Shown here: piece after piece, positions 1 to 64,000 of the stretch
Numbering within the stretch: the stretch's first letter is position 1
How the letters are laid out: each line of letters opens with the position of its first letter
Source of the DNA: a virus
Virus record (IMG/VR): IMGVR_UViG_3300032308_002246
Location: 96,001-160,000 of that record
Direction: 5' to 3' (one strand)
Length of the DNA: 64,000 bases
Notes under the pieces: generated by a model
What the model was told of the DNA's origin: nothing
Databases searched by the model: none
Seen by the model: the letters and a program-made list of their open reading frames with translations, nothing else
Translations under genes and position numbers: made by a program

Positions 1-985
1 TTTCTAGATGCGGGAGCATCGTCTCATTCCAGAAAACCTTATGCTCTTCTGCTGCGTTGCTAAAAGTTCTTCCTGAAGCATTACCAATAACGGATTCCGG
101 AACGCCAAAAGCAGCAAGTATTTCTTCTTTTTGTATTTGACGCATTTGCACATAGTTTGCATCTCGTGGTGATTGACCTGTATCAACAAAGTCAACACCT
201 TCGTCAGAAGAAACAACAGTCACAGCACCAGCCCTGTTTATGTTCCCTCTAAAACGACTTCTCAATTCATCTTTATCATCATCGTCAATTTCTCCTCTAA
301 CAACAAGGAGGCCGCCTGGTCTTCCGTCATTGAGCAAGAAGTTTCTGTTGTAAATCTTTGACAAGTTTTCAATTTCTATAGCAATACCAGCAGCTTCCAT
401 TGGGGTTAATGAAAGGTATGGGTCTAGAGGGTGTGGCTTTCTAATCCAAACAACATCTTCTGGTTTTAGAATTACTTTTGTTCCGTTGCGCATATCAACC
501 TCAAAACCGGAAACAAATTTTCTTGGGTCTGGTATTGGCGCAGTGTGTTGTGGTGGCAAAAGCTGAAGAGCAATCAGCTGACCATCTCTGCCTCTTACTT
601 TTTCAATGAATGCACCACGAGAAGACATGAGCAGTTGCGAAGAGAGTCTGTACCTAAAAACAAAAGAGTTTTCACCCATGTTTGATTTAGTGTTTAGTAG
701 GTTGAGAATGCTCTCATCTGACTCTCGAATAATTTTTCCAGTCGGGCTATTGTTTTCACGCAAGATGGCTGGGAGTCTTGATTGGTTTCCTGCAATTGCG
801 TCAATGCACCTATTGACCCAAGTAACCTTTTGAAAACCCTCGCGGTAAGCTCTTTCTATATCCCAAGAGTCTCTGTATGGCTTTCCAGCCATTGAAGGGT
901 TGAACGCAACCGGTGCTCCTGGTCCAAGCGCAGACTTCTGCTGTGACTGGTTAATAGACTTATTTTGCGACGAATTCCAAGCCAT
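1..985 (-). CDS. HK97-family portal protein (C-terminal part runs off the left edge; not in ORF track)
   Basis: Manual translation from ATG at 985: MAWNSSQNK...WVNRCIDAIAGNQSRLP...EDVVWIRKPHPLDPYLSLTPMEAA...YNRNFLLNDGRPGGLL...QKEEILAAFGVPESVIG...FSNAAEEHKVFWNETMLPHLE. These are typical portal motifs and the frame is open to position 1. Confidence 0.92.
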   Translation of the reverse strand, partial: MAWNSSQNKSINQSQQKSALGPGAPVAFNPSMAGKPYRDSWDIERAYREGFQKVTWVNRCIDAIAGNQSRLPAILRENNSPTGKIIRESDESILNLLNTKSNMGENSFVFRYRLSSQLLMSSRGAFIEKVRGRDGQLIALQLLPPQHTAPIPDPRKFVSGFEVDMRNGTKVILKPEDVVWIRKPHPLDPYLSLTPMEAAGIAIEIENLSKIYNRNFLLNDGRPGGLLVVRGEIDDDDKDELRSRFRGNINRAGAVTVVSSDEGVDFVDTGQSPRDANYVQMRQIQKEEILAAFGVPESVIGNASGRTFSNAAEEHKVFWNETMLPHLE

Positions 986-994
986 TATGTACTT

Positions 995-1216
995 TTACTC
1001 CATCCCAAGTAATATTCCGACTGCACCGCACGCAACACCAAAAGCAATAAAACCAGCTGGTGGAGATATCAAAAATGTTCCGATGCTCACAAATAGTATA
1101 AATGAAGCAATCAATATGTTGGCGATGGTATTCCTCCGGGTCATTTTTGAAAGAAATCTGCCTATTGCTTTTATCATTTTTTTGAACTTTGTTTCGCTAG
1201 GATTATCTTGTGCCAC
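995..1216 (-). CDS. Small two-TM membrane protein upstream of portal
   Basis: Two hydrophobic segments; ends 9 nt before the portal ATG, in a position common upstream of portals. Confidence 0.7.
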   Translation of the reverse strand: MAQDNPSETKFKKMIKAIGRFLSKMTRRNTIANILIASFILFVSIGTFLISPPAGFIAFGVACGAVGILLGME

Positions 1217-1250
1217 AGTAATCTAAACTTAGCACGACTAATCGATTTGG

Positions 1251-2561
1251 ATGACAATGACTAACTGGCAAAAAGTTTTAGAATACCTAGAACCAAGAAA
1301 ACCTCATTTTTGCCCTGAAACTCCATCTATTACGCAAAAAGTGTTCCTAAGAACTTATGCACTAGAAGCGTTTTTTGGGGGTGCCGCTGGTGGAGGAAAG
1401 AGTAGTGCTCTGCTAATGGCGGCGATGCAATATGTCGATGTGCCTGGATATTCAGCAATTCTTTTTAGAAGAACCTACGCCGACTTATCACTCCCTGGAG
1501 CTTTGATGGACCGTTTCAAGTCCTGGGTTGGCGGGGTGGAGGAGATAAGTTGGAACAACAACACATATGTCGCCACATTCCCATCCGGCGCAAGAATCTC
1601 ATTCGGCTATCTAAACAACACCAATGACTATCTGAGATACAAAGGTTCTGAGTTCCAGTTCATCGGGATGGACGAGGTTACGGAAATACGTGAGTCTGAT
1701 TACAGGTATTTGTTCTCCCGACTCAGAAGACCAAAAAGTGGTGAGCTTTCAAAGGTTCCATTGAGAATGCGTTCTGCTTCAAACCCTGCCCCCAACTGGG
1801 TTAGGCAGAGATTCATTGTTGAAGGCGTAGAAACTGGAAGAATTTTTGTTCCATCCCTCCTTACCGACAACCCAGGAATTGACCCAGAGTCATATCGGCA
1901 GGCACTTGCAGCCCTGGACCCAATTGAGAGAAGAAGACTAGAAGAGGGTGACTGGTGGGCAACGACTCTGGGAAGCCTTTTTGACAGAACCTCATTTGTG
2001 ATAATTGACCAGTCGGAAGTTCCCCCAGTTGGCGGAAACGCTAGGGCGGTGAGGTTTTGGGACCTTGCAGCAACAGAGCCTTCTGGAAATAATCCAAATC
2101 CTGACTGGACGGTAGGAACATTAGTCCTATACGACTCTGGGGTTGCCTATGTCCTAGATGTCAAAAAAGCAAGAGTCAAGGGCGACAAGGTCGAGCAACT
2201 AATAGCCCAGACTGCTTCAGAAGATGGGCCAAATGTCTCGGTCAGAATGGAGCAAGAACCTGGCTCTTCCGGCAAGGCGCTGGTAGACCAATACGCACGA
2301 TACATACTTCCTGGCTATGACTTCATGGGAATTCGCTCAACTGGTGACAAACTCACAAGAGCTAGACCGTTTGCGGCAGCCGTAGCTAACGGCAATGTTC
2401 GGGTTGTTCGTGGTCCATGGCTGAGTGATTGGCTTGATGAAATGTCATCTTTCCCTGAAGCCTGCGACCATGATGACCAAGTTGACTCTGCCGTTGGAGC
2501 TTTTACATTTTTAGCTGGTTTGGGCTTGCCTTATCGTCGCCCAACCAGTATCATCATCTGA
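1251..2561 (+). CDS. terL: Terminase large subunit
   Basis: Walker A GGAAGGGKS, Walker B FIGMDE, ASNP coupling motif, RNase H-like nuclease WDLA...HDDQVDS. Confidence 0.96.
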   Translation: MTMTNWQKVLEYLEPRKPHFCPETPSITQKVFLRTYALEAFFGGAAGGGKSSALLMAAMQYVDVPGYSAILFRRTYADLSLPGALMDRFKSWVGGVEEISWNNNTYVATFPSGARISFGYLNNTNDYLRYKGSEFQFIGMDEVTEIRESDYRYLFSRLRRPKSGELSKVPLRMRSASNPAPNWVRQRFIVEGVETGRIFVPSLLTDNPGIDPESYRQALAALDPIERRRLEEGDWWATTLGSLFDRTSFVIIDQSEVPPVGGNARAVRFWDLAATEPSGNNPNPDWTVGTLVLYDSGVAYVLDVKKARVKGDKVEQLIAQTASEDGPNVSVRMEQEPGSSGKALVDQYARYILPGYDFMGIRSTGDKLTRARPFAAAVANGNVRVVRGPWLSDWLDEMSSFPEACDHDDQVDSAVGAFTFLAGLGLPYRRPTSIII

Positions 2562-2592
2562 CACCAACCAAACCCCTATTAAAAGAGGAAAA

Positions 2593-3117
2593 ATGAATAC
2601 TGAAGTTATTTTTGATGCAGAAAAGTTTGCTGTGCAGATTGCAGAAATATCCAAACAGCTCATGGATGCAGATAAGACTTTTTCTGCAGCTAGGGAGCAA
2701 GATGTTGACATTGAGGAACTCTGCGAATCGCTTTCTACACTTAACTTCTTGAAGCAAGAACTTGCCTCTGTTTACGACACAGCGGCAAAGATAGTTGCTG
2801 ACAAGATGGGCTCACTCCCAATTGTTTCGCTATCAAATGGCACGACTATTGAGAAGAAGTCAGGAAGCGATAGGAAGTCATGGGACCATGACGCACTGGC
2901 TTCAATCGTCACACGGCGGTTGGTTGAAATGTCGACCGACTTGGACACCGGAGAAATGAAATCAAGCATTGACGACATTGCCTCGCAACTGCTACGTTTT
3001 GTCCAGCCGTCGTACTGGCGCATAAAAGAGCTTTCAAAAATTGGTGTTAACGCAGACAATTACTGCCAGGTTTCAGACGAAGTAAAAACAAGCATAATAA
3101 TCCGAAAGGCAAAATGA
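2593..3117 (+). CDS. Hypothetical phage protein
   Basis: 174-aa ORF with AGAGG SD; ATGA overlap with the next gene. Confidence 0.75.
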   Translation: MNTEVIFDAEKFAVQIAEISKQLMDADKTFSAAREQDVDIEELCESLSTLNFLKQELASVYDTAAKIVADKMGSLPIVSLSNGTTIEKKSGSDRKSWDHDALASIVTRRLVEMSTDLDTGEMKSSIDDIASQLLRFVQPSYWRIKELSKIGVNADNYCQVSDEVKTSIIIRKAK

Positions 3118-3782
3118 TGAGCAACGAAATTTATCAACTTCTCTCAGAGCAGTTCCCGCAGGAAATGGAGCGCACCCTAAACAAGGGTGGGGCTTCTTTG
3201 ACATACATCCCAGTTAGCGAAGTTGTTAACAGGATGAACAAGGTCATTGGTGTTGGGAAGTGGTCGCTAAAAGTTCAAAGCTTTGTTGAAATTGGAGACT
3301 CAATCGTTGCGCATGTAACGGTTATTGCTTCAATTGATGGCAACGAGGTCACCCGTGATGGAGTTGGTGGCCAGAAAATCAAACGCGTAAAGGCGACTGG
3401 GGTTGCTGTTGATTATGGCGACGAGGTAAAAGGCGCAGTCTCTGATGCCTTCAAGAAAGCAGTTCAGACATTTGGAATCGGTTTGTACCTTGCTCGAAGC
3501 GAAGACGCAATAGAAATTGAACAGGTAATGGACGCTGAAGTTTCACGCCCTGTTGAACCCGTTGATGCCGAGAAGCTTGAGATGTGGAACACATTCATGT
3601 CTGCAACAAAGAAGATGACCCCAGAACAAAAAGCAACGCTTCGCAAGGAGTGGGAGACATACAGCAATAACGCTCCTGTGCCAAGCAATGCAACCAGTCT
3701 CTCAAACGAGCAGATGGTTTTTCTTCTTGAGACGGTTGTGAAGATTGAGTTCAATGCAGAGTCGCAATCAGGCGCGCAGTGA
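3114..3782 (+). CDS. Rad52/Rad22 (Sak-like) single-strand annealing protein
   Basis: LTYIPVSEVVNRMNKVIG...W...RDGVGG...KGAVSDAFKKAVQTFGIGLYL matches the Rad52-family pattern. Confidence 0.88.
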   Translation: MMSNEIYQLLSEQFPQEMERTLNKGGASLTYIPVSEVVNRMNKVIGVGKWSLKVQSFVEIGDSIVAHVTVIASIDGNEVTRDGVGGQKIKRVKATGVAVDYGDEVKGAVSDAFKKAVQTFGIGLYLARSEDAIEIEQVMDAEVSRPVEPVDAEKLEMWNTFMSATKKMTPEQKATLRKEWETYSNNAPVPSNATSLSNEQMVFLLETVVKIEFNAESQSGAQ

Positions 3783-4564
3783 TAGTCGCCTCTGAACTGC
3801 CATACGAGCTTCCCCCGTATCTTTCACCGTCTTCAATATCAACATATGTTCAATGCCCCTTAAAGTACAAATACTCTAGGGTCAATAAGCTTTCAGAGCC
3901 TCCTACTGAGGCAACGCTGATGGGCAACTTTGTTCACGATGTTCTTGAGTATTTCTATCTAAACATTGAACCAGCAGATAGGACTATTGCTTCGTTAAAA
4001 AACGTTAGCTCATCTATCTGGGCTAGTGGAGAGTGGGCGGAAAAAGTAATTCCGTTCATCAAAGACGGACTCAATACTTTTAGGTGGAATTCTTGGTGGT
4101 GCCTTGAGAATATTTTTAAAGTTGAATCTCCAGTGGATGTTGTTCCGGCTGGAGTAGAAACTGAACTGAATGGCAGTATTGGTGGTTTCCAAATCAAGGG
4201 ATACATTGACAGGTGGTCCACACTGGATGGCAAAACAACAATCTCTGATTACAAAACTGGAAAGACCCCAAAAGCCAGGTATGTTGGTGACAAATTTACT
4301 CAGCTGCTTATTTATGCAATCGTTTTGGCCGATACAAAAGATGTTGAGATAGACCTAATTGAGCTTTTGTATCTAAAAGACGGAACTAAGTTTTCTAAAA
4401 AGTACACATCGGAAGACGCTAGCGATGTTTCAAAAATGGTTGAAAATGTGGGTAGTCAGATAGCTGTTTCATTTGAAACGAATCACTGGGAGGCTATTCC
4501 GGCTGTTTTGTGTAATTGGTGTTATTTCAAAAAAGATATGTGTGAGTACTGGAACAATAAATAA
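3779..4564 (+). CDS. RecB/AddB-like PD-(D/E)XK exonuclease with Cys cluster
   Basis: LSPSSISTYVQCP, GNFVHDVLE, GYIDR, DYKTGK, QLLIYA, C-terminal CNWC...C. Confidence 0.9.
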   Translation: MIVASELPYELPPYLSPSSISTYVQCPLKYKYSRVNKLSEPPTEATLMGNFVHDVLEYFYLNIEPADRTIASLKNVSSSIWASGEWAEKVIPFIKDGLNTFRWNSWWCLENIFKVESPVDVVPAGVETELNGSIGGFQIKGYIDRWSTLDGKTTISDYKTGKTPKARYVGDKFTQLLIYAIVLADTKDVEIDLIELLYLKDGTKFSKKYTSEDASDVSKMVENVGSQIAVSFETNHWEAIPAVLCNWCYFKKDMCEYWNNK

Positions 4565-4573
4565 GGAGATTAA

Positions 4574-5113
4574 ATGAGTACCGTCCATTACACGATGAGT
4601 GATGATGCTTTTGCACACTTGGTTGCTCAGGACATTAAGAATAAAGTTAACGATAAGCAGCGTGAGTTTCTGCGTGAATCGCAAAATGTAAACCGTTGGG
4701 CTAGGTGCCTAGATGCACTTCTGCTGAATCTCAATGAGCAAATAGAGGACATTGAAAGCGATATAGAGTCAGATACTGAGCAGTATTCTGCTCTTGGCGA
4801 AGACGGAACCGCTCTTCTTGCAGAGGCAATGCACCATTACCTTGGACAAAAACGCAAGATTGAAAAGTTCAAGGGCTATGTGTCACGGAAGATAAAAGAA
4901 GTAGCAGAGCTTGTTGCAATGCTTGAAAACGGAGTTTCGTCAGAAGACGACATCTTGGTTATGTGCAGGCAAGCAATCATCAGGCACCGGAAAGAGCTAA
5001 ACGACAACGACATTGAACCGACTCCATACGACGAAGCTCTGTGGGAAGTTTTGAATGGACGATGGAACTTTGAAGAAATTGAGTATGACGGAGCGAACCT
5101 AATTGAGATATAG
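4574..5113 (+). CDS. Hypothetical coiled-coil protein
   Basis: 179 aa, strong AAGGAG SD, helical and acidic composition. Confidence 0.75.
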   Translation: MSTVHYTMSDDAFAHLVAQDIKNKVNDKQREFLRESQNVNRWARCLDALLLNLNEQIEDIESDIESDTEQYSALGEDGTALLAEAMHHYLGQKRKIEKFKGYVSRKIKEVAELVAMLENGVSSEDDILVMCRQAIIRHRKELNDNDIEPTPYDEALWEVLNGRWNFEEIEYDGANLIEI

Positions 5114-5405
5114 GTCTGCCAAAAAAGAAAAAGAATATGTCGAGAGGAGAAAACTCGTTGCTCGACTTCTTGAAGAAAAACCATGGTGTGAGGCTTGTCC
5201 AGTTTTTGCTGAACACGATGGAAAAAAAATGTACAAACGCAATCAATCATCTGATTTGCATGAACTGAAGAGGCGCTCTCAAGGCGGCTCAATTCTGGAT
5301 GAAGAAAACATAATTTGTGTTTGCAGACCGTGCCATACCAGAATTGGAAATTATCCACAATTAGCTTTTGACCTTGGTCTAGCAAAGCACGGCTGGGAAG
5401 AATAA
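5103..5405 (+). CDS. HNH endonuclease
   Basis: CEAC...DLHE...RSQGGS...NIICVCRPCH zinc-binding HNH signature. Confidence 0.88.
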   Translation: MRYRSAKKEKEYVERRKLVARLLEEKPWCEACPVFAEHDGKKMYKRNQSSDLHELKRRSQGGSILDEENIICVCRPCHTRIGNYPQLAFDLGLAKHGWEE

Positions 5406-5480
5406 ATTCTTTTATAAGTTTTATTTCTGTTCTAATAATAATTAACACACAAGATATTTATTACTGGTGTATTGTTGTAA

Positions 5481-5552
5481 TCCTTAGGACCGTTATAGGC
5501 GCGAGGGCCGGGTGCACAGGGCAACGTGCGGCACCCGGTTCTTGCGTGTAAT
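5481..5552 (+). ncRNA. Putative structured small RNA 1 (long GC-rich hairpin)
   Basis: 17-bp stem 5499-5515/5531-5547 with four G-U pairs that favour the + strand, set in AT-rich intergenic DNA; TATTGT -10-like element at 5470-5475. Could instead be a terminator lacking a U-tract. Confidence 0.45.
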
Positions 5553-5618
5553 CAATTAAAAAAATCCACATATTTATTACCAGTTTCTATAAATATAGTT
5601 GGGTATAAAATCTCCTCA

Positions 5619-5727
5619 TACGACTTAGGGAGGGGGTGGTCCATTTCTAAACGGGAAACCGTTGCAAGAAATATCCTTTACCTGGATTTGCCACTGTGAG
5701 AAAAAATCACAGTGGCTTCTTGCTTTC
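5619..5727 (+). ncRNA. Putative structured small RNA 2 with 17-nt complement to the 16S rRNA 3' end
   Basis: TATAAAAT -10-like element at 5604-5611; AGGGAGGGGGTGGTCCA at 5627-5643; GAAA-tetraloop hairpin 5650-5663; three-way junction 5664-5723 ending in a short U-tract. Confidence 0.55.
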
Positions 5728-5745
5728 TGGTGTAGTTTTAATTAA

Positions 5746-6264
5746 GTGAATAGAAAGATAATGGGCTTAGACCTATCGCTGACTTCAACCGGATGGTCGT
5801 GCGATGGTGAGTACGGAGTCATATCTTCAAAGAATAAAAAGACACAAAGACTTGTTGATATATCTGGTGAGATTTTAGAAAAATGCTCAAAGCACAAAGT
5901 TGAAACCGTTGTAATCGAAGGTTATTCTTTTGCTTCTAGAAGTGGCCAGGCGTTCTCCATTGGGGAGCTTGGCGGAGTTGTTAGATTCTGTTTGCTTCAA
6001 TCTGGTTTTGAGTTTGTAGAGGTTCCACCTACGGTTAGGGCAAAATTTGCAACCGGTAGAGGCAATGCAGCTAAGTCAGAAGTTGTTTCAGCAATATCCG
6101 CAAAGACTGGAATTGTCTGGACTGGTTCTGGGGCTGATGACATGTGCGACGCTTGGATATTAGAAGAAATAGGTTTGGTCCACTATGGACAACAACGGTT
6201 TGATTGGCCTAAACTGAACATGTCAGCGCTTGAAAGCCTTGACTGGACACCAACTACTAGATAA
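5746..6264 (+). CDS. ruvC: RuvC-like Holliday junction resolvase
   Basis: IMGLDLSLTSTG, VVIEG, GELGGV, PPTVRAKFATGRGNAAK, DDMCDA acidic catalytic motifs. Confidence 0.9.
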   Translation: MNRKIMGLDLSLTSTGWSCDGEYGVISSKNKKTQRLVDISGEILEKCSKHKVETVVIEGYSFASRSGQAFSIGELGGVVRFCLLQSGFEFVEVPPTVRAKFATGRGNAAKSEVVSAISAKTGIVWTGSGADDMCDAWILEEIGLVHYGQQRFDWPKLNMSALESLDWTPTTR

Positions 6265-6274
6265 AGGAAGAACT

Positions 6275-6613
6275 TTGAGCAGAAGTAGCCCGATTAGCCA
6301 GGTCGAAGTTGAAGAAGAACTTTTGCGTCTTGTATCTGTTCTTGAAACAGAAACAGAAGCATTTGAGACGCTCGCAGTAGATGCGGCAAAAAAGGAAGCC
6401 GCCTATAAGTCAAACTGGGCAAAATCATACCTTGGAGCGAAAGGCTCAATCAGGGAACGAGAAGCATGGGCCGACTACCAAATGAATGACGAGAATTACG
6501 ATTATAAAATATCGGAAGGTCTTGTAAAAGCAAAACGAGAACAACTTCTATCTCTTCGCACATCAATTGATGCTCTTAGAACGCTCAATGCAAACGTTAG
6601 GTCGCAGGTATGA
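6275..6613 (+). CDS. Hypothetical helical protein (possibly a recombination mediator)
   Basis: Likely TTG start at 6275 after AAGGAAG; coiled-coil character; lies in the recombination cluster. Confidence 0.6.
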   Translation: MSRSSPISQVEVEEELLRLVSVLETETEAFETLAVDAAKKEAAYKSNWAKSYLGAKGSIREREAWADYQMNDENYDYKISEGLVKAKREQLLSLRTSIDALRTLNANVRSQV

Positions 6614-6711
6614 GGCTGAGCAAGAAGAATAAAAAGCTGTTCCCAGAAAAACTTACGAACGACAAAAGCTATTCATTTTCAATACTCAAAAAGAAAAAGA
6701 AAAAGAAATGA
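6610..6711 (+). CDS. 33-aa basic micro-protein ending in K7 (not in ORF track)
   Basis: MRLSKKNKKLFPEKLTNDKSYSFSILKKKKKKK*; ATGA overlaps with both neighbouring genes. Confidence 0.5.
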   Translation: MRLSKKNKKLFPEKLTNDKSYSFSILKKKKKKK

Positions 6712-7487
6712 CAGAGAACATACATCCATCGCTATCTGGGATGACCATACCAATAAGTCAGCTGCGTCCACTTGAAAATAATCCACGGCGTGGAGATATT
6801 GGTGCGATTATTTCTTCTTTTAGGGAATTTGGACAAGTAACGCCAATAGTTGTTAAAGACAATGGCGATTCAACATTTACCGTCATATCGGGAAACCATA
6901 GGCTTGCGGCTGCAAAACAAATGGGATGGACAGAGCTTGCTTGCATTGATTTTGATGGCAACGATAAATCTGCAATTGCATTTGCCTTAGCCGACAACAA
7001 GACATCAGAGCTTGGAGAAACAGACCAATCAGTATTAATAGAAATGATTAACAGCATTTCATCGGATTATGTCGAGCTTTTTGACAAGCTTGGTTGGGAT
7101 GATTTTGAAATAGCTTCACTTTCGGTTGACGAAATTAGAAGTTCAAAAAACGATAATCGTTCCGGCTATGTTGCTCCACCAGAAGTAAATCCGTTTAAAC
7201 CACAGAATGATGTAGCTCCGTCTGTAGAAAAAAACTCAAACGACGAGAACATCTATGTTGCTTCAGATGAAGTAAACGAGACCGAAGCAGTAACTCGTGG
7301 AAGCTCTGCAGTGAACATCAAGGGTGGAGAAAAAGCTGTAGTCCAATACACGCTTGTTTTTGATGACTCATCACAACAGCGTGACTGGTATGACTTTATT
7401 CGTTACATACGAAATGACCCTGCGTACATGGGTGATACAACAGCTGCCAAGCTGATTGACTTCATTCGTTCTCATGCGGACTTCTAA
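6708..7487 (+). CDS. ParB/Srx N-terminal domain protein
   Basis: NNPRRGD...FGQVTPIVV...VISGNHRLAAAKQMGW...ALADNKTSEL. Confidence 0.88.
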   Translation: MTENIHPSLSGMTIPISQLRPLENNPRRGDIGAIISSFREFGQVTPIVVKDNGDSTFTVISGNHRLAAAKQMGWTELACIDFDGNDKSAIAFALADNKTSELGETDQSVLIEMINSISSDYVELFDKLGWDDFEIASLSVDEIRSSKNDNRSGYVAPPEVNPFKPQNDVAPSVEKNSNDENIYVASDEVNETEAVTRGSSAVNIKGGEKAVVQYTLVFDDSSQQRDWYDFIRYIRNDPAYMGDTTAAKLIDFIRSHADF

Positions 7488-8650
7488 TGCCTAGACAGCG
7501 GATGTTTTTGTCAATGTCTTGCGTGGACGCTGCCCGTGAGAGGATGCGCCACATATACGACACTTTTGACACTGTGTGCATACAGTTTTCCGGAGGAAAA
7601 GATTCAACAGCAATTCTGTATTTGGCAAAAGAAATACACGAAGAGCGCAATCTTGGTCCTGTAAAAGTTATTTTTAGAGACGAAGAAATGCTGAGCCCAA
7701 CAATTGTCAAGTTTGTTGAAGAAGTACGCAATTATGACTGGGTTGACATGGAGTGGTACTGCTTGCCGATGGGCACGGATGTTTGGGTGCTTGGCAGACG
7801 TCAGTACTGCCTGCTGTGGTCAGCACAGCGCGCCAGAGAAGGCCGTCTAACGAGACAGATGCCAGAATGGGCAATAACAGCCGAGGACTTTGGGCTTGAC
7901 CCAAATAAACCAATACCGCAGACGATTGACTACTACACGATGCAGGGCAAAAAAGGCAAGGTTGCATTTGTAATGGGAGTTAGAGCAAATGAATCAATGA
8001 TTCGTTATCGCTCATTGGTTCAAAAACTGCATGAGAATTATATTGTTGTTCCGTACCGTTCAAAACGAAACATACCCCTTCGTTTTGCAAAGCCGATTTA
8101 CGACTGGACAACCGATGATGTTTTTAAGTTCATCGTCGAGGAACACGGTGGGACATACTGCGAGTACTACGACCTAGCTTCTTCAACAGGAAGCAACACA
8201 CGCGTAGGTATACCTTTGCACGCAGTTGCTGTTAGGCGGATAGGCGATGTTGTTGCAACGGAGCCAGAGTTCTATGACCGGCTGTGGGATATATTTCCCC
8301 ACCTTGATGCGCAGAGGAGAATTTGGCCAGACTACGACATAGAAATGGTCATTATGCGTTATGCCAAAGATGGGTGGGATGGAGTCAGGCGTTGCATTGA
8401 CGAAAACATACTCACAAAAGGCTTAGCTCAACGAGCTCTTGCTTACTCAGCAGAATTTCGTCGAAAGAGCATGAAGGAGCCGCTTTCCTATCCTGTTCAC
8501 TGGTTAATCAGAAATCTTCTAATGCATGAATTCATCGGAACATCTCCGCACCCAATTGGCCCAGGGACAAAAGCGTATTCACTTGCAATGAAAGAAGCTT
8601 CCGAACTTGCAGACATGGATTCACTTGACATAAAAGACGAGAAAATGTAG
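7487..8650 (+). CDS. PAPS-reductase-family PP-loop protein (IbrA/YbdN/DndC-like)
   Basis: AARERMRHIYDTFD...FSGGKDS, FRDEE, WYCLP, GVRANESMIR, PIYDWTTDDV. Confidence 0.88.
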   Translation: MPRQRMFLSMSCVDAARERMRHIYDTFDTVCIQFSGGKDSTAILYLAKEIHEERNLGPVKVIFRDEEMLSPTIVKFVEEVRNYDWVDMEWYCLPMGTDVWVLGRRQYCLLWSAQRAREGRLTRQMPEWAITAEDFGLDPNKPIPQTIDYYTMQGKKGKVAFVMGVRANESMIRYRSLVQKLHENYIVVPYRSKRNIPLRFAKPIYDWTTDDVFKFIVEEHGGTYCEYYDLASSTGSNTRVGIPLHAVAVRRIGDVVATEPEFYDRLWDIFPHLDAQRRIWPDYDIEMVIMRYAKDGWDGVRRCIDENILTKGLAQRALAYSAEFRRKSMKEPLSYPVHWLIRNLLMHEFIGTSPHPIGPGTKAYSLAMKEASELADMDSLDIKDEKM

Positions 8651-8659
8651 GATTTGAAA

Positions 8660-9217
8660 ATGTCTAATTCTCCAATCAACAACATCTCTTGGGTAGAAAT
8701 TGAAAAGCTAAAGCCGGCCGACTGGAGAACCACGCACACTCTCAAGCCAGACCTCAAGGTTCTGGCCGGTTCAATACTAGATTTTGGCTGGACTAGCCCA
8801 ATTGTTGTCCAGAAGGGTTCGTTCAAAATTATTGACGGATTCCACAGGTGGGTTTGTGCTCAATCTGAACCAGTAAAGAAAATGGGGAACGGAAAAGTCC
8901 CAATCGTGATTGTTGATGTTGACGAGATAGACGCAATGCTCATGCACGTGAGGCTGAACCGTGGCAGGGGCGATGTCGTGACGAAGCATCTTTCCAATCT
9001 TGTTCGCTCGGTTGTGCACTCAAAGAAATACTCAATTGAGCAGATAAAAGATTTGCTGACTATGAGCAACTCGGAAATTGCAGCAATGGTTGACGGCACC
9101 GTAATCAAGCAACGCAAAATAAAGGAGCACACGTACTCTAGGGCATGGGTTCCAATTGAGGCTCCGAGCGAGCCAGAAATGCCTTCTCTAGAGCGTCCGC
9201 CAAACGCAGATAGATAA
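8660..9217 (+). CDS. ParB-like protein (IbrB/YbdM-like)
   Basis: SILDFGWTSPIVV...IIDGFHRW...RLNRGRG; directly follows the IbrA-like gene. Confidence 0.85.
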   Translation: MSNSPINNISWVEIEKLKPADWRTTHTLKPDLKVLAGSILDFGWTSPIVVQKGSFKIIDGFHRWVCAQSEPVKKMGNGKVPIVIVDVDEIDAMLMHVRLNRGRGDVVTKHLSNLVRSVVHSKKYSIEQIKDLLTMSNSEIAAMVDGTVIKQRKIKEHTYSRAWVPIEAPSEPEMPSLERPPNADR

Positions 9218-9276
9218 GTTTCGGCGTTATCGGGATAGCTGGTGTAAAATACTCGGTAGTATTTGACCCGGAGGTC

Positions 9277-9552
9277 TTGATGAATTTTCCGTCGGATGTA
9301 GAGGATGAAGAGCTTACAGAAGAAGCTGTAGACATCATCCCAGAGCTTGAGCCAACAGGAACCGAATTGGTCCCTGTGCCCACCCCTACCCCTCAAAGAA
9401 AACCAGCATGGTGGAGAAGAGCTGTTGCGTATTCGGTAAGAAGGCTGGCAGATAGTATCCAGTTTGGCCGTGGCGCAAGACAACGGACTCAGCCTGGCGA
9501 AGGTCGCAATTTGGCTCGGGAGGCAAGAGGCCGAATAACTGGAAGGGGCTAG
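9277..9552 (+). CDS. Hypothetical protein (acidic N-terminus, Arg-rich C-terminus)
   Basis: GGAGG SD; fills the gap before the neck genes. Confidence 0.65.
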   Translation: MMNFPSDVEDEELTEEAVDIIPELEPTGTELVPVPTPTPQRKPAWWRRAVAYSVRRLADSIQFGRGARQRTQPGEGRNLAREARGRITGRG

Positions 9553-9559
9553 GTTAAAA

Positions 9560-10417
9560 ATGCTAGTCAGCTTGTCAGAATTAAAGACGTACATGGACAT
9601 ATCTCTTACGCAACGGCAACAAGACGCCGTTGAAATGATACTCCTTGGCCTAGAGAGCGAACTTGAAGCGTTCCTTGGTAGACCTGTATCCCAGGAAGAG
9701 GTAACGGAAGAACATGTTATTCCTTCATATTTTCAGGGCGTCCCTGCAACATCTTTTTTTTACGACCACAGTCTTGATTCAACTGAAACCGGGCTCAACT
9801 ATATTCAGCCTTCACAAATAATTTATGCACGAAATTCACCAATAACAAATGTCAGGCAAGTAACAATTAAAAACTTGGCTTCTGTGCCGGTGAACCTTGC
9901 TGAGGCCATGCAGAGAAAAGCCACAATTACATCTGCTTCAGTCAATGGTCCCTCTGTTGTTTTTACTGCGGACAACGACTTCACAATTGGGCAGCGAGTT
10001 ACTGTTTCAAATATAACCCCGTCAACTCTTCAAATTAGCGCAAGAGAAATAACTGCAGTAACTCCAACCACATTTACAGTTGGCGACGCCGCTGGAGCAA
10101 ACGGTTCGTATGTTTCTGGTGGATTGGCTACAGCTACGGGAAATGATTACACCGTGCATAGATACGGAGTTGAACTCTATAGGGGCTTTCCTAACGACGT
10201 TGTGAGTATTACTTATACCGGTGGTCTTGATGGCTCAGCAATAAAAATGTTCAAGTTGATGATTCTTAGAGCTGCTTCTCGTGAAGTTCAAAACATGCAC
10301 GATGATGTCGTTGGCCTAAAAGATTTGAATACAAGAAATGTTGCACCACTTGAAACAGGATTCTTAGAAAAAGAACTTATGGCAATGAAGTCATACAAGA
10401 GAAGACGAATTGCGTAA
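9560..10417 (+). CDS. Head-tail connector/adaptor with inserted beta domain
   Basis: N-terminal LVSLSELKTYM...LEAFLGR and C-terminal VSITYTGG pattern of gp6/gp15-like adaptors; position before tail genes. Confidence 0.75.
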   Translation: MLVSLSELKTYMDISLTQRQQDAVEMILLGLESELEAFLGRPVSQEEVTEEHVIPSYFQGVPATSFFYDHSLDSTETGLNYIQPSQIIYARNSPITNVRQVTIKNLASVPVNLAEAMQRKATITSASVNGPSVVFTADNDFTIGQRVTVSNITPSTLQISAREITAVTPTTFTVGDAAGANGSYVSGGLATATGNDYTVHRYGVELYRGFPNDVVSITYTGGLDGSAIKMFKLMILRAASREVQNMHDDVVGLKDLNTRNVAPLETGFLEKELMAMKSYKRRRIA

Positions 10418-11013
10418 TGGATGCTCCAAGAGAAATTTATCGTTCTTTAAAAGTTGATACTGATTTTGATAAAAAATCATTGTTAAAAGTAATTGGAGAA
10501 ATAAAAGCTTTAGAAAAATCTATTGATTCTATTGGCTCAAGTTCTCCCGGTGGTTCACGGATTGAATTTGAACCTGATTTTTCTGAAGCATATGAATTGC
10601 TGGCAGAAATAGGTGCTCGAGGTTCGTTTACCGCTCCGGTTTTTCCAGTACTAAAGAAACAAGTACAGGCTATGAATGCTGCAAACTTTGCATCAAACGG
10701 ACTGCCTTCTGGTGGATGGAAACCACTTGATGCAAAATATGCTGCATGGAAGTCAATTCGCTTTCCAGGCGCTCCGCCGATGGTTAGAACTGGAGCATTG
10801 ATGGAGTCGCTGACTACCACTCCTTTGGTGCAAAACGAAACTACAACATCTTTTGAAATTGGAACAGCAATACCGTATGCAAGATTCCATCAAACAGGCA
10901 CTTTCAAAATGCCAAAAAGACAAGTTGTTTACGAGCCAGTTGGTTTTGCTGAATTCGCAAGCGAGATAATTGCTGATTATGTTGCAGGCATAAGTAAGGT
11001 CCCAGGTGTCTAA
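10417..11013 (+). CDS. Virion morphogenesis / tail completion protein (Mu gpG-like)
   Basis: GWKPL...MVRTGALMESL...IGTAIPYARFHQTGTFKMPKR motif. Confidence 0.8.
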   Translation: MDAPREIYRSLKVDTDFDKKSLLKVIGEIKALEKSIDSIGSSSPGGSRIEFEPDFSEAYELLAEIGARGSFTAPVFPVLKKQVQAMNAANFASNGLPSGGWKPLDAKYAAWKSIRFPGAPPMVRTGALMESLTTTPLVQNETTTSFEIGTAIPYARFHQTGTFKMPKRQVVYEPVGFAEFASEIIADYVAGISKVPGV

Positions 11014-11609
11014 TGGCTTCAGAGGTAATGTATGGACCGCAGTTTGCGAAGCAATTTGTTAACGAGTATCTAATATCAGAGATGCCACTTAGGCTGACTC
11101 GCTATAGAAACGCATGGAACCTTAGCACTAGCGAGCTTCCTGACATAGAAGACATATTTGCTTTTGAACCATTAGCAATGGATAAATGGCCAACAATAAT
11201 AACTGTTGCAATATCGACTAAGTCTTTGGTTCGCACAGGATTTAATCTCACTAATAATCCTGAATACAATGTCACCTATGCAATGCGTACATATGTGTGG
11301 GCGCGTAGTGATGGCGCTCAAGACACAACACTAATGAGAGACAGGCTGACAACTGTTGTTCGGTCTGCACTCATGGACCATCCATGTCTTCAAAGGTCAA
11401 ATCCCGAGAGAGAAGCGCTTATCGAAGAGTCATCAATCAATGAGGAGTACTCTGAATTGACTTTGCTAAAAGGCGATAGGTATCTTGCTGGTGCATATAT
11501 TGCCTATGACCTCAGAATCGAAGAAGCTATAGAAAGAGACAATTTGGGAACCGTTTCTGAAATTGGCCTTGAGTGGCAAAGTCCTTCAAGTTGGTATCTA
11601 AATGAATAA
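11013..11609 (+). CDS. Putative tail terminator / neck protein
   Basis: Size and position between the morphogenesis gene and the sheath; TAATG coupling. Confidence 0.55.
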   Translation: MASEVMYGPQFAKQFVNEYLISEMPLRLTRYRNAWNLSTSELPDIEDIFAFEPLAMDKWPTIITVAISTKSLVRTGFNLTNNPEYNVTYAMRTYVWARSDGAQDTTLMRDRLTTVVRSALMDHPCLQRSNPEREALIEESSINEEYSELTLLKGDRYLAGAYIAYDLRIEEAIERDNLGTVSEIGLEWQSPSSWYLNE

Positions 11610-11940
11610 TTTTGAAAAACTGGACGAAGAAACCCCAGTCCTTCCGCAAAGATTCGCTGGGATGATTCAGGTAAAGAACATCTCTGGTCGTACTGTTGCT
11701 GCTGATTCGCAAGGCAATTATATGACCCCAGACTCCTATGCCGCAGTAAACCCGTTTGATGTGACGGTGATGAAACAACTAGGCAAAGGTATTTTTCAAG
11801 TAATCGAATTTTTAATAGATGAAAGTAATTTATCTTCTAAGACGATTGTCAATAAAATACCTAAAAAGAAAAAGAATAAACCACAAAGCATTCCGGCTGG
11901 AGGGGCACTTCCACCCGGGAAATGCTGCCCAACACGCTAA
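11602..11940 (+). CDS. Hypothetical protein
   Basis: Overlaps the upstream stop; 112 aa. Confidence 0.55.
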   Translation: MNNFEKLDEETPVLPQRFAGMIQVKNISGRTVAADSQGNYMTPDSYAAVNPFDVTVMKQLGKGIFQVIEFLIDESNLSSKTIVNKIPKKKKNKPQSIPAGGALPPGKCCPTR

Positions 11941-12065
11941 TATGTATTGGTGACTTTGAAATAAAGTTTATAAAAATAAGTTGCCAAAGAAAGTTCTACT
12001 ATGGTGGTATCATCGCTGTGGTTAAAGAACGTAAAAATTCTAGGCAGGAACCGAAGGAGTGACAA

Positions 12066-13523
12066 ATGGCGGGCATCGTACTCACCACGGCAGTAAGAAC
12101 AGGTCCAGTAACTACTACAACTGCACCTACATCGACGTTGTTTATAGCTGGCGTCACCGAAAAGGGGCCGGAAGGTGATGCAAAGCTAATCACCAGTGTT
12201 GCTGACTACAACGCAATCTACGGTGGATACACATCTGCTGGATATGTGCACGAATCAGTCCAAATGTTTTTTGAAGAAGGTGGCTCACGCGCCTATGTTT
12301 CAAGAGTTATTCCTTCAGATGCAGTTAGTGCATCTTGCACAGTAGCTGATGCATCAGCTGGAACTGTTGTTACACTAATTGCATCTGGTGAGGGTACATG
12401 GCCGCACTCTGGTGCGCTCACAGTTGGTGTAATTCAGCCAACTGGTTCAACATTTAGACTTCGTATTTTCTCGGATGGCGACCTTGTCTACACGACTCCA
12501 ATTTGTACAACCAAGTCAGAACTTGTTGACGAAATTAATAACAGCACAGTTGCTGGTCTTTATGTAACCGCAGTTGCTGGAGCAAGCAGCTTGATTCCAC
12601 AGGTAACAGTTTCAAACTTGAACTTCACCGGTGGCAGCAATGGAACAACAGTAACCGATGCAGATGTTGAAACAGCTTTTGAAGCTTTTGTTCCAACACT
12701 TGGACCAGGAGCTATTGCCGCTCCTGGTTTCTACACACAGACTGTTTATGAAGCATTGATTGACCATGCAAAAGGCAACAACAGAATTGCTTTGCTTGGT
12801 TTTGACAAGGACGATACGGTCAACGATGTTTTGAGCGTAACTTCAAACTATGAGGACAGAGATGGCGCTGAAAGTGCCGCATGGTTTTATCCATGGGTAA
12901 AAATCCCAAGAGGAAACCTGACAATCTCAGTACCTTGCGAAGGTTATGTTGCCGCCAAGAGAGCAGCTGTACACAACAAGCTTGGTTCTTGGCACGCATA
13001 TGCAGGCCTTAAGAGCGAAGCACGTTTTGTTACTGGTGTGCAGACAACAATCTCTTCTACGCAGGCTGATGCATTGGACCTCGTTTACATCAACCCAATT
13101 AGAATCATCAGCGGAACTGTAAGAATTTACGGAGCACGTTCAGCTTCAACCGACACAGTCAACTTCAGATACATCAACTCAAGAGAAGTGCTCAATGACA
13201 TCATTGACAAAGCTCAGAGTGGTCTTGAAGCTCTTGTGTTCTCGGTAATTGATGGTAGAAGAAGCCTCTTCGGAGAAGTTGCTGCTGTGCTCATCAATGT
13301 GCTTGACCCAATTTCAAAAGCTGGTGGACTGTTTGAGTTGTATGACGCAAACGGAAAGCGCCTTGACCCTGGCTACACAATCCAGGTAAACGACGCAATC
13401 AACCCAATTTCACAGCTTGCCACAGGCGTGGTTAAAGCTAAGGTCGGCGCAAGAGTGTCAAGCATAGGTGACACTATTGAAGTCGAAATAACAAAATCAA
13501 ATCTTACGTCTTCGCTAGGCTAA
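12066..13523 (+). CDS. Tail sheath protein
   Basis: FIAGVTEKGP...ITSVADY...FFEEGGSRAYVSRV; YPWV; INPIR...IYGARS...RYINSR sheath motifs; AAGGAG SD. Confidence 0.93.
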   Translation: MAGIVLTTAVRTGPVTTTTAPTSTLFIAGVTEKGPEGDAKLITSVADYNAIYGGYTSAGYVHESVQMFFEEGGSRAYVSRVIPSDAVSASCTVADASAGTVVTLIASGEGTWPHSGALTVGVIQPTGSTFRLRIFSDGDLVYTTPICTTKSELVDEINNSTVAGLYVTAVAGASSLIPQVTVSNLNFTGGSNGTTVTDADVETAFEAFVPTLGPGAIAAPGFYTQTVYEALIDHAKGNNRIALLGFDKDDTVNDVLSVTSNYEDRDGAESAAWFYPWVKIPRGNLTISVPCEGYVAAKRAAVHNKLGSWHAYAGLKSEARFVTGVQTTISSTQADALDLVYINPIRIISGTVRIYGARSASTDTVNFRYINSREVLNDIIDKAQSGLEALVFSVIDGRRSLFGEVAAVLINVLDPISKAGGLFELYDANGKRLDPGYTIQVNDAINPISQLATGVVKAKVGARVSSIGDTIEVEITKSNLTSSLG

Positions 13524-13539
13524 ACGGAGGAAAATCACA

Positions 13540-13998
13540 ATGGCTAAGCTTTCTCAGCGTCAAATATTGGCAAAAATCGCACCGGTTAACACGCAGGTGC
13601 ACCCAGACCTTTCTGGATATTTTGCCCAAGTGTCGGGTGGGGAGATAACTGCCGCCGTAGAAAAAATCTACGTTGGTGGAGAGAAGTTCCCTGAACTGCT
13701 CTGTGCTCCTTCCGAAGTCGGCGACATCACACTTACTCGTCACTACTCCGAAGAAGATAGAGGCAAATTGAACTCGCTTCGTCAGTATGTCGGCGCAGCG
13801 TTTTATAATGTGACTATTTATTATCTAAACTGTGACATTTCTTCAGGCAAGCCTGACAGAGCTTACGCCAACTGCTTGTTGGTAGGTCTGACAGAACCAG
13901 ATGGAGACTCTTCATCCGGTGCTCCAGCAACATTTGCACTCACGTTCTCGGTGAACAAGGGTCCTGCAGATGTGGCTGATGGAACATTCCAGTTCTAA
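13540..13998 (+). CDS. Tail tube protein
   Basis: 152 aa directly after the sheath; GDITLTR motif; GGAGG SD. Confidence 0.82.
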   Translation: MAKLSQRQILAKIAPVNTQVHPDLSGYFAQVSGGEITAAVEKIYVGGEKFPELLCAPSEVGDITLTRHYSEEDRGKLNSLRQYVGAAFYNVTIYYLNCDISSGKPDRAYANCLLVGLTEPDGDSSSGAPATFALTFSVNKGPADVADGTFQF

Positions 13999-14047
13999 AT
14001 AAAAAATCATCTGCCATCACACATTAAGCGTGTGCTAGGTTTTGGGC

Positions 14048-14533
14048 ATGACAGAAAAATCAGCTCCTAAAGAAATTCAAGAAGAAACAATCCTCAATCA
14101 GTTGAAGTCCGTTATTGCCAAGAAAGTAGAACGGGCAGAAGTTTTTATTGAGGTCCCAGAACGCATCGGCGTAAAATTGCTGGTTAGCCCAAATGTTACT
14201 CAACAACAAATGAGAGCATGGCAGAAGCAGTGTGGCGGAGATTCTCCTAAGGGGATGGACGCAACAAAGTTTGCATGCACAGTTGTTGGACAAACAACAA
14301 AGGGTGTTTTTCTAAACGGCGAAGAAGTTCTTGATGATGGTTGGCCATGCACATTTGGTTCACCAATCATCTTGGAAATGACAGGTACGACAAAAGCAGT
14401 TCCAGACGCAGTTCAAAAGTTTTTTGGTCTGGATGCACATGTTGAAGCAGCAGCTCTTGCAATCATTGAAGCCTGTGGTTTTGGTGACACAATCTCGGCG
14501 GAGGCTACCGAAAACCCTACGAAACGGTCATAG
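14048..14533 (+). CDS. Tail assembly chaperone (gpG-like)
   Basis: Lies between tube and tape measure; ends just after a slippery heptamer. Confidence 0.78.
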   Translation: MTEKSAPKEIQEETILNQLKSVIAKKVERAEVFIEVPERIGVKLLVSPNVTQQQMRAWQKQCGGDSPKGMDATKFACTVVGQTTKGVFLNGEEVLDDGWPCTFGSPIILEMTGTTKAVPDAVQKFFGLDAHVEAAALAIIEACGFGDTISAEATENPTKRS

Positions 14534-14703
14534 AGGAACTTTCCGAAGACCCTCGAGTGGCCGCAGCAGCCAGACTTGGCGAACTGTGGGGAACAGACCC
14601 AATCGTAATACTTAACTCGGAGCCAGATGAATGGCTGATTAGGTATGCATGCGCAAAGGTAATTGAAGCAGACCGTAAACGTGCAGAGAGCGAATCACGC
14701 TAA
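14512..14703 (+). CDS. -1 frameshift extension of the tail assembly chaperone (gpGT-like)
   Basis: A AAC CCT (X XXY YYZ) at 14512-14518; the -1 frame reads YETVIEELSEDPRVAAAARLGELWGTDP...ESESR* to 14703. Confidence 0.75.
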   Translation, partial: KPYETVIEELSEDPRVAAAARLGELWGTDPIVILNSEPDEWLIRYACAKVIEADRKRAESESR

Positions 14704-14741
14704 ACTAGTTGTGTCCTCCTATTGCTATTCTGAGGTAATCC

Positions 14742-17700
14742 GTGGCTGACGCACGCGCAACGATAAAAATAAATGTAATCACAGACAAGAAAGATTTTGC
14801 GTCTGCGATTGCACAAATGAACGGGCTAAATAGCGCACTCGGAAACGGCTCAACAAACTCAAATAAATTCACCCAGTCTCTAAATAAGACAACTACTTCT
14901 TTTAAAAGCTACTCTGGTGGCGCAATGGGTGCGGTAAAAGCAACCCGTGGTTTCAATAACCAAACATTGACTTCACAAAAACTTATTGGTGCATTGAATA
15001 AATCCATGAGAGCAATATTCTGGATTGTTATTGCATTGGGTATCGAGTTTGCAATAACAGCAGCCACGCTTGCATCAGTTAATGCAGCATTTACAGTTGG
15101 GAGAATGGCCGTCAAGGCCTACCATGTCTCACTAGGACTGCTCGCCGGCGCTCTAGCTTCAGTTACAGCAGCCATAGGCGTTGGTCTTGCTGCTTTTCAG
15201 GAATACACAGCAGCGATGACTGCGTTTAGCTACAAGGGCGTAAACGAACTTGGTGACGGCATGGAACAGTCATCGAGCGCAATGAGAAATTTTGCAAAAG
15301 ATACATCACTTGCAACCATGGGTGTTGTTGCACTAACTCAAGCTTATTCAACTATGGCAAAACAGGCACCTGTTAGTGCCGCTCAAAGAAAAGCACTTGC
15401 CGGAGCACTTGACTTTACAACTACTGCAGAAGACCCAAAGAAAGCATTCCAGAGTCTTTCTCAGTTTATTGGATTAGTAACAAAAGCAAAAAAAGTTGAC
15501 TCAAAAGCAACAAGAGCAGCTCAATCGGTTAGCCCTGAGTTTGCAAAAGCAGTAGCTGGACAAAAAGATAAATCAGCTGGAGCAATACTTGCGTCTTTGT
15601 CAAGTGGACAGTTGGCCACTTCTGCTGGCGTAAGTGGAAACTACAAGATGCAACAAACACTTGTTGGTCAATTCCAGTCTTTTTTAACAGACCTAGTTGT
15701 TCAGCTAACAGACTTTGGTAGAAAACTTTTAGAGCCAGCAAAAGATGTCCTTGATTCTTTTTACAAAAACTTTAGAAATGCATTCAGAAGAACAGAAGGA
15801 ATAATAAGCGGTTTTGCAACAGGCACAATGATGCCTGGATTGATAACAATCGGAAACACAATTGAAGAATTTTCAGTAAAACTCCTAAGAGATTATTTAC
15901 CAAAAATTAGCGGTGGTGCTGATTGGCTAAGAAAAACATTTAGCGACCTAAAAGCATCATTTGCTCAATTTGTTAATTCCTTAGACAAATTTAGAGCAGG
16001 TTCAAAAATAATTACAGACACCTTTGGAGAACCGTTACTTGCGCTATTTAAAGGATTTGGTAGAAATGCTGAACAACTTGGTTATCTTGCTGAAGACAAC
16101 GAAGAAGCATTTTTGAAGTGGGGTAAAGCTCTTGAAGGATTAGTATTCTCAATCTTTGATTTTTTTGCTGCAATGAAAGTTGCTTTCACAGAGGCACTTC
16201 CAGTGCTAACACAAATCGTAAATGGACTAGCGTCGTTGATTCGTGGTTTGTCTGCAGTTATAAGCCTTACTGGAACTCTTGGTGGCGGTGGAGGAAACAG
16301 CGGCACGGTAAATGCAGGAATGGGACCAGTCCTATCAGCGGCGCTTACGATGGGTCTCATGTATGGAGGATTTAAAGGTAGACGTCGTTTTGGAAGAGGT
16401 GGTGGGATAGGAACAAAAACTGGACCCTCAACTGCAAGCAAATATGGTTATCAGCAAGCCGCAATGAATCAGCCATTGTCCCAGGCTCTATTTGGGCAGT
16501 TGGGTTTTGGTGGAGTTATTGGCAGAACCGGTTCTGCTATCTCAGGGGGAAGGAGTTTTGGTTCAAAAATTTCCGGAGGGTTTACTGCCATGCTGGGTGG
16601 GAATTCACGTTCTGTTGCAAATCAAGGAGCTATAGCAGCTAACACAATGTACAGACAGCAAACCGGAAGAAATGCTACAAGCGGTCTTACTATCCCGAAG
16701 ATTGGGGATTTTGACCCATACACAGGTAAAACCATAACTAGCGCAAAAGATTTGGCAGATGCAAGAAGGGCACGGCGTTCATTAAACCGGCTGACATATA
16801 GAGACCTTTTAAAGACCGCAAGAACTGGCGACGCAAGAAATTTGAGCACAAGTGCCGCTGGTAGCGGTTTTGCAAAAACAACAGTAGGACGAACAAATCC
16901 TCTTACTGGCGCAACAATGAATGCCAGACAAGCTGCAATGTTTGGAATTAGAAGCAAGGTTGGTGGAGCAATGACTGGCCGAGTTGAGGCTATGCAGGCC
17001 GGTCTAAGAGGTTCGTTTACGCCTGGCCTTGGAATGGCTGGTTCACTGATTACGGCTTCTGGTGTTACCTCAAGGATAGGAAATGAAACAGCTCGTTCTG
17101 CTGTTGACATGGGCCTTGCCGGTTCATACTTTGGCAAGCGAGGCGCAATAGTTGGTGCCGGACTTGGTGTTATGTCTAAAACAACAAACTATTTAGCTGG
17201 TTCCATAGCTGGTGGTGCTACAGGCGCACAAATAGCTGGAGTTATAACAGCGGGCCTACCTCCACAAGCTCAAGCAATTGGTAAGGCTTTAGGTTTTGCT
17301 ATTGGTACAGCAGTTGGAATATTTACCGTGCGGGCCAGAAGAACAAAAATAGCAAAAGGTGTAGCTGACGCAATGGTCCAGCAAACTGGAGCGCGCTCTA
17401 TTGAAGCTCTGTTAAAAAGTCCAATATTGAGCACTGTTAGCGCCACTGCGCAAATTACCAAAGACACCAAAATATATGATAAAGCAATAGCTATGTCTAG
17501 AGGAGGCACTAGTGATTCTGCGGTAAGAGACTACCTGCTTTCGACCGGAACAATAACCCAACAGCAAGCACAAGCAATTGACATGAATGACGGTGGTTTT
17601 ATTGACCAACTTGAGTCAAATAATCTTGCTTTAAAAATGCAGGGCGAGTCTTACAAAAAATTTGAAAATAATATCAACGCATTAACCTTATCAACTGGCA

Positions 17701-19121
17701 AATCAAGAGCTGAAATATTCAAACTAGCCAAGGAAACAGGCGTTAATCTTTTTGATGCTACGAAGAGTTTAACTCAGAATTTTTCTGACCTTGGACTATC
17801 AATGAGAAAAACTGCAGAAGATATAAAAAATGCCATGCAGGATATAAGAACTTCAGCTTTAAACGAGCTAGACAAAGTTCGAGCCAGACGTGAGTCTTTT
17901 GAAGCGCTGCAATCAAGCCAAAGAGATTTAGCAGAGCTTGGAGCTGGGGCAACACAAGATGATTTTGCAAACTACCAAAGAACAATGTCTGATTTTGTTG
18001 CTGCTGCATTTCCAGACGACCCAGCAAAACAAATGGCGGTGTTTAGGGGTTTTGCAAGTGGCTCCATGTTTACTGACCCGAGCTCTCCATTTTTTGGTAA
18101 TAAAGGTTTAGAAACAGCATTCAACAGAACTCAAGACATTGGTGGTGGTTTGATGATTAGCGGCAGAAGCGCTGCTCAAGCTGCCGCAAATACGGCATAC
18201 CAGGGATACGCTTCGAAAATTGCTACTCCGGGTATAAGCGGAATGTTAAATCTTAGTGGAGCTCAGTTTGCCAGAGGAGATGTTGCTGGCAATGTTATAA
18301 ATGAAAGAATTGCAGCTGCAATATCTGGTGGAACATTTAACCAAACAGGTTTTGAAGAATTCTTAAAAACTGGGGATATGACAAATATTACCAACTCCGC
18401 AGAAATAATGAAATTGTTAGAAGGTTTTGGTGTTCAGTTTCAGGCAGGAGACGCAACTGCTCTTCAAACTCAAAACAACCTAGAAGCAGCAATACTTGCT
18501 GGAAGCCTCGATAAAGTAGCAACAGAGCTACATCAACAGTTTCTTGATGCTATAGAAACAGGTTTTGACTCAACTCCAGAGTGGTGGGAAACACAACCAA
18601 AGTGGTGGACTGAAATGCTTGCTGCTGGATTTGTTGGTGGTGACACAACTAGTTCAAGACGTGGCATGATTGGGGATACATCTACATCTAGAACCCTTGG
18701 AAGGACTCTTTCAGCGCATTCACGTTTTGATTCAGCTTTAACTGGTTCAAGAAAAATAACAAGTGCTTTTAGAACATTCGGTCTTGGTTCACCAAGCTCG
18801 GACCATGCTGCCGGAAGAGCGTATGACCTAACTGGACAGAATCTTGGACAATATGCGAAGATGATTTCTGACTCTGGAGGATTTGCAGAGTTTCACGGTT
18901 CTGCCAGTTCTAGACACCTCCATGTTGTTCCACCACTTGGCGATACTAGCGTTACAAGGGTTTCTTCAGGTAAGGGTTCCTCTTCAAGTGGTGGGGGAGT
19001 GGCATTAGCTCCTGTGACAGTAAATGTTTATGGAGCTGAAAATCAGTCTCCACAAGACATCGCTAGACAGGTAATTCAGGAAATTGAAAGAGCACAAAGA
19101 AATTGGAGAGAAAGGTACTAG
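14742..19121 (+). CDS. Tape measure protein with C-terminal M15-like Zn peptidase motif
   Basis: 1459 aa, Ala/Gly-rich and helical, follows the chaperones; ITSAFR...SDHAAGRAYD...HLHV near the C-terminus. Confidence 0.9.
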   Translation: MADARATIKINVITDKKDFASAIAQMNGLNSALGNGSTNSNKFTQSLNKTTTSFKSYSGGAMGAVKATRGFNNQTLTSQKLIGALNKSMRAIFWIVIALGIEFAITAATLASVNAAFTVGRMAVKAYHVSLGLLAGALASVTAAIGVGLAAFQEYTAAMTAFSYKGVNELGDGMEQSSSAMRNFAKDTSLATMGVVALTQAYSTMAKQAPVSAAQRKALAGALDFTTTAEDPKKAFQSLSQFIGLVTKAKKVDSKATRAAQSVSPEFAKAVAGQKDKSAGAILASLSSGQLATSAGVSGNYKMQQTLVGQFQSFLTDLVVQLTDFGRKLLEPAKDVLDSFYKNFRNAFRRTEGIISGFATGTMMPGLITIGNTIEEFSVKLLRDYLPKISGGADWLRKTFSDLKASFAQFVNSLDKFRAGSKIITDTFGEPLLALFKGFGRNAEQLGYLAEDNEEAFLKWGKALEGLVFSIFDFFAAMKVAFTEALPVLTQIVNGLASLIRGLSAVISLTGTLGGGGGNSGTVNAGMGPVLSAALTMGLMYGGFKGRRRFGRGGGIGTKTGPSTASKYGYQQAAMNQPLSQALFGQLGFGGVIGRTGSAISGGRSFGSKISGGFTAMLGGNSRSVANQGAIAANTMYRQQTGRNATSGLTIPKIGDFDPYTGKTITSAKDLADARRARRSLNRLTYRDLLKTARTGDARNLSTSAAGSGFAKTTVGRTNPLTGATMNARQAAMFGIRSKVGGAMTGRVEAMQAGLRGSFTPGLGMAGSLITASGVTSRIGNETARSAVDMGLAGSYFGKRGAIVGAGLGVMSKTTNYLAGSIAGGATGAQIAGVITAGLPPQAQAIGKALGFAIGTAVGIFTVRARRTKIAKGVADAMVQQTGARSIEALLKSPILSTVSATAQITKDTKIYDKAIAMSRGGTSDSAVRDYLLSTGTITQQQAQAIDMNDGGFIDQLESNNLALKMQGESYKKFENNINALTLSTGKSRAEIFKLAKETGVNLFDATKSLTQNFSDLGLSMRKTAEDIKNAMQDIRTSALNELDKVRARRESFEALQSSQRDLAELGAGATQDDFANYQRTMSDFVAAAFPDDPAKQMAVFRGFASGSMFTDPSSPFFGNKGLETAFNRTQDIGGGLMISGRSAAQAAANTAYQGYASKIATPGISGMLNLSGAQFARGDVAGNVINERIAAAISGGTFNQTGFEEFLKTGDMTNITNSAEIMKLLEGFGVQFQAGDATALQTQNNLEAAILAGSLDKVATELHQQFLDAIETGFDSTPEWWETQPKWWTEMLAAGFVGGDTTSSRRGMIGDTSTSRTLGRTLSAHSRFDSALTGSRKITSAFRTFGLGSPSSDHAAGRAYDLTGQNLGQYAKMISDSGGFAEFHGSASSRHLHVVPPLGDTSVTRVSSGKGSSSSGGGVALAPVTVNVYGAENQSPQDIARQVIQEIERAQRNWRERY

Positions 19122-19123
19122 TT

Positions 19124-20380
19124 ATGGCCATCTCTAGAATAAGGCGCTCAACTACCACATCAATAAAAGTTGGAGAGAGAACACCAGTTACAACTGTTTC
19201 CACTGGGACCCTAATACGCTCGATGCAACAAATAAATTTGGGCACCGACACACCACTTCAATACGAGTTTCATTTTGGAATATCAACATTTACTCACGAT
19301 TCAAGTGGCGTTCTTTATACAGAAATTCCAAGGCCATTAAATCTTCCATTAGTTGATGCAACTTCGCAAAAACTTGAAAGATGCAGTTTTGAGTTTTTAA
19401 TAGCAGTTCCATACGATTCACTTGGCAGTTCAATTGATTCGCATATAACACTTTTGCAAGATTTTGCAAATGAAGCACGTCCGGTTCAGTTTTATAATGT
19501 GCATTCTGCTTTGGCCACAAAAACATGGAATATAGATTCGATTACATTTCAAGTAACTAGGGTAAACGAGTCTGGAAAAGCAACCGCAGTTACTTGCAAT
19601 ATGTCATTGGTTGAGTCAATTGCAAGGACCGAAAGATTTATACAACTGCCTAAATTTACATACACAATACCCAAGGGTGTTGGTTTAAGTGGCACTACAG
19701 GAACTGGACCAACTGGAGACAAAACACCACCAGACGGAACAACTAATAGCATAATTAGAATACAAGGAACAAGCGCTGGTATTACAGTTGCAACCACAGC
19801 AACCAACCATGGTTTAAAAAGCGGCACATATGTGAAGATAACAATGATGCAATCGCTTTCGCCATCAATACTTGCGCTAAATGCTGGTGGAGCACCGGTG
19901 CAGATAACCGTAAGTTCAGTGACTCCAACAAAATTTACCTATCGCAGTCCTGGTGGTGGATTTTTAGATGATACAGAAATTGCTGCTGGAGATGCAACAT
20001 ACACTGTTACTTCAGCAGTAGCTTCGTCTAGTGCATGGGTTTTTAGTGCACCTGCAAGCTCATATCAAAATACTGGGAATACCGCTGCATCAACAACAAA
20101 AACTACAAATACAGCAAGTACGACAAAAAAAACAGACGTAGTTGTTACTCTTGACGCAGAAATACTAGCTTACGACGGCGTTGGACCATTAACCAAAGAC
20201 CAAGTTGCCAAATACCTGTATGGTCTAAAATCTAGCAATCAAGATTTGTACAATAGGGAGATAGGCAAAACTGATTCAGCTGCTTATCAAAAAGCAGTAT
20301 CATACTTAACAAAATTGTGGACAGAATACGGTCAAGACATAAGAAAAGTAACACTTCAAGAAATAGTTCAGAATATCTGA
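19124..20380 (+). CDS. Baseplate / tube-initiator-type tail protein
   Basis: First gene after the tape measure; Thr-rich with an inserted HGL beta domain; ATG at 19124 preferred. Confidence 0.6.
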   Translation: MAISRIRRSTTTSIKVGERTPVTTVSTGTLIRSMQQINLGTDTPLQYEFHFGISTFTHDSSGVLYTEIPRPLNLPLVDATSQKLERCSFEFLIAVPYDSLGSSIDSHITLLQDFANEARPVQFYNVHSALATKTWNIDSITFQVTRVNESGKATAVTCNMSLVESIARTERFIQLPKFTYTIPKGVGLSGTTGTGPTGDKTPPDGTTNSIIRIQGTSAGITVATTATNHGLKSGTYVKITMMQSLSPSILALNAGGAPVQITVSSVTPTKFTYRSPGGGFLDDTEIAAGDATYTVTSAVASSSAWVFSAPASSYQNTGNTAASTTKTTNTASTTKKTDVVVTLDAEILAYDGVGPLTKDQVAKYLYGLKSSNQDLYNREIGKTDSAAYQKAVSYLTKLWTEYGQDIRKVTLQEIVQNI

Positions 20381-20386
20381 TAGCAA

Positions 20387-21886
20387 ATGGCACAATCAAT
20401 TTATGAAGGATATCCTTCCGAACCAGAACCAATCATCGCTGGAAATATAAATGTACTTGCTAGGCCCCAGATTAGAACACGAAAAAAAACTGATGGCTCA
20501 ATCGTAATTGACCCAGCTGGTCCAGATGTTTCAACTCTAATTACAGCTACTTTAACAAAAAGAATAAACGGCGAACTTCGTGATATAAATTTACCATTAT
20601 TGAGTTCAGACGGCAGGACTGTTTACACAGAAGCTCAAGCTTGGGCTCAGTATCAAAAAGATGGCCTTCATTTGGGCATATTTGAAAAAGTAAAAAAACA
20701 GTATAAATCATCAAACGGAGTATTTGAATCAAAACTCATCGCTGTCATAGCTGCCGAAAAGCTTTCAGAATTAGAACAGGCAAGAGTAAATGCCTTAATC
20801 AAATTAAATTCATCTGCATATAATGGAAATGATTATGCAATATCAGATAGAACAGATATACAAGAAATACTATCAATATTCAACATAACTGGACTTAGGC
20901 AAAGTGAATCAGAAACTCTTGCTAGAAGAATGACATCACTGACAGTAAGTTATTCATCCAATGCATCAACCGAGGTTTCAGTTCAATATTTAGACACAAA
21001 CTACAGTATTTTAGAAAATAGATATTTTGACTTAAGAAGAGATGTCCTCTATCGAGGCAGGTCATACGAGGTTGGCGAGGTTTCAACTTCTCCTGGCTCT
21101 GGCGGGTCACCTGTTGTAAGCATTAGGTGTTGGCCAAAAAATGTTCAGCTGATGAAAAGAGATAAAAAACCTGAACTTATTGCTGGAACAAATGGTTTTG
21201 AATACGCTCAATCTGTTGCAAGACGTTACAGCATGCCTTTTATTGGCCAAAAAACGGGAAAACAACAAGCACTTTTTAAGGCAAGGACATCAAGCGGTGC
21301 AGACAGTTCGGTGTGGAATGTTCTGGGCGAGGCAGCTGGACAAAACCAGTATCAATTATTTGAAGTAGATGGGCAGCTAATTTACGGTTCTCTCCAATGG
21401 ATGCTTTGGAAGTTTGGATTATCTTCAAAACTATCGCCAAAGGGAACAACACAAAAATATATTGATTTGGTCTACAACCCGAATCTACCAAATAACGGTG
21501 CCGTTGATACTGAAGTGGAAACAACAATATATTCATATTCGCCAACCGGCGGCGGCCCGTCATCAATGGTTTATGACGATACTGGAATAGTGGCAGAAAA
21601 GTTAATTACAAAAGTAGAGTCAAAAGCTTTTGAGCTGACAACATGGCCAGAAATAAGAAGGTCAGAAAATGATGGCCTAGAGGGGGATGGTACGGCTACG
21701 TTAAAATCTCCAAATGGAAGATTGATACGACCAGGGCACACTGTTTTCTTTTCGGGAATGCCAGAGTTTTTTAGAGGTGGATATATAGTAAGCGGTGTTT
21801 CATTTTCTGAATTTGATTCTCAACCAGTGCAGATAAATTTTAACACTCCACAAAAACCAAAAGACCAGAAAAAACCAACAGAGTAG
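20387..21886 (+). CDS. Baseplate hub protein (gpD / Mu gp44-like)
   Basis: Position; C-terminal IRPGHTVFFSGMPEFFRGGYIVSGVS pattern typical of hub proteins. Confidence 0.6.
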   Translation: MAQSIYEGYPSEPEPIIAGNINVLARPQIRTRKKTDGSIVIDPAGPDVSTLITATLTKRINGELRDINLPLLSSDGRTVYTEAQAWAQYQKDGLHLGIFEKVKKQYKSSNGVFESKLIAVIAAEKLSELEQARVNALIKLNSSAYNGNDYAISDRTDIQEILSIFNITGLRQSESETLARRMTSLTVSYSSNASTEVSVQYLDTNYSILENRYFDLRRDVLYRGRSYEVGEVSTSPGSGGSPVVSIRCWPKNVQLMKRDKKPELIAGTNGFEYAQSVARRYSMPFIGQKTGKQQALFKARTSSGADSSVWNVLGEAAGQNQYQLFEVDGQLIYGSLQWMLWKFGLSSKLSPKGTTQKYIDLVYNPNLPNNGAVDTEVETTIYSYSPTGGGPSSMVYDDTGIVAEKLITKVESKAFELTTWPEIRRSENDGLEGDGTATLKSPNGRLIRPGHTVFFSGMPEFFRGGYIVSGVSFSEFDSQPVQINFNTPQKPKDQKKPTE

Positions 21887-21891
21887 GAAAA

Positions 21892-22272
21892 ATGTTAGTA
21901 CCTTCAACTCCAAGATACTCAGTATCAAACTCTTCTAAAGCAAGCAGTTCTCCATTAATTCCAAATAGCGTTTTTGTTGGTCGGGTTGTTAGAATAAGTG
22001 GAGGAGTTTTTGTAAACGTTCCAAAGCTTGCACAGAACCAGATATTCGGTCCATGTAAAGTTTTTTCAAAATACCCGTCAATTGGCGACAGTGTTTTGGT
22101 GGGTTTTCTTGATGGGGCCAAAACAGAACTTGCAGTTTTTGGTGCTCAGTCAACAAATAAAAGGATTTCCGGCATTGACGACCCAGTATTAGCATCAGAT
22201 GCTGCAACAAAAAAATATGTTGATGACGAAATACTTGAGCTAAAAGCCTGGGTTCAAGCAAACTTTGATTAA
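21892..22272 (+). CDS. Putative baseplate spike / OB-fold protein
   Basis: FVGRVV...PSIGDSVLVGFLDG gpV-like N-terminus; DAATKKYVD trimer motif. Confidence 0.6.
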   Translation: MLVPSTPRYSVSNSSKASSSPLIPNSVFVGRVVRISGGVFVNVPKLAQNQIFGPCKVFSKYPSIGDSVLVGFLDGAKTELAVFGAQSTNKRISGIDDPVLASDAATKKYVDDEILELKAWVQANFD

Positions 22273-22290
22273 GAATGAGAGAATGTATAT

Positions 22291-22587
22291 ATGCCTTTGC
22301 TAAAATTTCCACTTACATTTGACCAGTCCGGTACAGCTGAGTTAATTGAAGACGGCGACACCGCACAATACGACCAGGTTATAGCGCTTACAATGCGTAC
22401 TATCCCAGGTGAACACCCGCTTGAGCCTGCATATGGGACAATTGACCCAACATTTGAAGCCGGTGAACCGCAGGGTTTTAGACAGTCAATTAATTCTTTT
22501 TGGCCCGAAATAATAGTTACGTCAATTGATAGAGGAAGACCAGATTCAAATGGTACAGATAGAATAAATGTCTCTTATGAATTGTAG
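22291..22587 (+). CDS. Baseplate wedge protein (gp25/gpW-like)
   Basis: TIPGEHPLEPAYG motif, 98 aa, precedes the J-like gene. Confidence 0.8.
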   Translation: MPLLKFPLTFDQSGTAELIEDGDTAQYDQVIALTMRTIPGEHPLEPAYGTIDPTFEAGEPQGFRQSINSFWPEIIVTSIDRGRPDSNGTDRINVSYEL

Positions 22588-22592
22588 GGAAA

Positions 22593-24095
22593 ATGCCGTC
22601 GCCTGACTTTAGTACATACATTGATTTTTCTGGTTTTGACGAACAACCAGCTGCTGTTTATCAAGATGCTGTTGCGTATGCTCAAACAGCTTTGCCAGAA
22701 TTCAACCCACGGCCCGGCACGATAGAAGATGCAATTTTGCAGGCCGGAGCGTATGTTGGGGCATTGTCAATAGGCGCAATCAACAGACTCCCAAACGGTT
22801 TGGTTGAAGGCATTTTAAAAATTATGGGTGTTACCAGAATAGAGTCAACTGCTGGAACGGTTGATGTAGAAATTGAATTTTTTGATGCAGGGCAAACTGT
22901 AGATGCTGGAACACTTTTTGTTTACGATTATTTTGATGGCTCACAAGTAATACAATTGCCTTTTGTTTTGACTGATGCGGTAACGGCTGCTGAGGCTGAA
23001 ACAACAGTAACAACAACATTGACATCATTGATAAATGGTGTAATACCATCAATTGCTATAGGCACACAGTTCTTGCCCGCATCTCCTAGCTCTGTAATAT
23101 TTTCTTGCACTACGACATCTGTAGTTTCTCAAGGCGATTCAAGCGAAACAGAAACTCAGTTCCTAAATAGGGCAGCAACATATCTTCAGTCTTTGAGTTC
23201 AACACTCAATACAGCAACACAGATTGAAAACTATGTACTTTTAAATTATTCAAATGTAAAAAGATGCAAAGTTTACGACCTTGTTCGCCCAACCGCTTTT
23301 ACCGCAACATCTGGAAATGGTTACCACTTAGGCACTTCAGCAAGCGCATATGTAAACCCAGCTTTTGCTTCATCTGCTTCTGCTCATCCTGGTACTACAT
23401 ATAGGTTTATAACACCAGAGTTCTATGGAGATACAACATACTCCGACACATTCCCAAGCGGTGTTTACACGACTGTTTCTGACGGCTTAAGTCTAAATGC
23501 GGCACAGTCGCTATTAACATACACTGACAATGTTTCATCAACGGCTTCAGTTGGAGAATATGTTGATGTTGTGATGATGGACACGCTCTTGTCAAGCTAT
23601 ACGGAAAACAACGAAGAGCCTGGATATTTTGCAATTTTTGTAATTGGAGAAGATGGGCTTCCAGTCGGTAGAGAAACAAAAAATATAATCAAATCAGATA
23701 TTAAATCACGGGTTTCAGCTGGATTGATTTTTGATGTGATTGACGCATCCGTTTATTATTTAAATGTTAATGCGACTATTGCAGTAAGGGCTGGTTTTAA
23801 CTCAACGACAGTTTCTACGGATGTCAAAACAGAGATTGAATCTTTTATTTCTCCCAATCAATGGCCTCAATTTGATTCATCCTTAAGAATATTTGACTTA
23901 GTTGGTCGAATACTTTCTGTTGAGGGTGTTCAGTATGTTTCGGCAATTAGTACATCAATTCCAGACTATCCAGATGTGCCGTATGGAAATAATTTATTGG
24001 TTCAAGAAATAACAACCGGGGCAACAGTTACATCCTATGAATCCTTATACGTCGGAACCCTGCCTCAAGCAGTTGTGGAAATTATTGTTTTGTAA
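22593..24095 (+). CDS. Baseplate J-like protein
   Basis: ALPEFNPRPGTIEDAIL...INRLP...GDSSETETQFLNR...ILSVEGVQYV. Confidence 0.82.
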   Translation: MPSPDFSTYIDFSGFDEQPAAVYQDAVAYAQTALPEFNPRPGTIEDAILQAGAYVGALSIGAINRLPNGLVEGILKIMGVTRIESTAGTVDVEIEFFDAGQTVDAGTLFVYDYFDGSQVIQLPFVLTDAVTAAEAETTVTTTLTSLINGVIPSIAIGTQFLPASPSSVIFSCTTTSVVSQGDSSETETQFLNRAATYLQSLSSTLNTATQIENYVLLNYSNVKRCKVYDLVRPTAFTATSGNGYHLGTSASAYVNPAFASSASAHPGTTYRFITPEFYGDTTYSDTFPSGVYTTVSDGLSLNAAQSLLTYTDNVSSTASVGEYVDVVMMDTLLSSYTENNEEPGYFAIFVIGEDGLPVGRETKNIIKSDIKSRVSAGLIFDVIDASVYYLNVNATIAVRAGFNSTTVSTDVKTEIESFISPNQWPQFDSSLRIFDLVGRILSVEGVQYVSAISTSIPDYPDVPYGNNLLVQEITTGATVTSYESLYVGTLPQAVVEIIVL

Positions 24096-25336
24096 TGGCT
24101 TCAGTTTTTAATCGCCTAACTGGTTCTGCTTCAACCCTTTCCTCACTTGGTGGTTCTGAAGAGTGGTATGTTTCCGGTGCGTCATACACAAACTTGTTGA
24201 ATTCAGATATACGAGTTGGAAGTGAATTTAAACAAGTTGAACTAACCCCAACCGCAAGCGCATGCTATTTACGAATTGACTCGGTAAACATGGATGCTTC
24301 CGACTATCAGTACGCTGCCCAAATGACTTTTGGCGTCAACATGCCAGCTGGTGGAGAAATCAATGTAAAAATATTTGATGATGGAAGTCAAATAGAATCT
24401 TATGGTTTAACGAATTTTACAATCCCGCCAACAACAAGCTCCCTTTATTCAAGTTCTCTCCAAAATCCAGCTTGGCGGGTATACAGAACAAACGAAATGT
24501 ATGTTCCAAGCTACAACGGAGCACATCCAGTAGTTTCAATTGAGATTGAATTCATTCCAGATAATCAATCAGACAAGATATATTTTACAAGTCCGATTCT
24601 TTGCAGCTCTACTGATGCTGCAAGATTTGGAGAAGCATTGCTTCAGATGGTCAGGCATATTCCTGTTGAATACCTTGACACAGGAGACATTCAGCAAAAT
24701 CCCGATTATGCTCTGCAACGTTTTGTTGATGTTGCTTTTGAGGGTCTTGATAGAGCCCTTAAGCAGTCTTTTTCTTTTCAACACTACGACATCTCTGAGG
24801 GCTACGACGAAAACGACATCCGGACAAAAAGTTATCTTGTCAATCCAGATGTAGCAGATACAGACGAATTAAAGTGGCTTGCTCAATTCGCCGGCACTGA
24901 ACCAATTTCAAAACTTGAATCAAGCGCTGACCCATCTGACCCATTTATTCTTGGAGAGACTGAGGGAGATGGATTTAGTACTCTTAACGGTGGAGACGCT
25001 TTGAGATTCACCACATCAGCTCTTCTTGAGCCACCCTCAAATACCGCTGAACTACAAAAAGAGTTTTTGCAATGGCAAGCAACAAATGGGTATTACGGAA
25101 TTAACGCAGGTTCGATTACAGCTGTTGAAGAAGCGGTAAAAAGATTGATGATTGGAGAGCAACAGGTATCAATAACCCTCCAGCATGACGGCCCTTTTAC
25201 CGTTTTGATAGAGACCCCATGGGAGCAAACATACGGAGCTTCCGAGGAAAAAGTTGGAGAATCGCTGAGCGTTGTTGAGGAAGCAATTTCTTATGCAAAG
25301 CCAATCGGGGTAAAAGTAACACATGTATTAACATAG
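24095..25336 (+). CDS. Baseplate wedge / tail protein I-like
   Basis: LKWLAQFAG...GSITAVEEAVK...AKPIGVKV, following the J-like gene. Confidence 0.72.
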   Translation: MASVFNRLTGSASTLSSLGGSEEWYVSGASYTNLLNSDIRVGSEFKQVELTPTASACYLRIDSVNMDASDYQYAAQMTFGVNMPAGGEINVKIFDDGSQIESYGLTNFTIPPTTSSLYSSSLQNPAWRVYRTNEMYVPSYNGAHPVVSIEIEFIPDNQSDKIYFTSPILCSSTDAARFGEALLQMVRHIPVEYLDTGDIQQNPDYALQRFVDVAFEGLDRALKQSFSFQHYDISEGYDENDIRTKSYLVNPDVADTDELKWLAQFAGTEPISKLESSADPSDPFILGETEGDGFSTLNGGDALRFTTSALLEPPSNTAELQKEFLQWQATNGYYGINAGSITAVEEAVKRLMIGEQQVSITLQHDGPFTVLIETPWEQTYGASEEKVGESLSVVEEAISYAKPIGVKVTHVLT

Positions 25337-25343
25337 GGGGCAC

Positions 25344-25598
25344 ATGGAAGAAGATGACAAGAAAAACATGAAGTACGACTTTGATTCTTTTGTTCGTGAC
25401 TCTCTTCCCAACAAGCTCGTATCCAATTTTATAATTGTTGCCGAAATAGTAAATGAAGCCGGAACGGAACTTTCAATATCTTGCTCGACTTCAATGACCC
25501 CATGGCTTGCTTCTGGCATGCTCAGGTCAGCCGAGGACATGATATTAAGCGGTGAAAACAGCTTTATGGATGAAGGCTTTAGTGAAGAAGAAGAGTAG
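25344..25598 (+). CDS. Hypothetical acidic protein
   Basis: SD GGGGG; 84 aa. Confidence 0.65.
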   Translation: MEEDDKKNMKYDFDSFVRDSLPNKLVSNFIIVAEIVNEAGTELSISCSTSMTPWLASGMLRSAEDMILSGENSFMDEGFSEEEE

Positions 25599-25663
25599 GT
25601 CTAGTCGCCTAAAAAGTGCGATTGTTAATCTAAACTCTTAATAGTAAATAATTGGAGTACAAA

Positions 25664-26080
25664 ATGTCAATGGTTGCAGGAAGATACAATATAACTTGTC
25701 AGCAGGGTTCTACTTTTGACATGCAGCTGACCCTTCAGTACACAAATCCCGACTATCCAGCTGAGTGCGCTGATGTCAATGTTTGCCCAGAGTTTCTTGT
25801 TTGGGACCTAACCGGATATACAGCAAGAATGCAGGTAAGAAAGTACATTGATTCTGCAACTGCAATAGCCACACTGAATACGGAAAACCTCTCTAGTTTT
25901 AGAATTACTCTTGGTAATCCAGACCCAGAAGATGGGACTATTTCTCTTTTTATGCGCGCCGAAGACACCAGAGCGATAACCACATCTGGGGTTTATGACA
26001 TTGAAATAATTGCGCCAAATAACGAAGTTGACAGAATACTCCAAGGCGAATTTATTCTTTCACCAGAGGTAACGCGATGA
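25664..26080 (+). CDS. Virion structural protein (Ig-like adaptor)
   Basis: YNITCQQGSTF...DLTGYTARMQVR...GVYDIEI...RILQGEFILSPEVTR, a recurrent phage structural family. Confidence 0.7.
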   Translation: MSMVAGRYNITCQQGSTFDMQLTLQYTNPDYPAECADVNVCPEFLVWDLTGYTARMQVRKYIDSATAIATLNTENLSSFRITLGNPDPEDGTISLFMRAEDTRAITTSGVYDIEIIAPNNEVDRILQGEFILSPEVTR

Positions 26081-26511
26081 CCGAAAATGTAGTCCAAGTA
26101 ATAACTACGGAGACCCCCAACAGGGTTCTTATCACCACAACTCGTGCACCAGCTGTACAACAGTTCACCTACCAAGTCCAGGTTTTTACCGTTCCAGGAA
26201 CCCTAAGCGTAGGAACCGGAAGGGCAAAGTTCTATATTCCAGGCCCAATAACACTCGGAAATGTCAGAGCTTCTGTGGGCACAGCCCCAACAGGTGCAGA
26301 CATAACTATAGATGTAAACAAAAACGGAACTACCGTTTTTACAACGCAAACAAACAGGCCAAAAATTTTTGCTGGCCAAACTCTCGTGTCAACATCTACG
26401 CCAAATATTACAGAATTCACTACCGGTGATTTTATAACAGTTGACATTGACTCAATAGGTTCTCTTAACCCTGGGAGCGACCTAACAGTTCAAATAGAAT
26501 TTACTCCTTAG
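26077..26511 (+). CDS. Virion structural protein
   Basis: VRASVGTAPTGADITIDVNKNGTTVF...GDFITVDIDSIGS...GSDLTV beta-sandwich typical of fibre-associated domains. Confidence 0.65.
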   Translation: MTENVVQVITTETPNRVLITTTRAPAVQQFTYQVQVFTVPGTLSVGTGRAKFYIPGPITLGNVRASVGTAPTGADITIDVNKNGTTVFTTQTNRPKIFAGQTLVSTSTPNITEFTTGDFITVDIDSIGSLNPGSDLTVQIEFTP

Positions 26512-26564
26512 GTGTATTCTAGTATCAAGCGGTATTAACCGGTCCCTAGCACAAAGGTGTCATC

Positions 26565-26933
26565 ATGACAATTTCAAATTACTTAGAAGACAAACTACTC
26601 GACACCTTGCGTGGTTCGGGTTTAGCTTACTCGTCTGATTCTACTTGGCTCAAGCTTCATATCGGAGACCCGGGCGAAGATGGTACTGGCAACCCAGCAA
26701 CAGAGGCAACTCGTAAGGCTGTTTATTTTTCTGCTGCTTCAACAGGTTCAATGAGTTCTTCAGCAATAGTTGAATGGACTCTTGTTGCTGCAACAGAAAC
26801 CTACTCACATTGGTCAATGTGGGATGACGAAACAGCAGGAGACTGCCTCTGGTACGGTTCTCTTTCTGCAAGCGCTTCTGTTACCGCAGGCGACACTTTC
26901 GAGATTACTTCTCTTACACTGACACTCGACTAA
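26565..26933 (+). CDS. Tail-fibre-associated small structural protein
   Basis: ISNYLEDKLLD...LHIGDPGEDGT...THWSMWD-like...GDCLWYGSL...VTAGDTF family pattern. Confidence 0.7.
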   Translation: MTISNYLEDKLLDTLRGSGLAYSSDSTWLKLHIGDPGEDGTGNPATEATRKAVYFSAASTGSMSSSAIVEWTLVAATETYSHWSMWDDETAGDCLWYGSLSASASVTAGDTFEITSLTLTLD

Positions 26934-26955
26934 TCCACAAGGGGAGTGACCCCTC

Positions 26956-29900
26956 ATGGATGAACAAGAGATAATTAGTTTCTCGGAGCCGTTCCGAGGG
27001 ACGTCGTCGTTCTATGTAGGATTTAAAACAGTATCGGAGGCTGCCTCCGCTGCAGCAAGTGGTTCTTCGTCTGTATCACAACTTCATACGGCGATAAGAA
27101 CAGCTTCAGCATCTGCTACATCTGGCCACGCCATTGTCTCTGTTCATATTTCACCACGAGGGGCCACTGGCTCTGGTTCTGCAACAGCTGGCGACGAAGC
27201 AATTGGCTTACATACTGCGCCAAGACAAGCTTCGGCTTCTGCTAATGGAAGCAGCACCTCTACTGGTCTACATACAGCACCACGAAGCGCAACAGGAAGT
27301 GGAACAGGCTCTTCAAGCAATATAAGTGAAGTAATAACATTCCTTAGAGCTGCAAGCGCATCAGGTGGTGCAACCGCAAGCGACGAAGCAATTGGCCTTC
27401 ACACGGCCCCAAGAGGGGCAACTGGTTCTGGTCAGTCTAGTGAATCATCAACAAGAGTTAGAACAGCTGTTGTTTCGGCTACCGGTTCTGCAACAAGTGG
27501 TTCAACTGCAATTGGTCTGCACACTGCTCCAAGAACAGCAACTGCAGATGGACAGTCAAGTGAATCTGCAACAAGACTCATCATTTCACCAAGAAGCGTT
27601 ACTGGTTCAGGAAATGGCGATTCATTTGTTTCCGCCCTTCATACACACCTCAGAACTGCTTCGGCTAGCGGTTTAGGTACATCCAATAACTCAATCCTTT
27701 ACTCAAACCTCAGAACTGCTCAAGGTTCAGGTTCCGCAACTGCAGGTGACACTGCATTAATTCTTCATTCGAGTCTCAGAACTGCCAGTGCTTCTGGAAG
27801 CGGTTCTGAAAGTTCATCATCATTCAAGACTTCAGTCAGAACAGGTTCTGCAGCAGGACAATCTTCTGAGTCTTCAAATGGTCTGCATACAGCACCACGA
27901 ACAGCAAGCGGAAATGGTGATGGAGATTCATCGGTTTCTCAACTGTTCACACATCTCAGAACTGCATCTGCTTCTGGAGTCGGTTCGTCGAACAACTCAG
28001 TTCTTTATTCAAATATCAGAACTGCTCAAGGTTCTGGTTCTGCAACCGCCGGAGATGAAGCAACAATTCTTCACTCTTCACTTAGAACAGCATCTGCTAG
28101 TGGGGCAGGTTCAGAAACATCTGAAGAAAAGAGCACATTCTTTAGAACGGCTTCAGCTTCTAGTGATGGTTCTTCAACATCAGAAGAATTGCGAACCATC
28201 TTTAGAACTGGTTCGGCGGCAGGACAGTCTGGCTCGCTTGTATCTTTCAGATACGGAAAAATCAGAACTGCTTCTGCATCTGGTGGGGCGACCGCTAACG
28301 ATGAAGCACTCATCCTTCATACCTCAATCCGAACAGCGAGCGGAGATGGTGATGGCTCTTCAACCTCGTCTTCGTTTAAGACTCCTCTAAGAACAGCAAG
28401 CGCTTCAGGCCAAGGCTCTGATACGGCGCTTGGTCTGCACGTGGCGCCAAGAACTGCTGATGGCTCAGGTTCTGGAGATTCATCAGCTTCTATCGTCACT
28501 ACGTTCATCAGAACTGCAACTGGTTCTGGACTTGGTTCATCCAATAACTCGATTCTGTATTCGAATATCAGGACAGCTCAGGGTTCTGGTTCTGCGACTG
28601 CTGGAGACGAAGCACTCACACTCCATTCCAACCTCAGAACAGCGAGCGCATCTGGCGTTGGCTCATCAAGCGAGTCTTCATTTAAGACTCCTCTTAGAGC
28701 AGCGAGTGCTTCTGGTCAGGGTTCTGAAAGTTCAGACGGACTTCATATTGCACCAAGAACTGCAGATGGTTCTGGCTCTGGAGATTCGTCGACTTCAATT
28801 GTTACTACTTTCATCCGTACGGCATCAGCTGCTGGAATTGGTGGTTCAAACAATACCGTTCTCTACTCGAATATCAGGACTGCAAATGGTTCTGGTTCAG
28901 CAACGGCTGGAGACGAAGCAATTGGATTGCATACTGCTCCACGTTCAGCTGATGGTTCAGGAAGTGGTTCAGAAAATTCCTCATCATTCAAGACCCCTAC
29001 AAGAACAGCAAGTGCTAGTGGAAATGGTTCAAGTTCGTCTGACGGATTGCATATTGCTCCGCGAACAGCAAGTGGTTCTGGAGAGGGTGATTCAACTTCG
29101 CAGATTGTTACCACGTTCATCAGAACTGCTTTGGGTTCTGGAGTTGGAACTTCTAATAACTCAATCCTTTATTCAAACCTTAGAACAGCACAAGGCTCGG
29201 GTTCGGCAACGGCTGGCGATGAAGCAATTGGCCTGCACATCGCACCTCGAACGGCAACCGGTGAAGGAACTGGCAGTTCAAGCGCCTCAATCCTTTATAG
29301 CAATCTTCGTGCCGCAAGTGCATCCGGTGGCGCAACAGCTGGAGACGAAGCAGTTGGCCTGCATACAGCTCCAAGAAGCGCAACTGGTTCTGGAGCTGGC
29401 ACAGAGAGTACTGATGAGTTCAAGATTCTTTACAGAACATCTGTATCTGCTGGAATATCAAGTCAAACAGCAACTGGTCTGCACGTTGCACCAAGAGCTG
29501 CTACTGGTTCTGGTTCTGCCACAGCTGGAGACACCGCACTTGGACTTCATATTGCACCAAGAACGGCAACCGGAAATGGAACAAGCGGTTCAAGCAATAC
29601 AACTCTCCAAAGCAATCTTCGTTCAGCAACTGCTTCTGGCGGTGCAACTGCAGGTGATGCAGCAACTGGTCTTCATATTGCACCAAGAACTGCAGATGGA
29701 AATGGAGCTGGAGATTCGGCGACATCAATCTTCACAACATTTATCAGAACCGCATCTGGTTCTGGTTTTGGGAATTCAAACAACACCATCTTGTACTCAA
29801 ACCTCAGGACAGCTTTGGGTACTGGTTCTGCGACTGCCGGCGATGAAGCAGTTGGATTGCATTCACATCTTCGAAATGCAACCGGCGAAGGAACCAGCGG

Positions 29901-30291
29901 TCAAAGTGCCTCAAGTCTTCAAAGCAATCTCCGTCAGGCAACAGCATCTGGTGGTGCCACGGCTGGCGATGAAGCAATTGGTCTACACATTGCGCCGAGA
30001 GACGCAAGTGGAGATGGAACTGGTTCTTCATCAATAGGTCAATTGCTGTCAGTTCTAAGAACAGCTTCGGCAAACGGTCAAAGCTCGCAGTCAACAACAG
30101 AAAGTAGAAGCGTTCCTCTTTCGGCAACTGGAACTGGTGGAGCAACTGCTGGTGACGAGGCGATTGGACTACACATCGCACCTAGAACCGCAACTGGAAC
30201 TGGTGTATCCGGAGGATTTGCAACTTATGACCAAGACCCAGTATCTGGTATTACAGCTGGATACTGGGGTATTCAAGCCCTTGTTAGTTGA
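26956..30291 (+). CDS. 1111-aa Ser/Gly/Ala/Thr tandem-repeat virion protein
   Basis: About 50 units of 20/22 aa, each starting R-[TSA]-A (e.g. RTAQGSGSATAGDEAIGLHIAP); SD GGGGAG. Confidence 0.85.
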   Translation: MDEQEIISFSEPFRGTSSFYVGFKTVSEAASAAASGSSSVSQLHTAIRTASASATSGHAIVSVHISPRGATGSGSATAGDEAIGLHTAPRQASASANGSSTSTGLHTAPRSATGSGTGSSSNISEVITFLRAASASGGATASDEAIGLHTAPRGATGSGQSSESSTRVRTAVVSATGSATSGSTAIGLHTAPRTATADGQSSESATRLIISPRSVTGSGNGDSFVSALHTHLRTASASGLGTSNNSILYSNLRTAQGSGSATAGDTALILHSSLRTASASGSGSESSSSFKTSVRTGSAAGQSSESSNGLHTAPRTASGNGDGDSSVSQLFTHLRTASASGVGSSNNSVLYSNIRTAQGSGSATAGDEATILHSSLRTASASGAGSETSEEKSTFFRTASASSDGSSTSEELRTIFRTGSAAGQSGSLVSFRYGKIRTASASGGATANDEALILHTSIRTASGDGDGSSTSSSFKTPLRTASASGQGSDTALGLHVAPRTADGSGSGDSSASIVTTFIRTATGSGLGSSNNSILYSNIRTAQGSGSATAGDEALTLHSNLRTASASGVGSSSESSFKTPLRAASASGQGSESSDGLHIAPRTADGSGSGDSSTSIVTTFIRTASAAGIGGSNNTVLYSNIRTANGSGSATAGDEAIGLHTAPRSADGSGSGSENSSSFKTPTRTASASGNGSSSSDGLHIAPRTASGSGEGDSTSQIVTTFIRTALGSGVGTSNNSILYSNLRTAQGSGSATAGDEAIGLHIAPRTATGEGTGSSSASILYSNLRAASASGGATAGDEAVGLHTAPRSATGSGAGTESTDEFKILYRTSVSAGISSQTATGLHVAPRAATGSGSATAGDTALGLHIAPRTATGNGTSGSSNTTLQSNLRSATASGGATAGDAATGLHIAPRTADGNGAGDSATSIFTTFIRTASGSGFGNSNNTILYSNLRTALGTGSATAGDEAVGLHSHLRNATGEGTSGQSASSLQSNLRQATASGGATAGDEAIGLHIAPRDASGDGTGSSSIGQLLSVLRTASANGQSSQSTTESRSVPLSATGTGGATAGDEAIGLHIAPRTATGTGVSGGFATYDQDPVSGITAGYWGIQALVS
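27050..30220 (+). repeat. Coding tandem repeat, 60/66-bp units with a ~306-bp higher-order period
   Basis: Recurrent GGCGACGAAGCAATTGG and GCACCAAGAAC motifs; five-unit blocks repeated. Confidence 0.85.
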
Positions 30292-30314
30292 GATGAAGTA
30301 AACTAGGAGTAATC

Positions 30315-33300
30315 ATGGCAGCATATACACGCAAACAATATTCGGGCGCTGCTCGTAATACGACTACAACAACACTCTTGACGAATGTTGGAACAACAGT
30401 TGACATTACAGCGACCACTGGATGGCCATCTATTGCTGGCATCCCTTTTTATGTTGTAATCAGCCCATCTTCAATCTACGAAGAAAAGTGTCTTGCAACC
30501 ATATCTGGCTCAACCCTCACTCTTGATAGAGCAAAAGATGACACTACTGCGTCAGAGCACCCAATCGGCTCAGTTATTTACCCAGTATTTACCGCAAACG
30601 ACGCAGATGAAGCAAACGAACTTGTCTCAAAACTTACTACTACAGGCGACCTTCTCACCACGGACGGAACCAATCTGCTCCGTTTGGGAGTTGGCGAAGA
30701 TGGCTACTTTCTAAAAGCAAGTAGTTCTGCATCAGCTGGTATCGAGTGGGCCTCAATCCCGACAATCAACAACCTCAATGACATTGGCGATGTAACAATC
30801 AATGATGTTGAAGAATCAGATTTTCTTGTTTACAAAGCCTCGGCTTCTGCATGGATTAACGAAACAATCCACTTCATCACCGTCTCCGACACAGAGCCAA
30901 CTGATGAAATAAGACAAGGCGACCTGTGGTACAACTCAAGTGAACTTGAGCTTTATACCTATTACTCAAACAATTGGGTGCAAGTAACCCTCACCCCAGA
31001 ATTTCTGAAAGTTGAAGAACTTGACAACGTTTACATTGACAACGCAAATGCTGGCGATGTTCTAACTTTTGACGGCCTTGACTGGTACAACGACAATGTA
31101 GTCAGTCTTTTGGGGCCAGATATATCTGCGGAAACCGTAACGGCTTCAGTATTCACTGGAAACTTAACTGGAAACTCCGACACGGCAACTGCGTTAGAAA
31201 CACCACGGACAATATCCCTATCTGGTGATGTTTCTGGCTCGGTTTCTTTTGACGGCTCACAAGATGTTTCCATATCTGCAACAGTTCAAATAAACTCCAT
31301 AACCCTTGGAACCGACACAACTGGCAACTATGTAAATGATGTCGTAGCTGGAACCGGAATCTCAGTTACTCACACACCTGGAGAAGGTTCATCAGCAACT
31401 GTCGCAATCAATGCAACACTAGACAACCTTTCAGATGTAACTGTTCCATCTCCAACCTCTGGAGATTTCTTGAAGTGGAACGGTACGGCTTGGGTTAATG
31501 ACCCAATCAACCTTGGCACCGATACTGCTGGGAATTACATGTCTGACCTTACACAGGGCACTGGTGTAACGATTACCCACACACCTGGCGAAGGCTCAAA
31601 TGCAACTATCGCAATTGGTCAAGCAGTAGCGACTTCTTCGTCAGTACAGTTTGCTGCTGTTACTGCGCCACTAGTTGGCAATGCATCAACGGCTTCAGCA
31701 TTGCAAACAGCACGGGCTATCTCGTTGACTGGCGATGTTTCTGGTTCTGTTTCATTTGATGGTTCTGCAAATGCAAGCATCACTGCAACGATTCAGCCAA
31801 ACTCCGTAGCTTTGGGCACGGATACAACTGGCAACTATATGTCTGACCTCACACAAGGCACTGGTGTAACGATTACGCACACACCTGGGGAAGGTTCCAA
31901 TGCAACCATTGCGATTGGACAGGCTGTTGCAACTAGTTCTTCAGTTTCGTTTGCAAGACTAGAAACTACGGGAGATGTTTTAGTCGGCGGAAATTTAACC
32001 GTCAATGGAACTACCACGACATTAAACACCGAGACGTTATTGGTTGAAGACAACATAGTTGTTTTGAACTCTGGAATTACAGGTTCACCAACACTTAACT
32101 CTGGAATTGAAGTTGAGCGTGGAACTTCGGATAACGTATCAATGCGTTGGAATGAGTCAACAGACCGCTGGGAATTCACTAACGACGGAAGTGCATACAA
32201 TAACGTCCTTCTGAAGAGCGATATCAGCTTGAATGATATCTCTGACACAGTAATTACGTCTGCGGCAAACGGTCAACTACTCGAATTTGATGGAACAAAC
32301 TGGGTTAATGCGGTTCGCCCATCCAGCGAGCCGATGGGGCACGAGAATAAAGCTGACAGCGTAATTTCGTTCAACGAAGGCACAAGAACATTCTCCATAG
32401 CACCAGCATCTACCTCTTTTACGGTTTGGTGTGCTGGAAAACGTTTCGTAAAGACAACAACAGAAACTGTTCAAATTCCAGATACATCTGGTTTGTATTA
32501 TATCTACTACAACTCAAGCGGAGTGCTTTCATATAGAACTACATACTTCGTTTGGGATACAGACGCACCAACTGCTTATGTTTACTGGAATGAAGTAGAC
32601 AACAAGGCTTACTTCTTTGCTGATGAACGTCACGGTGTAACACTCGATTGGGCAACACACGAATACCTGCACAGAACTCGCGGTGCAGCAATCGCTAATG
32701 GATTCGGTGCAAATAACTACATTCTTGATGGCAATGGTTCATTAGATTCTCACGCAAAACTAGATATTGCTAATGGAACATTCTTTGACGAAGACCTTCA
32801 AGTTGACATTGCACATTCCGCAACCCCAACAGCAAATACATGGGAACAAGTACTTCAAGGCAATGCAGAGATTCCAGTTTTTTACAGACTAAATAATCAC
32901 TGGGTAAAGGATTCCGCAACTGAATTCCCAATGAAGCAGGGAACCGACAGGCCAAGATATAACCTTAATACTGCTGGAACATGGTCAACACCAGATGTAG
33001 CGAATAACCACTTTGGTGTGTCTTGGATTATTGCTACGAATAACCTGAATGAACCAGTTATTGCAATTCTTGGTCAGGGTTCTTACACTAATAACGGTTC
33101 AGCGCAAGCGGAGTTTTACGCTTCACTTGATTTAGATGGATTCCCAATCGTTGAGTTTCGCCCTCTTTACAAGATTATTTATGAGTGCAAGACTTCATAC
33201 ACAAATACCCCAAGCGCACGAATAACGGATGTTATTGACCTAAGAAGCGTCATTTCTTCAGACCAGGGTGTAGGTACAACACCAGTTTCTGACCACGGTT

Positions 33301-33914
33301 CAATGACTGGTCTTGCTGATGATGACCACACTCAGTATTTAACCGATGCGCGTCATGATGCTCTTGACCACACAACGGCAATAGGTTCTGCTTCGCTTGA
33401 CGACATCGGCAATGTCTCGGCTTCAGCTGCTGCTTCTGGAGACTTTTTAAAGTACGACGGAGCCAATTGGGTTAATGACCCAATCAACCTTGGCACCGAC
33501 ACTGTCGGCAACTATATGGTCAACGTGTCTGCAAGCACCGGACTCTCAATCTCTCACACTCAGGGTGAAGGTTCGACTGCGACAATTTCAACAACTGGTG
33601 TTCAGACGCTTGGCGCAAAGGCCGGCAACTACACGCTTGCTGCTGGTGATGCTGCAGAAACAATCATTATTATGGACTCAAGCTCCGCCAACGACTTGAC
33701 TGTCCCAAGCGCTTCAGCTGTTGCGTTCGGTACTGGCACAAGCATCACCGTTGTTCAGCGAGGTACTGGCAAGACAAGAATCCTTGCAGGAGCAGGAGTA
33801 ACGCTCTTGGCAACTCCTGGTCTTTTCCTAAGGGCAAGATACTCTTCATGCACAATAGTCAAAACAGAAAATGCAAACGAGTGGTTTGTTATAGGTGACT
33901 TGGCGGCATCGTGA
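30315..33914 (+). CDS. Tail fibre protein with C-terminal cap domain (cassette 1)
   Basis: LNDIGDV/LSDV fibre repeats, LGTDTTGNY modules, C-terminal YTL...ANDLTVP...GTGKTRILAGAGVT...WFVIGDLAAS. Confidence 0.85.
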   Translation: MAAYTRKQYSGAARNTTTTTLLTNVGTTVDITATTGWPSIAGIPFYVVISPSSIYEEKCLATISGSTLTLDRAKDDTTASEHPIGSVIYPVFTANDADEANELVSKLTTTGDLLTTDGTNLLRLGVGEDGYFLKASSSASAGIEWASIPTINNLNDIGDVTINDVEESDFLVYKASASAWINETIHFITVSDTEPTDEIRQGDLWYNSSELELYTYYSNNWVQVTLTPEFLKVEELDNVYIDNANAGDVLTFDGLDWYNDNVVSLLGPDISAETVTASVFTGNLTGNSDTATALETPRTISLSGDVSGSVSFDGSQDVSISATVQINSITLGTDTTGNYVNDVVAGTGISVTHTPGEGSSATVAINATLDNLSDVTVPSPTSGDFLKWNGTAWVNDPINLGTDTAGNYMSDLTQGTGVTITHTPGEGSNATIAIGQAVATSSSVQFAAVTAPLVGNASTASALQTARAISLTGDVSGSVSFDGSANASITATIQPNSVALGTDTTGNYMSDLTQGTGVTITHTPGEGSNATIAIGQAVATSSSVSFARLETTGDVLVGGNLTVNGTTTTLNTETLLVEDNIVVLNSGITGSPTLNSGIEVERGTSDNVSMRWNESTDRWEFTNDGSAYNNVLLKSDISLNDISDTVITSAANGQLLEFDGTNWVNAVRPSSEPMGHENKADSVISFNEGTRTFSIAPASTSFTVWCAGKRFVKTTTETVQIPDTSGLYYIYYNSSGVLSYRTTYFVWDTDAPTAYVYWNEVDNKAYFFADERHGVTLDWATHEYLHRTRGAAIANGFGANNYILDGNGSLDSHAKLDIANGTFFDEDLQVDIAHSATPTANTWEQVLQGNAEIPVFYRLNNHWVKDSATEFPMKQGTDRPRYNLNTAGTWSTPDVANNHFGVSWIIATNNLNEPVIAILGQGSYTNNGSAQAEFYASLDLDGFPIVEFRPLYKIIYECKTSYTNTPSARITDVIDLRSVISSDQGVGTTPVSDHGSMTGLADDDHTQYLTDARHDALDHTTAIGSASLDDIGNVSASAAASGDFLKYDGANWVNDPINLGTDTVGNYMVNVSASTGLSISHTQGEGSTATISTTGVQTLGAKAGNYTLAAGDAAETIIIMDSSSANDLTVPSASAVAFGTGTSITVVQRGTGKTRILAGAGVTLLATPGLFLRARYSSCTIVKTENANEWFVIGDLAAS

Positions 33915-34873
33915 TTCCGGGCAATCAAGCCAGTGGTGGAAAGTTTATTGACCCACCAGATTCAATATCTGTAGTTCCAAACGCTCTAGGCGGTGCCAGC
34001 GACATAGTTATCAATCACACTGGTTATAAAGGGAAATCTGGGTCAGTTAAATTCAGGGTCACTTCAAACACTGGGGTCAGTTCTGTTTCTGAAGCCACAA
34101 GTGGAACGTCTAGGTCCATGTCTCTGACTGGATTAAACAATGGCGTTAGCTACACGTTTTCAGCAGTCACAATTGAGTCTCAGTCTTCTGTCGAATCTTT
34201 ATCTGCTGTAACTTCATCTTCATCACTTGTTGCAGGAGTTCCAACTGCCCCAGCTCAACCAACTGTTTCTGCTGGTAATGGTCAAGTAACTGTATCGTGG
34301 AGCGAACCAGCAAATAACGGTGCAGCTATTACTAGTTATATTGTTTACTGGTCAACATCATCTGCTGCTATTCAAAGTTGGTCAAACTCGGTAAACACTG
34401 GTTCGACATCCACGTCTTATACCGTTACTGGATTAAGCAATGGAACCGCATACTATTTTACAGTTATTGCAGTCAACGCTACTGGTCAGAGTGCAAGGTC
34501 AGCTGTTTCAAGTGGAGCAACACCAGTGGTCCCAGGGCCACCACCTCCTCCGCCATGCTCTTGTGACGGTGTAGCCAGAAGACAGTACGGTTCATTTGCT
34601 CATCTCGACCCAGCCGGTTTTGGTTGGACATGTGACGGAACAACGAGCTACGAGTACTACACATATGGAACATGTGTTGGATGCCCTGGTGAAGGTGGTT
34701 ACAACGGAGCATTAAGAAACGGTGTTTGTGGTTATGTCGCGCCTGCTCCTCCGCCTCCTTCTCCTCCGCCCCCTTCTCCTCCACCTCCATCGCCGCCACC
34801 CGCTCCTCCTCCTTGCTCAATATGCTGCTCTGGATGCTTTATAGACCCAAAGCTTGGACCAATTTGTTGTTAG
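33911..34873 (+). CDS. FN3-domain protein with Pro/Cys-rich C-terminal tail
   Basis: GTGA overlap; FN3 pattern PTAPAQPTVSAGNGQVTVSW...YTVTGLSNGTAYYFTVIAVN; tail has P6, SPPPP repeats and 12 Cys. Confidence 0.88.
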   Translation: MIPGNQASGGKFIDPPDSISVVPNALGGASDIVINHTGYKGKSGSVKFRVTSNTGVSSVSEATSGTSRSMSLTGLNNGVSYTFSAVTIESQSSVESLSAVTSSSSLVAGVPTAPAQPTVSAGNGQVTVSWSEPANNGAAITSYIVYWSTSSAAIQSWSNSVNTGSTSTSYTVTGLSNGTAYYFTVIAVNATGQSARSAVSSGATPVVPGPPPPPPCSCDGVARRQYGSFAHLDPAGFGWTCDGTTSYEYYTYGTCVGCPGEGGYNGALRNGVCGYVAPAPPPPSPPPPSPPPPSPPPAPPPCSICCSGCFIDPKLGPICC

Positions 34874-34909
34874 TCTAAAAGACAATCAGAGATACAGTAG
34901 GATTTAATC

Positions 34910-35440
34910 ATGAGCAACGCTGAAGAAATTTGGATACCGCGAGAACCAACAGAATCAGAATATACATTTCAAGGCTGGTTTAATTGGGAAAACAAATTTG
35001 GTGAATTTGGTACTCCTGGATACTGGGATTTTGTAGAACAAACAAAAATTCCGTCTGTTTTTGGGGACGATAATCCTAGAGATGTTTATTTCACGCTCTA
35101 TAGACAAGACGGAGACGGCCTGCTTCTAGCAGTAATTCTTAGATACCGTGATGAATCAGGGGAGCTTCATCCACTTTTAATGCTGGTTCATCCAGACCAT
35201 CGGGGGAAGGGAATTGCAACTCAAGTGCTTCTTCGCATGGAAGAAAAATTTATCAACGAAGAAGCCCATGTATATGGGTACACGGTAGAGGACTTTCGAG
35301 CACTACCAAGAGCAGAACGAGCCGCTTTGGTTATTCCTCCAAAATGGGACGTACCAACCAATGAAGCTGGAGCGGGTTTTGCAACCCATGCAAGCAAGAT
35401 GTTTTATACGGTTGAAAAAGATTTCACAGTAGAGCCGTAA
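34910..35440 (+). CDS. GNAT-family acetyltransferase
   Basis: VHPDHRGKGIAT acetyl-CoA binding motif A. Confidence 0.82.
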   Translation: MSNAEEIWIPREPTESEYTFQGWFNWENKFGEFGTPGYWDFVEQTKIPSVFGDDNPRDVYFTLYRQDGDGLLLAVILRYRDESGELHPLLMLVHPDHRGKGIATQVLLRMEEKFINEEAHVYGYTVEDFRALPRAERAALVIPPKWDVPTNEAGAGFATHASKMFYTVEKDFTVEP

Positions 35441-35441
35441 G

Positions 35442-35669
35442 ATGTCTGCCTATCAGGAGTGGAAGAAAAAACTTGGAGATACACGCCCGTGGGATGTTGT
35501 TAACCCAAACATAGAAAAAACCACAGATGAAGAGGCAGAAAGAAGATTTTCGATTTGCCGAGAATGTCCAAGCCTGCTTGCGGTCACCAGCCAGTGCAGA
35601 GAATGCGGATGCTTCATGAAGTTAAAGGTGAAGATACAAGAAGCAACGTGCCCCTTGCAAAAGTGGTAG
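35442..35669 (+). CDS. Small Cys-rich protein (DUF6171-like)
   Basis: RFSICRECP...CRECGCFMKLK...CPLQKW. Confidence 0.8.
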   Translation: MSAYQEWKKKLGDTRPWDVVNPNIEKTTDEEAERRFSICRECPSLLAVTSQCRECGCFMKLKVKIQEATCPLQKW

Positions 35670-35696
35670 CCCCAACCAGAATGTAAGGGTTTTGCA

Positions 35697-36284
35697 ATGA
35701 AGTACATCAACGTAAATGGCGTATGTGTTTACAGGAATGCAATTATCAATCCCTCTGAGATAATAGAAGCCTCTGAGCTGTTAAGCATCTCGAAAGACAG
35801 CCGAGGCGATTGGACCAAATCGACAGTAATTGACACCGAGGGGAAGGTCTTTGTTTCTGAAGTAAGGACAAACCAGTTGATGTTCACCCCAACGCCAACT
35901 CAAAGGGGGGACGAGTCGTCGGCAGAGGTTATGCTGGCGAATAAAATTCACGAATATGTGATTCCTTGTGTCCAAAACTTTGCGGCGAAATTTGGTCTTT
36001 CAATCAAGTTCCAATCTACAAACGGATATCAAATTCTCAAGTATTCAGTTAACGAACATTACGTATCCCACCTTGATGATGGTGAAAAAACCAGACGGTA
36101 CGCTTCTGCCGTTGCATACCTAAACGACGACTACGAAGGTGGCGAACTATATTTTCAGGATTTGAATTTCACATATCAGCCGGTAGCCGGGGATGTTGTA
36201 ATTTTCCCATCTGGAGCACCATTTAGGCATGAGGCAAAACCCGTAATCAGCGGCATAAAGTACTCAATAGCTAACTGGTGGTAA
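35697..36284 (+). CDS. 2OG-Fe(II) dioxygenase (prolyl-4-hydroxylase-like)
   Basis: YQILKY...HLD...YLNDDYEGGEL...HEAKPV...KYS. Confidence 0.92.
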   Translation: MKYINVNGVCVYRNAIINPSEIIEASELLSISKDSRGDWTKSTVIDTEGKVFVSEVRTNQLMFTPTPTQRGDESSAEVMLANKIHEYVIPCVQNFAAKFGLSIKFQSTNGYQILKYSVNEHYVSHLDDGEKTRRYASAVAYLNDDYEGGELYFQDLNFTYQPVAGDVVIFPSGAPFRHEAKPVISGIKYSIANWW

Positions 36285-36346
36285 AAAGCCAGCGAAAACA
36301 ACAGACTAGAGCCGATTAAAGACCGTCTTGTGAGATAATTAGCCGT

Positions 36347-36529
36347 ATGCCAATCGTCTTCCCACAATCGCCGTCAATAAATGACGAATTTTCTGTTGCA
36401 GGTAAATCTTGGAGCTGGAACGGGTTCCGTTGGCAAAGATTTAAATCTGCGATAATTGACGGCGGGTTTGCCAACATTGAAATAAATGTTTCAGACGACG
36501 AACTAATTGCTGACGGAGGCGATGCTTAA
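36347..36529 (+). CDS. Small fibre-associated protein
   Basis: FPQSPSIND...GKSWSWNG..W, homologous to the N-terminus of 43737; TAATG coupling to the next gene. Confidence 0.7.
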   Translation: MPIVFPQSPSINDEFSVAGKSWSWNGFRWQRFKSAIIDGGFANIEINVSDDELIADGGDA

Positions 36530-39500
36530 TGGCTTATAAGAAAATACTCTTTCGCCGCGATACGTCTTCAAATTGGGCTAGCGCAAACCCTATTTTGGCT
36601 GCTGGTGAAATCGGTCTTGAGTCCAACACCAACAAGATAAAACTTGGTAATGGCTCGACTAGATGGAATGCCCTGTCGTATTTTTACGGAAGTCTTGACA
36701 CTACTGGAATTGACGCACTTAGCGACGTAGTCATAACAAGTGCACAAAATGGCGATTTTCTTCGCTGGAACGGAACTGCCTGGGTAAACGACCCGGTCAA
36801 TCTTGGGGATGACACGGTCGGCAGCTTTGTCCAGAACCTTGTTGCTGGAACCGGCGTAACGCTAACCAACAACACTGGCGAAAAGGCTACTCCAACCGTG
36901 GCTATTGGCCAGGCTGTTGCAACTTCATCTTCTGTACAATTTGCCGCAGTTACTGCACCAGTTATCGGTAACGCAAGCACCGCAAGCTCGCTGCAAACAG
37001 CGCGAACAATTCAAGTTAGCGGCGATGTTTCTGGTTCTGCATCTTTTGATGGTTCACAAAACATAAACATCACTTCGGAAATCCAGCCAAACTCGGTAGC
37101 TCTTGGCACTGACACCACTGGTGATTACGTAACCTCACTTGTTGCTGGAACTGGCGTTACCCTTAGCAATAACTCAGGTGAATCAGCATCACCAACTATT
37201 GCAATTGGCCAAGAAGTAGCAACCTCATCATCCGTTACATTTGCTCACATTAATGGAAACGTAACAGGAAATTTGACAGGAAATGCCTCAACCGCTGCTG
37301 CACTACAAACACCTCGAACTATTTCTCTTACTGGTGATTTGTCTGGTTCTGTGTCATTTGATGGTTCAAACAATGTTTCAATTACCACTACGATTGAACC
37401 AAACTCTGTAGCTCTTGGCACCGACACAACCGGAAACTACATGGCCGAAGTTACTGGTGGCACTGGTATAACAGTTACCCACACCCCAGGTGAAGGTTCA
37501 AACGCAACAATATCAATCGGGCAGGCTGTAACAACAGCAGATACACCAACTTTTGCTGGAGCATACCTAGACGCAATAAGAGTCGGTGTTACAAACGCTA
37601 ATACGATTGACACTGCATCTGGTGGTTTGACTCTTGACTCAACTGGTGGAACAACAACTGTTGATGACAACTTGGTAGTTACTGGAACGCTGACAGTATC
37701 TGGTTCTGTTGCATACATAAGCACAACCAACTTAGAAGTTGGAGACAGTGTAATTATTCTTAATCACGATGAAACTGGGTCTCCATCTCAGAACGCCGGT
37801 ATAGAGATTGAACGCGGAACATCAACAAATGTCGTTCTTCATTACAACGAAACTTCTGATGTTTGGGAATTAACCAACAATGGTTCTACTTATTCTCCAA
37901 TCGAAACTACTTCGACAGTAGAAACAAAGATTAAGCAACAGCTGTGGCTTAATGACGTATATGCCGCAACAACTGGCGTGCTTCCAAACTCTCCTACATA
38001 TACCGCTGGCAGCGCAGACGCAAACGGTGGAACTGGTGTTGGAGCAAAACTCACAGCAACAACAAACGGAGAACTATCAATTGACGGCGCTCCAGCCGCT
38101 TTGAACTACCGAGTTCTAGTCAAGGACCAAGCCAACAATTTACACAACGGAATCTACAAAGTAACCGCAGCTGGTTCACCATCTACAACATGGGAACTGA
38201 CAAGAGCAGCAGACTTTGATAACTCAACATTTGGTCAGGTTACTTACGGAAAATCAGTAAGAATAGCGACTGGCGATATAAACATATTGCAAACTTTCAT
38301 CCTCACGTCGTTTGGTACTGTTTACCTAAACGAGCTTGAGGAAATGGTTCACGTAATTGGGACTGACCCAATTTCATGGTCTCAAGCGAGCGGCAAGGCA
38401 GTTCTGATTCCAGGCAATGGTTTGGAAATAACAAACAATGTTCTGGCGCTTCCATCAATCACTCAGTCGAATACAGCATCAACGTCCGGTGGTTTTAATT
38501 TTGTACAGGGCGTAAACGTTGACTCATATGGTCGCTTACTTGGTGTTACAACAAATGATGTTCTTATTGACTTGGGCATAAATACTCAGGGCGACTATGT
38601 ACAAAGCGTCTCTGCTTCAGTTAATACTGGCATTACAGTTTCTGGAACTGGCGAGGGCGCAACTGTATCTGTTGGTTCAAATGCAACTCCAGACAACACA
38701 ATTAACGCAATAGTTATGCGTGATGGAAGCGGAAACTTTATTGCTGGGAACATTACAGCAGAACTGACTGGAAACGCTTCATCAGCGAACACCCTTTATG
38801 CCACACGTTCAATCGGTTTAACCGGAGACCTAAGCGGCTCTGTTTCGTTCGACGGTTCTCAAGATGTTGTTATAAATGCAATAATTGAATCAAACTCAAT
38901 CGCTCTTGGTGGTGACACAACTGGCGACTATGTAAGCACGATTACTCAGGGCACTGGTGTAACGGTGACTGGCGGTACTGGTGAGACATCAACGCCAACA
39001 ATCGCAATTGGTCAAGATGTTGGCACCAGCTCTTCCGTAACTTTCGCACAAGTTAATGCACTTCTTGTCGGAAACGTAAATGGAAACGTAACTGGGAATG
39101 TCACTGGAAACGTTAATGGAAACGTCACTGGAACCCTAACTGGAAATGTTTTTGGAAATGTTACTGGTAGTTCTGGAACCGTAACCTCAATAGGCACGCA
39201 TGGACTGGATGCGCTTTCAGACGTAACTGCTCCGTCGCCAGCATCGGGCGAGTTCTTGAAATGGAACGGCTCTGCTTGGGTGCCAGATGTAATCGATTTG
39301 TCAACAGACACAAGTGGAAACTTTGTTTCCTCAATCAATGCTGGAACTGGTGTTTCGCTTACGAACGGTGTTGCCCAAGAAGCTGGAACACCAACCATAA
39401 ACATTGGTCAGGCTATAGGCACAACAAATTCACCGTCGTTTGCAAACCTTTCAGTAGGTAATGCACAGGTAAACGCAACAAATCTTACCTATAGCGGTGG

Positions 39501-40656
39501 CACCAACCTTGCTACAGTAACCGCCATTGACCACGGTCTTGCCATTGGGGCAAGGATAACGGTATCAGGAGCGACTCAAACTGGATACAACGGAACATAT
39601 TCAATCGTTTCGGTTCCAACTTCTTCAACATTTACATACCAACCAGCAGTTGGTCCATCTGCAAACATAGCCTCTGGCACATATTTGGTTTATGTTGCTG
39701 GCGCTATAACTTTTGAAGGTTCAACTGATGACTCGTTTGAAACAACGATTGTTGCTACAGACCCAACGGCAGACAGAATTATTTCTTTGCCAGATGCGAC
39801 AACTCAATTAGTTGGTAGAGACACAACAGATACTCTTACGAACAAAACTCTAACAAGCCCAACTATCACTGGTGTATCACCAGTAATCACTTTGGGTGGA
39901 GATTTGAGTGGTTCAGCTACATTCACAGACCTTGGCAACGCAACGCTTACAGCGACAATCGCTGCAAACTCTGTGGCTCTTGGAACAGATACAACCGGTA
40001 GCTACGTTGAAAGCCTTGTACAGGGTACTGGTGTTACAATCATCAACAACTCAGGCGAAAGTGCAACACCGACAATCTCCATTGGTCAGGCAGTTGGGAC
40101 CAGTGCATGCGTTCAGTTTGACACTTTGACTGTAACAAACCTGTTTGCAACAAACAGCCAGTCAAGCAATGCGTCTGAGCTGAATGTTTCGGACAGCAAG
40201 ATTGTTTTGAATGCAGGAACTACTGGCGCTCCAACGGTTAATGGTTCTATCATCATTGATAGAGGCTCAAGTGCAAGCGTTGAAATTCGATGGAACGAAA
40301 CCAGTGACAGATGGGAAGCAACATCTGACGGCACGACATACACTCAAATAGCTGCTGGCGCAAAAATGACCATTGGAGAAACACCTCCTTCGTCGCCAGC
40401 AAATGGTGACTTCTGGTTTGAGTCGGACTCCGCTATCACGTTCGTTTATTACGACTCGTACTGGGTTCAAATTGGTTCATCCGGAATTGGTGCTGTAACA
40501 ACGGCATCCGCTCCATCTAACCCTGCAAACGGCCAAATATGGTTCAATAGCACAACCGACGAAATGTATGTTTATTATGACGGCGCATGGGTCCTGGTAA
40601 ATAGCGCAACTAACACCAGTGACATAGAAATTGCGTCTATCATGGGAGCGTATTAA
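36529..40656 (+). CDS. Long tail fibre with Mtd-N / hyaluronidase-N-like N-terminus
   Basis: RRDTSSNWASANPILAAGEIGLE...KLGNG...WNAL; LGTDTTG modules; GNVT repeats; RVLVKDQ...NGIY domain. Confidence 0.85.
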   Translation: MAYKKILFRRDTSSNWASANPILAAGEIGLESNTNKIKLGNGSTRWNALSYFYGSLDTTGIDALSDVVITSAQNGDFLRWNGTAWVNDPVNLGDDTVGSFVQNLVAGTGVTLTNNTGEKATPTVAIGQAVATSSSVQFAAVTAPVIGNASTASSLQTARTIQVSGDVSGSASFDGSQNINITSEIQPNSVALGTDTTGDYVTSLVAGTGVTLSNNSGESASPTIAIGQEVATSSSVTFAHINGNVTGNLTGNASTAAALQTPRTISLTGDLSGSVSFDGSNNVSITTTIEPNSVALGTDTTGNYMAEVTGGTGITVTHTPGEGSNATISIGQAVTTADTPTFAGAYLDAIRVGVTNANTIDTASGGLTLDSTGGTTTVDDNLVVTGTLTVSGSVAYISTTNLEVGDSVIILNHDETGSPSQNAGIEIERGTSTNVVLHYNETSDVWELTNNGSTYSPIETTSTVETKIKQQLWLNDVYAATTGVLPNSPTYTAGSADANGGTGVGAKLTATTNGELSIDGAPAALNYRVLVKDQANNLHNGIYKVTAAGSPSTTWELTRAADFDNSTFGQVTYGKSVRIATGDINILQTFILTSFGTVYLNELEEMVHVIGTDPISWSQASGKAVLIPGNGLEITNNVLALPSITQSNTASTSGGFNFVQGVNVDSYGRLLGVTTNDVLIDLGINTQGDYVQSVSASVNTGITVSGTGEGATVSVGSNATPDNTINAIVMRDGSGNFIAGNITAELTGNASSANTLYATRSIGLTGDLSGSVSFDGSQDVVINAIIESNSIALGGDTTGDYVSTITQGTGVTVTGGTGETSTPTIAIGQDVGTSSSVTFAQVNALLVGNVNGNVTGNVTGNVNGNVTGTLTGNVFGNVTGSSGTVTSIGTHGLDALSDVTAPSPASGEFLKWNGSAWVPDVIDLSTDTSGNFVSSINAGTGVSLTNGVAQEAGTPTINIGQAIGTTNSPSFANLSVGNAQVNATNLTYSGGTNLATVTAIDHGLAIGARITVSGATQTGYNGTYSIVSVPTSSTFTYQPAVGPSANIASGTYLVYVAGAITFEGSTDDSFETTIVATDPTADRIISLPDATTQLVGRDTTDTLTNKTLTSPTITGVSPVITLGGDLSGSATFTDLGNATLTATIAANSVALGTDTTGSYVESLVQGTGVTIINNSGESATPTISIGQAVGTSACVQFDTLTVTNLFATNSQSSNASELNVSDSKIVLNAGTTGAPTVNGSIIIDRGSSASVEIRWNETSDRWEATSDGTTYTQIAAGAKMTIGETPPSSPANGDFWFESDSAITFVYYDSYWVQIGSSGIGAVTTASAPSNPANGQIWFNSTTDEMYVYYDGAWVLVNSATNTSDIEIASIMGAY

Positions 40657-40672
40657 ATGACTGGAGCAATCA

Positions 40673-40978
40673 ATGGCTAATTCAGCTAAAGCACTATTTA
40701 GAGGCGCCGCTACGACAAATACAAGCACGACTCTTTACACCGTGCCATCCTCGACTACAACGATAGTGACGAACATAATTGTCACAAATACGGCTGCAAC
40801 GGATGGAACTTTTACGCTGTCGCTAGACGATGTTGCACTTGCATCTGCCGTAGTGGTTCCAGCAAAGGGTATTTTCACCCTTGACATCAAACAGGTTTTA
40901 GCTACAACAGAAACAATTAAGGGTGGCGCTAATGCCACCTCTATCAGCTTCCACATCAGTGGAATGGAGATTGCATAA
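40673..40978 (+). CDS. Small virion structural protein
   Basis: TTLYTVPSSTTTIVTNIIVTN...FHISGMEI family pattern, often found next to fibres. Confidence 0.7.
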   Translation: MANSAKALFRGAATTNTSTTLYTVPSSTTTIVTNIIVTNTAATDGTFTLSLDDVALASAVVVPAKGIFTLDIKQVLATTETIKGGANATSISFHISGMEIA

Positions 40979-43734
40979 TGGCAGCAAACCAAATCCCTGC
41001 AGGTCTGACACCAATAACACCTGAAGAGGTGTTGATTGACCCAGTCCAAAAGCTACGCATCTCTCAGCCTCAGGCGCTGATTGACACCGACTTTGAATAT
41101 GGTACCCAGATTTCAAAGTGGGAAAACCATATAAATGTTGGAGCTCGACCATTCGTTTTTGACACAGCTTCGCCAATTTCGGGCATAACCGCAATTACAA
41201 TGAGCACTTCTTCAAGAACTGTAACCGTGTCACTTCCAAGCACTGCAGGCATTGCTGTTGGAACTCCAATTTCGGTAAGAGACACATACCTTGCTATTGC
41301 AAACGGCAACTACTTGGTTGAGTCTGTTACATCAAACACTTCGTTTACATACACAGGCAAAGCCGTGAACACTGGCTCAGTTACATCAATTCTTGATGCA
41401 AACAAGACGTTAATTTTTACTGGTTCACTTTATTCTGGTGCTCAAATCGGTGGAGCTCCAACTGTTTCATACTCTGGAAACGCAGTTACCGTAACAACAA
41501 CAATCCCCCACGGTTTGTCTCTTGGTAATGAAGTAGCCATCACGGGTATAACAACTTCGGGAACAAACCCTCCAAACGGTTCAAACTTCGTTGCAAGAAT
41601 TATCAGCGCAACTCAATTTGTTGTTTATGTTCCGGCAACACCAACAGGAACACTGACGGCAACTTCTGCTGCTGTATATGTCGTTCCGTCTGGTCAGTTT
41701 TTGCACAGACCATTTGACGGCGGTGTTATCTTCACGAATAACGGCACTTCAAACTATGAATCAGCAATTCGTCAAACTCGTCGTTACTTCCGTTACCAGT
41801 CAGGTAAGGGTATCCAGATGTCATCTGGAACTCTGTTGAAGCCAGCTCTACAGGTTGACTCATTGACTTATTCAGCCGGAACCGGTCTCGTAACTGTACA
41901 GACAAAAGAAAAGCACAACCTCTATCCAGGTTCCGTAATCGTTACTTTTGGCGCGACAGAAGCTGGGTACAACGGTACTTTCTCTGTTTACACAATCACT
42001 GGTTATAACACCTTTACATACACCCCTCAATCAACGCCATCAGCAGCAACCGCTTCTGGGCCATACTACATAACCGTTACTGGATGGTATGGTAATGAAA
42101 ACCGACTCGGATTGTTTGATGACCAAAACGGAGTGTTCTTTGAGTTTGACGGTCAGACACTTTACGCAGTTAAGCGCTCATCAACTTTCCAAATTTCTGG
42201 CAAAGTAACGGCCACACTTGGTTCTTGCACCATTACTCAAACAAATGCTGCATTCCCGACAAGATTTTCAAAACAACTTGTCATCGGAGACAGAATTGTT
42301 CTCCGTGGAGCGTCTTACAGAATTACAGACATAGCAAGCGACACCTCAATGACGATTAGTCCTGCGTATCGTGGAGCAACAACCGACTACGTAATCTGCT
42401 CAAGAACCGTAGACGAAAGATACGCACAATCAGAGTGGAACCTTGACAAGCTTGATGGAACCGGAGCATCTGGTTATAACGTCGACCTTTCCAAGATGCA
42501 AATGTTCTATATTGACTACTCTTGGTATGGAGCTGGCGCTATCCGCTGGGGTATGCGTGCAACAAATGGCAAGGTAACTTACTGCCACAAGATTGCCAAC
42601 AACAACACCAACTCTGAAGCGTACATGCGTTCGGGAAACCTTCCAGCAAGATACGAGACGGTTTCGAATCCTCCGTTTACATACATGGCAGCATCGCTTG
42701 CAAATAATGGTGTAACCATGACAGTAAACAGCACAGCTGGGTTTCCTAACTCTGGGACTCTTGCGTGTTTCAACCAGACACATGGTTACGAATACATCAA
42801 CTACACAGGCAAAACAGCAACCACGTTCACTGGTTTGACAAGACAGCAAACAGGAAACGCTTCACTAGCTTTAACAATTGCAGCTGGGTCAAATGATGGA
42901 ACCGTAGCTTCGACTTCTGGTCTCCAGGTTGGACAAAGAGTTAGCGCAACCGCTGTTCCAGACGGAACATTTATCCAGGAAATCAATGGATTGAATGTCA
43001 AGTTGAGTGCTGCGGTGACCGGTGCTAACCCAACGGTGAACGTAATCCCAATGGGAACAAACGCTGCAATCGCTTGGACCTACTCAGCAACAAACCCAAT
43101 CGGTGTTGAACTTGCTTTCCCAACATATGCTCCATCCATTTCTCACTGGGGTACTTCAGCAATCATGGACGGCCGTTACGACGATGATAAGTCGCTCGTG
43201 TTCACATACGGTTCGGCTTCGGCTGTTACTGTAGCTGCTGGCGCAACGAACGCTCTTCTTGCAATCAGAGTTGCTCCTTCAGCGGATAACGGTACTTCTG
43301 CAGCATTTGGCGAAAGAGAACTTATCAACAGAATGCAGTTGGTTCTACGAGCATTGGACGTAACAACAACAACGGCTTCGGCAAACTTGTTGATTACTGC
43401 TGTGCTAAACGGTGTTCCTTCGGGAGCTAGAACATGGGCCAAGCCATACACTGTTACTTCGTCACTTGCTCAAGTAGCAGACTATGGTGGTACAACAACA
43501 ACTGTTTCTGGTGGTGAAGTGACTGGTGGTTTCTTTGTAGGCACTGGTGCAAACTCTATTGACCTTGCAGCAGTTAGAGACCTTGGTAACTCAATTCTTG
43601 GAGGCGGTGGAACGACGACGACGGCTGGCATCTATCCAGACGGTCCAGACGTCATTCACGTTCTCGTGCGTAACCTCGGTGCCGCATCGGTAACCGTGTT
43701 CGCTCGTCTCTCATGGACTGAAGCACAGGCTTAA
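40978..43734 (+). CDS. Large virion structural protein (918 aa)
   Basis: KLRISQPQALIDTDFEYG, RQTRRYFRYQSGKG, IDYSWYGAG motifs; three HGL-type beta domains. Confidence 0.75.
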   Translation: MAANQIPAGLTPITPEEVLIDPVQKLRISQPQALIDTDFEYGTQISKWENHINVGARPFVFDTASPISGITAITMSTSSRTVTVSLPSTAGIAVGTPISVRDTYLAIANGNYLVESVTSNTSFTYTGKAVNTGSVTSILDANKTLIFTGSLYSGAQIGGAPTVSYSGNAVTVTTTIPHGLSLGNEVAITGITTSGTNPPNGSNFVARIISATQFVVYVPATPTGTLTATSAAVYVVPSGQFLHRPFDGGVIFTNNGTSNYESAIRQTRRYFRYQSGKGIQMSSGTLLKPALQVDSLTYSAGTGLVTVQTKEKHNLYPGSVIVTFGATEAGYNGTFSVYTITGYNTFTYTPQSTPSAATASGPYYITVTGWYGNENRLGLFDDQNGVFFEFDGQTLYAVKRSSTFQISGKVTATLGSCTITQTNAAFPTRFSKQLVIGDRIVLRGASYRITDIASDTSMTISPAYRGATTDYVICSRTVDERYAQSEWNLDKLDGTGASGYNVDLSKMQMFYIDYSWYGAGAIRWGMRATNGKVTYCHKIANNNTNSEAYMRSGNLPARYETVSNPPFTYMAASLANNGVTMTVNSTAGFPNSGTLACFNQTHGYEYINYTGKTATTFTGLTRQQTGNASLALTIAAGSNDGTVASTSGLQVGQRVSATAVPDGTFIQEINGLNVKLSAAVTGANPTVNVIPMGTNAAIAWTYSATNPIGVELAFPTYAPSISHWGTSAIMDGRYDDDKSLVFTYGSASAVTVAAGATNALLAIRVAPSADNGTSAAFGERELINRMQLVLRALDVTTTTASANLLITAVLNGVPSGARTWAKPYTVTSSLAQVADYGGTTTTVSGGEVTGGFFVGTGANSIDLAAVRDLGNSILGGGGTTTTAGIYPDGPDVIHVLVRNLGAASVTVFARLSWTEAQA

Positions 43735-43736
43735 TC

Positions 43737-44516
43737 ATGGCAGCGATTGACTTCCCAGCAGATGCTCAATCCGGCGACCAGCACGTAAGCGCTGGCAAGA
43801 CCTGGACATATAACGGTTCTGGTTGGGTGCTAGTAACTATCCCGACAGCAATGTTTACAGCAGACTCGGTAAGCGGCTCGTCTCTTGTTGATGGAACCGT
43901 TGGGTTGCAAAAAATATTTAACGAAGGAGCAGGTCAGATAATCGTTTTTAACGGTTCTGGAGTTGCAACTGCAGTTGACTCAACTGGCGATGTGGTGATA
44001 AACGCTTCCGGTGTTTCTGCTATTTCTGCAGGAGCAATTGTTAATGCTGACGTAAATGCTTCTGCGGCAATCGATAAAACAAAGATTGCTGGAACAGCGG
44101 TTGTTCTTACGGACTCGTCTGTAGTCACCTCGACAATGATTGCTGACTCAACAATCGTTGATGGCGACATCAGTGCTACAGCAAATATTGCTCAGGGAAA
44201 AATCGCAGATATCTTGACAAACGCGCAAGCCGCAAGCTACACACTTGTACTCGCCGACAAGAATAAGATTGTCGAAATGGGTGTTGGTTCCGCAAACGAC
44301 TTGACCGTCCCCCCAAACTCATCAGTGGCCTTTCCAATCGGCAGCCAAATTCAGGTTCTCCAGACAGGGACTGGTAAGACAAGAATTTTGGCAGGCGCTG
44401 GTGTCACCGTGAACGCAACTCCAGGAGTGTTCATGAGGGCGCAGTGGTCAGCTGTTACGCTACTAAAGAGAGCATCAGATACTTGGGTGGCAACGGGAGA
44501 CCTTTCGGCTTCATAA
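43737..44516 (+). CDS. Short fibre protein with C-terminal cap domain (cassette 2)
   Basis: IVNADV/IVDGDI repeats; YTLVLADKNK...ANDLTVPP...GTGKTRILAGAGVT...WVATGDLSAS. Confidence 0.8.
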   Translation: MAAIDFPADAQSGDQHVSAGKTWTYNGSGWVLVTIPTAMFTADSVSGSSLVDGTVGLQKIFNEGAGQIIVFNGSGVATAVDSTGDVVINASGVSAISAGAIVNADVNASAAIDKTKIAGTAVVLTDSSVVTSTMIADSTIVDGDISATANIAQGKIADILTNAQAASYTLVLADKNKIVEMGVGSANDLTVPPNSSVAFPIGSQIQVLQTGTGKTRILAGAGVTVNATPGVFMRAQWSAVTLLKRASDTWVATGDLSAS

Positions 44517-44519
44517 CTT

Positions 44520-45554
44520 ATGGCAGTTTCAAGCAACAACCAAATCGATTCTGGAGGTAAAGCCCCTTCAGCGCCAACGATTGGTACCCCACTGCTTGCA
44601 ACAGGAACTTCAGCAAGCGTAGTTTTCACCCCATCGACATATATTGGTAAAGGCACAGTAACCTACAGAGCCGCTGCAGACTCCGGTCAAACTGCTACTG
44701 GTAATAGCAGCCCAATTGTTATCACTGGGTTGACGCAGGGTTCAACAAGAACATTTACTGTTACGGCTGTTTCGTCAAACGGAGTTGAAACATCTTCCGA
44801 AGTAAGTGCCTCGCTGGTTATGGGAGTTGGTCCATCTGCACCAACAATCGGAACAGCAGTCATAGTTCAGAACGTGGACAGAGCAATTGATGTTCCGTAC
44901 ACCGCAGGAGCAACTGGGACAAACCCAACAGTAACCTATACGGCAACATCAAGTCCTAGTGGATTAACCGCTACCGGTGCAAGCCCAATACGCATAACTG
45001 GACTCACGGCAGGAACCGCATACACATTTACGGTTTCAGCTTCTACGGAATTTGGAACTGCAACTTCCGCCGCTTCCAACTCGGTGACAGCTGGAAATAG
45101 ACCTGGTGCTCCGACTATTGGTACCGCTACTGGCGGAAACGCTCAAGCGACTGTCACATACACCGCAGGAGCTGCTGGGACGGGCGCTACGACATTTACG
45201 GCCATTTCATCTCCAGGGAACGTTCAGGCCTCTGGAGCGTCTCCTATCACCGTTACAGGCCTCACCAACGGCCAAGCATACACTTTCACTGTAAGAGCAA
45301 CCAACTCCTATGGATTTCAGACCTCTGGGTCTTCAAACTCCGTAACACCAGTTGCCCCTCCGTACTTCCCACCGTTCTTTCCGCCGTTTTTCCCACCTTA
45401 CTTTCCGCCGTTTTTCCCACCATTTTTCCCTCCGTATTTCCCACCATTCTTTCCTCCTTTCTTTCCTCCTTATTTCCCACCCTTCTTCCCGCCTTTCTTT
45501 CCACCATTCTTTCCGCCATTCTTCCCGCCGTACTTCCCTCCGAGGTTCAAGTAG
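44520..45554 (+). CDS. Triple-FN3 protein with (PP[F/Y]F)15 C-terminal tail
   Basis: Three P[SG]APTIGT...SPI.ITGLT.G..[Y/R]TFTV FN3 units followed by the tetrapeptide repeat. Confidence 0.9.
   Translation: MAVSSNNQIDSGGKAPSAPTIGTPLLATGTSASVVFTPSTYIGKGTVTYRAAADSGQTATGNSSPIVITGLTQGSTRTFTVTAVSSNGVETSSEVSASLVMGVGPSAPTIGTAVIVQNVDRAIDVPYTAGATGTNPTVTYTATSSPSGLTATGASPIRITGLTAGTAYTFTVSASTEFGTATSAASNSVTAGNRPGAPTIGTATGGNAQATVTYTAGAAGTGATTFTAISSPGNVQASGASPITVTGLTNGQAYTFTVRATNSYGFQTSGSSNSVTPVAPPYFPPFFPPFFPPYFPPFFPPFFPPYFPPFFPPFFPPYFPPFFPPFFPPFFPPFFPPYFPPRFK
45357..45548 (+). repeat. 12-bp coding tandem repeat, 16 units (PPYF/PPFF, last unit PPRF)
   Basis: Read directly: CCN CCN TWY TTY units with varied synonymous codons. 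Confidence 0.95.
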
Positions 45555-45557
45555 AAA

Positions 45558-46136
45558 ATGAAATCAATTTATGACATTGACTTGAAGTCATGGGATGGCG
45601 AACGAGATGTCCTCAAAGACTGTGAAGGTAAAGTCACACTAATAATCAATACAACTGGTCATTGTGGAAATGCGCCACAGTTTGGGATTATTGAGGGTCT
45701 TTACCAAAAGTACAAAGACCTTGGATTCAATGTTGTCGCTGTTCCTACAAATGACTTTTGCGGCAATGGAGTCACTTACGGAGAATACGCAGACGGCGTA
45801 AAAGATGCAAAGCACGCTCGAGATTATGGTGTCAATGAATGGAACGCTTCGTTTGATTTTTCGGAGCTAGTTGTATCTTGGCATGAAAAGCTAGAGGAAA
45901 AGCAAAATACCCCCCATGAGCTTTACCAAAATCTTATGACCAATGAGGAAAAAAGACTAAAGCAAGACATGACTGGGAACTTTGAAAAGTTTTTAATCAA
46001 CAAAAAAGGAGAAAGAGTAGCAAGACTCACCAACGGTGTACTACTTGAATATGCGTACAATGACGGTTATTGCGAGTCTCCAGAAGTTGAGCTTGAAAAA
46101 CTATCTAAAATGATTGAAGACGAGTTGGCAAAATGA
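45558..46136 (+). CDS. Glutathione peroxidase family protein (Cys type)
   Basis: GKVTLIINTTGHCGNAPQF...VVAVPTNDF...NFEKFLINKKG. Confidence 0.88.
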   Translation: MKSIYDIDLKSWDGERDVLKDCEGKVTLIINTTGHCGNAPQFGIIEGLYQKYKDLGFNVVAVPTNDFCGNGVTYGEYADGVKDAKHARDYGVNEWNASFDFSELVVSWHEKLEEKQNTPHELYQNLMTNEEKRLKQDMTGNFEKFLINKKGERVARLTNGVLLEYAYNDGYCESPEVELEKLSKMIEDELAK

Positions 46137-47026
46137 CGACAATTGACACATATCTAAAAGGTGACTACAAAAAAGCTTACGAAGTTATTCACCCCATTTC
46201 CCTTTATGACATCCCTATTGCTTCTGCGGATGGAAAAGTAACAGATTTATTTGCTGACAGAAAAGGCAAAGTAACGCTTATATTCAACTGTGCTGCTGGT
46301 TGCGGAAATATCCCACAGCACGGAGTTATTGAGCAGCTGAACCAGCGCTATGCAAATGAAAAAGACTTTGACATCATTGCAGTAGTTGTTGATGACTTTC
46401 AGTGCCACGGATACAAAGAATTCCAAGATGGGATTGCCTCGTACTGTCAAACAGTTGGCCTTGACATGTCGGTTGGTGAATTTGCCAAAAAGTATGCTGA
46501 GGAAAATTTTGGCACCACTTTTGAGTTCTCAGAACTCACAAATGCCAGATTTGACAAAGTTACATATGAATCAGATTTTGCGCCAAATACGAGCATAAAC
46601 CAAACACAAAATTCTCTTTGGTACTACCTAACCGAGGGCTATAAGGCAACAGTTAACAAACTTGGCATACCCTACACAGGAGAAGTTGTTCCTTGGTCAA
46701 ACGGACAAGAGGAGTACCTAGGTGGAGATGCTACAAAAGCATTCCCAATAACAGGAAATTTTACAAAATTTTTGATTGATAGAACCGGAACTAAAACAAA
46801 GCGATACTCCAACGGCTTTCTTCTTGGAGAGCGAGATGTTGATGGCGAAATTTATCCTTGGCTAAACGAAAAGCTTTTAGATGATGGCAAAAAAGACTGG
46901 AAACCGTTTACAGGCAAAAAAGAAAACGGTGAGCCATGGGTCGAACCAAGCGCCAAAGGACAAGGCGTTGAATTATCGCTTGATTTGATTAGCCGTGACA
47001 TTGAAGATTACCTAGCTCAACAGTAA
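46133..47026 (+). CDS. Glutathione peroxidase family protein (Cys type, with insertions)
   Basis: KGKVTLIFNCAAGCGNIPQH...NFTKFLIDRTG; ATGA overlap. Confidence 0.82.
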   Translation: MTTIDTYLKGDYKKAYEVIHPISLYDIPIASADGKVTDLFADRKGKVTLIFNCAAGCGNIPQHGVIEQLNQRYANEKDFDIIAVVVDDFQCHGYKEFQDGIASYCQTVGLDMSVGEFAKKYAEENFGTTFEFSELTNARFDKVTYESDFAPNTSINQTQNSLWYYLTEGYKATVNKLGIPYTGEVVPWSNGQEEYLGGDATKAFPITGNFTKFLIDRTGTKTKRYSNGFLLGERDVDGEIYPWLNEKLLDDGKKDWKPFTGKKENGEPWVEPSAKGQGVELSLDLISRDIEDYLAQQ

Positions 47027-47050
47027 TTAAAAACAATGTAGTCTGAGTAC

Positions 47051-47668
47051 ATGGAATCACCATGGAAAATACAGCCTGGATTTTTTGGAACTGGTCCTGA
47101 AAACATTCATGTAATTAAGGATTTCATTGATAAAAAAGATGTTGAAACCATATCCTCATTTGCAAAAACCATAAATGAGTGGTCAAACGGCTCAGACGAA
47201 GACATCTTTGATGAAAACGGTGTATGCACTTATAGCGCTGCATACTGGAATGACAGGCAGTGTACTTGGGAAATTCTGCAAAGAATAAATAAAGATGTCT
47301 ATGATTTGATTGATTTCTATTTAGACAAAATGGCTGTTACTGCAGGCGAAATTTTTGGATGCAAACTACAGAAACGACCCCCCTGCATTGTTAGATGGTT
47401 CAAGGGTATTGAACAACGTCCTCATGCTGACAAGCAAATGAACGATGGGTCCCCAAATCCTTTCCCCACATACGATATAAACTCGCTTTTCTACTGGAAT
47501 AATGACTTTGAAGGTGGCGAGCTTTATTACCCACAGCACGATGTTGTCGTGAAGCCAGAGCCTGGGCTAGCCGTAATCCACCCCGGAGACATAAACTATC
47601 TACACGGTGTCAAGCTCGTTACGAGCGGGGAGCGATACACCTCTCCGGCATTCTTTACAGTGGAGTGA
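47051..47668 (+). CDS. 2OG-Fe(II) dioxygenase
   Basis: HAD...YWNNDFEGGEL...HGV...RYT. Confidence 0.9.
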   Translation: MESPWKIQPGFFGTGPENIHVIKDFIDKKDVETISSFAKTINEWSNGSDEDIFDENGVCTYSAAYWNDRQCTWEILQRINKDVYDLIDFYLDKMAVTAGEIFGCKLQKRPPCIVRWFKGIEQRPHADKQMNDGSPNPFPTYDINSLFYWNNDFEGGELYYPQHDVVVKPEPGLAVIHPGDINYLHGVKLVTSGERYTSPAFFTVE

Positions 47669-47669
47669 C

Positions 47670-48332
47670 ATGGGACAAGAACCGCGTTTTATAAATACTC
47701 CAAGAATTGGATTGTTTGTTGATTACTTGCCAAAAGAAGAATGGGAAGTAGTAAAAGAATACTGCGAAAACAATGAGGCAAAATTTGAGTTCGTTGGGCA
47801 CAATCCTGAAATTGGATGGAAAAAGAAAACACACTCACGTCACCCAGAGATAACTTTTCAAACATCTTTTCTCCCAACCAAAGAGGAAATTGACTCCGGT
47901 GGTTACATGACCAATGGCGATAACTACAAGATTTCCATGCATGAACCAGCAGACGAGCAGGTTAAAAAAATATTGCTATGGATGTTGATAAATGTTAGAG
48001 ACACAATAAAAACAACCTACGGCAATAAAACATACTTTGAAAGCGGCCCATGGTTGTCAATGGCCAAAGAAGGCGACAACATGGGGTTGCACTGCGATGG
48101 CGTGTTTCTGGACAAAGTTGGAGCTGTTACTGATTTTTCATGCGTTTACTATGTGAACGACGAATATGAAGGCGGAGAAATTTACATGCCAATTCTTGGC
48201 GTAGCTATTAAACCTAAAGCCAATTCTCTTCTAATTTGGTCTCACACTTGGCATGAAGACATGGCTCACGGAGTTAGGCCAATCATTTCTGGAACTCGTT
48301 ATATGTCGCAAGGGTTCTTTACCACTGTATAG
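47670..48332 (+). CDS. 2OG-Fe(II) dioxygenase
   Basis: HCD...YVNDEYEGGEI...HGV...RY; ATG at 47670 preferred. Confidence 0.9.
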   Translation: MGQEPRFINTPRIGLFVDYLPKEEWEVVKEYCENNEAKFEFVGHNPEIGWKKKTHSRHPEITFQTSFLPTKEEIDSGGYMTNGDNYKISMHEPADEQVKKILLWMLINVRDTIKTTYGNKTYFESGPWLSMAKEGDNMGLHCDGVFLDKVGAVTDFSCVYYVNDEYEGGEIYMPILGVAIKPKANSLLIWSHTWHEDMAHGVRPIISGTRYMSQGFFTTV

Positions 48333-48341
48333 ACTGTTGGC

Positions 48342-49007
48342 ATGAAAACAGAAATACTTAGTGACCCGCGCCTTGGGGTTCTTGTATACAAGAATGCACT
48401 GCCTAAAGAACTGGACATCATAAATAGGCTTGAGTCAACTATCGGAGACAGCACGACGATGCCTTTCATGTGGTGCGAGGCTCTTGTTGGTTATTCACAA
48501 AAGATGCCAGAGTATCGAGACTGTGTTGACTGCAAAATTGGACAGGTCCACATGGACCATCTGCACCATTACCCACAGTTCGCAGAGCTAAAGAACATTT
48601 ACAACGACACGGCGAATGCAATCCGCGCATGCATGAATGATTATCAAAGCCGCTACAACATAAATATGGAGTATATGGAGGCAATTAACTTCGTTCGATA
48701 CGGAGCGAATCAGCACTTCCAGGTCCACACTGACCACGGGTTTTCTTATACTTGCACAGTTTCTTCTGTCGTCTACTTCAATGACGACTATGAAGGCGGT
48801 GAGCTCTGGTTCCCTTACCTAGATTTGACATTCAAACCAGAAACTGGGGACATAGTGATGTTCCCGTCAACATTTATTTATGCACATGCTGCAAAACCAG
48901 TTACCAGCGGCGTTAAGTACTCTGGAGTAACGATGTTTGATTACAACGACAGGAATCACGACATCAAGGGAAGCTACGACGGAGTAAAGGCTCCAGCTGC
49001 TCAGTAG
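48342..49007 (+). CDS. 2OG-Fe(II) dioxygenase (prolyl-4-hydroxylase-like)
   Basis: FVRY...HTD...YFNDDYEGGEL...HAAKPV...KYS. Confidence 0.92.
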   Translation: MKTEILSDPRLGVLVYKNALPKELDIINRLESTIGDSTTMPFMWCEALVGYSQKMPEYRDCVDCKIGQVHMDHLHHYPQFAELKNIYNDTANAIRACMNDYQSRYNINMEYMEAINFVRYGANQHFQVHTDHGFSYTCTVSSVVYFNDDYEGGELWFPYLDLTFKPETGDIVMFPSTFIYAHAAKPVTSGVKYSGVTMFDYNDRNHDIKGSYDGVKAPAAQ

Positions 49008-49555
49008 TGGCTGTTGTAGGCATCTACTCTCCGGGGGCTATGGGTTCTACCCTTGCTTATTCCTGTTCTGTAAATGGCCACAAAACAATATGGGCATCAG
49101 AGGGTCGTTCTGAAAAAACATTAATCCGTGCAAAAAAATTTGGCATAGAAGATGTCGTTTCACTTGAAAACCTTTTGGGAAAAAGCGATTTTATATTCTC
49201 GATTGCCAGCAACTTTGACGCATTTGAATTTGCTCGTGTTATTGCATCAATGAGTTTCAAAGGAATCTATGTTGACTTCAATACCATGTATACAGATACC
49301 GACGGAACCGAACTTGAGAACATACTCACCCCAAATAAAATAAAGTACGTTGAAGGCGCACTTCGTGGCTGGCCAGTAAAAGAACCAGGAGAAGAAATAA
49401 CCAGCGAGAAAACAATGTATCTATCTGGTCTACATGCGAATACAGTAAAAGAACTATTTGGAAATTTTTGGAGAATAAGAACCATGCCCAAATCAGCAAA
49501 ATTGTTAAACCGAGTACTTGCAGAGGAGTTGGCGATTATCTATGGTCAAGGTTAA
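49007..49555 (+). CDS. NAD(P)-binding Rossmann protein (6PGD / 3-hydroxyisobutyrate dehydrogenase N-domain-like)
   Basis: VGIYSPGAMGSTLA...WASEGRS...SDFIFS...YVDFN. Confidence 0.75.
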   Translation: MAVVGIYSPGAMGSTLAYSCSVNGHKTIWASEGRSEKTLIRAKKFGIEDVVSLENLLGKSDFIFSIASNFDAFEFARVIASMSFKGIYVDFNTMYTDTDGTELENILTPNKIKYVEGALRGWPVKEPGEEITSEKTMYLSGLHANTVKELFGNFWRIRTMPKSAKLLNRVLAEELAIIYGQG

Positions 49556-50246
49556 TCTAAAGAGAACATACGATAATCCACCAGAAATAAGACAGTCACG
49601 AATAAACCGTGACTGGATGGATGAAACATATAAAAAGCACGCATACCAGTGCTTGCCAATGACTTTTGCAAATGTATACGGATGGGAGCTAGTGCTCCCG
49701 CAGACAGTTATTGCTCAATGGGACGGCGGCAACACTGTTCCTACGATTCTTGAGGGCGAATCATACGGTGGCAGACAGTTGGCCTACGGCGGAATAATAG
49801 GCATGGTTTCATTCTCTACAGGGTGGATTTTTGGGACAGACACTGGATACGAAACATTTATTGGTGGCTCACCCAACTATGTTAGAGAAGATGCACAGGC
49901 ACTATCCGCAATCATTCCGAGTAGCTGGTGGCCAGATGAGTTCCAAATGAACTGGAAGATAAACAAAGTAGGAGAACCAGTTGTTTTTGAAGCCGGTATG
50001 CCTTTTATGTTTTTTTCAATATTTGAAAGCAATGTATTAGAAAATGTAGATTTCACTGTTGATAACCTTTGGGATGATAAAGAGCTAATGGATTCTCGAC
50101 AAAAATACGGTGACTTGAAAATGAAGAACAATCAAGAGCAGCCATGGACCTGGACAAAAGGCATAAAAACAGGACTTGATGCTGACGGCAACAAGATTGG
50201 TCCAACATTTACAGGGATGCCAAAACTGCAAATTCCAGGACAATAA
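49542..50246 (+). CDS. DUF6065-like protein
   Basis: RDWMD...HAYQCLPMTFANVYGWEL...GSPNY...FQMNWKI...FEAGMPF. Confidence 0.72.
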   Translation: MVKVNLKRTYDNPPEIRQSRINRDWMDETYKKHAYQCLPMTFANVYGWELVLPQTVIAQWDGGNTVPTILEGESYGGRQLAYGGIIGMVSFSTGWIFGTDTGYETFIGGSPNYVREDAQALSAIIPSSWWPDEFQMNWKINKVGEPVVFEAGMPFMFFSIFESNVLENVDFTVDNLWDDKELMDSRQKYGDLKMKNNQEQPWTWTKGIKTGLDADGNKIGPTFTGMPKLQIPGQ

Positions 50247-50248
50247 CA

Positions 50249-50866
50249 ATGTCAATGCTTGACTATAAAAATCTACTGCTTAAAAACATACATGTTATTG
50301 ATAATTTTGCAACTGGTGAAGAATTATCAAAAATTCTTGATAGGTGTTATGAATTCTCAGAATGGGACAACACCTGGCAGGAGTATGTAGGCGGTCAGGG
50401 ATATACCGAAAGACCAGATTGCCAAGAAAGAAAAGACGTATCTTCTAGGGCATTGTCTTTGGTTTCCGCAACAGTCGGCAGGAGATTGTGTTTTCTTTAT
50501 GAACCATACCTAAGAAAATACCCACCTGGCTCTTATCTAAAAATGCATGCGGATGCAGAGGGTTATTATGGAAGCAATCCAGAACCACTGAAAAACTACG
50601 ACCCCACAAACCAAATGTCAGAAGTTCTAAATGAATGTTCATCAATTCTTTACCTGAATGAAGACTACGAAGGTGGAGAATTGTACTTTGAAGAATTTGA
50701 CATGTTGATTAAACCCAAAGCCAATCAGCTGGTTTTCTTTCCAAGTGGCTCCGAATTTAGACATGAAGTGAAGCCGGTAATTAGTGGTGATAGATACACA
50801 CTTGCGTCTTTTTATACGACTGATAAGCTGGTTGGCCTTCACGAGAAAATACGAGAACTTATATGA
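50249..50866 (+). CDS. 2OG-Fe(II) dioxygenase
   Basis: HAD...YLNEDYEGGEL...HEVKPV...RYT. Confidence 0.92.
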   Translation: MSMLDYKNLLLKNIHVIDNFATGEELSKILDRCYEFSEWDNTWQEYVGGQGYTERPDCQERKDVSSRALSLVSATVGRRLCFLYEPYLRKYPPGSYLKMHADAEGYYGSNPEPLKNYDPTNQMSEVLNECSSILYLNEDYEGGELYFEEFDMLIKPKANQLVFFPSGSEFRHEVKPVISGDRYTLASFYTTDKLVGLHEKIRELI

Positions 50867-51078
50867 AACTTGGAAAATACGACTCTCTTATGGCAAAAAA
50901 CAGAGCTGCGCGATTCTTGGCTGCGTCAATAGGGGAGACGAGCCAGTTGATGACTCTCGAGAATATGTCTCTTGTCTATTCTGGGGAAAACCCATATGAA
51001 GAAGGAACCATAGAGCACAATGCCTTCAGGCTGTTGTCTAGCGAGTATTCAGCATTGGAAGCCCTAAAAAATGGATGA
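50863..51078 (+). CDS. Hypothetical protein
   Basis: ATGA overlap; 71 aa. Confidence 0.6.
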   Translation: MKLGKYDSLMAKNRAARFLAASIGETSQLMTLENMSLVYSGENPYEEGTIEHNAFRLLSSEYSALEALKNG

Positions 51079-51259
51079 GCCACAGGATTTTAAAATGAGC
51101 ACCAGAAAAGGTGAAGCCATAACAGACACCGAAGAGTGGGATAACGAGATTATTGAATGGGACCCAAGCACTGGTGTTTACTATGTTGCTGGTAAGCCGG
51201 TATCAATGTGTCAGGGTGTAGCAATGTTTGATGTTAAGGATAATGATGAGCAAGTATGA
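51071..51259 (+). CDS. Hypothetical acidic protein
   Basis: Overlap-coupled; 62 aa. Confidence 0.55.
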   Translation: MDEPQDFKMSTRKGEAITDTEEWDNEIIEWDPSTGVYYVAGKPVSMCQGVAMFDVKDNDEQV

Positions 51260-51527
51260 CCCTGTTGCTGATTTAGAGTATCGCTCCGAGCAGCTAGCAG
51301 CATATCTATTCATTCTTGGATTTGATGAATCACGCTTTGACGAGGTCACGATTGACGACTGTATTAATGCGATTAGAGATAGGTACCGCTACGACCATGA
51401 CACGGAAATCGATTCAGATGTAAAAGACTACATAAAAAGACAGAACATTACACTTACAAGAAATGTCCGTCGTGCTTGGTTTGATGTACAAGTAGCATTG
51501 CATGAGGTGCAAAATGGAACAAAGTAA
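51243..51527 (+). CDS. Hypothetical protein
   Basis: AAGGA SD before MMSKYDP; overlap-coupled. Confidence 0.6.
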   Translation: MMSKYDPVADLEYRSEQLAAYLFILGFDESRFDEVTIDDCINAIRDRYRYDHDTEIDSDVKDYIKRQNITLTRNVRRAWFDVQVALHEVQNGTK

Positions 51528-52248
51528 AAGATACGAACCAGAGGTTTCTTTTGACTTCAGTTCACTGCAGTTTGACTGGGAACAATATGCAGACCAGTGC
51601 AACCGCGAGGATGGTGGGCATTCTGTTGCTATAGCTGAATATCTTTTTAACAAGGTTGGCATTGATAGGAGAAACATTGCCACAGGTGGAGCAAGCGACT
51701 ACGAGTTTGTAGTTCACTACCCAAGACCAAACCTGTCAAGTGCTTATGGTCAAGCTCAATGGATGTCCATCCTCATGATTCTCGGCATCATGGATATATC
51801 CAAAAAGAAAAATGTATTGGCAGTTTCTGGTGGTTTAGATAGATTTAGGCTGAAGGTGTTCAAGTCGCTACACGGCGCAAACATCACATTTCTGAATAAC
51901 AAAAAACTTAGTTTGTACGAAAAATTCCAAGACCCTATTGACGACTACAACGTTGTAACTATGCAGGATTTTGAGAAACACCCAAACAACAAGTACGACA
52001 TGATGCTTTCGTGGTCTCAGGACATGGAGAATCCACTGATTCCAATAAGTTCTTTTGTAGACAGACTTGAAGACAATGGAATTCTGATAATTCAAAACAC
52101 ATCTGACAGCATGTTTTTATACAACAATCACACCAAAGCAACACCAATTTGGGGATATCACGAAGCTCTTAAAAATATTGGCGGCTGCAGTGTCTACCAT
52201 ATTCCAGTTTTTTACGGAATCACAATCGTTGTAAAGAGCGCAACATGA
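51514..52248 (+). CDS. Class I SAM methyltransferase-like protein (divergent)
   Basis: KKNVLAVSGG (degenerate motif I), KYDMML, LEDNGILII strand pattern; GAGGT SD. Confidence 0.45.
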   Translation: MEQSKRYEPEVSFDFSSLQFDWEQYADQCNREDGGHSVAIAEYLFNKVGIDRRNIATGGASDYEFVVHYPRPNLSSAYGQAQWMSILMILGIMDISKKKNVLAVSGGLDRFRLKVFKSLHGANITFLNNKKLSLYEKFQDPIDDYNVVTMQDFEKHPNNKYDMMLSWSQDMENPLIPISSFVDRLEDNGILIIQNTSDSMFLYNNHTKATPIWGYHEALKNIGGCSVYHIPVFYGITIVVKSAT

Positions 52249-52919
52249 TTATAAAAGATAATGCACTAGCTGATTCTTTATATCAAGAACTGCTATCAGA
52301 TGATGCTTTTTTCCCTGAGTCAATGGGTTCTGACGAGAGATTAGCAACAGAGCTCAATTCATATCACTACGAAAAATCTAGTTGTTTTGCTCCCTATATG
52401 TTTTGGGATGGATGGTGGGCAACCCCAGCAAACACATTGAGGAAGAAAGTTGTTCAAGCAATTTGGGAAGACAACCTCCCATGCGATACAAGCGAAATAC
52501 TTGGAATCGAGTATTGGACAAGAACTTATCTACCTGGCCAGTATCTGGATGTGCATGTTGATGAGGATACATTTCTTTATCAGGAATCAAAAACATTTAG
52601 CGGTCCGTTGACAGGCTCAATACTCTACGGAGTAGATAATGACAATGGTGGTTTTGTAGAAATATACAACAAAGCAGTTTTGAAAGATGGAGAAAAATTA
52701 GCTATTGAAGCAGAAAGCATAAACTCTTTGTTGGTTCCGGTAGAAGAGCGAGAGAGAATAGCCTACAAAGGGAACCGTGTAATTATTTTTGATACCGGCC
52801 ATGTGGTTCATGGAACAACTCCAGCAAAGAGTGGAATCAGGCAAGTAATGGTAACAAATGTATGGCATCGCAACAATCCCCCAACAGCTCTAAAGTTGGG
52901 AGAATTTTTTTATGAGTGA
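52245..52919 (+). CDS. 2OG-Fe(II) dioxygenase-like protein
   Basis: EYW...HVDED...GG...NRVIIFD..HVVHG...RQV. Confidence 0.8.
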   Translation: MIIKDNALADSLYQELLSDDAFFPESMGSDERLATELNSYHYEKSSCFAPYMFWDGWWATPANTLRKKVVQAIWEDNLPCDTSEILGIEYWTRTYLPGQYLDVHVDEDTFLYQESKTFSGPLTGSILYGVDNDNGGFVEIYNKAVLKDGEKLAIEAESINSLLVPVEERERIAYKGNRVIIFDTGHVVHGTTPAKSGIRQVMVTNVWHRNNPPTALKLGEFFYE

Positions 52920-53814
52920 TGTTAAAAAGGTAAACCTTTTATCAATTGACATATTTAAAACAAAAATTAATGACATTGACAACCAGCGGCTGTTGCAAGA
53001 GATTTTAAAATCAACCAATGATATTGATGATTCATTTATTGAAAATAAATATCATACTTATTATGAAGACAAAAGGTATCCGTTTGGTTCTGCTGAGTCG
53101 GAAAAACTAATAAACAAGTTGGCAGAAGCAGTTTCTGGTTCTTTAAACAAAGAAATGGTGCTTAGTAGCATTTGGACACTAACTCTTGGTTATGGACAGT
53201 CGGTATCTGCTCACTCGCATAAATCAAACACTCACCTTCGTCCAGAAGAGTACTTTTCAATTGCCTATTACCCAAGCGCCCCCAAGGGAAGCGCAGACTT
53301 GATATTTATGGTTAATGCCGGAAACACTATAGAAAAGTCTGTTGAACTAACACCGGAAACTGGTGACCTAATTATTTTCAACTCTTATTTAATGCATATG
53401 ACCAATAGGCACGGCAATAAAGAAGAACCTCGAGTCGTTATAAGCGCAAATTTTTCTCCGAAATACCCGAATTCAACACCAACTCAGGATTGGAGCGCTT
53501 ACGCAAGACACCCAGAGGACAGTGAAATTATCTACGATAAACGTTACTCATTAACGATACGTACTCCCTTTGGCAAGGAAGATGCAACACTTGGAATCAA
53601 AGGTGATATTGCGGAAATATTTAATCCAACCGGAAAATACTTTATAGAAAAATTTATTGAAACAGAAGATTCATTCAGTTCTGAATTTTCTGTTGATGTG
53701 CCAATGGTTACCACTGTTAGTATTCAGTTGTCGTTTACTGAAAACAGGGCCATTGAGGGCTCTATTTTTATTGGTGAATTTGCTAAATACCATGTGAGTG
53801 GGGTGGTGTTGTGA
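52912..53814 (+). CDS. 2OG-Fe(II) oxygenase (TIGR02466-like) with C-terminal extension
   Basis: W...HSH...SIAYY...PETGDLIIFNSYLMH...RVVISAN. Confidence 0.8.
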   Translation: MSDVKKVNLLSIDIFKTKINDIDNQRLLQEILKSTNDIDDSFIENKYHTYYEDKRYPFGSAESEKLINKLAEAVSGSLNKEMVLSSIWTLTLGYGQSVSAHSHKSNTHLRPEEYFSIAYYPSAPKGSADLIFMVNAGNTIEKSVELTPETGDLIIFNSYLMHMTNRHGNKEEPRVVISANFSPKYPNSTPTQDWSAYARHPEDSEIIYDKRYSLTIRTPFGKEDATLGIKGDIAEIFNPTGKYFIEKFIETEDSFSSEFSVDVPMVTTVSIQLSFTENRAIEGSIFIGEFAKYHVSGVVL

Positions 53815-54422
53815 GCGAGTCTATTTACAACATCCCAATAAATTCAATTGACGGAGATAAAGATATGCTATCAGGCCTCAATGGAATGGTTACATTGTTC
53901 TTCCCTTTTGCTTCAAAAGCTGGGTATGAGCCAAAATGCAGCCGTGTTTGGTCTTATGCTAGAACTTCCAGAAAGCTCTGGGAGATGCAAAAGCTGCACG
54001 AAATGTTTGAAAACTTCTCTGTTGTTGGGGTACCAACAAATCAGTTTTGGAACATGGAGCCTTTGGAAAATGAACAGATATCAAAATTTATAAAAGAAAC
54101 ATACCCATTCGTCAAGTTTCCAATTACTGAAAAAGTGGTTATAAACGGAGATGACGAGCATGCAATCTGTTCGCATATGAAGGGTTATACCAAGCGACTT
54201 GTTGACGACACAAAAGCTGGTAACAGCTTTGCTGCATCACAGGGTCAAAATCTTGCTGGTGGAGCTGTACACAAAATACCCGCTTATTACGAAAAGTTTG
54301 TAGTCAGCAAAGAAGGTCGACAGGTCTACAGATTTGGGTTTGCTACTAAACCCTTGGCAGACAGGGTTGAAACCACTGACATGGATATGACTGTAATTCA
54401 GGCAGTACAATCATTACTATGA
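53811..54422 (+). CDS. Glutathione-peroxidase-like protein lacking the canonical peroxidatic Cys
   Basis: ASKAG in place of ASxCG; VVGVPTNQF...EP...FPITEKV...YEKFVVSKEG. Confidence 0.8.
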   Translation: MSESIYNIPINSIDGDKDMLSGLNGMVTLFFPFASKAGYEPKCSRVWSYARTSRKLWEMQKLHEMFENFSVVGVPTNQFWNMEPLENEQISKFIKETYPFVKFPITEKVVINGDDEHAICSHMKGYTKRLVDDTKAGNSFAASQGQNLAGGAVHKIPAYYEKFVVSKEGRQVYRFGFATKPLADRVETTDMDMTVIQAVQSLL

Positions 54423-55279
54423 GCGATTTCAACTTCAAACCAGAGCATCTTGGTGGCGGAACAGTAATTTTTAAGGATGCAATTAATGTTCCACAAAAAG
54501 AGGCATTTGAACATCTTGACCGGATGAAAGATGAAGCATTCAGTAACTCATACACAATCGTTAAGAATGAAGAAGGTAATCCACTCCACGCAATAAACAA
54601 AGGCGGGTTCATATATGACCTTGAAGATATGGATAGAGCTCCAATACGAATTGGCAACTTGGATATTCCATTCTTTCAAGAATGTGAAAAAGCAATTTAC
54701 GGTGCCCTACTTCGCTACATCGAGATGTTTCCAGCTGTACTGCAGTGCCTTTGGTGGAAGAGCCCTGGCCATGTTTTGCGTTATGCCAAGAGCGGTGGAC
54801 TTGGTTTTCATGCAGACAATGATGTCAACTATAGATATGGGAGAGAACCCAAAGAGCAACACGCAACCAGAAATGTGTTATCAGCTCTCGTGTATCTAAA
54901 CGACTGCACCGATGATGAATCTATTGAGTACTCATTTTCCGGAGGTCACATGACGATTCCATACTTTGATATTGACCTAGCTCCATCAACTGGGGCAATA
55001 GTTCTTATGCCTGCAAACTATATTGGCGCTCATCAAATCCACGAAGTAACTAGGGGTGTTAGATATTCATACTTGACATGGTTTGCTCAAGGCTCCGAAG
55101 ACCCAGAACGCGGGTGTTCTCCGGCTCACCCAGAAGAGACCATGTTCCAGAACAACGGGCAATGGTGGCTTCCATCAATTCTCAAGGATTACGAAAACTA
55201 CATAATTGAAAAGTACGGTTCTTTGTTAAATGCCCCACAGGAAAAAGTAGATTACCTGAGCAGGGCCAACGACCACTAA
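54419..55279 (+). CDS. 2OG-Fe(II) dioxygenase (HLGGG subfamily)
   Basis: EHLGGG...WWKSPGH...HAD...YLND...HQI...RYS. Confidence 0.9.
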   Translation: MSDFNFKPEHLGGGTVIFKDAINVPQKEAFEHLDRMKDEAFSNSYTIVKNEEGNPLHAINKGGFIYDLEDMDRAPIRIGNLDIPFFQECEKAIYGALLRYIEMFPAVLQCLWWKSPGHVLRYAKSGGLGFHADNDVNYRYGREPKEQHATRNVLSALVYLNDCTDDESIEYSFSGGHMTIPYFDIDLAPSTGAIVLMPANYIGAHQIHEVTRGVRYSYLTWFAQGSEDPERGCSPAHPEETMFQNNGQWWLPSILKDYENYIIEKYGSLLNAPQEKVDYLSRANDH

Positions 55280-55599
55280 ATCTTTTTTGTAAACATCTTT
55301 TCAGTTACAAATAAATGCTTTGCAAGAGTACTTGATGAGTGAATTATCCCAAGTGGATTTGGAACATTAAATTCGTTGAGGATGTCTGCCATCTTCCCGT
55401 TTGCAATGTCATCCCAAAAAGCCATCATTGCTTCCGCTCCAGTGCGGCCAGCTATGTAGTATTTTTCTTCAATTTGACCCGGGAGAACATTGTCTGCCCA
55501 GTGGTTGTAACCATCTTTTTCTACCATGTTTGGCAGCTTGGCAAACTCCTGGACCATAATTTCTGTCCACCGATTGAATGCGTCGTTCTTTTCGCTCAT
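55276..55599 (-). CDS. Hypothetical protein, single inverted gene
   Basis: MSEKNDAF... start at 55599, 6 nt after a TATGAT -10 element. Confidence 0.7.
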   Translation of the reverse strand: MSEKNDAFNRWTEIMVQEFAKLPNMVEKDGYNHWADNVLPGQIEEKYYIAGRTGAEAMMAFWDDIANGKMADILNEFNVPNPLGIIHSSSTLAKHLFVTEKMFTKKI

Positions 55600-55617
55600 T
55601 CGGCTATCATACACCGT
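55600..55617. promoter_or_regulatory. Bidirectional overlapping -10 elements for two leaderless genes
   Basis: TATCAT (+, 55605-55610) lies 7 nt before ATG 55618; TATGAT (-, 55611-55606) lies 6 nt before ATG 55599. Confidence 0.6.
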
Positions 55618-56490
55618 ATGAATCAAGAGCATAAGTTCAACGATGTAGAGCCACATCACCTCGGTGGTGGGGTTGTCGTTTTCCGTGGAGCTATTTCATT
55701 TGATAACAAATGGGCAAGCTCCTTTGCTGAGAAGCAGGTATCCAAAGAACGTTCTCAGATGTACGACGAGGCGGTAGACCCAGAGACGGGGGAGCCCGCA
55801 TTTATAAACAGGAGCGGGTATTACTTTGATGCTGAGGGAATGAACCAGATGCCTCGACGTGGTTCACAAATACACATGGATGCGGATGAAGAAGTTAGAG
55901 GTTTCTTGGATTTTATTGAGAAATCAAAAGACTCATATCTCCTGAAGTACTTTTACCTTTTCCCTCTGGCATACAAAAATGTTTGGTGGAAAGTAAAGGG
56001 GCATCTTGTCTCGTACTCCGTTGAAAACGGCGGAAAGTTTTTGGGCCCACACTCCGACACGAGTGCTGACTATGCTTACGGTTTCCCCCATCCGCACGAC
56101 CAGCTAGCTACTAGAAACACAATCTCATGCATTGTTTATCTAAATGATGATTTTGAGGGCGGACATCACTACTTCAATTATCTTGAAATTGACTATAAGC
56201 CTTCTGCTGGTGACATTTTGATGTTTCCATCAAACTACATGGCAGCTCATGAAGTAAAGGAAACAACGGGTGGAAGTCGATACACATATCTTGGTTGGTA
56301 TTCGCACGGCACGCCAAATAAAGAGGTCAATGAGCATATAGTTGACCCAGTTGAGTTTCCAGAAATGGCAAAAACTGCAACCAATGTTTATATGCCAACG
56401 CTTCGTTATGATTTTGCCGAATACCTTAACAAAGTTGACCCAGGCAAAACATCATTTGGGCACAGTCTGGTAGAAAGTATGCACTCATGA
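55618..56490 (+). CDS. 2OG-Fe(II) dioxygenase (HLGGG subfamily)
   Basis: HHLGGG...WWKVKGH...HSD...YLNDDFEGG...HEV...RYT; true start is ATG 55618. Confidence 0.9.
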   Translation: MNQEHKFNDVEPHHLGGGVVVFRGAISFDNKWASSFAEKQVSKERSQMYDEAVDPETGEPAFINRSGYYFDAEGMNQMPRRGSQIHMDADEEVRGFLDFIEKSKDSYLLKYFYLFPLAYKNVWWKVKGHLVSYSVENGGKFLGPHSDTSADYAYGFPHPHDQLATRNTISCIVYLNDDFEGGHHYFNYLEIDYKPSAGDILMFPSNYMAAHEVKETTGGSRYTYLGWYSHGTPNKEVNEHIVDPVEFPEMAKTATNVYMPTLRYDFAEYLNKVDPGKTSFGHSLVESMHS

Positions 56491-57221
56491 TAGTAAAACA
56501 TCTTGGGAATGGAATAATGCTTTTTGAAGATGTATTAGACACATCCCCCCTTGAGTCGTATCTTGAAAGAATTTTTGCAGAAAATTCAAGCGCTACAAAC
56601 GGAGTCAATATTGACTCATCTCAAAATGACGGTGGATACACCGTACAGGAAGCTCATATTTCAGAATTACCAATTAGGTTTCACGGACTCTCCGGTAGTT
56701 CTGAATTTACAAAAGACGTCACAAAATCAATTGATGATGCGTTGTACAAGTGCTTAGTTGAGTACTGTCGAGTTTTCCCTTTAGCAATTGACTGTATAAA
56801 GTGGAGAACTAGCGGCCAGATTGCATCTTACTCGGTAGGGCAGAACATTGGCCCACATAGCGACTGCGCGCTTCCGTATGATGCCGATGGCAATGTTTTA
56901 AACTCATTCCCTCTTCACAACACTCTTACTGGCTCAATGGTTTTAAGTGAAAATCACGAGGGTGGAGCAATAAAATTTAGACCCTGGGGGATAACTTCAA
57001 ATCCAAAAATTGGCTCAGTTTTGATTTACCCATCATCTTTCATGGGTTGTCATGAAGTTGAGCAAGTAACTTCTGGTGTTAGAAATGTTTATCTGCAGTG
57101 GTTCTGTCAAGGAAAACCAGAGATGCAAATTTTAGAAAATAACAAATTGGACAATCTTGCAACCGACGCAAAAAACTGCGGACAAGGCTATGTTCATGTT
57201 GGAATTATTCAACAGAATTAA
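56487..57221 (+). CDS. 2OG-Fe(II) dioxygenase (HLGGG subfamily)
   Basis: KHLGNG...HSD...EGG...HEV...RNV. Confidence 0.88.
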   Translation: MIVKHLGNGIMLFEDVLDTSPLESYLERIFAENSSATNGVNIDSSQNDGGYTVQEAHISELPIRFHGLSGSSEFTKDVTKSIDDALYKCLVEYCRVFPLAIDCIKWRTSGQIASYSVGQNIGPHSDCALPYDADGNVLNSFPLHNTLTGSMVLSENHEGGAIKFRPWGITSNPKIGSVLIYPSSFMGCHEVEQVTSGVRNVYLQWFCQGKPEMQILENNKLDNLATDAKNCGQGYVHVGIIQQN

Positions 57222-58288
57222 TACAAACTGTTGTGTTCTTTGCCGCGTTGCTCGTTATCGTATACCACCTGAGAATGTGAGTAGGCTTTCTTTAGACCGT
57301 TTTCACCCTCAAGTGTTCTATTTTGGTAAACAGGGTTTGCCTTAAACATCCCGTTTGCGTCTTTTGCCGCATCGCCATTTCCCATGAATTCAGTTTTTAG
57401 GCAGTAATACTTGTAGTCATCGTACAGGTTGTCTATGAAGTGTGGTCTACACCATCCATCGTTGTCTTCAGGTTCAGAAATGTTGATTCCTACGTCGTCA
57501 TGACTGCTTCCTTGACTAAAGAATTCAAGGTACCCATACCGGACACCCTTCTTTACTGGTTCAACACCGTGGGTGGCCATAAAGTTTGCTGGGAAAATAA
57601 CCACATCACCAGTCTTTGGGACATTCTTTATTCCCAAGTAAGGGAATACAAGCTCTCCTCCGGTGTAGTTTTCTCCGTTTAGCTCTGATTCGTCTTCTAC
57701 GCAGTCATTGAGATAGAGCATTACTGCTAGCACTTGGCGCATTTGTATTTGTCCGCGTGGAACAAAACGCTCGCCGTTTGTTGCTCTGTAATTTGAGTCG
57801 TTGTCGTTGTGTATTCCAAGGAAAGCACCCTCGTCGTATCTCATGGCGTGACCCTTTGTGCGCCACCATATTGTTCCCAAAACCATAGGGAATTCATCAA
57901 CATATCTAAGAAGACACTTGTAAATCATGTCTTCCCAGTACCTGAATACCTCAATCATTTCTGGTTTTGTTTCAGAGTTGACCACTTCAAGAAGTCTTAC
58001 TGGGACCATCTGGACTTGTTCTGGCGAAAACTTATTACCGTCTTCATTAATGGCGTATAGATTTCCCTCTTCGTCATGGTCCCATGTCCAGCGCTGTTCA
58101 TGAGCTGATTTTGAATGTTCGTCAATGTACGGAAGAAGCGTACTTCTATCAATGTTTACTACGCCGGGGAACCTGAGTACGCCGCCACCGAGGTCTTCGT
58201 ATGGCATGTTAAAGATTTCAGAGACAGCTTCGTTGTTACGGACATCAGGTGTGGTTCCGTAAAATCTGTTGTCTTTTATCTTTTCCAT
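57218..58288 (-). CDS. 2OG-Fe(II) dioxygenase (HLGGG subfamily)
   Basis: EDLGGG...WWRTKGH...HND...YLND...GGEL...HGV...RYG. Confidence 0.9.
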   Translation of the reverse strand: MEKIKDNRFYGTTPDVRNNEAVSEIFNMPYEDLGGGVLRFPGVVNIDRSTLLPYIDEHSKSAHEQRWTWDHDEEGNLYAINEDGNKFSPEQVQMVPVRLLEVVNSETKPEMIEVFRYWEDMIYKCLLRYVDEFPMVLGTIWWRTKGHAMRYDEGAFLGIHNDNDSNYRATNGERFVPRGQIQMRQVLAVMLYLNDCVEDESELNGENYTGGELVFPYLGIKNVPKTGDVVIFPANFMATHGVEPVKKGVRYGYLEFFSQGSSHDDVGINISEPEDNDGWCRPHFIDNLYDDYKYYCLKTEFMGNGDAAKDANGMFKANPVYQNRTLEGENGLKKAYSHSQVVYDNEQRGKEHNSLY

Positions 58289-58290
58289 AG

Positions 58291-58893
58291 CTACTCTCGC
58301 CAAAATTGAATCAAACTGAATCTAGCACCTGCAGTCACTTCCGTAATTCCATGGTAGTTCAAGTCAGCGTTGAATATAAGTGCTTCTCCAGCTTTGAGTT
58401 TGATGTCTATGTCAATATTGGGGTTCTCCATCGTCCCCGTCAAATAGAACTGCGTGTGGCCGCCTTCGTAATCGTCGTTTAAGCATATAGCCGACGAGTA
58501 GAGAATCCTGCCCATGCCGTAATCGCCATCTCCACCGTCCGTATGAACCTTGTGGGATTGACCAGTAGTTTGGCTTTTAATCGTGAAGCCTGGGTTTGGG
58601 AAAAACGGAACATCCAAGTTTATTCCTGTTTTAAGCATGTACTCGCTGGTTAGTCTTCTGTATACCGCAGAGAGTATTGAAGCAAGCTTAAAGCCCCCAA
58701 CGCTCGAAGAATTGCTCATTAAGTAGGTGGGAAAAATGTTGCGCTCATCACTGGAAGGACTTTTATATTCCAGCGAGTTTACAGAACTCATAATTTTTGA
58801 TAAGAGTCGACCACTTATTAGTTGTCCTAGGTAAATTCCAGAACCATTTGGGCCTATTTCTTTCAACATTTCTACATTATCCGTCTTTACCAC
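58291..58893 (-). CDS. 2OG-Fe(II) dioxygenase
   Basis: HTD...CLNDDYEGG...HGI...RFS; start uncertain (GTG at 58893 overlaps the upstream stop). Confidence 0.88.
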   Translation of the reverse strand: MVKTDNVEMLKEIGPNGSGIYLGQLISGRLLSKIMSSVNSLEYKSPSSDERNIFPTYLMSNSSSVGGFKLASILSAVYRRLTSEYMLKTGINLDVPFFPNPGFTIKSQTTGQSHKVHTDGGDGDYGMGRILYSSAICLNDDYEGGHTQFYLTGTMENPNIDIDIKLKAGEALIFNADLNYHGITEVTAGARFSLIQFWRE

Positions 58894-59114
58894 TTTCCAA
58901 GCGGGCATGTAGCGGCCTGAAGTTTTACTTTCAGTTTCATAAAACAACCACACTCTTTACATTGCTTTGTTAAAGCCAACAAGCTTGGGCATGACTCGCA
59001 AATAGAATATCTACTAGAAGAAACTTCATCTGAAACGTGCTTTGCATTTGGATTCACTGCATCCCAAGGGCGTGTTGTACCAAGTTTTTTCTTGTACTCC
59101 TGCCATGGCGTCAT
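58887..59114 (-). CDS. Small Cys-rich protein (DUF6171-like), paralogue of 35442
   Basis: QEYKKKLGTTRPWD...CESCP...CKECGCFMKLK...CPLGKW. Confidence 0.82.
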   Translation of the reverse strand: MTPWQEYKKKLGTTRPWDAVNPNAKHVSDEVSSSRYSICESCPSLLALTKQCKECGCFMKLKVKLQAATCPLGKW

Positions 59115-59118
59115 TTTT

Positions 59119-59433
59119 TTATTGATTCCTAGCTTCCTCGATTGAATCATTGTACTGTTTATAAGCAACCTGACAAACTGAACGGTAGTTCATTAAAGCT
59201 GAAATGTAAGCCATGACTGGGTCTATTGAGAGTTCTTCAAATTCATCTATTTGTCGAATAAACTCTTCAACATTTTCTTTTAGTTTATTGATAATTTCCG
59301 TTTTCAAAGTTTCCAAAACGCTATTGTCATCTTCCAAAAAACCAAATATGCGAATAGCTTCCTGTTGGGCGAGAGGAATCATCTCGTCGTTTTCTTCAAA
59401 AAAAACACCCTGTGATGTATGTACGATTCTCAT
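59119..59433 (-). CDS. Hypothetical protein
   Basis: AGGAG SD; 104 aa. Confidence 0.65.
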   Translation of the reverse strand: MRIVHTSQGVFFEENDEMIPLAQQEAIRIFGFLEDDNSVLETLKTEIINKLKENVEEFIRQIDEFEELSIDPVMAYISALMNYRSVCQVAYKQYNDSIEEARNQ

Positions 59434-59447
59434 GCTTTTCTCCTAAT

Positions 59448-59762
59448 TTATTGTTGCGATTTTGCAATTTTGTATTTGGTGTAGTTGTTGTTTACAGAAT
59501 ACGAATAGGCTGTCAATGCTTTAATGTACACGTCAAGATTGCTCATATCAAGATTTCCGTGTTTATGAAATTCTTGTGCAGTTTTATTGGCAGAATCAGC
59601 AAAACCGACAGCAAGCTCATTTATTAATTCGCTAACGAACCATGGAAATTCATCAAAGATAGGAAATAATTTTTTATCTTCCGAAACATATATGTATTCA
59701 TCACCGTATTTTATTAATACTGCAGTTGAAGTATGTACGACCGAAGGTTTTTTAGCGTTCAT
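59448..59762 (-). CDS. Hypothetical protein
   Basis: MNAKK start overlaps the upstream gene; similar size and layout to 59119. Confidence 0.6.
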   Translation of the reverse strand: MNAKKPSVVHTSTAVLIKYGDEYIYVSEDKKLFPIFDEFPWFVSELINELAVGFADSANKTAQEFHKHGNLDMSNLDVYIKALTAYSYSVNNNYTKYKIAKSQQ

Positions 59763-59919
59763 TTTCTTTGCCCCATTTGCCAATAGGGCATTCAGCTGAT
59801 TTTACATGTGTTTTTATTCTCATAAAACAACCGCACTCTTTGCATGTATATGTTCTCTTAAAGAGTCTTGGACACTGAGAACATATATCGAGTCTTTTTT
59901 TGGCGTAATCTATTTCCAT
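59752..59919 (-). CDS. 55-aa Cys-rich protein (DUF6171-like; not in ORF track)
   Basis: Manual translation: MEIDYAKKRLDICSQCPRLFKRTYTCKECGCFMRIKTHVKSAECPIGKWGKENER*. Confidence 0.82.
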   Translation of the reverse strand: MEIDYAKKRLDICSQCPRLFKRTYTCKECGCFMRIKTHVKSAECPIGKWGKENER

Positions 59920-59931
59920 AAGCAATGATTA

Positions 59932-60879
59932 CTATAGCGGCTGATAGTCGAAATCGTCAACAGTCGAGGCCTGGGTCCCATTTGTAACCGGGTAAAGCGT
60001 TATTCCGTATGCTTTTGCTTTTGCCGCCGTTGCGAGACTTACATCGTGGGTTGTCGCTGCATCACCGTTTAGAACTGATTGAATTCGCACGGTCTCTGAA
60101 GATGGTGTATCTGTACTCACTTGAACATAATCGAAGTATCTAGAAGAGCTTGTAGTGTCTGCTTTGCTTGTGCTATTTACAACCGTAACAGTTCCGCCAC
60201 TTGATTTAATTGTTCTAATCCAATATCTGTAGTATGTAGTTGTTCCGGAAACAGTGTAAGAGTATGAACCAACACCTACCTGCGTATTATTTTCACATTG
60301 ACAGGCAAGGCCATTGTTAACAAAATAACACCCACCACCGCATACATTTGCACATCCACCTCCAGTGGATTGACCATTACATGATGGGTCAGGTCCACAT
60401 GAGCCGCATGGGCTGGAGCATGGCTGATAAAAAGCGCACGGTCCACTTCCCCCAGTACATGCATTGTTTGAGCATGTGCAAGTTGGGTATCCTGAACAAA
60501 CCGAATAACCACCAGGGCAACCATTGCAGGCATATTCAGTATAGCTATATGGGACTCCATATGTGTCTCTATCAGTTACCGCGGCATACCAATTATTTGA
60601 GTTTTCAACCCAAAATGCAGCACCCCAGCCAAATTGGCCTGTTGTTCCGTATCCTATGCGCGTTCTTGCATACGTAACACCAGTTTTAATGGAGGCCAAA
60701 GGATATGAAGACGCTGCAGTAGCTGTTGATGCCCTGTTGCTTGATACACCCCATGTGCCTCGAGTATTTTGCCAAGACTTTGTGCCTGTCCCTACAAGCG
60801 TACTTCCGCTGTCTGTTCTATTGAAATTATCAATAAAAGCTTTTAATTTTGTAACAATAGATACAATTCCAGGAATCAT
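59932..60879 (-). CDS. Virion-type beta-sandwich protein with a 16-Cys insert (cassette 3)
   Basis: Starts MIPG via ATGA overlap; DNFNRTDS...DDF lectin-like frame; Cys/Gly/Pro-rich insert at 60295-60528. Confidence 0.8.
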   Translation of the reverse strand: MIPGIVSIVTKLKAFIDNFNRTDSGSTLVGTGTKSWQNTRGTWGVSSNRASTATAASSYPLASIKTGVTYARTRIGYGTTGQFGWGAAFWVENSNNWYAAVTDRDTYGVPYSYTEYACNGCPGGYSVCSGYPTCTCSNNACTGGSGPCAFYQPCSSPCGSCGPDPSCNGQSTGGGCANVCGGGCYFVNNGLACQCENNTQVGVGSYSYTVSGTTTYYRYWIRTIKSSGGTVTVVNSTSKADTTSSSRYFDYVQVSTDTPSSETVRIQSVLNGDAATTHDVSLATAAKAKAYGITLYPVTNGTQASTVDDFDYQPL

Positions 60880-62069
60880 GTTGTAAGGTTCCCTACCGCC
60901 ACCCATGTATTTGTTGCTCGCTTAATCAATGTAGCACAAGCCCATTGACCCTGAAGTTTTAGACCAGAATCATAAGCATTTATGGTTACGCCACTTCCCT
61001 GCAGTGTTACCAAATATGTGCCGGTTGTTTGAAGAACATCGACTCTGTCGCCAATAGCAAAGTTGGCGTCATTTGCCGATGTTATTGTGACAGTAACATT
61101 TGCTGATGTCGGGCCAACTTCAATAAGTTTTCCGAGGTCGGCAACAAGTATGTTGTAATTATTCGATGTTAGAGTTACCGCTGTTCCAGCACCAGTTGAC
61201 CTAAAACCAGCGCGCGCCGCTCCAGCAGCAAGGTCTGTTGTGGAAACAGAGTTTGCTAAGTTTAATTTTGAATACGAAATTGATGCTGACGCACTAATAT
61301 CGGAATCAACAATAACACTGGCTGAAATCGCTGTAACACCAGTGTCTGAAATTGTTACATCTCCAGACTCCGCAACGGCAGTCGGAACGCCAGAAGAGTT
61401 GTAGACAATAATGTTTCCAGCAGTGCTTGTTGCCAATTTTGACAAAGCAATAGACGCAGATGCGCTTATGTCTTCGTTGACAATAGTTCCATTTACTATA
61501 TTTGCTGATGCAATAGTTATTGCGGTTGGGAGTGCCCCTGTAGCAAGTTTTGACAAATCAATAGACGCAGAAGCATTTATATCAGCATTGACAATTGTTC
61601 CGTCAAGAATTTTATCACTTGTAACTGAACCAGTTGCAAGTTTTGCTTCTGTTATAGCGCCGTCTTCAACTTCAGCTGTTTGAACTTCTCCTGAACCACC
61701 GGTTATGACCCAATCATCGCTTGTTCTTTTAATTAAGGTTACTCTTGTCCATTGAGATGAGATTGTCGTTAGACCGCCCTCGGCTGCAACTGTTACGCCT
61801 GGTGCACCAGCAATACTCAATGAACCTGTAGAAACGAGAAGAACATCAACCCTGTCTCCAATTTCAAAAGTAACAGCGGCGTTGGTCGGTATTGTCAGAG
61901 TAATTGACCCAGAGTTTGAGAACTCCAAAAGCTTTCCTCTGTCGGTAGCTACAAGTGTGTAGCTTGTTCCAGTCTGGACATTTTTTGTAAAATTAAAATC
62001 GCTTGCCTGGAGCGTATTCATCTGTGAGGCCGTTAGTGTCTGGCCAGCTGCAAACGTCTGAATTGTCAT
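60876..62069 (-). CDS. Fibre protein with two cap domains (cassette 3)
   Basis: YTLVATDRGKLL...WVITG and ADLGKLI...WVAVGNLTT flank IVNADI repeats; GAGG SD. Confidence 0.8.
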   Translation of the reverse strand: MTIQTFAAGQTLTASQMNTLQASDFNFTKNVQTGTSYTLVATDRGKLLEFSNSGSITLTIPTNAAVTFEIGDRVDVLLVSTGSLSIAGAPGVTVAAEGGLTTISSQWTRVTLIKRTSDDWVITGGSGEVQTAEVEDGAITEAKLATGSVTSDKILDGTIVNADINASASIDLSKLATGALPTAITIASANIVNGTIVNEDISASASIALSKLATSTAGNIIVYNSSGVPTAVAESGDVTISDTGVTAISASVIVDSDISASASISYSKLNLANSVSTTDLAAGAARAGFRSTGAGTAVTLTSNNYNILVADLGKLIEVGPTSANVTVTITSANDANFAIGDRVDVLQTTGTYLVTLQGSGVTINAYDSGLKLQGQWACATLIKRATNTWVAVGNLTT

Positions 62070-62275
62070 TTTTTTCCTCTGTCAAGAGTTGCGATAGTGC
62101 AAAAGATTTCTTGGCTTGACTTACATATTAACACTGTAACCAATTTTTATAGATAGAAAGAAAAATGCATCTCTGTAAATTGGCGTGCTTGCTACCATTT
62201 TACTATGTTTTGCATATTTTTTGTAGCTACTAAAAAATGCTAGAATTGGAGGCATTTTTTCACCCTGGAGGATAG

Positions 62276-64000
62276 ATGTTTGGTCAGCGACGACGCATAA
62301 ACAAGCCCGCAGCCATCATGGCTGTTCCATCTGTATTTTTTTTGCTTATTGGAATTTTTGGTTTTTCTGCCCCGGTGCAAGCAACATTTACCACAAATAC
62401 ACAAATATCCAATGGACAAGCATTCCTTCAGGGAGAATTTGCTGAAGTAGGCGTACGAGCGAACGGCGCATTTGGCTCAACAAGTGTTCCTTCTGGCTTT
62501 CATGCCAACCCACCAAACTGTCTTGGTTTCCGTGTTGACCGTGAAATGGACGGATGGGGAGCCACAACAGACGACGGCGACTACTTCTGTCCAGGCTCAC
62601 CGTTTGAGGGCTGGCAAATGAAGGTTGCTGGGAGTATTGGCAAAAACGACCACGGTCAAACAGGTATTGCAGGTGCAGTTTCTGACATCCAAGACTCTGG
62701 CTCATCTCAGTGCGTTTCTTGGAACAGCGCAAGCCCATACAACGGTGTGAGCGTCTCGCAAAGATACTGCGTGCCTACAGCAGGGCAAGCACTTCATACG
62801 GATGTGACTCTCACCAACACGACTGGCTCTGCAATAGAAAATGTTTTTTTCGGTCGAGGCTTTGACCCAGACAACGCAACTGGTTCTGGCGCTATGACTT
62901 GTGCTGGTGGAACTGTTAGTACATCAATGTTCCAGTCCTGCAACGGCGTAACTGGCCAGGGAACGGAAGCACAGGCTACAGCAAGGTGGGGAAATAACGC
63001 ATTTATTGCACTTCAATCATTTGATGCTCGTGCTCGTGTTGCCCGACAAGCTGGTGGATTTTCTTCCCCAGACCCTGCTGATATTTGGAACGCTGGAAAC
63101 ACACTTGCAACTAGCGGAACATACCTCGGCAATGTTGGTGAAATGTATGCAGACGCTGGAATATACGTTGCCTTGAATGTGCCAACACTTGGTGCTGGCT
63201 CTTCAACATCGTTCCGCATTAGCTATGTGCTTTCAGCAGATGGGAACAATGCTCCAGTTCTTGGCTCACCGGTTGTGAGTGGCATTGGCCAGACATCTGC
63301 AACTGTTGCCTCAACAGTCAACCCAAAGGGTTTTTCTACTACAGCAGAATTGGTCTACTCAACTGACCCAGATTTTGGAACTTCTAGCACAGTGTCAATG
63401 GGAACTTTTAGTGGCTCAGATGAAGTAGCTATTAATGCAGAGATTACTGGTCTTGACCCAAGCGAAATCTACTATGCAAAGATTGTTGCAACCAACGAGA
63501 CTGGTGAAACAGAATCTGCAGTATTTGAATTTGAGACCCTTGCGGCTACTGCCCCAATAGTCTCTTCCGAAGAGCCAACGGTAACTGTTGATGACGGCCC
63601 TGTAACCCTATCTGGAACCTTGAACCCCAATGGATTTAGTTCTACAGCTGTATTTCAATACAGCACGACGGCTGACTTCTCTGGAACTGTCGTTGACATT
63701 CCGGTCTCTGGAACTTTTACTGGGACATCTCTTTCAACTGTATCGACTGTAGTTTCTGGTTTGACTAGCTCGACCACTTATTACTTCAGACTAAAAGTAA
63801 CCAATGCTTCAGGTTCGGCGTATGGTTCAACTATTTCTTTTGTTCCTGCCGACATCCCTGCACCAACATCGTTGGTTGTGACAAGACTTGAAGATACGAC
63901 TGCTAATGGGACTCTGCGTTGGGCAATAACGCAAGCAAACGCTACTGCTGGAGGTATATACGACTCAATCACATTTAGTATTGATGGGACAATATCTCTT
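62276..64000 (+). CDS. Secreted / surface protein with signal peptide and FN3-like domains (runs off the right edge; not in ORF track)
   Basis: GGAGG SD; MFGQRRRINK + hydrophobic core + PVQA cleavage site; open for 575 codons; ITGLDPSEIYY and VSGLTSSTTYYFRL FN3 motifs; GTLRWAITQAN motif. Confidence 0.8.
   Translation, partial: MFGQRRRINKPAAIMAVPSVFFLLIGIFGFSAPVQATFTTNTQISNGQAFLQGEFAEVGVRANGAFGSTSVPSGFHANPPNCLGFRVDREMDGWGATTDDGDYFCPGSPFEGWQMKVAGSIGKNDHGQTGIAGAVSDIQDSGSSQCVSWNSASPYNGVSVSQRYCVPTAGQALHTDVTLTNTTGSAIENVFFGRGFDPDNATGSGAMTCAGGTVSTSMFQSCNGVTGQGTEAQATARWGNNAFIALQSFDARARVARQAGGFSSPDPADIWNAGNTLATSGTYLGNVGEMYADAGIYVALNVPTLGAGSSTSFRISYVLSADGNNAPVLGSPVVSGIGQTSATVASTVNPKGFSTTAELVYSTDPDFGTSSTVSMGTFSGSDEVAINAEITGLDPSEIYYAKIVATNETGETESAVFEFETLAATAPIVSSEEPTVTVDDGPVTLSGTLNPNGFSSTAVFQYSTTADFSGTVVDIPVSGTFTGTSLSTVSTVVSGLTSSTTYYFRLKVTNASGSAYGSTISFVPADIPAPTSLVVTRLEDTTANGTLRWAITQANATAGGIYDSITFSIDGTISL

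Follow-up and report, generated by a model that had tools for sequence, protein, structure and literature searches.

The closest described systems are rreB/rreR and STAB-SD. In Alphaproteobacteria rreB/rreR is an RNA of ~165 nt carrying a 17-nt complement of the entire 3' tail of 16S rRNA (Hahn et al. 2017; PMC5711450). This complement is partly hidden in a hairpin and the RNA co-sediments with 30S subunits, its function being still unknown; overproduction of rreB does not slow growth, because ribosomes outnumber it (PMC5711450). The STAB-SD of cryIIIA and the polypurine 5' stabiliser of SP82 (Agaisse & Lereclus 1996; Hue et al. 1995; both as cited in PMC2358910) form the second system.

The locus described here resembles both. 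It lies in a complete virus record of 173,962 bp, of which bases 96001–160000 make up the window, i.e. the whole 64-kb stretch of DNA that was analysed; coordinates refer to the window unless stated otherwise. In this large lake phage of actinobacteria and in dozens of its relatives we recognise a putative gene for a small RNA without a protein product; the bases conserved best in it are complementary to the whole 16S tail on which mRNAs dock. Like rreB/rreR, the predicted RNA has a complementarity of at least 16 nt to the 16S 3' end (17 of 17 positions, four of them G.U) which is kept in relatives. Unlike rreB, which has a conserved 14-codon ORF with its GTG at the last base of the complement, it has neither; it is also virus-encoded and actinobacterial, with a three-way junction fold, its tract tolerates a mismatch or bulge in the SD core, and it usually travels with an anti-23S partner. 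With STAB-SD, which is thought to hold the 30S subunit, it shares a start-less SD-like polypurine, which going by the predicted −10 boxes would also be near the 5' end. STAB-SD, however, is a 9-nt element within the 5' UTR of a longer mRNA, to which it gives stability, whereas the phage tract is 17 nt long and belongs to a predicted discrete, terminated RNA; a terminator-like hairpin (P4) and a separate −10 box precede a leaderless ruvC, so that there is no shared 5' UTR.

To our knowledge, no natural bacterial or phage sRNA acts by pairing with mature rRNA; the protein toxin colicin E3 disables the anti-SD by cutting the 16S tail. A 2025 review of phage sRNAs lists none that pairs with mature rRNA (PMC12197685). 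MazF-mt11 acts on the same 11–17 terminal nucleotides of 16S rRNA as the phage tract, initiation being reprogrammed or stopped (PMC12274833), but both it and colicin E3 are proteins, of host or plasmid origin, that cleave the tail, whereas the phage RNA would pair with it. That ribosomes without an anti-SD selectively translate leaderless mRNAs is disputed (PMC12274833). Translation and growth are blocked by synthetic PNAs directed against the 16S tail and 23S helix 69 (Kulik 2017, Hatamoto 2009; both as cited in PMC12828698). They have the same two target sites as the phage RNAs, and these sites are reachable by antisense, but PNAs are man-made oligomers tested in E. coli and not natural RNAs. 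Finally, a tRNA-Val fragment of Haloferax (PMC5711459) is a small RNA found on the small subunit, where it competes with mRNA; it differs in being an archaeal processing product with no extended rRNA-tail complementarity and no large-subunit partner.

The 16S-tail tract and its surroundings

The 16S-tail RNA unit is held in a 355-nt gap between an HNH gene (5103–5405) and ruvC, within a same-strand array of terminase, Rad52-like protein, PD-(D/E)XK nuclease, HNH, ruvC, ParB/PAPS-reductase and tail genes. The ParB / PAPS-reductase-like / ParB cluster downstream of ruvC spans 6708–9217. Four WhiB-family genes (genome coordinates 17314–17499 on the − strand; 21309–21497, 39498–39689 and 173115–173306 on the + strand) indicate that the host is actinobacterial, i.e. 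that the virus is an actinophage; no bS21 gene was found in the phage. In the rRNA operon of an uncultured actinomycete (L301, Rfam-verified) the 16S 3' end reads ...CTGGATCACCTCCTTTCT, and work on MazF-mt11 places the mature 16S end of mycobacteria 11 nt past the cut between C and ACCU (PMC12274833).

The tract, AGGGAGGGGGTGGTCCA, lies at 5627–5643 on the + strand and is complementary to the 16S 3' tail (UGGAUCACCUCCUUUCU). The sequence-only reading of this DNA had proposed 17 nt of uninterrupted complementarity, and on the L301 operon all 17 positions do pair with the actinobacterial tail. As it had also pointed out, the tract differs from AGAAAGGAGGTGATCCA at four positions, every one an A>G change that stays paired as G.U. 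Pairing of 17/17 with the tail is found at one site in ~348,000 genome positions, the runner-up reaching 15/17. The duplex of tract and tail (−28.4 kcal/mol) is the strongest in the 174-kb genome; the next site (−21.0) is within a coding ORF, and the best of the real SDs of this genome is no stronger than −11.8 kcal/mol. Once G.U pairs are admitted, chance alone often yields 17-nt runs against one part or another of the rRNAs, and the significance of the match therefore rests on its target, the functional tail, on its energy rank and on its conservation in relatives. Pairing of tract positions 15–17 would need the base of 16S helix 45 to be opened.

Other sites were discarded. The second tail-like site, at genome position 170431 (minus strand), falls inside the ORF of an HTH protein, and of three weaker matches to 16S helix 45 at other places in the genome none has a promoter or hairpin context. 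In other viral contigs GGGAGGGGGTGRTCC is coding (membrane protein, terminase small subunit) or unrelated.

The tract had been described as lacking a start codon, and this holds: no ATG, GTG or TTG lies 5–10 nt past the SD core, nor is there a start codon at SD spacing in any group of relatives (groups A to F, see below). A micro-ORF starting at the GTG embedded in GGTGGTC was rejected since this GTG overlaps the SD core and the corresponding ORFs of relatives (4, 6, 11 and 27 codons) are not conserved.

The gene ruvC (5746–6264, + strand; Holliday-junction resolvase, Pfam RuvC match) starts at a GTG. Judged from the aligned sequences, this GTG 5746 is the true start, in relatives too, and ATG 5761 a mis-start: in groups C–E the codon aligned to Met5761 is CTT, and the conserved GTG is the sole in-frame start. 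The −10 element attributed to ruvC is confirmed; the box TAGTTT (5733–5738, + strand) comes directly after the terminator of the 16S-tail element and is conserved as TAGTAT/TAGTTT 6–7 nt before the GTG in all groups, as well as in loci without that element. A conserved −10 of its own at this distance implies that ruvC is leaderless, and thus that the 16S-tail element is a separate unit.

Leaderless starts are not restricted to ruvC. A TANNNT box ending exactly 6 nt before ATG or GTG, which is an actinobacterial leaderless-promoter signature, precedes 20 ORF starts genome-wide against a background of ~4; examples in the window are the starts at 14048, 24095, 34910, 47051 and 48342, and the box is often preceded by a G. 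Only ~30% of the ORFs are preceded by an SD at least as strong as −8 kcal/mol. With ~20 TANNNT-led starts and few strong SDs, the suspected frequent use of leaderless starts by the phage is borne out. In the host phylum about a quarter of the mRNAs are leaderless.

Fold and conservation of the predicted RNA

The −10-like box TATAAAAT (gggTATAAAAT; 5604–5611, + strand) is a putative promoter element, at consensus level, with a predicted +1 at ~5616–5619. Relatives keep a TAnnnT box at the equivalent place, 7 nt ahead of the first conserved segment of the RNA. On the evidence of the fold z-score, of a covariance model (R1) and of the strand of the G.U pairs, we predict a stand-alone small RNA of ~110 nt (unit 2; 5617–5728, + strand); the G.U pairs form on the + strand only, which assigns the RNA to that strand. 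The tract is followed by the P1 hairpin AACGG-GAAA-CCGTT (5650–5663), with compensatory pair types across groups, then by a three-way junction (5664–5723) in which P2 (GCAAGAA/TTCTTGC, 5664–5670 with 5717–5723) encloses P3 (ATCC/GGAT, 5673–5676 with 5684–5687) and P4 (GCCACTGTGA/TCACAGTGGC, 5690–5699 with 5707–5716), all on the + strand. P4 is the sole terminator-like site found in 5000–6400. A U-rich tail (T at 9/12 bases; 5717–5728, + strand) overlaps the 3' strand of P2. Box, hairpin, junction and tail were thus recovered as the sequence-only reading had drawn them. The 3' ends differ between groups: C–F have a canonical TTTTTGCTTT terminator tail, A a U-rich tail, and B no U-tract after the junction.

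The fold z-score against shuffled sequences is −3.4 for 5615–5735 and −7.95 for the whole intergenic region. When the tract is omitted, the minimum-energy fold is alike in nearly all groups, namely P1 followed by P2, with a variable P3 and a strong P4 enclosed in P2. Model R1 rests on groups C, D and E; it detects group F with E ~1e-12, the window's element in full length (5624–5726) at E 0.03–0.05 and one member of group B at ~0.1. The R1-guided alignment has 352 pair cells, of which 321 are canonical; each pair shows several compensatory types, and group B has compensatory changes of its own. The covariation proposed as a check on the structure is therefore found: the fold is kept in relatives by compensatory changes.

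In groups C–F the 5' end of the RNA (UCUAGC/UCCAGC) forms a pseudoknot with the P4 loop (GCUAGA/GCUGGA), again with compensatory changes (L021, L047, L049, L060, L066 and others); 82.7% of the cells are paired, versus 33–49% when the partner is slid. This pseudoknot is absent from group A, to which the window belongs, and from group B. A pseudoknot between linker and P4 loop, and pairing between this unit and its neighbour (unit 1, below), were rejected as they occur in some groups inconsistently. The suggestion that CCTTTACCT pairs back on the G-rich tract as a switch did not hold either, since this pairing is not conserved and the P3 loops are unrelated among groups. Partial self-sequestration of the tract is nevertheless predicted in every group, with an opening cost of 8–15 kcal/mol.

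The Rfam search that had also been proposed found nothing: no family reaches a gathering-score match in the 64-kb window (T-box, HEARO/IscB omega-RNA, 6S and 6C included), and the region 5300–5900 yields chance-level matches only, at E up to 10; the model made from the relatives, R1, does recover the element over its full length. Scans for tRNA and tmRNA found nothing, and no homologue is present in cultured-phage records. A resemblance to a T-box (GGGUGGUAC-like) was considered and rejected, as the element is too short, has its tract at the wrong end and has no Rfam match. A HEARO/IscB omega-RNA, a candidate raised by the flanking HNH and RuvC genes, was rejected too: RuvC is an ordinary PF02075 resolvase of 167–172 aa, Rfam gives no match, and in relatives without the RNAs HNH abuts RuvC directly.

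To follow the element in other phages we used RuvC relatives in 212 viral contigs, from which 80 loci were kept (81 with the window). In 63 of the 81 loci (window included) ruvC is preceded, at an unchanged distance, by the element; these loci form groups between which RuvC is only ~60% identical and G+C ranges from ~42% to 66%. The tract reads AGGGAGGGGGTGGTCCA in group A, AGGGAGGGGGTGATCCG in group B, AGAAGGGCAGGTGGTC / AGAAAGGCAGGTGGTC in groups C and D, AGAAAGGCGGTGGTCC in groups E and F, and AGAAAGGTGGTGGTCC in locus L077. Groups E and F have no G-run, yet they keep AGAAAGG...GGUGGUCC, which fits the tail exactly. Conservation of the complementarity had been put forward as a test of the rRNA target, and across these diverged relatives it is kept, the energy of tract and tail being −21.6 to −28.8 kcal/mol in all groups. 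After subtraction of the cost of opening the RNA's own structure the net energy is −9 to −20 kcal/mol.

The variation within the tract follows the tail. No change is seen where G faces C, U faces A or C faces G, while A/G switching occurs opposite U; the least conserved is the central SD position (G, C, U or a 1-nt insertion). No internal pairing partner is constant across groups. This pattern of variation and the lack of a constant internal partner are best explained if the tract pairs with an external partner that stays constant and has the 16S-tail sequence. Outside the tract no other strongly conserved sequence is found, the architecture alone being kept.

An adjacent unit antisense to 23S helix 69

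A second candidate RNA (unit 1) lies ~135 nt upstream of the 16S-tail unit, in the same gap and on the + strand. Its −10 box TATTGT (gTATTGT; 5470–5475) stands 6 nt before the seed, the predicted +1 being at ~5482. The seed, CCUUAGGACCGUUAUAG (CCTTAGGACCGTTATAG; 5482–5498), is a perfect 17-nt antisense of 23S helix 69, and is followed by a long terminator-like hairpin (5499–5549) after which many relatives have a T-run. Its target, 23S CUAUAACGGUCCUAAGG, takes in the loop of helix 69 together with the 3' strand and flank, as checked on the L301 operon; the target sequence is present across bacterial phyla. No exact match between phage and rRNA is longer, the next being 15 nt. Helix 69, which makes bridge B2a, is exposed on the free 50S subunit only and is buried in the 70S ribosome. 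It is itself a stem, which counts against easy pairing.

Seed and hairpin start are found in >119 viral contigs, always upstream of ruvC. The seed varies only by C>U opposite G and A>G opposite U, with 53 distinct stems behind it. In the loci surveyed (overlapping sets), 57 have both units before ruvC, 21 unit 1 only and 14 (group B) the 16S unit only, and some have neither. In the loci retrieved, no further rRNA site is targeted repeatedly. A remnant of a group I intron or of a homing site was considered for the 23S match and rejected because the similarity stops on both sides after 17 nt, with no intron-like sequence following. The presence of a putative anti-helix-69 sRNA as neighbour gives independent weight to the idea that the ribosome is the target.

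A proposed ribosome-docking RNA and the alternatives

The explanation that we favour, with confidence that stops a little short of even, is that unit 2 is a gene for a start-less sRNA that docks on the ribosome, and that together with unit 1 it makes up a two-RNA cassette directed at the free subunits, 30S and 50S. The argument is that two co-oriented units, each made of a −10 box, a seed and a hairpin, each match interface-exposed rRNA with wobble-only variation, which points to rRNA pairing as their function. In unit 2 itself the −10-like box and the seed are conserved, the seed is predicted to be partly paired, and the terminator is canonical only in groups C–F. The 16S-tail RNA would be made from its own −10 box as a transcript of ~110 nt ending in a terminator-like hairpin. 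Its conserved 5'-proximal tract would pair with the single-stranded 3' tail of host 16S rRNA, and the RNA would thereby dock on the free 30S subunit without starting translation, while the RNA of unit 1 (5482–5549) would take helix 69 of the free 50S subunit. With less confidence, we take the pair to occupy free 30S and 50S, whereby canonical initiation by SD and subunit joining would be depressed and leaderless/70S-type phage initiation spared. We infer that both RNAs are made, that both may bind subunits, and that canonical initiation would be depressed with the leaderless/70S type spared.

The cassette can be read more specifically: the anti-SD and helix 69 would be masked and canonical initiation throttled, while 70S ribosomes keep translating the leaderless or coupled messages of the phage. 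This is possible but on balance doubtful. In a variant of the same reading the 17-bp duplexes of sRNA and rRNA would mark rRNA or pre-rRNA for cleavage by RNase III. The sequence-only reading had proposed a decoy that occupies the anti-SD of 30S subunits, and this is partly supported, by the non-coding nature of a separate unit, the kept complementarity and the leaderless use. Against simple titration, the least conserved position of the tract is the centre of the SD; the unchanged growth on rreB overproduction (PMC5711450) and the dispute over leaderless translation by ribosomes without an anti-SD (PMC12274833) count against it as well. Moreover, most phage genes are operon-internal and ~30% have an SD, so a blunt block would hurt the phage too.

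If the RNAs bind, they would provide the first case of both ribosomal subunits being taken over by RNA, and a natural counterpart of the antisense antibacterials designed against the same two sites. The phage RNAs would also offer a direct test of the disputed question whether disabling the anti-SD favours leaderless translation. Lake viromes contain the family in abundance, with the 23S unit present in >119 contigs, and the RNAs are short enough for immediate synthesis and assay.

It is conceivable, if unlikely, that the tract is instead a 5' stabiliser of the STAB-SD type. A 30S subunit sitting on the start-less SD would block 5'-3' decay by RNase J, and the job of the RNA would be done elsewhere in the molecule. 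Going by the predicted −10 boxes the tract would be 5'-proximal in every group, its distance from the predicted +1 being ~9–13 nt in groups A and B and ~25 nt in C–F. Gram-positives and a phage provide known cases of stabilisation by an orphan polypurine SD (cryIIIA STAB-SD; SP82, Hue 1995), and in mycobacteria the katG mRNA is stabilised by a polypurine ribosome site (PMC2358910). But a stabiliser should serve some business end, and architecture is all that is conserved besides the tract; in groups C–F the 5' end is already locked in the pseudoknot. The 17-nt complementarity goes far beyond the 9 nt of STAB-SD, and stabilisation cannot explain the neighbouring unit that targets 23S rRNA.

We regard as improbable that the G-rich tract is an ordinary trans-acting seed for C/U-rich sites of mRNAs or sRNAs (e.g. 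6C), or is bound by a protein, the 16S match being a side effect. The anatomy of seed, scaffold and terminator would suit such an sRNA, and G-rich sequences pair with many C/U-rich sites. However, the phage genome contains no comparable complementary site, and groups E and F fit the tail exactly in spite of lacking the G-run. The seed is also constant across phages whose hosts differ widely in G+C, as would be expected if its target, like rRNA, does not vary.

There is even less to expect from a cis-acting leader, or a by-product of promoter and terminator, that controls read-through into the ruvC array (an attenuator, or an arrangement like lambda PR'-tR'). The order of the parts fits, with a promoter-like box, a structured leader and the terminator-like P4 with its U-rich tail ahead of a long same-strand gene array, and the minimum-energy fold of groups C and E allows pairing between the tract and a segment of the P3 region, by which P3 would be disrupted. 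Such alternative pairings nevertheless differ between groups, and no terminator/antiterminator pair is conserved; ruvC, being leaderless, has its own conserved −10 box 6–7 nt before the GTG. In a by-product, a 17-nt rRNA complement that varies by wobble only would not persist, and the two units are found singly and in either combination.

That unit 2 is a small mRNA of the rreB type, its extended SD causing a tiny peptide to be weakly translated from a start that is not canonical, is highly improbable: rreB shares the 17-nt complement and binds 30S (PMC5711450), and in the window an ATT with rreB-like spacing (5643–5645) opens an 18-codon frame, but the position equivalent to the rreB start has no ATG, GTG or TTG in any group, frames and lengths are not conserved, and the downstream sequence changes like compensating RNA helices and not like codons.

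Two further observations concern other contigs. In an unrelated viral contig (L120, L160, L181; ~6150–6330 in L120) the same GGGGAGGGGGTGGTCCA tract follows a textbook TTGACT-17-TACAAT promoter, and an ATG after the tract opens a 25-codon ORF just before the next gene; this may be a true extended-SD leader peptide. In some relatives the gap between HNH and ruvC reaches 850–1100 nt and holds a reverse-strand ORF with its own terminator (L049:2151–2700, L047:1897–2620), which suggests that this gap is a hot spot for inserted cargo.

What the first reader, a model, noticed from the sequence alone, without database searches (positions are those of the whole stretch)
30315..62069. Three-copy cassette: fibre cap, Pro/Cys-rich partner, modifying enzymes. 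Candidate phage system for post-translational decoration of its own fibre tips
Seen: three fibre genes (30315, 43737, 60876-) end in the same ~90-aa domain (Y[TN][LI]...D...[IV]G..[IV].V.Q.....GV[T]....W...G[DN]L). Each is immediately followed (GTGA overlap, 3-nt gap, ATGA overlap) by a ~315-345-aa partner with a related N-terminus (MIPGNQASGGK, MAVSSNNQIDSGGK, MIPGIVS). Each partner carries a different low-complexity segment: SPPPP/Cys, (PP[F/Y]F)15, or a 16-Cys loop. Each partner is followed by its own enzyme set. Cassette 1: GNAT, CxxC protein, P4H-like dioxygenase. Cassette 2: GPx x3, nine dioxygenases, a Rossmann protein, DUF6065 and an MTase-like protein. Cassette 3: two CxxC proteins and two dioxygenases. 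Known: 2OG-Fe(II) prolyl hydroxylases act on Pro-rich protein segments, and clusters of these genes near fibre genes occur in T4-like cyanophages with unclear function. Inference: the layout resembles a RiPP gene cluster (substrate plus dedicated tailoring enzymes), but the substrate is a displayed virion protein. That would give the phage chemically modified, swappable fibre tips for adhesion, host range or protection.
Basis: partly seen in the sequence, partly recalled or inferred. Interest (0 to 1): 0.88.

Follow-up and report, generated by a model that had tools for sequence, protein, structure and literature searches.

The report
Phage fibre tips with matched enzymes
An uncultured 174-kb relative of T4-like cyanophages ends three fibre genes in the same cap domain, follows each with a small tip protein carrying a proline- or cysteine-rich segment, and places collagen-type hydroxylases and other enzymes beside them, so the phage probably modifies its own fibre tips chemically, though no chemistry has been measured.

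Summary
Three fibre genes share a ~95-aa cap (E 5e-27 to 1e-6). Each is translationally coupled to a partner gene. The enzyme calls hold: 12 2OG oxygenases, 3 GPx-like, 3 DUF6171 (not 2), GNAT and DUF6065.

In about 160 metagenomic loci the cap is C-terminal in 163 of 164 ORFs. The next gene is a modular tip protein: a short N-terminal motif, FN3 domains and a variable tail.

Tail type tracks enzyme content.
- (PPxF)n tails come with two particular oxygenases plus DUF6065, which has a dUTPase-like fold, in 28-30 of 32-33 loci. One oxygenase is P4H-like and one is P3H/LH-like.
- Cys-rich tails come with DUF6171.
- Gly-rich tips in other phages have no such enzymes.

Support is correlative. Only 3 well-supported independent transitions exist. 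Close relatives keep a Cys tail without DUF6171. The docking model got weak support. The cassette 2/3 enzyme border is arbitrary.

The closest published description is the Syn9 tandem dioxygenase array (Iyer 2010), read there as secondary metabolism. This scan noted the same theme earlier on other DNA (e1-5698920, e1-5645120).

Verdict: a likely fibre-tip post-translational modification system, untested. It is a new variant of known kinds.

The parts
30315..33914 (+). Fibre 1 (1199 aa). The cap domain is the last ~100 residues (about 33612-33911).
   Evidence: PHROG tail-fibre hits; cap similarity.
33911..34873 (+). Partner 1 (320 aa). N-terminal MIPGNQASGGK motif, FN3, then PPPPPP / Cys-Gly-Tyr knot / (SPPPP)n / CC..C tail.
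   Evidence: It has the richest Pro segment in the whole 174-kb genome.
34910..35440 (+). GNAT acetyltransferase-like protein.
   Evidence: Pfam PF00583, 27.7 bits against cut-off 20.7. Kept in relatives that lack the next two genes.
35442..35669 (+). DUF6171a. A 75-aa protein with six invariant Cys.
   Evidence: Pfam 38 bits; alignment A5; model pLDDT 94 with no fold match.
35697..36284 (+). Oxy01, a P4H-like 2OG-Fe(II) oxygenase (HLD at 125, Lys at +10 from the second His).
   Evidence: Pfam 57 bits; best PDB match B. anthracis P4H, E 8e-6; motifs.
43737..44516 (+). Fibre 2 (259 aa). The cap is residues ~160-259.
44520..45554 (+). Partner 2 (344 aa). DSGGK N-terminal motif, three FN3 domains, and a (PP[F/Y/R]F)16-K tail at 45357-45551.
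45558..47026 (+). GPx-like 1 and 2 (45558-46136 and 46133-47026). The Cys at the peroxidatic position is kept; the Trp of the tetrad is replaced by Gly.
   Evidence: Pfam GSHPx; PDB HYR1/GPx hits; sequences.
47051..47668 (+). Oxy02, a core oxygenase of PPFF loci.
   Evidence: Orthologue present in 28 of 32 PPFF loci at E<1e-30. Best PDB matches are prolyl 3-hydroxylase 1 (E 1.6e-4) and lysyl hydroxylase LH3. Its Pfam score of 25.0 is just under the cut-off of 27.
47607..48332 (+). Oxy03, an accessory oxygenase.
   Evidence: Pfam 37.8 bits.
48342..49007 (+). Oxy04, a core oxygenase of PPFF loci. It is collagen-P4H-like (H129-T-D131, H182, K192).
   Evidence: Orthologue in 29 of 32 PPFF loci. 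Aligned to B. anthracis P4H at E 6e-6, with the His and Lys aligned.
49007..49555 (+). Small Rossmann-like protein (weak call).
   Evidence: Pfam 2-Hacid_dh_C, E 9e-4, below cut-off.
49518..50246 (+). DUF6065. dUTPase-like beta-barrel with an invariant H-A-Y-x-C-x-P motif. Third core gene of PPFF loci.
   Evidence: Pfam 148 bits; model pLDDT 83; VIA Z 10.5, rmsd 3.0 over 110 residues against EIAV dUTPase; co-occurrence.
50249..57221 (+). Accessory block. Oxy05 (50249), three small ORFs, u99 (51228), u248 MTase-like (51502), Oxy06 (52245), Oxy07 Oxy_5 type (52912), GPx-like 3 without the Cys (53811), Oxy08 (54419), Oxy09 (55339) and Oxy10 (56487).
57218..58953 (-). Oxy11 and Oxy12, convergent with the plus-strand array. 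Oxy11 is a paralogue of Oxy08-10.
58887..59925 (-). DUF6171b (58887-59168), u104, u111 and DUF6171c (59752-59925).
59932..60879 (-). Partner 3 (315 aa). MIPGIVS N-terminus and a conserved beta-rich body split by a hypervariable insert with 16 Cys.
   Evidence: Relatives in other phages also follow a cap fibre.
60876..62069 (-). Fibre 3 (397 aa) with the cap domain at both ends.

Best explanation
This is a modular fibre-tip system with dedicated tailoring enzymes.

Step 1 (shown by sequence comparison). A ~95-aa cap domain ends the fibre protein. The next, translationally coupled gene encodes a tip protein. The only part shared by all tip types is a short N-terminal motif, either M-x-I-x-G... 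or ...DSGGK-x-P.

Step 2 (inferred, with weak modelling support). That N-terminus docks on the cap. The FN3 spacers and a C-terminal business end are then displayed at the fibre tip, much as gp38-type adhesins sit on gp37.

Step 3 (inferred from co-occurrence and enzyme family). During late infection the neighbouring enzymes modify the tail. In (PPxF)n tails a P4H-like oxygenase (Oxy04) and a P3H/LH-like oxygenase (Oxy02) hydroxylate the prolines. They work with the dUTPase-fold protein DUF6065, whose role is unknown. The likely result is a stabilised polyproline-II rod, and the 12-residue Tyr period fits 3 residues per turn.

Step 4 (speculative). Further oxygenase paralogues, GPx-like proteins and an MTase-like protein add optional decorations.

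Step 5 (inferred from co-occurrence only). Cys-rich tails are served by the six-Cys protein DUF6171, with or without a GNAT. DUF6171 probably acts as a metal- or thiol-handling helper for folding the Cys knot.
For: CAP AND COUPLING.. The cap is C-terminal in 163 of 164 ORFs, and the next gene starts at -4 to +3 nt in most loci.

N-TERMINAL MOTIF. It is shared by tips with unrelated bodies: FN3+PPFF, FN3+Cys, Gly-rich and the partner-3 family. Partner-3 relatives in two unrelated phages also follow a cap fibre (cap HMM E 1e-35 and 6e-40).

DOCKING MODEL. Three cap chains plus partner residues 1-110 gave 'weak support'. The ipSAE median was 0.38 (runs 0.38, 0.50, 0.26) against a best control of 0.00. 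The partner pLDDT was at least 82 and the runs agreed in at least 82% of contacts. The mark was reached by 58 of 80 solved complexes and 2 of 110 mismatches. At 0.60 or under it was reached by only 7 of those 80 and by both mismatches that passed.

CO-VARIATION, counted as both traits present / first only / second only / neither.
- PPFF tail against two or more oxygenases within 6 kb: 36 / 2 / 2 / 15.
- PPFF tail against DUF6065: 30 / 3 / 0 / 14.
- Cys tail against DUF6171: 11 / 4 / 0 / 64.
- Hybrid PPFF+Cys tails carry both enzyme kinds.

REVERSE TESTS. 31 of 34 DUF6065-anchored loci have a PPFF ORF 1.5-5.2 kb upstream. 14 of 15 type-A DUF6171 genes lie next to a Cys-rich partner.

DEPTH. The trio Oxy04-like, DUF6065 and Oxy02-like plus cap fibre and PPFF partner persists down to 27% DUF6065 identity (L284).

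ENZYME FAMILY. The nearest solved relatives are B. anthracis P4H, P3H1, LH3 and PiuC. The H-x-D...H...(+10)K/R signature is present. The same Lys is described for C-P4H in PMC9676403.

GENE LAYOUT AND CANDIDATE SUBSTRATES. Cassette 1 enzymes lie between two fibre genes, in a 30-kb co-directional array with no gap over 62 nt. Partners 1 and 2 hold the two most Pro-rich segments of the whole genome.
Against: - No measurement of any modification, of expression timing or of virion content exists.
- The co-occurrence is largely within one phage lineage. Only 3 independent trait changes lie on well-supported branches. All 3 go the same way, but the sign test gives p 0.25 (1-2).
- Three close relatives keep a Cys-rich partner-1 tail with no DUF6171 or oxygenase nearby (L088, L026, L016). 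Partner-3 relatives have no DUF6171 nearby.
- A second DUF6171 subtype sits elsewhere, not next to a Cys-rich gene.
- DUF6065 has a nucleotide-enzyme fold. It also stands alone in bacterial chromosomes without oxygenases.
- PDB matches of the oxygenases are weak (E 1e-4 to 1e-6).
- Oxygenase number does not scale with repeat number (rho 0.05).
- Iyer et al. 2010 read the analogous Syn9 array as secondary-metabolite biosynthesis (PMC2938197).
Confidence: 0.55

Rival explanations
1. The oxygenase, GPx and DUF6065 island is a secondary-metabolite or auxiliary-metabolic cluster. It would make or alter small molecules or free peptides, or tune 2-oxoglutarate levels. On this reading it sits next to the fibre genes only because that junction is a hot spot for gene gain and the order is inherited.
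For: Iyer et al. 2010 proposed this for the Syn9 array of 10 dioxygenases, two Trp halogenases and a dUTPase-fold Cys protein (PMC2938197). Sullivan et al. 2010 proposed 2OG/N-stress or DNA-repair roles (PMC3037559). In S-RSM4 the homologous structural gene is followed by the variable psbA region. Enzyme number varies widely and independently of repeat number. Few independent transitions are supported.
Against: Cassette 1 enzymes lie between structural genes. Tail type and enzyme type switch together, including in hybrids. The association survives to 27% identity. No NRPS, PKS or peptide-precursor genes were seen in the island. The nearest solved relatives are protein hydroxylases.
Confidence: 0.2
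2. The enzymes are protein modifiers, but the target is something other than the partner tails. Candidates are other virion proteins, host envelope proteins or host regulators. The partner tails would then be unmodified structural or adhesive elements.
For: P4H-like signatures say protein proline but not which protein. Other Pro-rich proteins exist in the genome, for example a poly-Pro protein at genome 38336-39157, near two further oxygenases at 33334 and 34738.
Against: Partners 1 and 2 are by far the most Pro-rich segments in the genome. They co-occur with the core enzymes in both directions of the test.
Confidence: 0.12
3. The island modifies nucleotides or DNA. On this reading DUF6065 is a dUTPase-like nucleotide enzyme, the oxygenases are base hydroxylases and u248 is a methyltransferase.
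For: DUF6065 has a dUTPase or dCTP-deaminase fold (Z 10.5-6). Oxy12 has a weak Tet_JBP hit (E 3.4e-4, below cut-off). u248 has a weak MTase hit.
Against: No AlkB, TET or JBP match reaches any threshold. All best PDB hits are protein hydroxylases. The invariant DUF6065 residues (R31, W33, H41-A-Y-x-C45-x-P47) do not resemble the dUTPase motifs as I know them; I did not align them formally. This reading does not explain the link to tail type.
Confidence: 0.05
4. The partners are assembly chaperones for the fibres, like T4 gp38 or gp57A or Mu Tfa. They would not be displayed tip proteins, and their tails would act only inside the cell.
For: Their position directly after the fibre gene, with translational coupling, is typical of fibre chaperones.
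Against: FN3 arrays and long repeat tails are typical of exposed virion parts. PHROG matches are to minor tail and central fibre proteins. Relatives carry Gly-rich domains of the kind annotated as tail fibre proteins.
Confidence: 0.08

Closest known systems
Tandem dioxygenase arrays of cyanophage Syn9 (Iyer, Abhiman, de Souza, Aravind 2010, PMC2938197)
   Same: [quoted passage not shown] In Syn9 the array also starts just after fibre genes and Gly-rich tip-type genes gp32-gp39.
   Different: Syn9 has Trp halogenases and a JmjC (MINA-type) member, and no cap domain, PPFF partner or DUF6171. Only gp50 matches a window oxygenase (E 1e-5). DUF6065 gave no tblastn hit in 50,697 cultured-phage records. 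The authors proposed secondary-metabolite synthesis, not fibre modification.
Viral and bacterial collagen-type prolyl 4-hydroxylases: chlorovirus PBCV-1 vCPH (Longbotham 2015, cited in PMC9676403) and B. anthracis P4H (PDB 3itq, 5hv0)
   Same: All are small stand-alone P4H-type DSBH enzymes with H-x-D...H and Lys at +10. By my knowledge of the PBCV-1 work, they are encoded by an organism that also encodes Pro-rich repeat proteins, including SPPPP-like and PAPK repeats.
   Different: Here there are two conserved hydroxylases plus up to ten paralogues. They sit beside one identifiable repeat protein in a fibre module, with DUF6065, GPx-like and DUF6171 partners. The repeat (PPxF) has no Gly and is not collagen-like. 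Sequence similarity is weak (E about 1e-5).
gp38-type adhesins capping the gp37 long tail fibre of T2/T6/S16-like phages
   Same: A separate small protein is encoded right after the fibre gene. It is thought to sit on the fibre's C-terminal end and carry the variable receptor-contacting part. Relatives of the partners in other phages have Gly-rich domains.
   Different: There is no sequence match to gp38 families. FN3 spacers are present. The tails are Pro/Phe or Cys repeats. Dedicated enzymes lie downstream. Attachment is not demonstrated.
RiPP biosynthetic gene clusters
   Same: A gene-encoded substrate with a repetitive core lies next to its tailoring enzymes, and substrate type co-varies with enzyme type.
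   Different: The substrate is a 315-344-aa structural protein. No leader peptide, RRE domain, protease or exporter was found.
Predicted bacterial operons in which beta-hydroxylases, phytanoyl-CoA hydroxylases and sulfotransferases modify collagen-like or phage tail-collar proteins (PMC2938197)
   Same: Both share the logic of dioxygenases encoded beside a fibrous repeat or tail-fibre-like substrate.
   Different: The enzyme families and substrates differ. No sulfotransferase is present here. Those operons are bacterial, not phage virion modules.

Membership tests
P4H-type 2OG-Fe(II) oxygenases (Pfam PF13640 2OG-FeII_Oxy_3) | Profile match above Pfam's gathering score | tested here: met
   Nine of the eleven Oxy_3-type genes score 32-57 bits against a cut-off of 27. 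Oxy02 (25.0) and Oxy06 (23.7) fall just below. Oxy07 instead matches PF13759 at 29.8 bits against 27.
P4H-type 2OG-Fe(II) oxygenases (Pfam PF13640 2OG-FeII_Oxy_3) | Fe(II) triad H-x-D...H and a basic residue 10 positions after the second His that binds 2OG | tested here: met
   H-x-D is present in 11 of 12. Lys is at +10 in Oxy01 and Oxy04 and Arg in most others. Oxy04 H129/D131/H182/K192 align with B. anthracis P4H. Oxy07 lacks a clear H-x-D.
P4H-type 2OG-Fe(II) oxygenases (Pfam PF13640 2OG-FeII_Oxy_3) | Hydroxylation of peptidyl proline | not testable with these tools
   This needs an enzyme assay or mass spectrometry.
RiPP gene cluster | Short precursor with leader and core, a leader-recognition (RRE) element and a leader protease | tested here: not met
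   The putative substrates are 315-344-aa FN3 or beta-rich proteins. Pfam and NCBIfam found no RRE, protease or transporter in the island.
gp38-type fibre-tip adhesin | Sequence or profile membership in known gp38/adhesin families | tested here: not met
   Pfam finds only FN3 in partners 1 and 2 and nothing in partner 3. PHROGs gives only FN3-driven tail hits.
gp38-type fibre-tip adhesin | Encoded directly after the fibre gene and bound to its C-terminal end | tested here: inconclusive
   The gene order is met. Binding has weak modelling support only: 0.38 against a control of 0.00.
Glutathione peroxidase (PF00255) | Catalytic tetrad Cys/Sec, Gln, Trp, Asn | tested here: not met
   GPx1 and GPx2 keep the Cys (GHCGN, AGCGN), but Gly replaces Trp in the xNFxKFL motif. 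GPx3 has Ala in place of the Cys. The fold family is met, although GPx2 scores 25.2 bits, below the cut-off of 27. The motif positions are taken from my knowledge of GPx.
dUTPase / dCTP deaminase superfamily (for DUF6065) | Beta-barrel fold of trimeric dUTPases | tested here: met
   The top 22 VIA matches are all from this superfamily. The best is Z 10.5, rmsd 3.0, 110 residues aligned. Foldseek gives E 7e-5.
dUTPase / dCTP deaminase superfamily (for DUF6065) | The five dUTPase catalytic motifs | not tested
   Identity is only 7-17%. The invariant DUF6065 residues lie partly in a low-confidence loop. No formal motif alignment was made.
GNAT acetyltransferase (PF00583) | Profile match above the gathering score | tested here: met
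   27.7 bits against 20.7.

The most novel reading that the evidence does not exclude
Phages of this lineage build enzyme-tailored adhesins. The receptor-end protein of a fibre carries a gene-encoded repeat, either (PPxF)n or a Cys knot. This repeat is chemically rewritten by a co-inherited, swappable enzyme kit: paired P4H-like and P3H-like hydroxylases for the two prolines of each repeat, a dUTPase-fold helper, a six-Cys DUF6171 helper, and optional further oxygenases, GPx-like and methyl- or acetyl-transferases. The result would be hydroxyproline-rich polyproline-II filaments on the virion. This would be a RiPP-like logic applied to a virion protein, and a new axis of host-range variation.
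Probability: 0.4. Interest if true: 0.85.

Novelty: new variant of a known kind. Interest (0 to 1): 0.72.

Why it matters
Cyanophage 2OG oxygenase arrays have lacked a known substrate since at least 2010. Proposals so far are DNA repair, 2OG tuning and secondary metabolites. This locus, with about 160 related loci, offers a concrete and testable substrate: the Pro- or Cys-rich tail of a fibre-tip protein encoded immediately upstream.

If the reading is right, three things follow.
- Phage receptor-binding parts can be diversified by enzymatic chemistry as well as by sequence.
- Hydroxyproline-based structural chemistry exists in bacterial viruses.
- DUF6065 and DUF6171 gain a functional context.

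It also defines a portable cap-plus-docking-peptide module found from Gordonia and Shewanella phages to cyanophage relatives.

Tried and rejected
- Megablast and tblastn of the island, partner 2 and DUF6065 against 50,697 cultured-phage records found nothing. The lineage is therefore uncultured. Only distant oxygenase paralogues (about 30% identity) occur in marine cyanomyoviruses.
- Partner 3 gave no relative in IMG/VR by pattern scan. The 5.8-billion-protein search later found 56 relatives.
- Sequence searches of PDB with the cap, partner 3 and DUF6065 gave nothing meaningful.
- The DUF6171 model (pLDDT 94) has no fold match. Foldseek found none and the best VIA Z was 2.2. Its fold and chemistry stay unknown.
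- T4-type late-promoter (TATAAATA), sigma-70 and terminator scans were at chance level and define no operon borders.
- Phylogenetically controlled pair tests lacked power, with 1-3 supported pairs. Clustering whole partners at 50% identity merges all FN3 partners into one cluster, so a cluster-level Fisher test was discarded as meaningless.
- I considered that DUF6065 might be a cupin-type oxygenase. The fold search rejected this.
- I considered that repeat number might predict oxygenase number. It does not.
- Literature searches for DUF6065, and for phage tail-fibre hydroxyproline, found no paper.

Full report
WHAT IS THERE

The window is bases 96001-160000 of a single 173,962-bp contig. Its 918-aa structural protein (40978-43734) is 43-44% identical over its full length to virion proteins of T4-like cyanomyoviruses S-RSM4, S-PM2 and Syn1. 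The phage is therefore a distant, uncultured relative of that group. Megablast against 50,697 phage records finds nothing.

From 26956 to 57221 all genes run on the plus strand with no gap over 62 nt. From 62069 back to 57218 a second array runs on the minus strand.

Three fibre genes end in the same ~95-aa domain. The BLASTP values are fib1/fib2 55% identity with E 5e-27, fib2/fib3 E 5e-28, and fib1/fib3 E 1e-6. Fibre 3 has a second copy near its N-terminus.

- Partner 1 is FN3 plus a PPPPPP / Cys-Gly-Tyr / (SPPPP)n / Cys tail.
- Partner 2 is three FN3 domains plus 16 PP[F/Y/R]F units and a final Lys.
- Partner 3 is an unrelated beta-rich protein with a 16-Cys insert.

The ten identical PPFF units of partner 2 use eight different DNA versions. 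The repeat is therefore maintained at protein level.

Pfam confirms GNAT, DUF6171, twelve 2OG oxygenases, three GPx-like proteins and DUF6065. Two oxygenases and GPx2 score just under the cut-off. The 'Rossmann' and 'MTase-like' calls are weak. A third DUF6171 copy (59752-59925, minus strand) directly follows partner 3 and had been missed. Genome-wide, all cap, DUF6171, GPx-like and DUF6065 genes and 12 of the 14 oxygenases lie in this island.

THE CAP-PLUS-PARTNER MODULE IS GENERAL

The cap occurs at about 50% identity at the C-terminus of 'minor tail proteins' of 244 cultured phages, including Gordonia, Brevundimonas and Shewanella phages. There too a tightly coupled gene follows.

I collected 164 loci and called ORFs in them. 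The cap is C-terminal in 163 of 164 cap ORFs. The next gene usually starts at -4 to +3 nt.

These downstream proteins share only a short N-terminal motif, M-x-I-x-G-.. or ..[KD]-S-G-G-K-x-P. After it they diverge into four types: FN3 plus (PPxF)n, FN3 plus a Cys knot, FN3 or no FN3 plus a Gly-rich domain, or the partner-3 fold. Of 37 PPFF-only tails, 29 end in FK.

Relatives of partner 3 in two unrelated phages are also preceded by a cap fibre (cap HMM E 1e-35 and 6e-40). This pattern is what a docking peptide on a common adaptor would give.

A model of three cap chains with partner residues 1-110 gave weak support only. The median ipSAE was 0.38 against a best control of 0.00. The partner pLDDT was at least 82 and at least 82% of contacts were shared between runs. 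At scores of 0.60 or under, only 7 of 80 solved complexes passed the mark, and so did both mismatches that passed.

TAIL TYPE TRACKS ENZYME CONTENT

I used 82 non-identical cap-partner pairs. Counts are given as both traits present / first only / second only / neither.
- PPFF tail against two or more oxygenases within 6 kb: 36 / 2 / 2 / 15.
- PPFF tail against DUF6065: 30 / 3 / 0 / 14.
- Cys-rich tail against DUF6171 within 1.3 kb: 11 / 4 / 0 / 64.

Hybrid PPFF+Cys tails have both DUF6171 and the oxygenase/DUF6065 set. Gly-rich tips in other phages have neither.

Two oxygenase orthogroups, Oxy02 and Oxy04, are present in 28 and 29 of 32 PPFF loci at E<1e-30. The other paralogues are present in 4-19 of the 32 loci at that threshold, except the Oxy01 type, which is in none.

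The reverse tests agree. 31 of 34 DUF6065-anchored loci have a PPFF ORF 1.5-5.2 kb upstream on the same strand. 14 of 15 'type A' DUF6171 genes lie next to a Cys-rich partner.

The arrangement of cap fibre, PPFF partner, Oxy04-like, DUF6065 and Oxy02-like survives to 27% DUF6065 identity (L284).

LIMITS OF THAT EVIDENCE

The loci are related. On a careful tree of cap plus partner N-terminus, only 3 independent Cys/non-Cys contrasts lie on supported branches. All three go the same way, but the sign test gives p 0.25. On all branches there are 7 contrasts (one search gave 1-2).

Three close relatives of cassette 1 keep a Cys-rich tail but have only a GNAT, or nothing, downstream. Two partner-3 relatives have no DUF6171 nearby. 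A second DUF6171 subtype sits in another context.

Genuinely bacterial DUF6065 genes (30-35% identity) stand without oxygenases. Oxygenase number does not follow repeat number.

The split of enzymes between cassettes 2 and 3 is arbitrary. Oxy11 is a paralogue of Oxy08-10 (E 2e-49) and lies on the PPFF side in other phages.

WHAT THE ENZYMES LOOK LIKE

- Oxy04 and Oxy01 match Bacillus anthracis collagen-type P4H best (E 6e-6 and 8e-6). The H-x-D, the second His and a Lys ten residues later are aligned. This Lys is the 2OG-binding residue of C-P4H (PMC9676403).
- Oxy02 matches prolyl 3-hydroxylase 1 (E 1.6e-4) and lysyl hydroxylase LH3. Oxy09 also matches P3H1.
- No nucleic-acid oxygenase family reaches threshold.
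- Two conserved hydroxylases of different subtype beside a repeat with two adjacent prolines suggest, as inference only, that each proline of PPxF gets its own enzyme. Tyr recurs every 12 residues in the first part of the tail, which fits a polyproline-II helix of three residues per turn.
- DUF6065 folds with pLDDT 83 into a dUTPase-like barrel (VIA Z 10.5, rmsd 3.0, 110 residues; the top 22 hits are all from that superfamily). [quoted passage not shown] Its role is unknown.
- DUF6171 has six invariant Cys (C-x2-C ... C-x2-C-x-C ... C-P) and a confident model with no structural match. In the Atlas its clusters are almost all viral.
- GPx-like 1 and 2 keep the Cys but not the Trp of the tetrad. 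GPx-like 3 has lost the Cys.

MOST LIKELY MECHANISM

The cap is an adaptor. The partner docks by its N-terminus and displays FN3 spacers and a tail. During late infection the adjacent enzymes hydroxylate prolines of the tail, and possibly modify it further. DUF6171 assists the Cys-rich ends.

Shown: the gene architecture, its generality, the co-variation and the enzyme family signatures.
Inferred: docking, virion display and every chemical step.

Supporting details: cassette 1 enzymes lie between two fibre genes. Partners 1 and 2 hold the most Pro-rich segments of the genome. I put this reading at about 0.55.

Rivals: a metabolite or AMG island linked only by synteny (0.2), protein modification of another target (0.12), assembly chaperones rather than displayed tips (0.08), and nucleotide modification (0.05).

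COMPARISON WITH WHAT IS KNOWN

The nearest description is the Syn9 array of ten tandem dioxygenases (Iyer et al. 2010). It also begins just after fibre genes and Gly-rich tip genes. It is only remotely related in sequence and was read as secondary metabolism.

Viral P4H acting on viral Pro-rich repeats is known from chlorovirus PBCV-1. I know this from memory; the structure paper is cited in PMC9676403.

Tip adhesins encoded after the fibre gene are known from T2/S16-type phages (gp38). No sequence link to them was found here.

The RiPP analogy is functional only, because the defining parts are absent.

I found no paper describing PPxF-tailed fibre partners, DUF6065 or DUF6171 in this role.

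This scan has noted the same theme on other genomes (e1-5698920, e1-5645120). The second of those notes gave me the lead to the Syn9 paper.

VERDICT

This is a new variant of known kinds. It is interesting because it gives the long-unexplained phage oxygenase arrays a specific, cheap-to-test substrate.

Noticed in passing
window 60876-62069 (-): Fibre 3 carries the cap domain twice, at residues ~36-124 and again at 304-396. The two copies are separated by IVNADI/SASASI-type shaft repeats. An N-terminal cap is unexplained if the domain is only a distal adaptor.
   Followed up: partly
window 53811-54422 (+): GPx-like 3 has Ala where the peroxidatic Cys should be (..FASKAGYEP..), so it is probably not a peroxidase. 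GPx-like 1 and 2 keep the Cys but replace the tetrad Trp by Gly.
   Followed up: partly
loci L029-L163 (PPFF partners with at least 8 kb downstream): Exploratory result. Loci with GPx-like genes have more PPYF units in the tail (mean Tyr fraction 0.25 against 0.12, Mann-Whitney p 0.002). This is not corrected for relatedness.
   Followed up: partly
genome C1:33334-39157 (outside the window, about 57-63 kb before its start): The only two oxygenase paralogues outside the island (33334-34215 and 34738-35430) lie 3-5 kb upstream of a 273-aa protein with an 11-residue poly-Pro run followed by a beta-rich domain.
   Followed up: no
window 36529-40656 (+): A 1375-aa fibre shares many repeat units with fibre 1 (phmmer E 3e-200) but has no cap and no partner. 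Its C-terminus weakly matches L-shaped tail fibre assembly and head-tail adaptor PHROGs. It may use a different end.
   Followed up: no
L127, L128, L129, L135, L138, L143, L161:5527-5724: A second DUF6171 subtype (N-terminus MSDD.KPWDLING) lies on the opposite strand, after a ~200-aa gene ending ..SHQLWTTVS..IIG.P. It is not next to a Cys-rich protein.
   Followed up: no
window 59119-59783 (-); L286:7120-7434; L288:7104-7445: Small acidic 104-113-aa proteins follow partner-3-family genes in three unrelated phages (u104 and u111 here). They may be fibre or tip assembly helpers.
   Followed up: no
L266, L278, L279, L284: In the distant branch of the system a conserved ~255-aa protein (..RPW..VPVPTQ..IPDWYK...PDGG.Y.K.VW.RREYK) sits among the core oxygenases and DUF6065. 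It has no counterpart detected in the window.
   Followed up: no
L285 (Syn9) 8856-12328: Syn9 gp36, gp38 and gp39 are Gly-rich proteins ending ..VVRY/..IVIVTHFK, like the Gly-rich partners of other phages. They lie just upstream of the Trp halogenase and dioxygenase array, so that array too may be fibre-linked.
   Followed up: partly
L242-L245, L266, L278-L284: Several contigs with this phage module are binned into bacterial MAGs (Cyclobacteriaceae, Verrucomicrobiales, Acidimicrobiaceae, Luteolibacter and others). They look like phage contigs rather than host genes.
   Followed up: no

What the first reader, a model, noticed from the sequence alone, without database searches (positions are those of the whole stretch)
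45357..45554. (Pro-Pro-Phe/Tyr-Phe)15 tail on an FN3 protein, maintained at the protein level
Seen: PPYF PPFF PPFF PPYF PPFF PPFF PPYF PPFF PPFF PPYF PPFF PPFF PPFF PPFF PPYF PPRF K*. All four Pro codons and both Phe and Tyr codons are used, so this is not recent DNA slippage. The first four Tyr recur every 12 residues. The next genes are two GPx-family peroxidases and a run of dioxygenases. Known: Pro-Pro-Phe-Phe is a recurring motif in the cyclic peptides antamanide and cyclolinopeptide A, and Pro hydroxylation, aromatic hydroxylation and Tyr cross-linking occur in extensins and mussel adhesive proteins. Inference: a very hydrophobic rod that is hydroxylated or cross-linked into an adhesive or membrane-active tip, or a multi-core peptide precursor.
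Basis: partly seen in the sequence, partly recalled or inferred. Interest (0 to 1): 0.8.

Follow-up and report, generated by a model that had tools for sequence, protein, structure and literature searches.

The report
Phage proline-phenylalanine rod beside hydroxylases
An uncultured lake phage ends a small tail-fibre-associated protein in 16 Pro-Pro-Phe/Tyr-Phe units; this undescribed, phage-specific rod-like module recurs in well over a hundred phage proteins and usually sits just upstream of collagen-type proline-hydroxylase-like genes, which makes it a testable candidate substrate, though no chemistry has been shown.

Summary
ORF 44520-45554 (+), 344 aa, has three FN3 domains, then 15 PP[FY]F units, then PPRF-K-stop. 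Among the units, codon positions 1+2 are 94% identical and position 3 only 39%, so selection acts on the protein.

The tail is a modular unit found almost only in phages. At least 160 distinct proteins carry it, all unnamed. It follows FN3 or PASTA domains, or sits inside large proteins as a linker. It ends in F-K-stop, in F-K plus a self-cleaving Peptidase_S74 trimerisation chaperone, in a Hint domain, or in a Cys-rich knob. Position 4 is Phe in 1365 of 1366 units.

The gene always follows a fibre gene. It heads a co-oriented island of three GPx-like genes, about twelve 2OG oxygenases and a dUTPase-fold DUF6065. The closest solved relatives of the oxygenases are prolyl 3- and 4-hydroxylases.

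Best reading (about 0.5): an extended, probably trimeric rod on a fibre accessory protein, hydroxylated by the neighbouring enzymes. The linkage is perfect in counts (35 with oxygenases, 0 without) but rests on only two independent clades. The peptide-precursor reading is rejected. The 12-residue Tyr period is lineage-specific.

This scan has already flagged the same module in several other phage genomes.

The parts
43737..44516 (+). Small fibre protein (259 aa). Its C-terminal ~100 aa form the conserved fibre-end domain that precedes the tip genes.
   Evidence: PHROG minor tail protein, virion structural protein and tail fibre families match residues 120-257. A homologue lies directly upstream of the PPFF gene in most loci. 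It stops 3 nt before the PPFF gene starts.
44520..45554 (+). The PPFF protein (344 aa): N-terminal motif SGGKxPxxPT, three FN3 domains, invariant junction T-P-V-A-P-P, 16 PPxF units, terminal Lys.
44568..45347 (+). Three FN3 domains (approximately residues 17-276).
   Evidence: Pfam PF00041 E 1.8e-11. The AF2 model has pLDDT above 90 with beta strands at 25-101, 123-182 and 199-268.
45357..45551 (+). (PP[FY]F)15-PPRF-K tail, 65 residues.
   Evidence: AF2 gives no regular secondary structure here, with pLDDT 44-65.
45558..46136 (+). GPx-fold protein 1 (Cys in GHCG).
   Evidence: PF00255 E 1.7e-11. It starts 3 nt after the stop of the PPFF gene.
46133..47026 (+). GPx-fold protein 2.
   Evidence: PF00255 E 1.3e-5, at 25.2 bits just under the cut-off.
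47051..47668 (+). 2OG-Fe(II) oxygenase 'ox1', of P3H/P4H type.
   Evidence: PF13640. The family profile hits prolyl 3-hydroxylase 1 at E 9e-8 and B. anthracis P4H at 2e-5. H125, D127, H185 and R195 are invariant.
47673..48332 (+). 2OG-Fe(II) oxygenase 'ox2'.
   Evidence: PF13640 E 3e-9.
48342..49007 (+). 2OG-Fe(II) oxygenase 'ox3', of P4H type.
   Evidence: PF13640 E 2.5e-12. The profile hits B. anthracis P4H at 1.2e-7 and PBCV-1 P4H (5c5t) at 8e-4. H129, D131, H182 and K192 are invariant.
49545..50246 (+). DUF6065 protein with a dUTPase-like fold and invariant Cys36.
   Evidence: PF19541 E 5e-43. AF2 pLDDT 93. Foldseek matches dUTPases at E 3e-5 and VIA-align gives Z about 10.
50249..50866 (+). 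2OG-Fe(II) oxygenase 'ox4'.
   Evidence: PF13640 E 1.5e-13.
52245..58953 (.). The rest of the enzyme island: seven more 2OG oxygenases (52245-52919, 52912-53814, 54419-55279, 55339-56490 and 56487-57221 on +; 57218-58303 and 58291-58953 on -) and a third GPx-fold gene (53811-54422).
   Evidence: Pfam and the PF13640 scan of the whole genome.
59932..62069 (-). Convergent second cassette. A fibre-end protein (60876-62069) carries two copies of the p259-type domain and is followed by a 324-aa Cys-rich tip protein (59932-60906).
   Evidence: No Pfam family matches the tip protein.
30315..36284 (+). Third cassette. It consists of a 1199-aa fibre ending in the p259-type domain; a tip paralogue (33911-34873: FN3, P7, Cys-rich region, (PPPPS)3, Cys end); a GNAT (34910-35440); and a 2OG oxygenase (35697-36284).

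Best explanation
The (Pro-Pro-aromatic-Phe)n segment is a phage-specific, modular rod.

Structure (inferred): because of its Pro-Pro pairs it can adopt neither alpha nor beta structure, and it is most likely an extended, polyproline-II-like chain that assembles into a homo-oligomer, probably a trimer.

Role here (inferred): it is the distal part of a small accessory protein made in step with the fibre protein encoded just upstream, and probably docked on that protein's conserved C-terminal domain.

Mature end (shown by sequence in relatives): its natural end is ...PPxF-K. Close relatives reach the same end by cutting off a C-terminal self-cleaving cap, either the Peptidase_S74 intramolecular chaperone or a Hint domain.

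Enzyme link: the gene heads a tightly packed, same-strand block of P4H/P3H-like 2OG-Fe(II) oxygenases, GPx-fold proteins and a dUTPase-fold protein (shown). These enzymes most likely hydroxylate prolines, and possibly other residues, of this rod and of the phage's other Pro-rich or Cys-rich fibre-tip proteins during late assembly (inferred). That would stiffen and solubilise an otherwise extremely hydrophobic segment.

Shown: the sequence, protein-level selection, modularity, gene linkage, and the enzyme family with its intact metal-binding residues.

Inferred: conformation, oligomeric state, docking, and any modification.
For: Protein-level selection: codon positions 1+2 are 94% identical among units and position 3 only 39%. 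Across 81 distinct runs from the family, position 4 is Phe in 1365 of 1366 units, while position 3 is F 59%, Y 27% and H 8%.

The 160 unique proteins divide by C-terminus as follows:
- 72 end in F-K-stop.
- 7 continue as F-K|SDxRxK with Peptidase_S74 (Pfam E 3.6e-11).
- Several carry a Hint domain starting at Cys (PT-HINT E 7.8e-7).
- 20 carry Cys-rich knobs.
- Others use the repeat as an internal linker ahead of Ig or FN3 domains.

N-terminal parts vary between FN3 x2-5 and PASTA.

Trimer inference: the S74 domain is known only as a cap that assembles the upstream part of phage fibres and spikes into a trimer and then cleaves itself off (PMC8326128).

Phage specificity: only 14 hits in 185,579 species genomes. 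Seven (six of them listed by locus in the full report) are the same phage cassette binned into MAGs; the others, six of them named, are non-genic simple repeats.

Linkage:
- The upstream gene ends in the fibre domain, and an oxygenase starts 0-120 bp downstream in most loci.
- Starting from DUF6065, 37 of 37 loci with at least 7 kb of upstream sequence carry a PPFF gene.
- Starting from the unrelated structural gene 40978-43734, the 68 loci split as repeat+/oxygenase+ 35, repeat+/oxygenase- 0, repeat-/oxygenase+ 7 and repeat-/oxygenase- 26.
- In this genome, 9 of 11 PF13640 genes lie within 13 kb downstream of the tail gene.
- The other two fibre-tip cassettes are also followed by oxygenases.

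Enzyme type: ox1 and ox3 profiles hit P3H1 (9e-8), B. anthracis P4H (1.2e-7), PBCV-1 P4H (8e-4) and LH3, with HxD...H plus R/K invariant.

GT60-type transferases: PF11397 genes occur in 8 of 30 related records. In three of the five examined they directly follow a PPxF + Cys-knob tip gene. By established knowledge, this family includes the Skp1 hydroxyproline GlcNAc-transferase.

Gene packing: 3-nt gaps or overlaps from 43737 to 50866 on one strand.
Against: - No chemical, proteomic or structural datum exists for any member.
- AlphaFold2 gives the tail only low confidence (pLDDT 44-65).
- On the tree of the anchoring structural protein, the repeat trait needs only 2 changes and the oxygenase trait 3. 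The perfect co-occurrence therefore amounts to two independent contrasts and has no statistical weight. Both could reflect transfer of one contiguous DNA block.
- Oxygenase arrays also occur without Pro/Phe repeats, next to Gly-rich fibre proteins, in 7 related loci and in cyanophage Syn9. The enzymes are therefore not tied to this repeat alone.
- Some large proteins with an internal PPFF linker sit on contig fragments that carry no PF13640 gene.
- A strict 4-residue sequence rule (F at position 4, never Y) does not fit the 3-residue geometry of a plain PPII or collagen-like helix. The 12-residue Tyr period that would have reconciled the two is not conserved.
- This genome has no GT60 gene.
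Confidence: 0.5

Rival explanations
1. Unmodified spacer, with synteny only. The PPFF segment is just a stiff hydrophobic linker or rod in fibre-associated proteins. The neighbouring oxygenase island acts on something else: another virion protein, a small-molecule or secondary-metabolite pathway (Iyer et al. 2010), or host 2-oxoglutarate and nitrogen status (Sullivan et al. 2010). Adjacency would then reflect a hypervariable slot next to the fibre genes, inherited or transferred as a block.
For: - Only two independent gains of the repeat on the vsp918 tree.
- Oxygenase arrays lie next to Gly-rich fibre genes, without PPFF, in 7 related loci and in Syn9.
- Published alternative roles for such arrays exist (PMC2938197; PMC3037559).
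- PPFF linkers occur on contig fragments that carry no oxygenase.
Against: - No locus with the repeat lacks oxygenases when at least 6 kb of downstream sequence is available (0 of 35).
- The linkage persists across very different repeat proteins (PPxF-K, [SA]PPxFF-Hint, PASTA forms, class-B forms), with gene order and even strand shuffled inside the island.
- The enzymes are of the peptidyl-Pro/Lys hydroxylase type, not small-molecule types.
- This phage has no psbA and is not a cyanophage, so the cyanobacterial NtcA/2OG rationale does not obviously apply.
- All three fibre-tip cassettes of this genome abut oxygenases.
Confidence: 0.3
2. Hydrophobic adhesive or membrane-active tip. The free PPFF-K end is itself the working surface and sticks to or inserts into the host envelope, with or without oxidative cross-linking.
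For: - The tail is 65 residues of Pro and aromatics with one Arg and one Lys.
- It is the free C-terminus in 72 of 160 family members, and is exposed by self-cleavage in others.
- In S74-type fibres the newly exposed C-terminal end is the distal end (established knowledge for endosialidase and the T5 fibre).
- PASTA, a peptidoglycan-associated module, partners the tail in small variants.
Against: - In many relatives the same repeat is followed by knobs, Ig/FN3 domains or a Hint domain, or is internal. Its general role is therefore that of a connector.
- An extended Pro-rich chain leaves backbone carbonyls unsatisfied in a bilayer (established knowledge).
- GPx-fold proteins are peroxide reducers, not cross-linking peroxidases.
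- Tyr is optional: many tails are all-Phe.
Confidence: 0.12
3. Multi-core ribosomal peptide precursor. The repeat is cut into PPFF-type peptides, analogous to antamanide or cyclolinopeptide A.
For: Only the sequence resemblance to Pro-Pro-Phe-Phe in those cyclic peptides (recalled knowledge) and the presence of tailoring-type enzymes nearby.
Against: - There are no spacers or recognition sequences between units.
- No protease, macrocyclase, cyclodehydratase or exporter appears among the island ORFs.
- The repeat is fused to folded FN3 or PASTA domains, is internal in large structural proteins, and is capped by fibre-assembly chaperones.
- The unit count varies from 4 to 37 or more without any change of context.
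Confidence: 0.02

Closest known systems
Chlorovirus PBCV-1 prolyl 4-hydroxylase (PDB 5c5t) and that virus's proline-rich repeat ORFs
   Same: A virus encodes its own P4H-type 2OG oxygenase together with proteins that carry short tandem proline-rich repeats. The ox3 family profile hits 5c5t (E 8e-4) and bacterial P4H (1.2e-7).
   Different: Here the host is bacterial and there are about twelve oxygenase paralogues rather than one. The repeat is aromatic (PP-Ar-F) rather than PAPK-type, and it is genetically welded to tail-fibre genes. No activity has been measured.
Tandem dioxygenase array of cyanophage Syn9 (gp41-gp54), Iyer, Abhiman, de Souza and Aravind 2010 (PMC2938197)
   Same: [quoted passage not shown] The window's DUF6065 has that fold and an invariant Cys. 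In Syn9 the array also lies directly after fibre genes.
   Different: Syn9 has tryptophan halogenases and a JmjC-type enzyme, and Gly-rich rather than Pro/Phe-repeat fibre-associated proteins. No halogenase was found in the window's island. The authors proposed secondary-metabolite synthesis, not virion-protein modification. Sequence homology between DUF6065 and Syn9 gp43 is only weakly indicated (hhalign E 0.0019, probability 14%).
Collagen-like phage fibres and S74 (endosialidase-type) intramolecular-chaperone fibres
   Same: Both have a repetitive Pro-rich rod whose C-terminal end carries a registration device. Relatives of this protein carry Peptidase_S74 immediately after ...F-K or Cys-rich knots. 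The enzymes alongside are collagen-type hydroxylase-like.
   Different: The rod has no Gly at every third residue and a 4-residue unit, so a collagen triple helix is excluded. The window's own protein has no cap at all.
Plant and algal extensins (hydroxyproline-rich glycoproteins) and the Skp1 P4H/Gnt1 pathway
   Same: PPII-forming Pro runs, P4H-type enzymes and, in related phages, GT60-type transferases next to the repeat proteins. The paralogous tip protein at 33911-34873 even carries (PPPPS)3.
   Different: The tail has no Ser-Pro4 motif and no YxY cross-link motif. There is no heme peroxidase, and this genome has no GT60.

Membership tests
Fibronectin type III domain protein (PF00041) | Sequence match above the Pfam gathering score and a beta-sandwich fold. 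| tested here: met
   PF00041 E 1.8e-11, 44.5 bits against a cut-off of 25. AF2 shows three beta-sandwich domains at pLDDT above 90.
Collagen-like triple helix | Gly at every third residue (Gly-X-Y). | tested here: not met
   The 65-residue tail contains no Gly and has a 4-residue unit.
Extensin-type hydroxyproline-rich protein | Ser-Pro3-5 motifs and Tyr-X-Tyr cross-link motifs. | tested here: not met
   The tail has neither motif. The paralogue at 33911-34873 does have (PPPPS)3.
Viral P4H with a proline-rich repeat substrate (PBCV-1 type) | A virus-encoded P4H-family enzyme with an intact HxD...H Fe(II) triad and a 2OG-binding Lys/Arg. | tested here: met
   PF13640 hits. Profiles hit P3H1, bacterial P4H and 5c5t. 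H/D/H plus R or K are invariant in 30-sequence alignments.
Viral P4H with a proline-rich repeat substrate (PBCV-1 type) | Demonstrated hydroxylation of the repeat. | not testable with these tools
   It needs an enzyme assay or mass spectrometry.
Peptidase_S74 intramolecular-chaperone fibre | A C-terminal S74 domain with the Ser-Asp-x-Arg-x-Lys cleavage motif. | tested here: not met
   It is absent from the window's protein, which stops after F-K. It is present directly after F-K in relatives such as L034 and L183 (Pfam E 3.6e-11).
Hint / Hedgehog-type C-terminal autoprocessing protein | A C-terminal Hint domain that begins with the nucleophilic Cys. | tested here: not met
   It is absent here. 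It is present in relatives: P0113 matches PT-HINT at E 7.8e-7, and L062, L085, L061 and L082 give weaker intein/Hint hits.
Multi-core RiPP precursor | Core peptides flanked by recognition or cleavage sequences, plus a dedicated protease or macrocyclase nearby. | tested here: not met
   The units are contiguous. No such enzyme family appears among the island ORFs.
Syn9-type tandem dioxygenase array (Iyer et al. 2010) | Many dissimilar 2OG dioxygenases in tandem. | tested here: met
   About twelve lie within 45558-58953.
Syn9-type tandem dioxygenase array (Iyer et al. 2010) | A dUTPase-fold protein with a conserved Cys. | tested here: met
   The DUF6065 model matches dUTPases (Foldseek 3e-5; Z about 10 over 110-129 residues) and Cys36 is invariant. 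Direct homology to Syn9 gp43 is inconclusive.
Syn9-type tandem dioxygenase array (Iyer et al. 2010) | Tryptophan halogenases in the array. | tested here: not met
   No halogenase family appears among the island ORFs scanned with Pfam.

The most novel reading that the evidence does not exclude
(Pro-Pro-aromatic-Phe)n is a new kind of protein rod: a Gly-free, aromatic, hydroxylase-matured homotrimeric fibre that phages build as an alternative to collagen-like and beta-helical fibres. It would be nucleated from the C-terminus by interchangeable caps (S74, Hint, Cys knots). It would also be the long-sought protein substrate of the orphan tandem 2OG-oxygenase arrays of aquatic T4-like phages.
Probability: 0.25. 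Interest if true: 0.85.

Novelty: new variant of a known kind. Interest (0 to 1): 0.65.

Why it matters
Tandem arrays of 2OG-Fe(II) oxygenases in aquatic T4-like phages have had no substrate since they were described in 2007-2010. The published proposals are secondary metabolites or manipulation of host 2-oxoglutarate. A conserved, easily synthesised repeat encoded right in front of such arrays gives a direct test: peptide plus enzyme plus mass spectrometry.

If the tail is hydroxylated, phages post-translationally tailor their own host-recognition apparatus much as eukaryotes tailor collagen and extensins. The PP-Ar-F rod would then be a new structural motif of interest for fibre assembly and biomaterials.

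If it is not hydroxylated, the module is still an undescribed, strongly constrained, phage-specific repeat that deserves a family entry and a structure.

Tried and rejected
1. tblastn of the whole protein and of DUF6065 against 50,697 phage records gave no match. The low-complexity filter is on, so absence of the tail from isolates is not proven.
2. The idea that the 12-residue Tyr period marks one face of a 3-residue-per-turn PPII helix was tested across 81 distinct runs. Lag 12 is not enriched (z 1.2). Lag 20 is slightly enriched (z 2.7) and lag 16 is depleted (z -9). Lineages differ, so the period probably reflects the amplification unit.
3. AlphaFold2 gave no confident conformation for the tail.
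4. A sequence search of DUF6065 against PDB chains found nothing. Its fold was found only through the model.
5. hhalign of DUF6065 against Syn9 gp43 was inconclusive.
6. The T4 late-promoter motif and the sigma-70 and terminator scans were at chance level, so the operon inference rests on gene packing alone.
7. No RNA holder was listed among the sequencing runs.
8. Laying contigs from four runs showed that assemblies break inside the repeat, and summed depth piles up there. I read that as other phages' tails mapping to it. No within-strain length polymorphism could be read. Contigs of an independent freshwater study match flanking parts with 1-3 mismatches.
9. Independent-contrast test of repeat against oxygenases: only two contrasts, so no significance is possible.
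10. Literature searches for PPFF repeats and for phage prolyl hydroxylases acting on tail fibres found no description of this module.
11. Host: psbA is absent. The MAG labels of binned copies are mutually inconsistent. The PASTA partners and earlier unchecked notes point to Gram-positive or actinobacterial hosts, but this was not established.
Full report
**What is there**

The window is bases 96001-160000 of a 173,962-bp IMG/VR virus record with direct terminal repeats.

The 918-aa structural protein at 40978-43734 is 43-44% identical to virion proteins of T4-like cyanophages. The genome has no psbA, and cultured phages give no hit for the tail protein or for DUF6065. It is therefore an uncultured T4-like myovirus.

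Contigs from an independent freshwater metagenome study match the flanks of the locus with 1-3 mismatches.

ORF 44520-45554 (+) encodes 344 aa:
- a short N-terminal motif (SGGKxPxxPT);
- three FN3 domains (Pfam E 1.8e-11; AF2 pLDDT above 90);
- the junction T-P-V-A-P-P;
- then (PPYF PPFF PPFF)x4, PPFF PPFF PPYF, PPRF, K, stop.

**Chance and slippage**

Among the fifteen 12-nt units, codon positions 1+2 are 94% identical and position 3 only 39%. There are 233 synonymous and 50 non-synonymous codon differences. The longest exact internal repeat is 21 nt, and TRF sees only 74-77% matches. The repeat is kept by selection on the protein.

**The tail is a module, and it is the constant part**

The same pattern gave only 14 hits in one genome for each of 185,579 prokaryote species. 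Seven of those are the same phage cassette binned into MAGs, among them L203, L206, L208, L209, L211 and L215. The others, including L202, L204, L205, L210, L212 and L214, are non-genic simple repeats.

Pooling all loci gives 160 distinct proteins with 4 to 37 or more units. Their C-termini fall into these classes:
- 72 stop at ...PPxF-K.
- 7 continue directly as K|SDVRDK... into a Peptidase_S74 'chaperone of endosialidase' domain (Pfam E 3.6e-11).
- Several continue into a Hint domain that starts at Cys (PT-HINT E 7.8e-7 for P0113; weaker intein/Hint hits for others).
- 20 carry Cys-rich knobs.
- In 700-1550-aa proteins the repeat is an internal linker ahead of FN3-like or He_PIG domains.

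The N-terminal parts also vary. They are two to five FN3 domains, or in 110-160-aa forms a PASTA-like domain. That domain gives one Pfam hit above the cut-off and four weaker ones where PASTA is the only family matched. PF03793 is also precomputed on several database members.

A second clade uses a hexapeptide version, [SA]PPxFF repeated 25-30 times and capped by Hint.

In an 18-sequence alignment of the window's closest class, the junction TPVAPP[YH]F and the F-K end are conserved. The FN3 number (2-4) and the unit number (4-25) are not.

Every database protein bearing the tail is unnamed, and no Pfam model covers the tail. Literature searches found no description of it.

**Sequence rules**

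Across 81 distinct runs (1211 units in the position-3 tally), position 4 is Phe in 1365 of 1366 units counted across all family proteins. Position 3 is Phe 59%, Tyr 27% and His 8%, with occasional Trp.

One caveat applies: four units per locus were fixed by the search pattern. The remaining units, roughly 1000, were not.

The 12-residue Tyr spacing seen here is not general. Other lineages show 20- or 28-residue patterns or none, so I attribute it to the amplified unit rather than to structure.

The strict Phe-only rule at position 4 is unexplained by a plain 3-residue-per-turn helix. Any structural model will have to account for it.

**Conformation and assembly (inference)**

Pro-Pro pairs every four residues exclude alpha and beta structure. 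AF2 returns an unstructured, low-confidence chain, which is what an isolated PPII-type segment would give.

The S74 domain is known only from phage fibres and spikes. There it assembles the upstream part into a trimer and then cleaves itself off (PMC8326128).

Three observations point to a homo-oligomeric, probably trimeric, rod whose natural free end is ...F-K:
- S74 sits immediately after the repeat.
- Cleavage would leave exactly the ...F-K end that 72 stand-alone genes encode.
- Hint caps and Cys knots occupy the same position.

**Genomic context**

The gene follows, with a 3-nt gap, a 259-aa protein whose C-terminal ~100 aa match the ends of PHROG minor-tail and fibre families.

In the pattern-derived loci the upstream gene almost always ends in this domain. 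An oxygenase usually starts 0-120 bp downstream, followed by DUF6065.

In this genome the tail gene heads a tightly packed island (45558-58953) containing:
- three GPx-fold genes;
- about twelve 2OG oxygenases;
- DUF6065;
- a dehydrogenase-like gene.

Nine of the genome's eleven PF13640 genes lie within 13 kb downstream.

The far side of the island is closed by a convergent fibre-end gene plus a Cys-rich tip gene (62069-59932).

A third cassette (30315-36284) has a fibre, then an FN3 tip paralogue with P7, (PPPPS)3 and Cys-rich segments, then a GNAT and another oxygenase.

**What the enzymes are**

Profiles of the ox1 and ox3 families give these hits:
- prolyl 3-hydroxylase 1 (E 9e-8);
- Bacillus anthracis P4H (1.2e-7);
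- PBCV-1 P4H 5c5t (8e-4);
- lysyl hydroxylase LH3;
- PKHD-type hydroxylases.

HxD...H and the 2OG-binding Arg or Lys are invariant.

DUF6065 folds confidently (pLDDT 93) into a dUTPase-like barrel with a helical tail (Foldseek E 3e-5; VIA Z about 10) and has an invariant Cys.

Iyer et al. [quoted passage not shown] They suggested secondary-metabolite synthesis. Sullivan et al. (PMC3037559) suggested a role in 2-oxoglutarate and nitrogen signalling.

In Syn9 the array also follows fibre genes. There, however, the small fibre-associated proteins are Gly-rich and no PPFF is present.

**How strong is the linkage?**

- Starting from DUF6065: 64 of 80 loci, and 37 of 37 with at least 7 kb of upstream sequence, carry a PPFF gene upstream.
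- Starting from the unrelated structural gene vsp918 (55-93% identity range), 68 loci have at least 6 kb of downstream sequence. They split as repeat+/oxygenase+ 35, repeat+/oxygenase- 0, repeat-/oxygenase+ 7 and repeat-/oxygenase- 26.
- On the vsp918 tree the repeat trait needs only two changes and the oxygenase trait three. There are two independent contrasts, both concordant, which cannot reach significance.
- The two repeat-bearing clades carry different versions: PPxF-K, and [SA]PPxFF-Hint. Each is nested among relatives that lack both repeat and enzymes. The whole block (fibre-end gene, repeat gene, oxygenases, DUF6065) therefore appears to have been gained as a unit at least twice.
- The seven oxygenase-only loci have Gly-rich fibre proteins instead.
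- Some large proteins with internal PPFF linkers lie on fragments without oxygenases, while others have oxygenase clusters elsewhere on the contig.

**A further lead tested**

GT60-type (PF11397) glycosyltransferases occur in 8 of 30 related phage records, in none of 14 control genomes, and not in this genome. In three of the five records examined the gene directly follows a PPxF + Cys-knob tip gene.

By established knowledge this family includes the transferase that puts GlcNAc on hydroxyproline of Skp1 after a P4H has acted. That fits a hydroxylation-then-glycosylation route in those relatives.

**Verdict**

The finding is real, non-random and widespread.

The best-supported reading is a phage-specific Pro/aromatic rod on a fibre-associated protein, probably trimeric and probably a substrate of the adjacent P4H-like hydroxylases (about 0.5).

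The main rival is an unmodified spacer whose adjacency to the enzymes is block synteny (about 0.3). A hydrophobic adhesive or membrane-active tip cannot be excluded (about 0.1). The multi-core peptide-precursor idea is rejected.

Earlier notes of this scan report the same module beside hydroxylase arrays in several other phage genomes. I treated them as leads, not as evidence.

Noticed in passing
window 49545-50246 (+): DUF6065 is a confident dUTPase-fold protein (Z about 10) with an invariant Cys and a C-terminal helical extension. It matches the description of an uncharacterised component of the Syn9 dioxygenase array (Iyer et al. 2010). Its activity is unknown, and none of the invariant residues was checked against the dUTPase motifs.
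   Followed up: partly
window 33911-34873 (+): A paralogous tip protein with two FN3-like domains, a P7 run, a Cys-rich segment, an extensin-like (PPPPS)3 run and a Cys-rich end (...CSICCSGCFIDPKLGPICC). It is followed by a GNAT (34910-35440) and a 2OG oxygenase (35697-36284).
   Followed up: partly
window 59932-60906 (-): A 324-aa tip protein whose central region is very rich in Cys and Gly. It matches no Pfam or PHROG family and lies downstream of a fibre-end protein that carries two copies of the p259-type domain (60876-62069).
   Followed up: no
window 26956-30291 (+): An 1111-aa protein made almost entirely of degenerate ~20-40-aa repeats (…GLHTAPRTASGSG…, …LYSNLRTAQGSGSATAGDEA…). It lies just upstream of the first fibre gene.
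   Followed up: no
window 45558-46136, 46133-47026, 53811-54422 (+): Three GPx-fold proteins sit inside the oxygenase island. The first two keep a Cys (GHCG, AGCG) but read GNF where canonical GPx has WNF. Given the many Cys-rich tip proteins, a role in disulfide formation (as for GPx7/8 in the ER) is as conceivable as peroxide scavenging. This is pure inference.
   Followed up: no
L217:8017-8991, L219:5839-6843, L221:5610-6590: In related phages, GT60-type (PF11397) glycosyltransferase genes lie directly after tip genes that combine PPxF units with a Cys-rich knob. They are absent from this genome.
   Followed up: partly
L265:10823-12505, and likewise L282, L293, L301: A second clade replaces the tetrapeptide with a hexapeptide repeat, [SA]-P-P-x-F-F, repeated 25-30 times. 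The repeat is capped by a Hint domain that starts C-I-P-x-D-T, and is followed by six oxygenases and DUF6065.
   Followed up: partly
L034:1085-1762 (-), L183:4656-5402 (+): PASTA-like domain + PPFF repeat + F-K|SDVRDK + Peptidase_S74. Self-cleavage would produce exactly the F-K end that the window's gene encodes directly.
   Followed up: yes
window 45315-45497, in runs X2-X5: Summed contig depth rises from about 5-20 to 100-460 over the repeat in four metagenome runs. Loose ends continue into other tail types (…PFKSDVRDK…, …PPPFGPGFK). Many different PPFF-bearing phages therefore co-occur in these samples.
   Followed up: partly
P0037: One database relative reads PPYFPPYF and then shifts into the +1 frame of the repeat (…PRSFLHSFHPSSRHSS…). 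This is either an assembly or sequencing frameshift or a real slip in the repeat.
   Followed up: no
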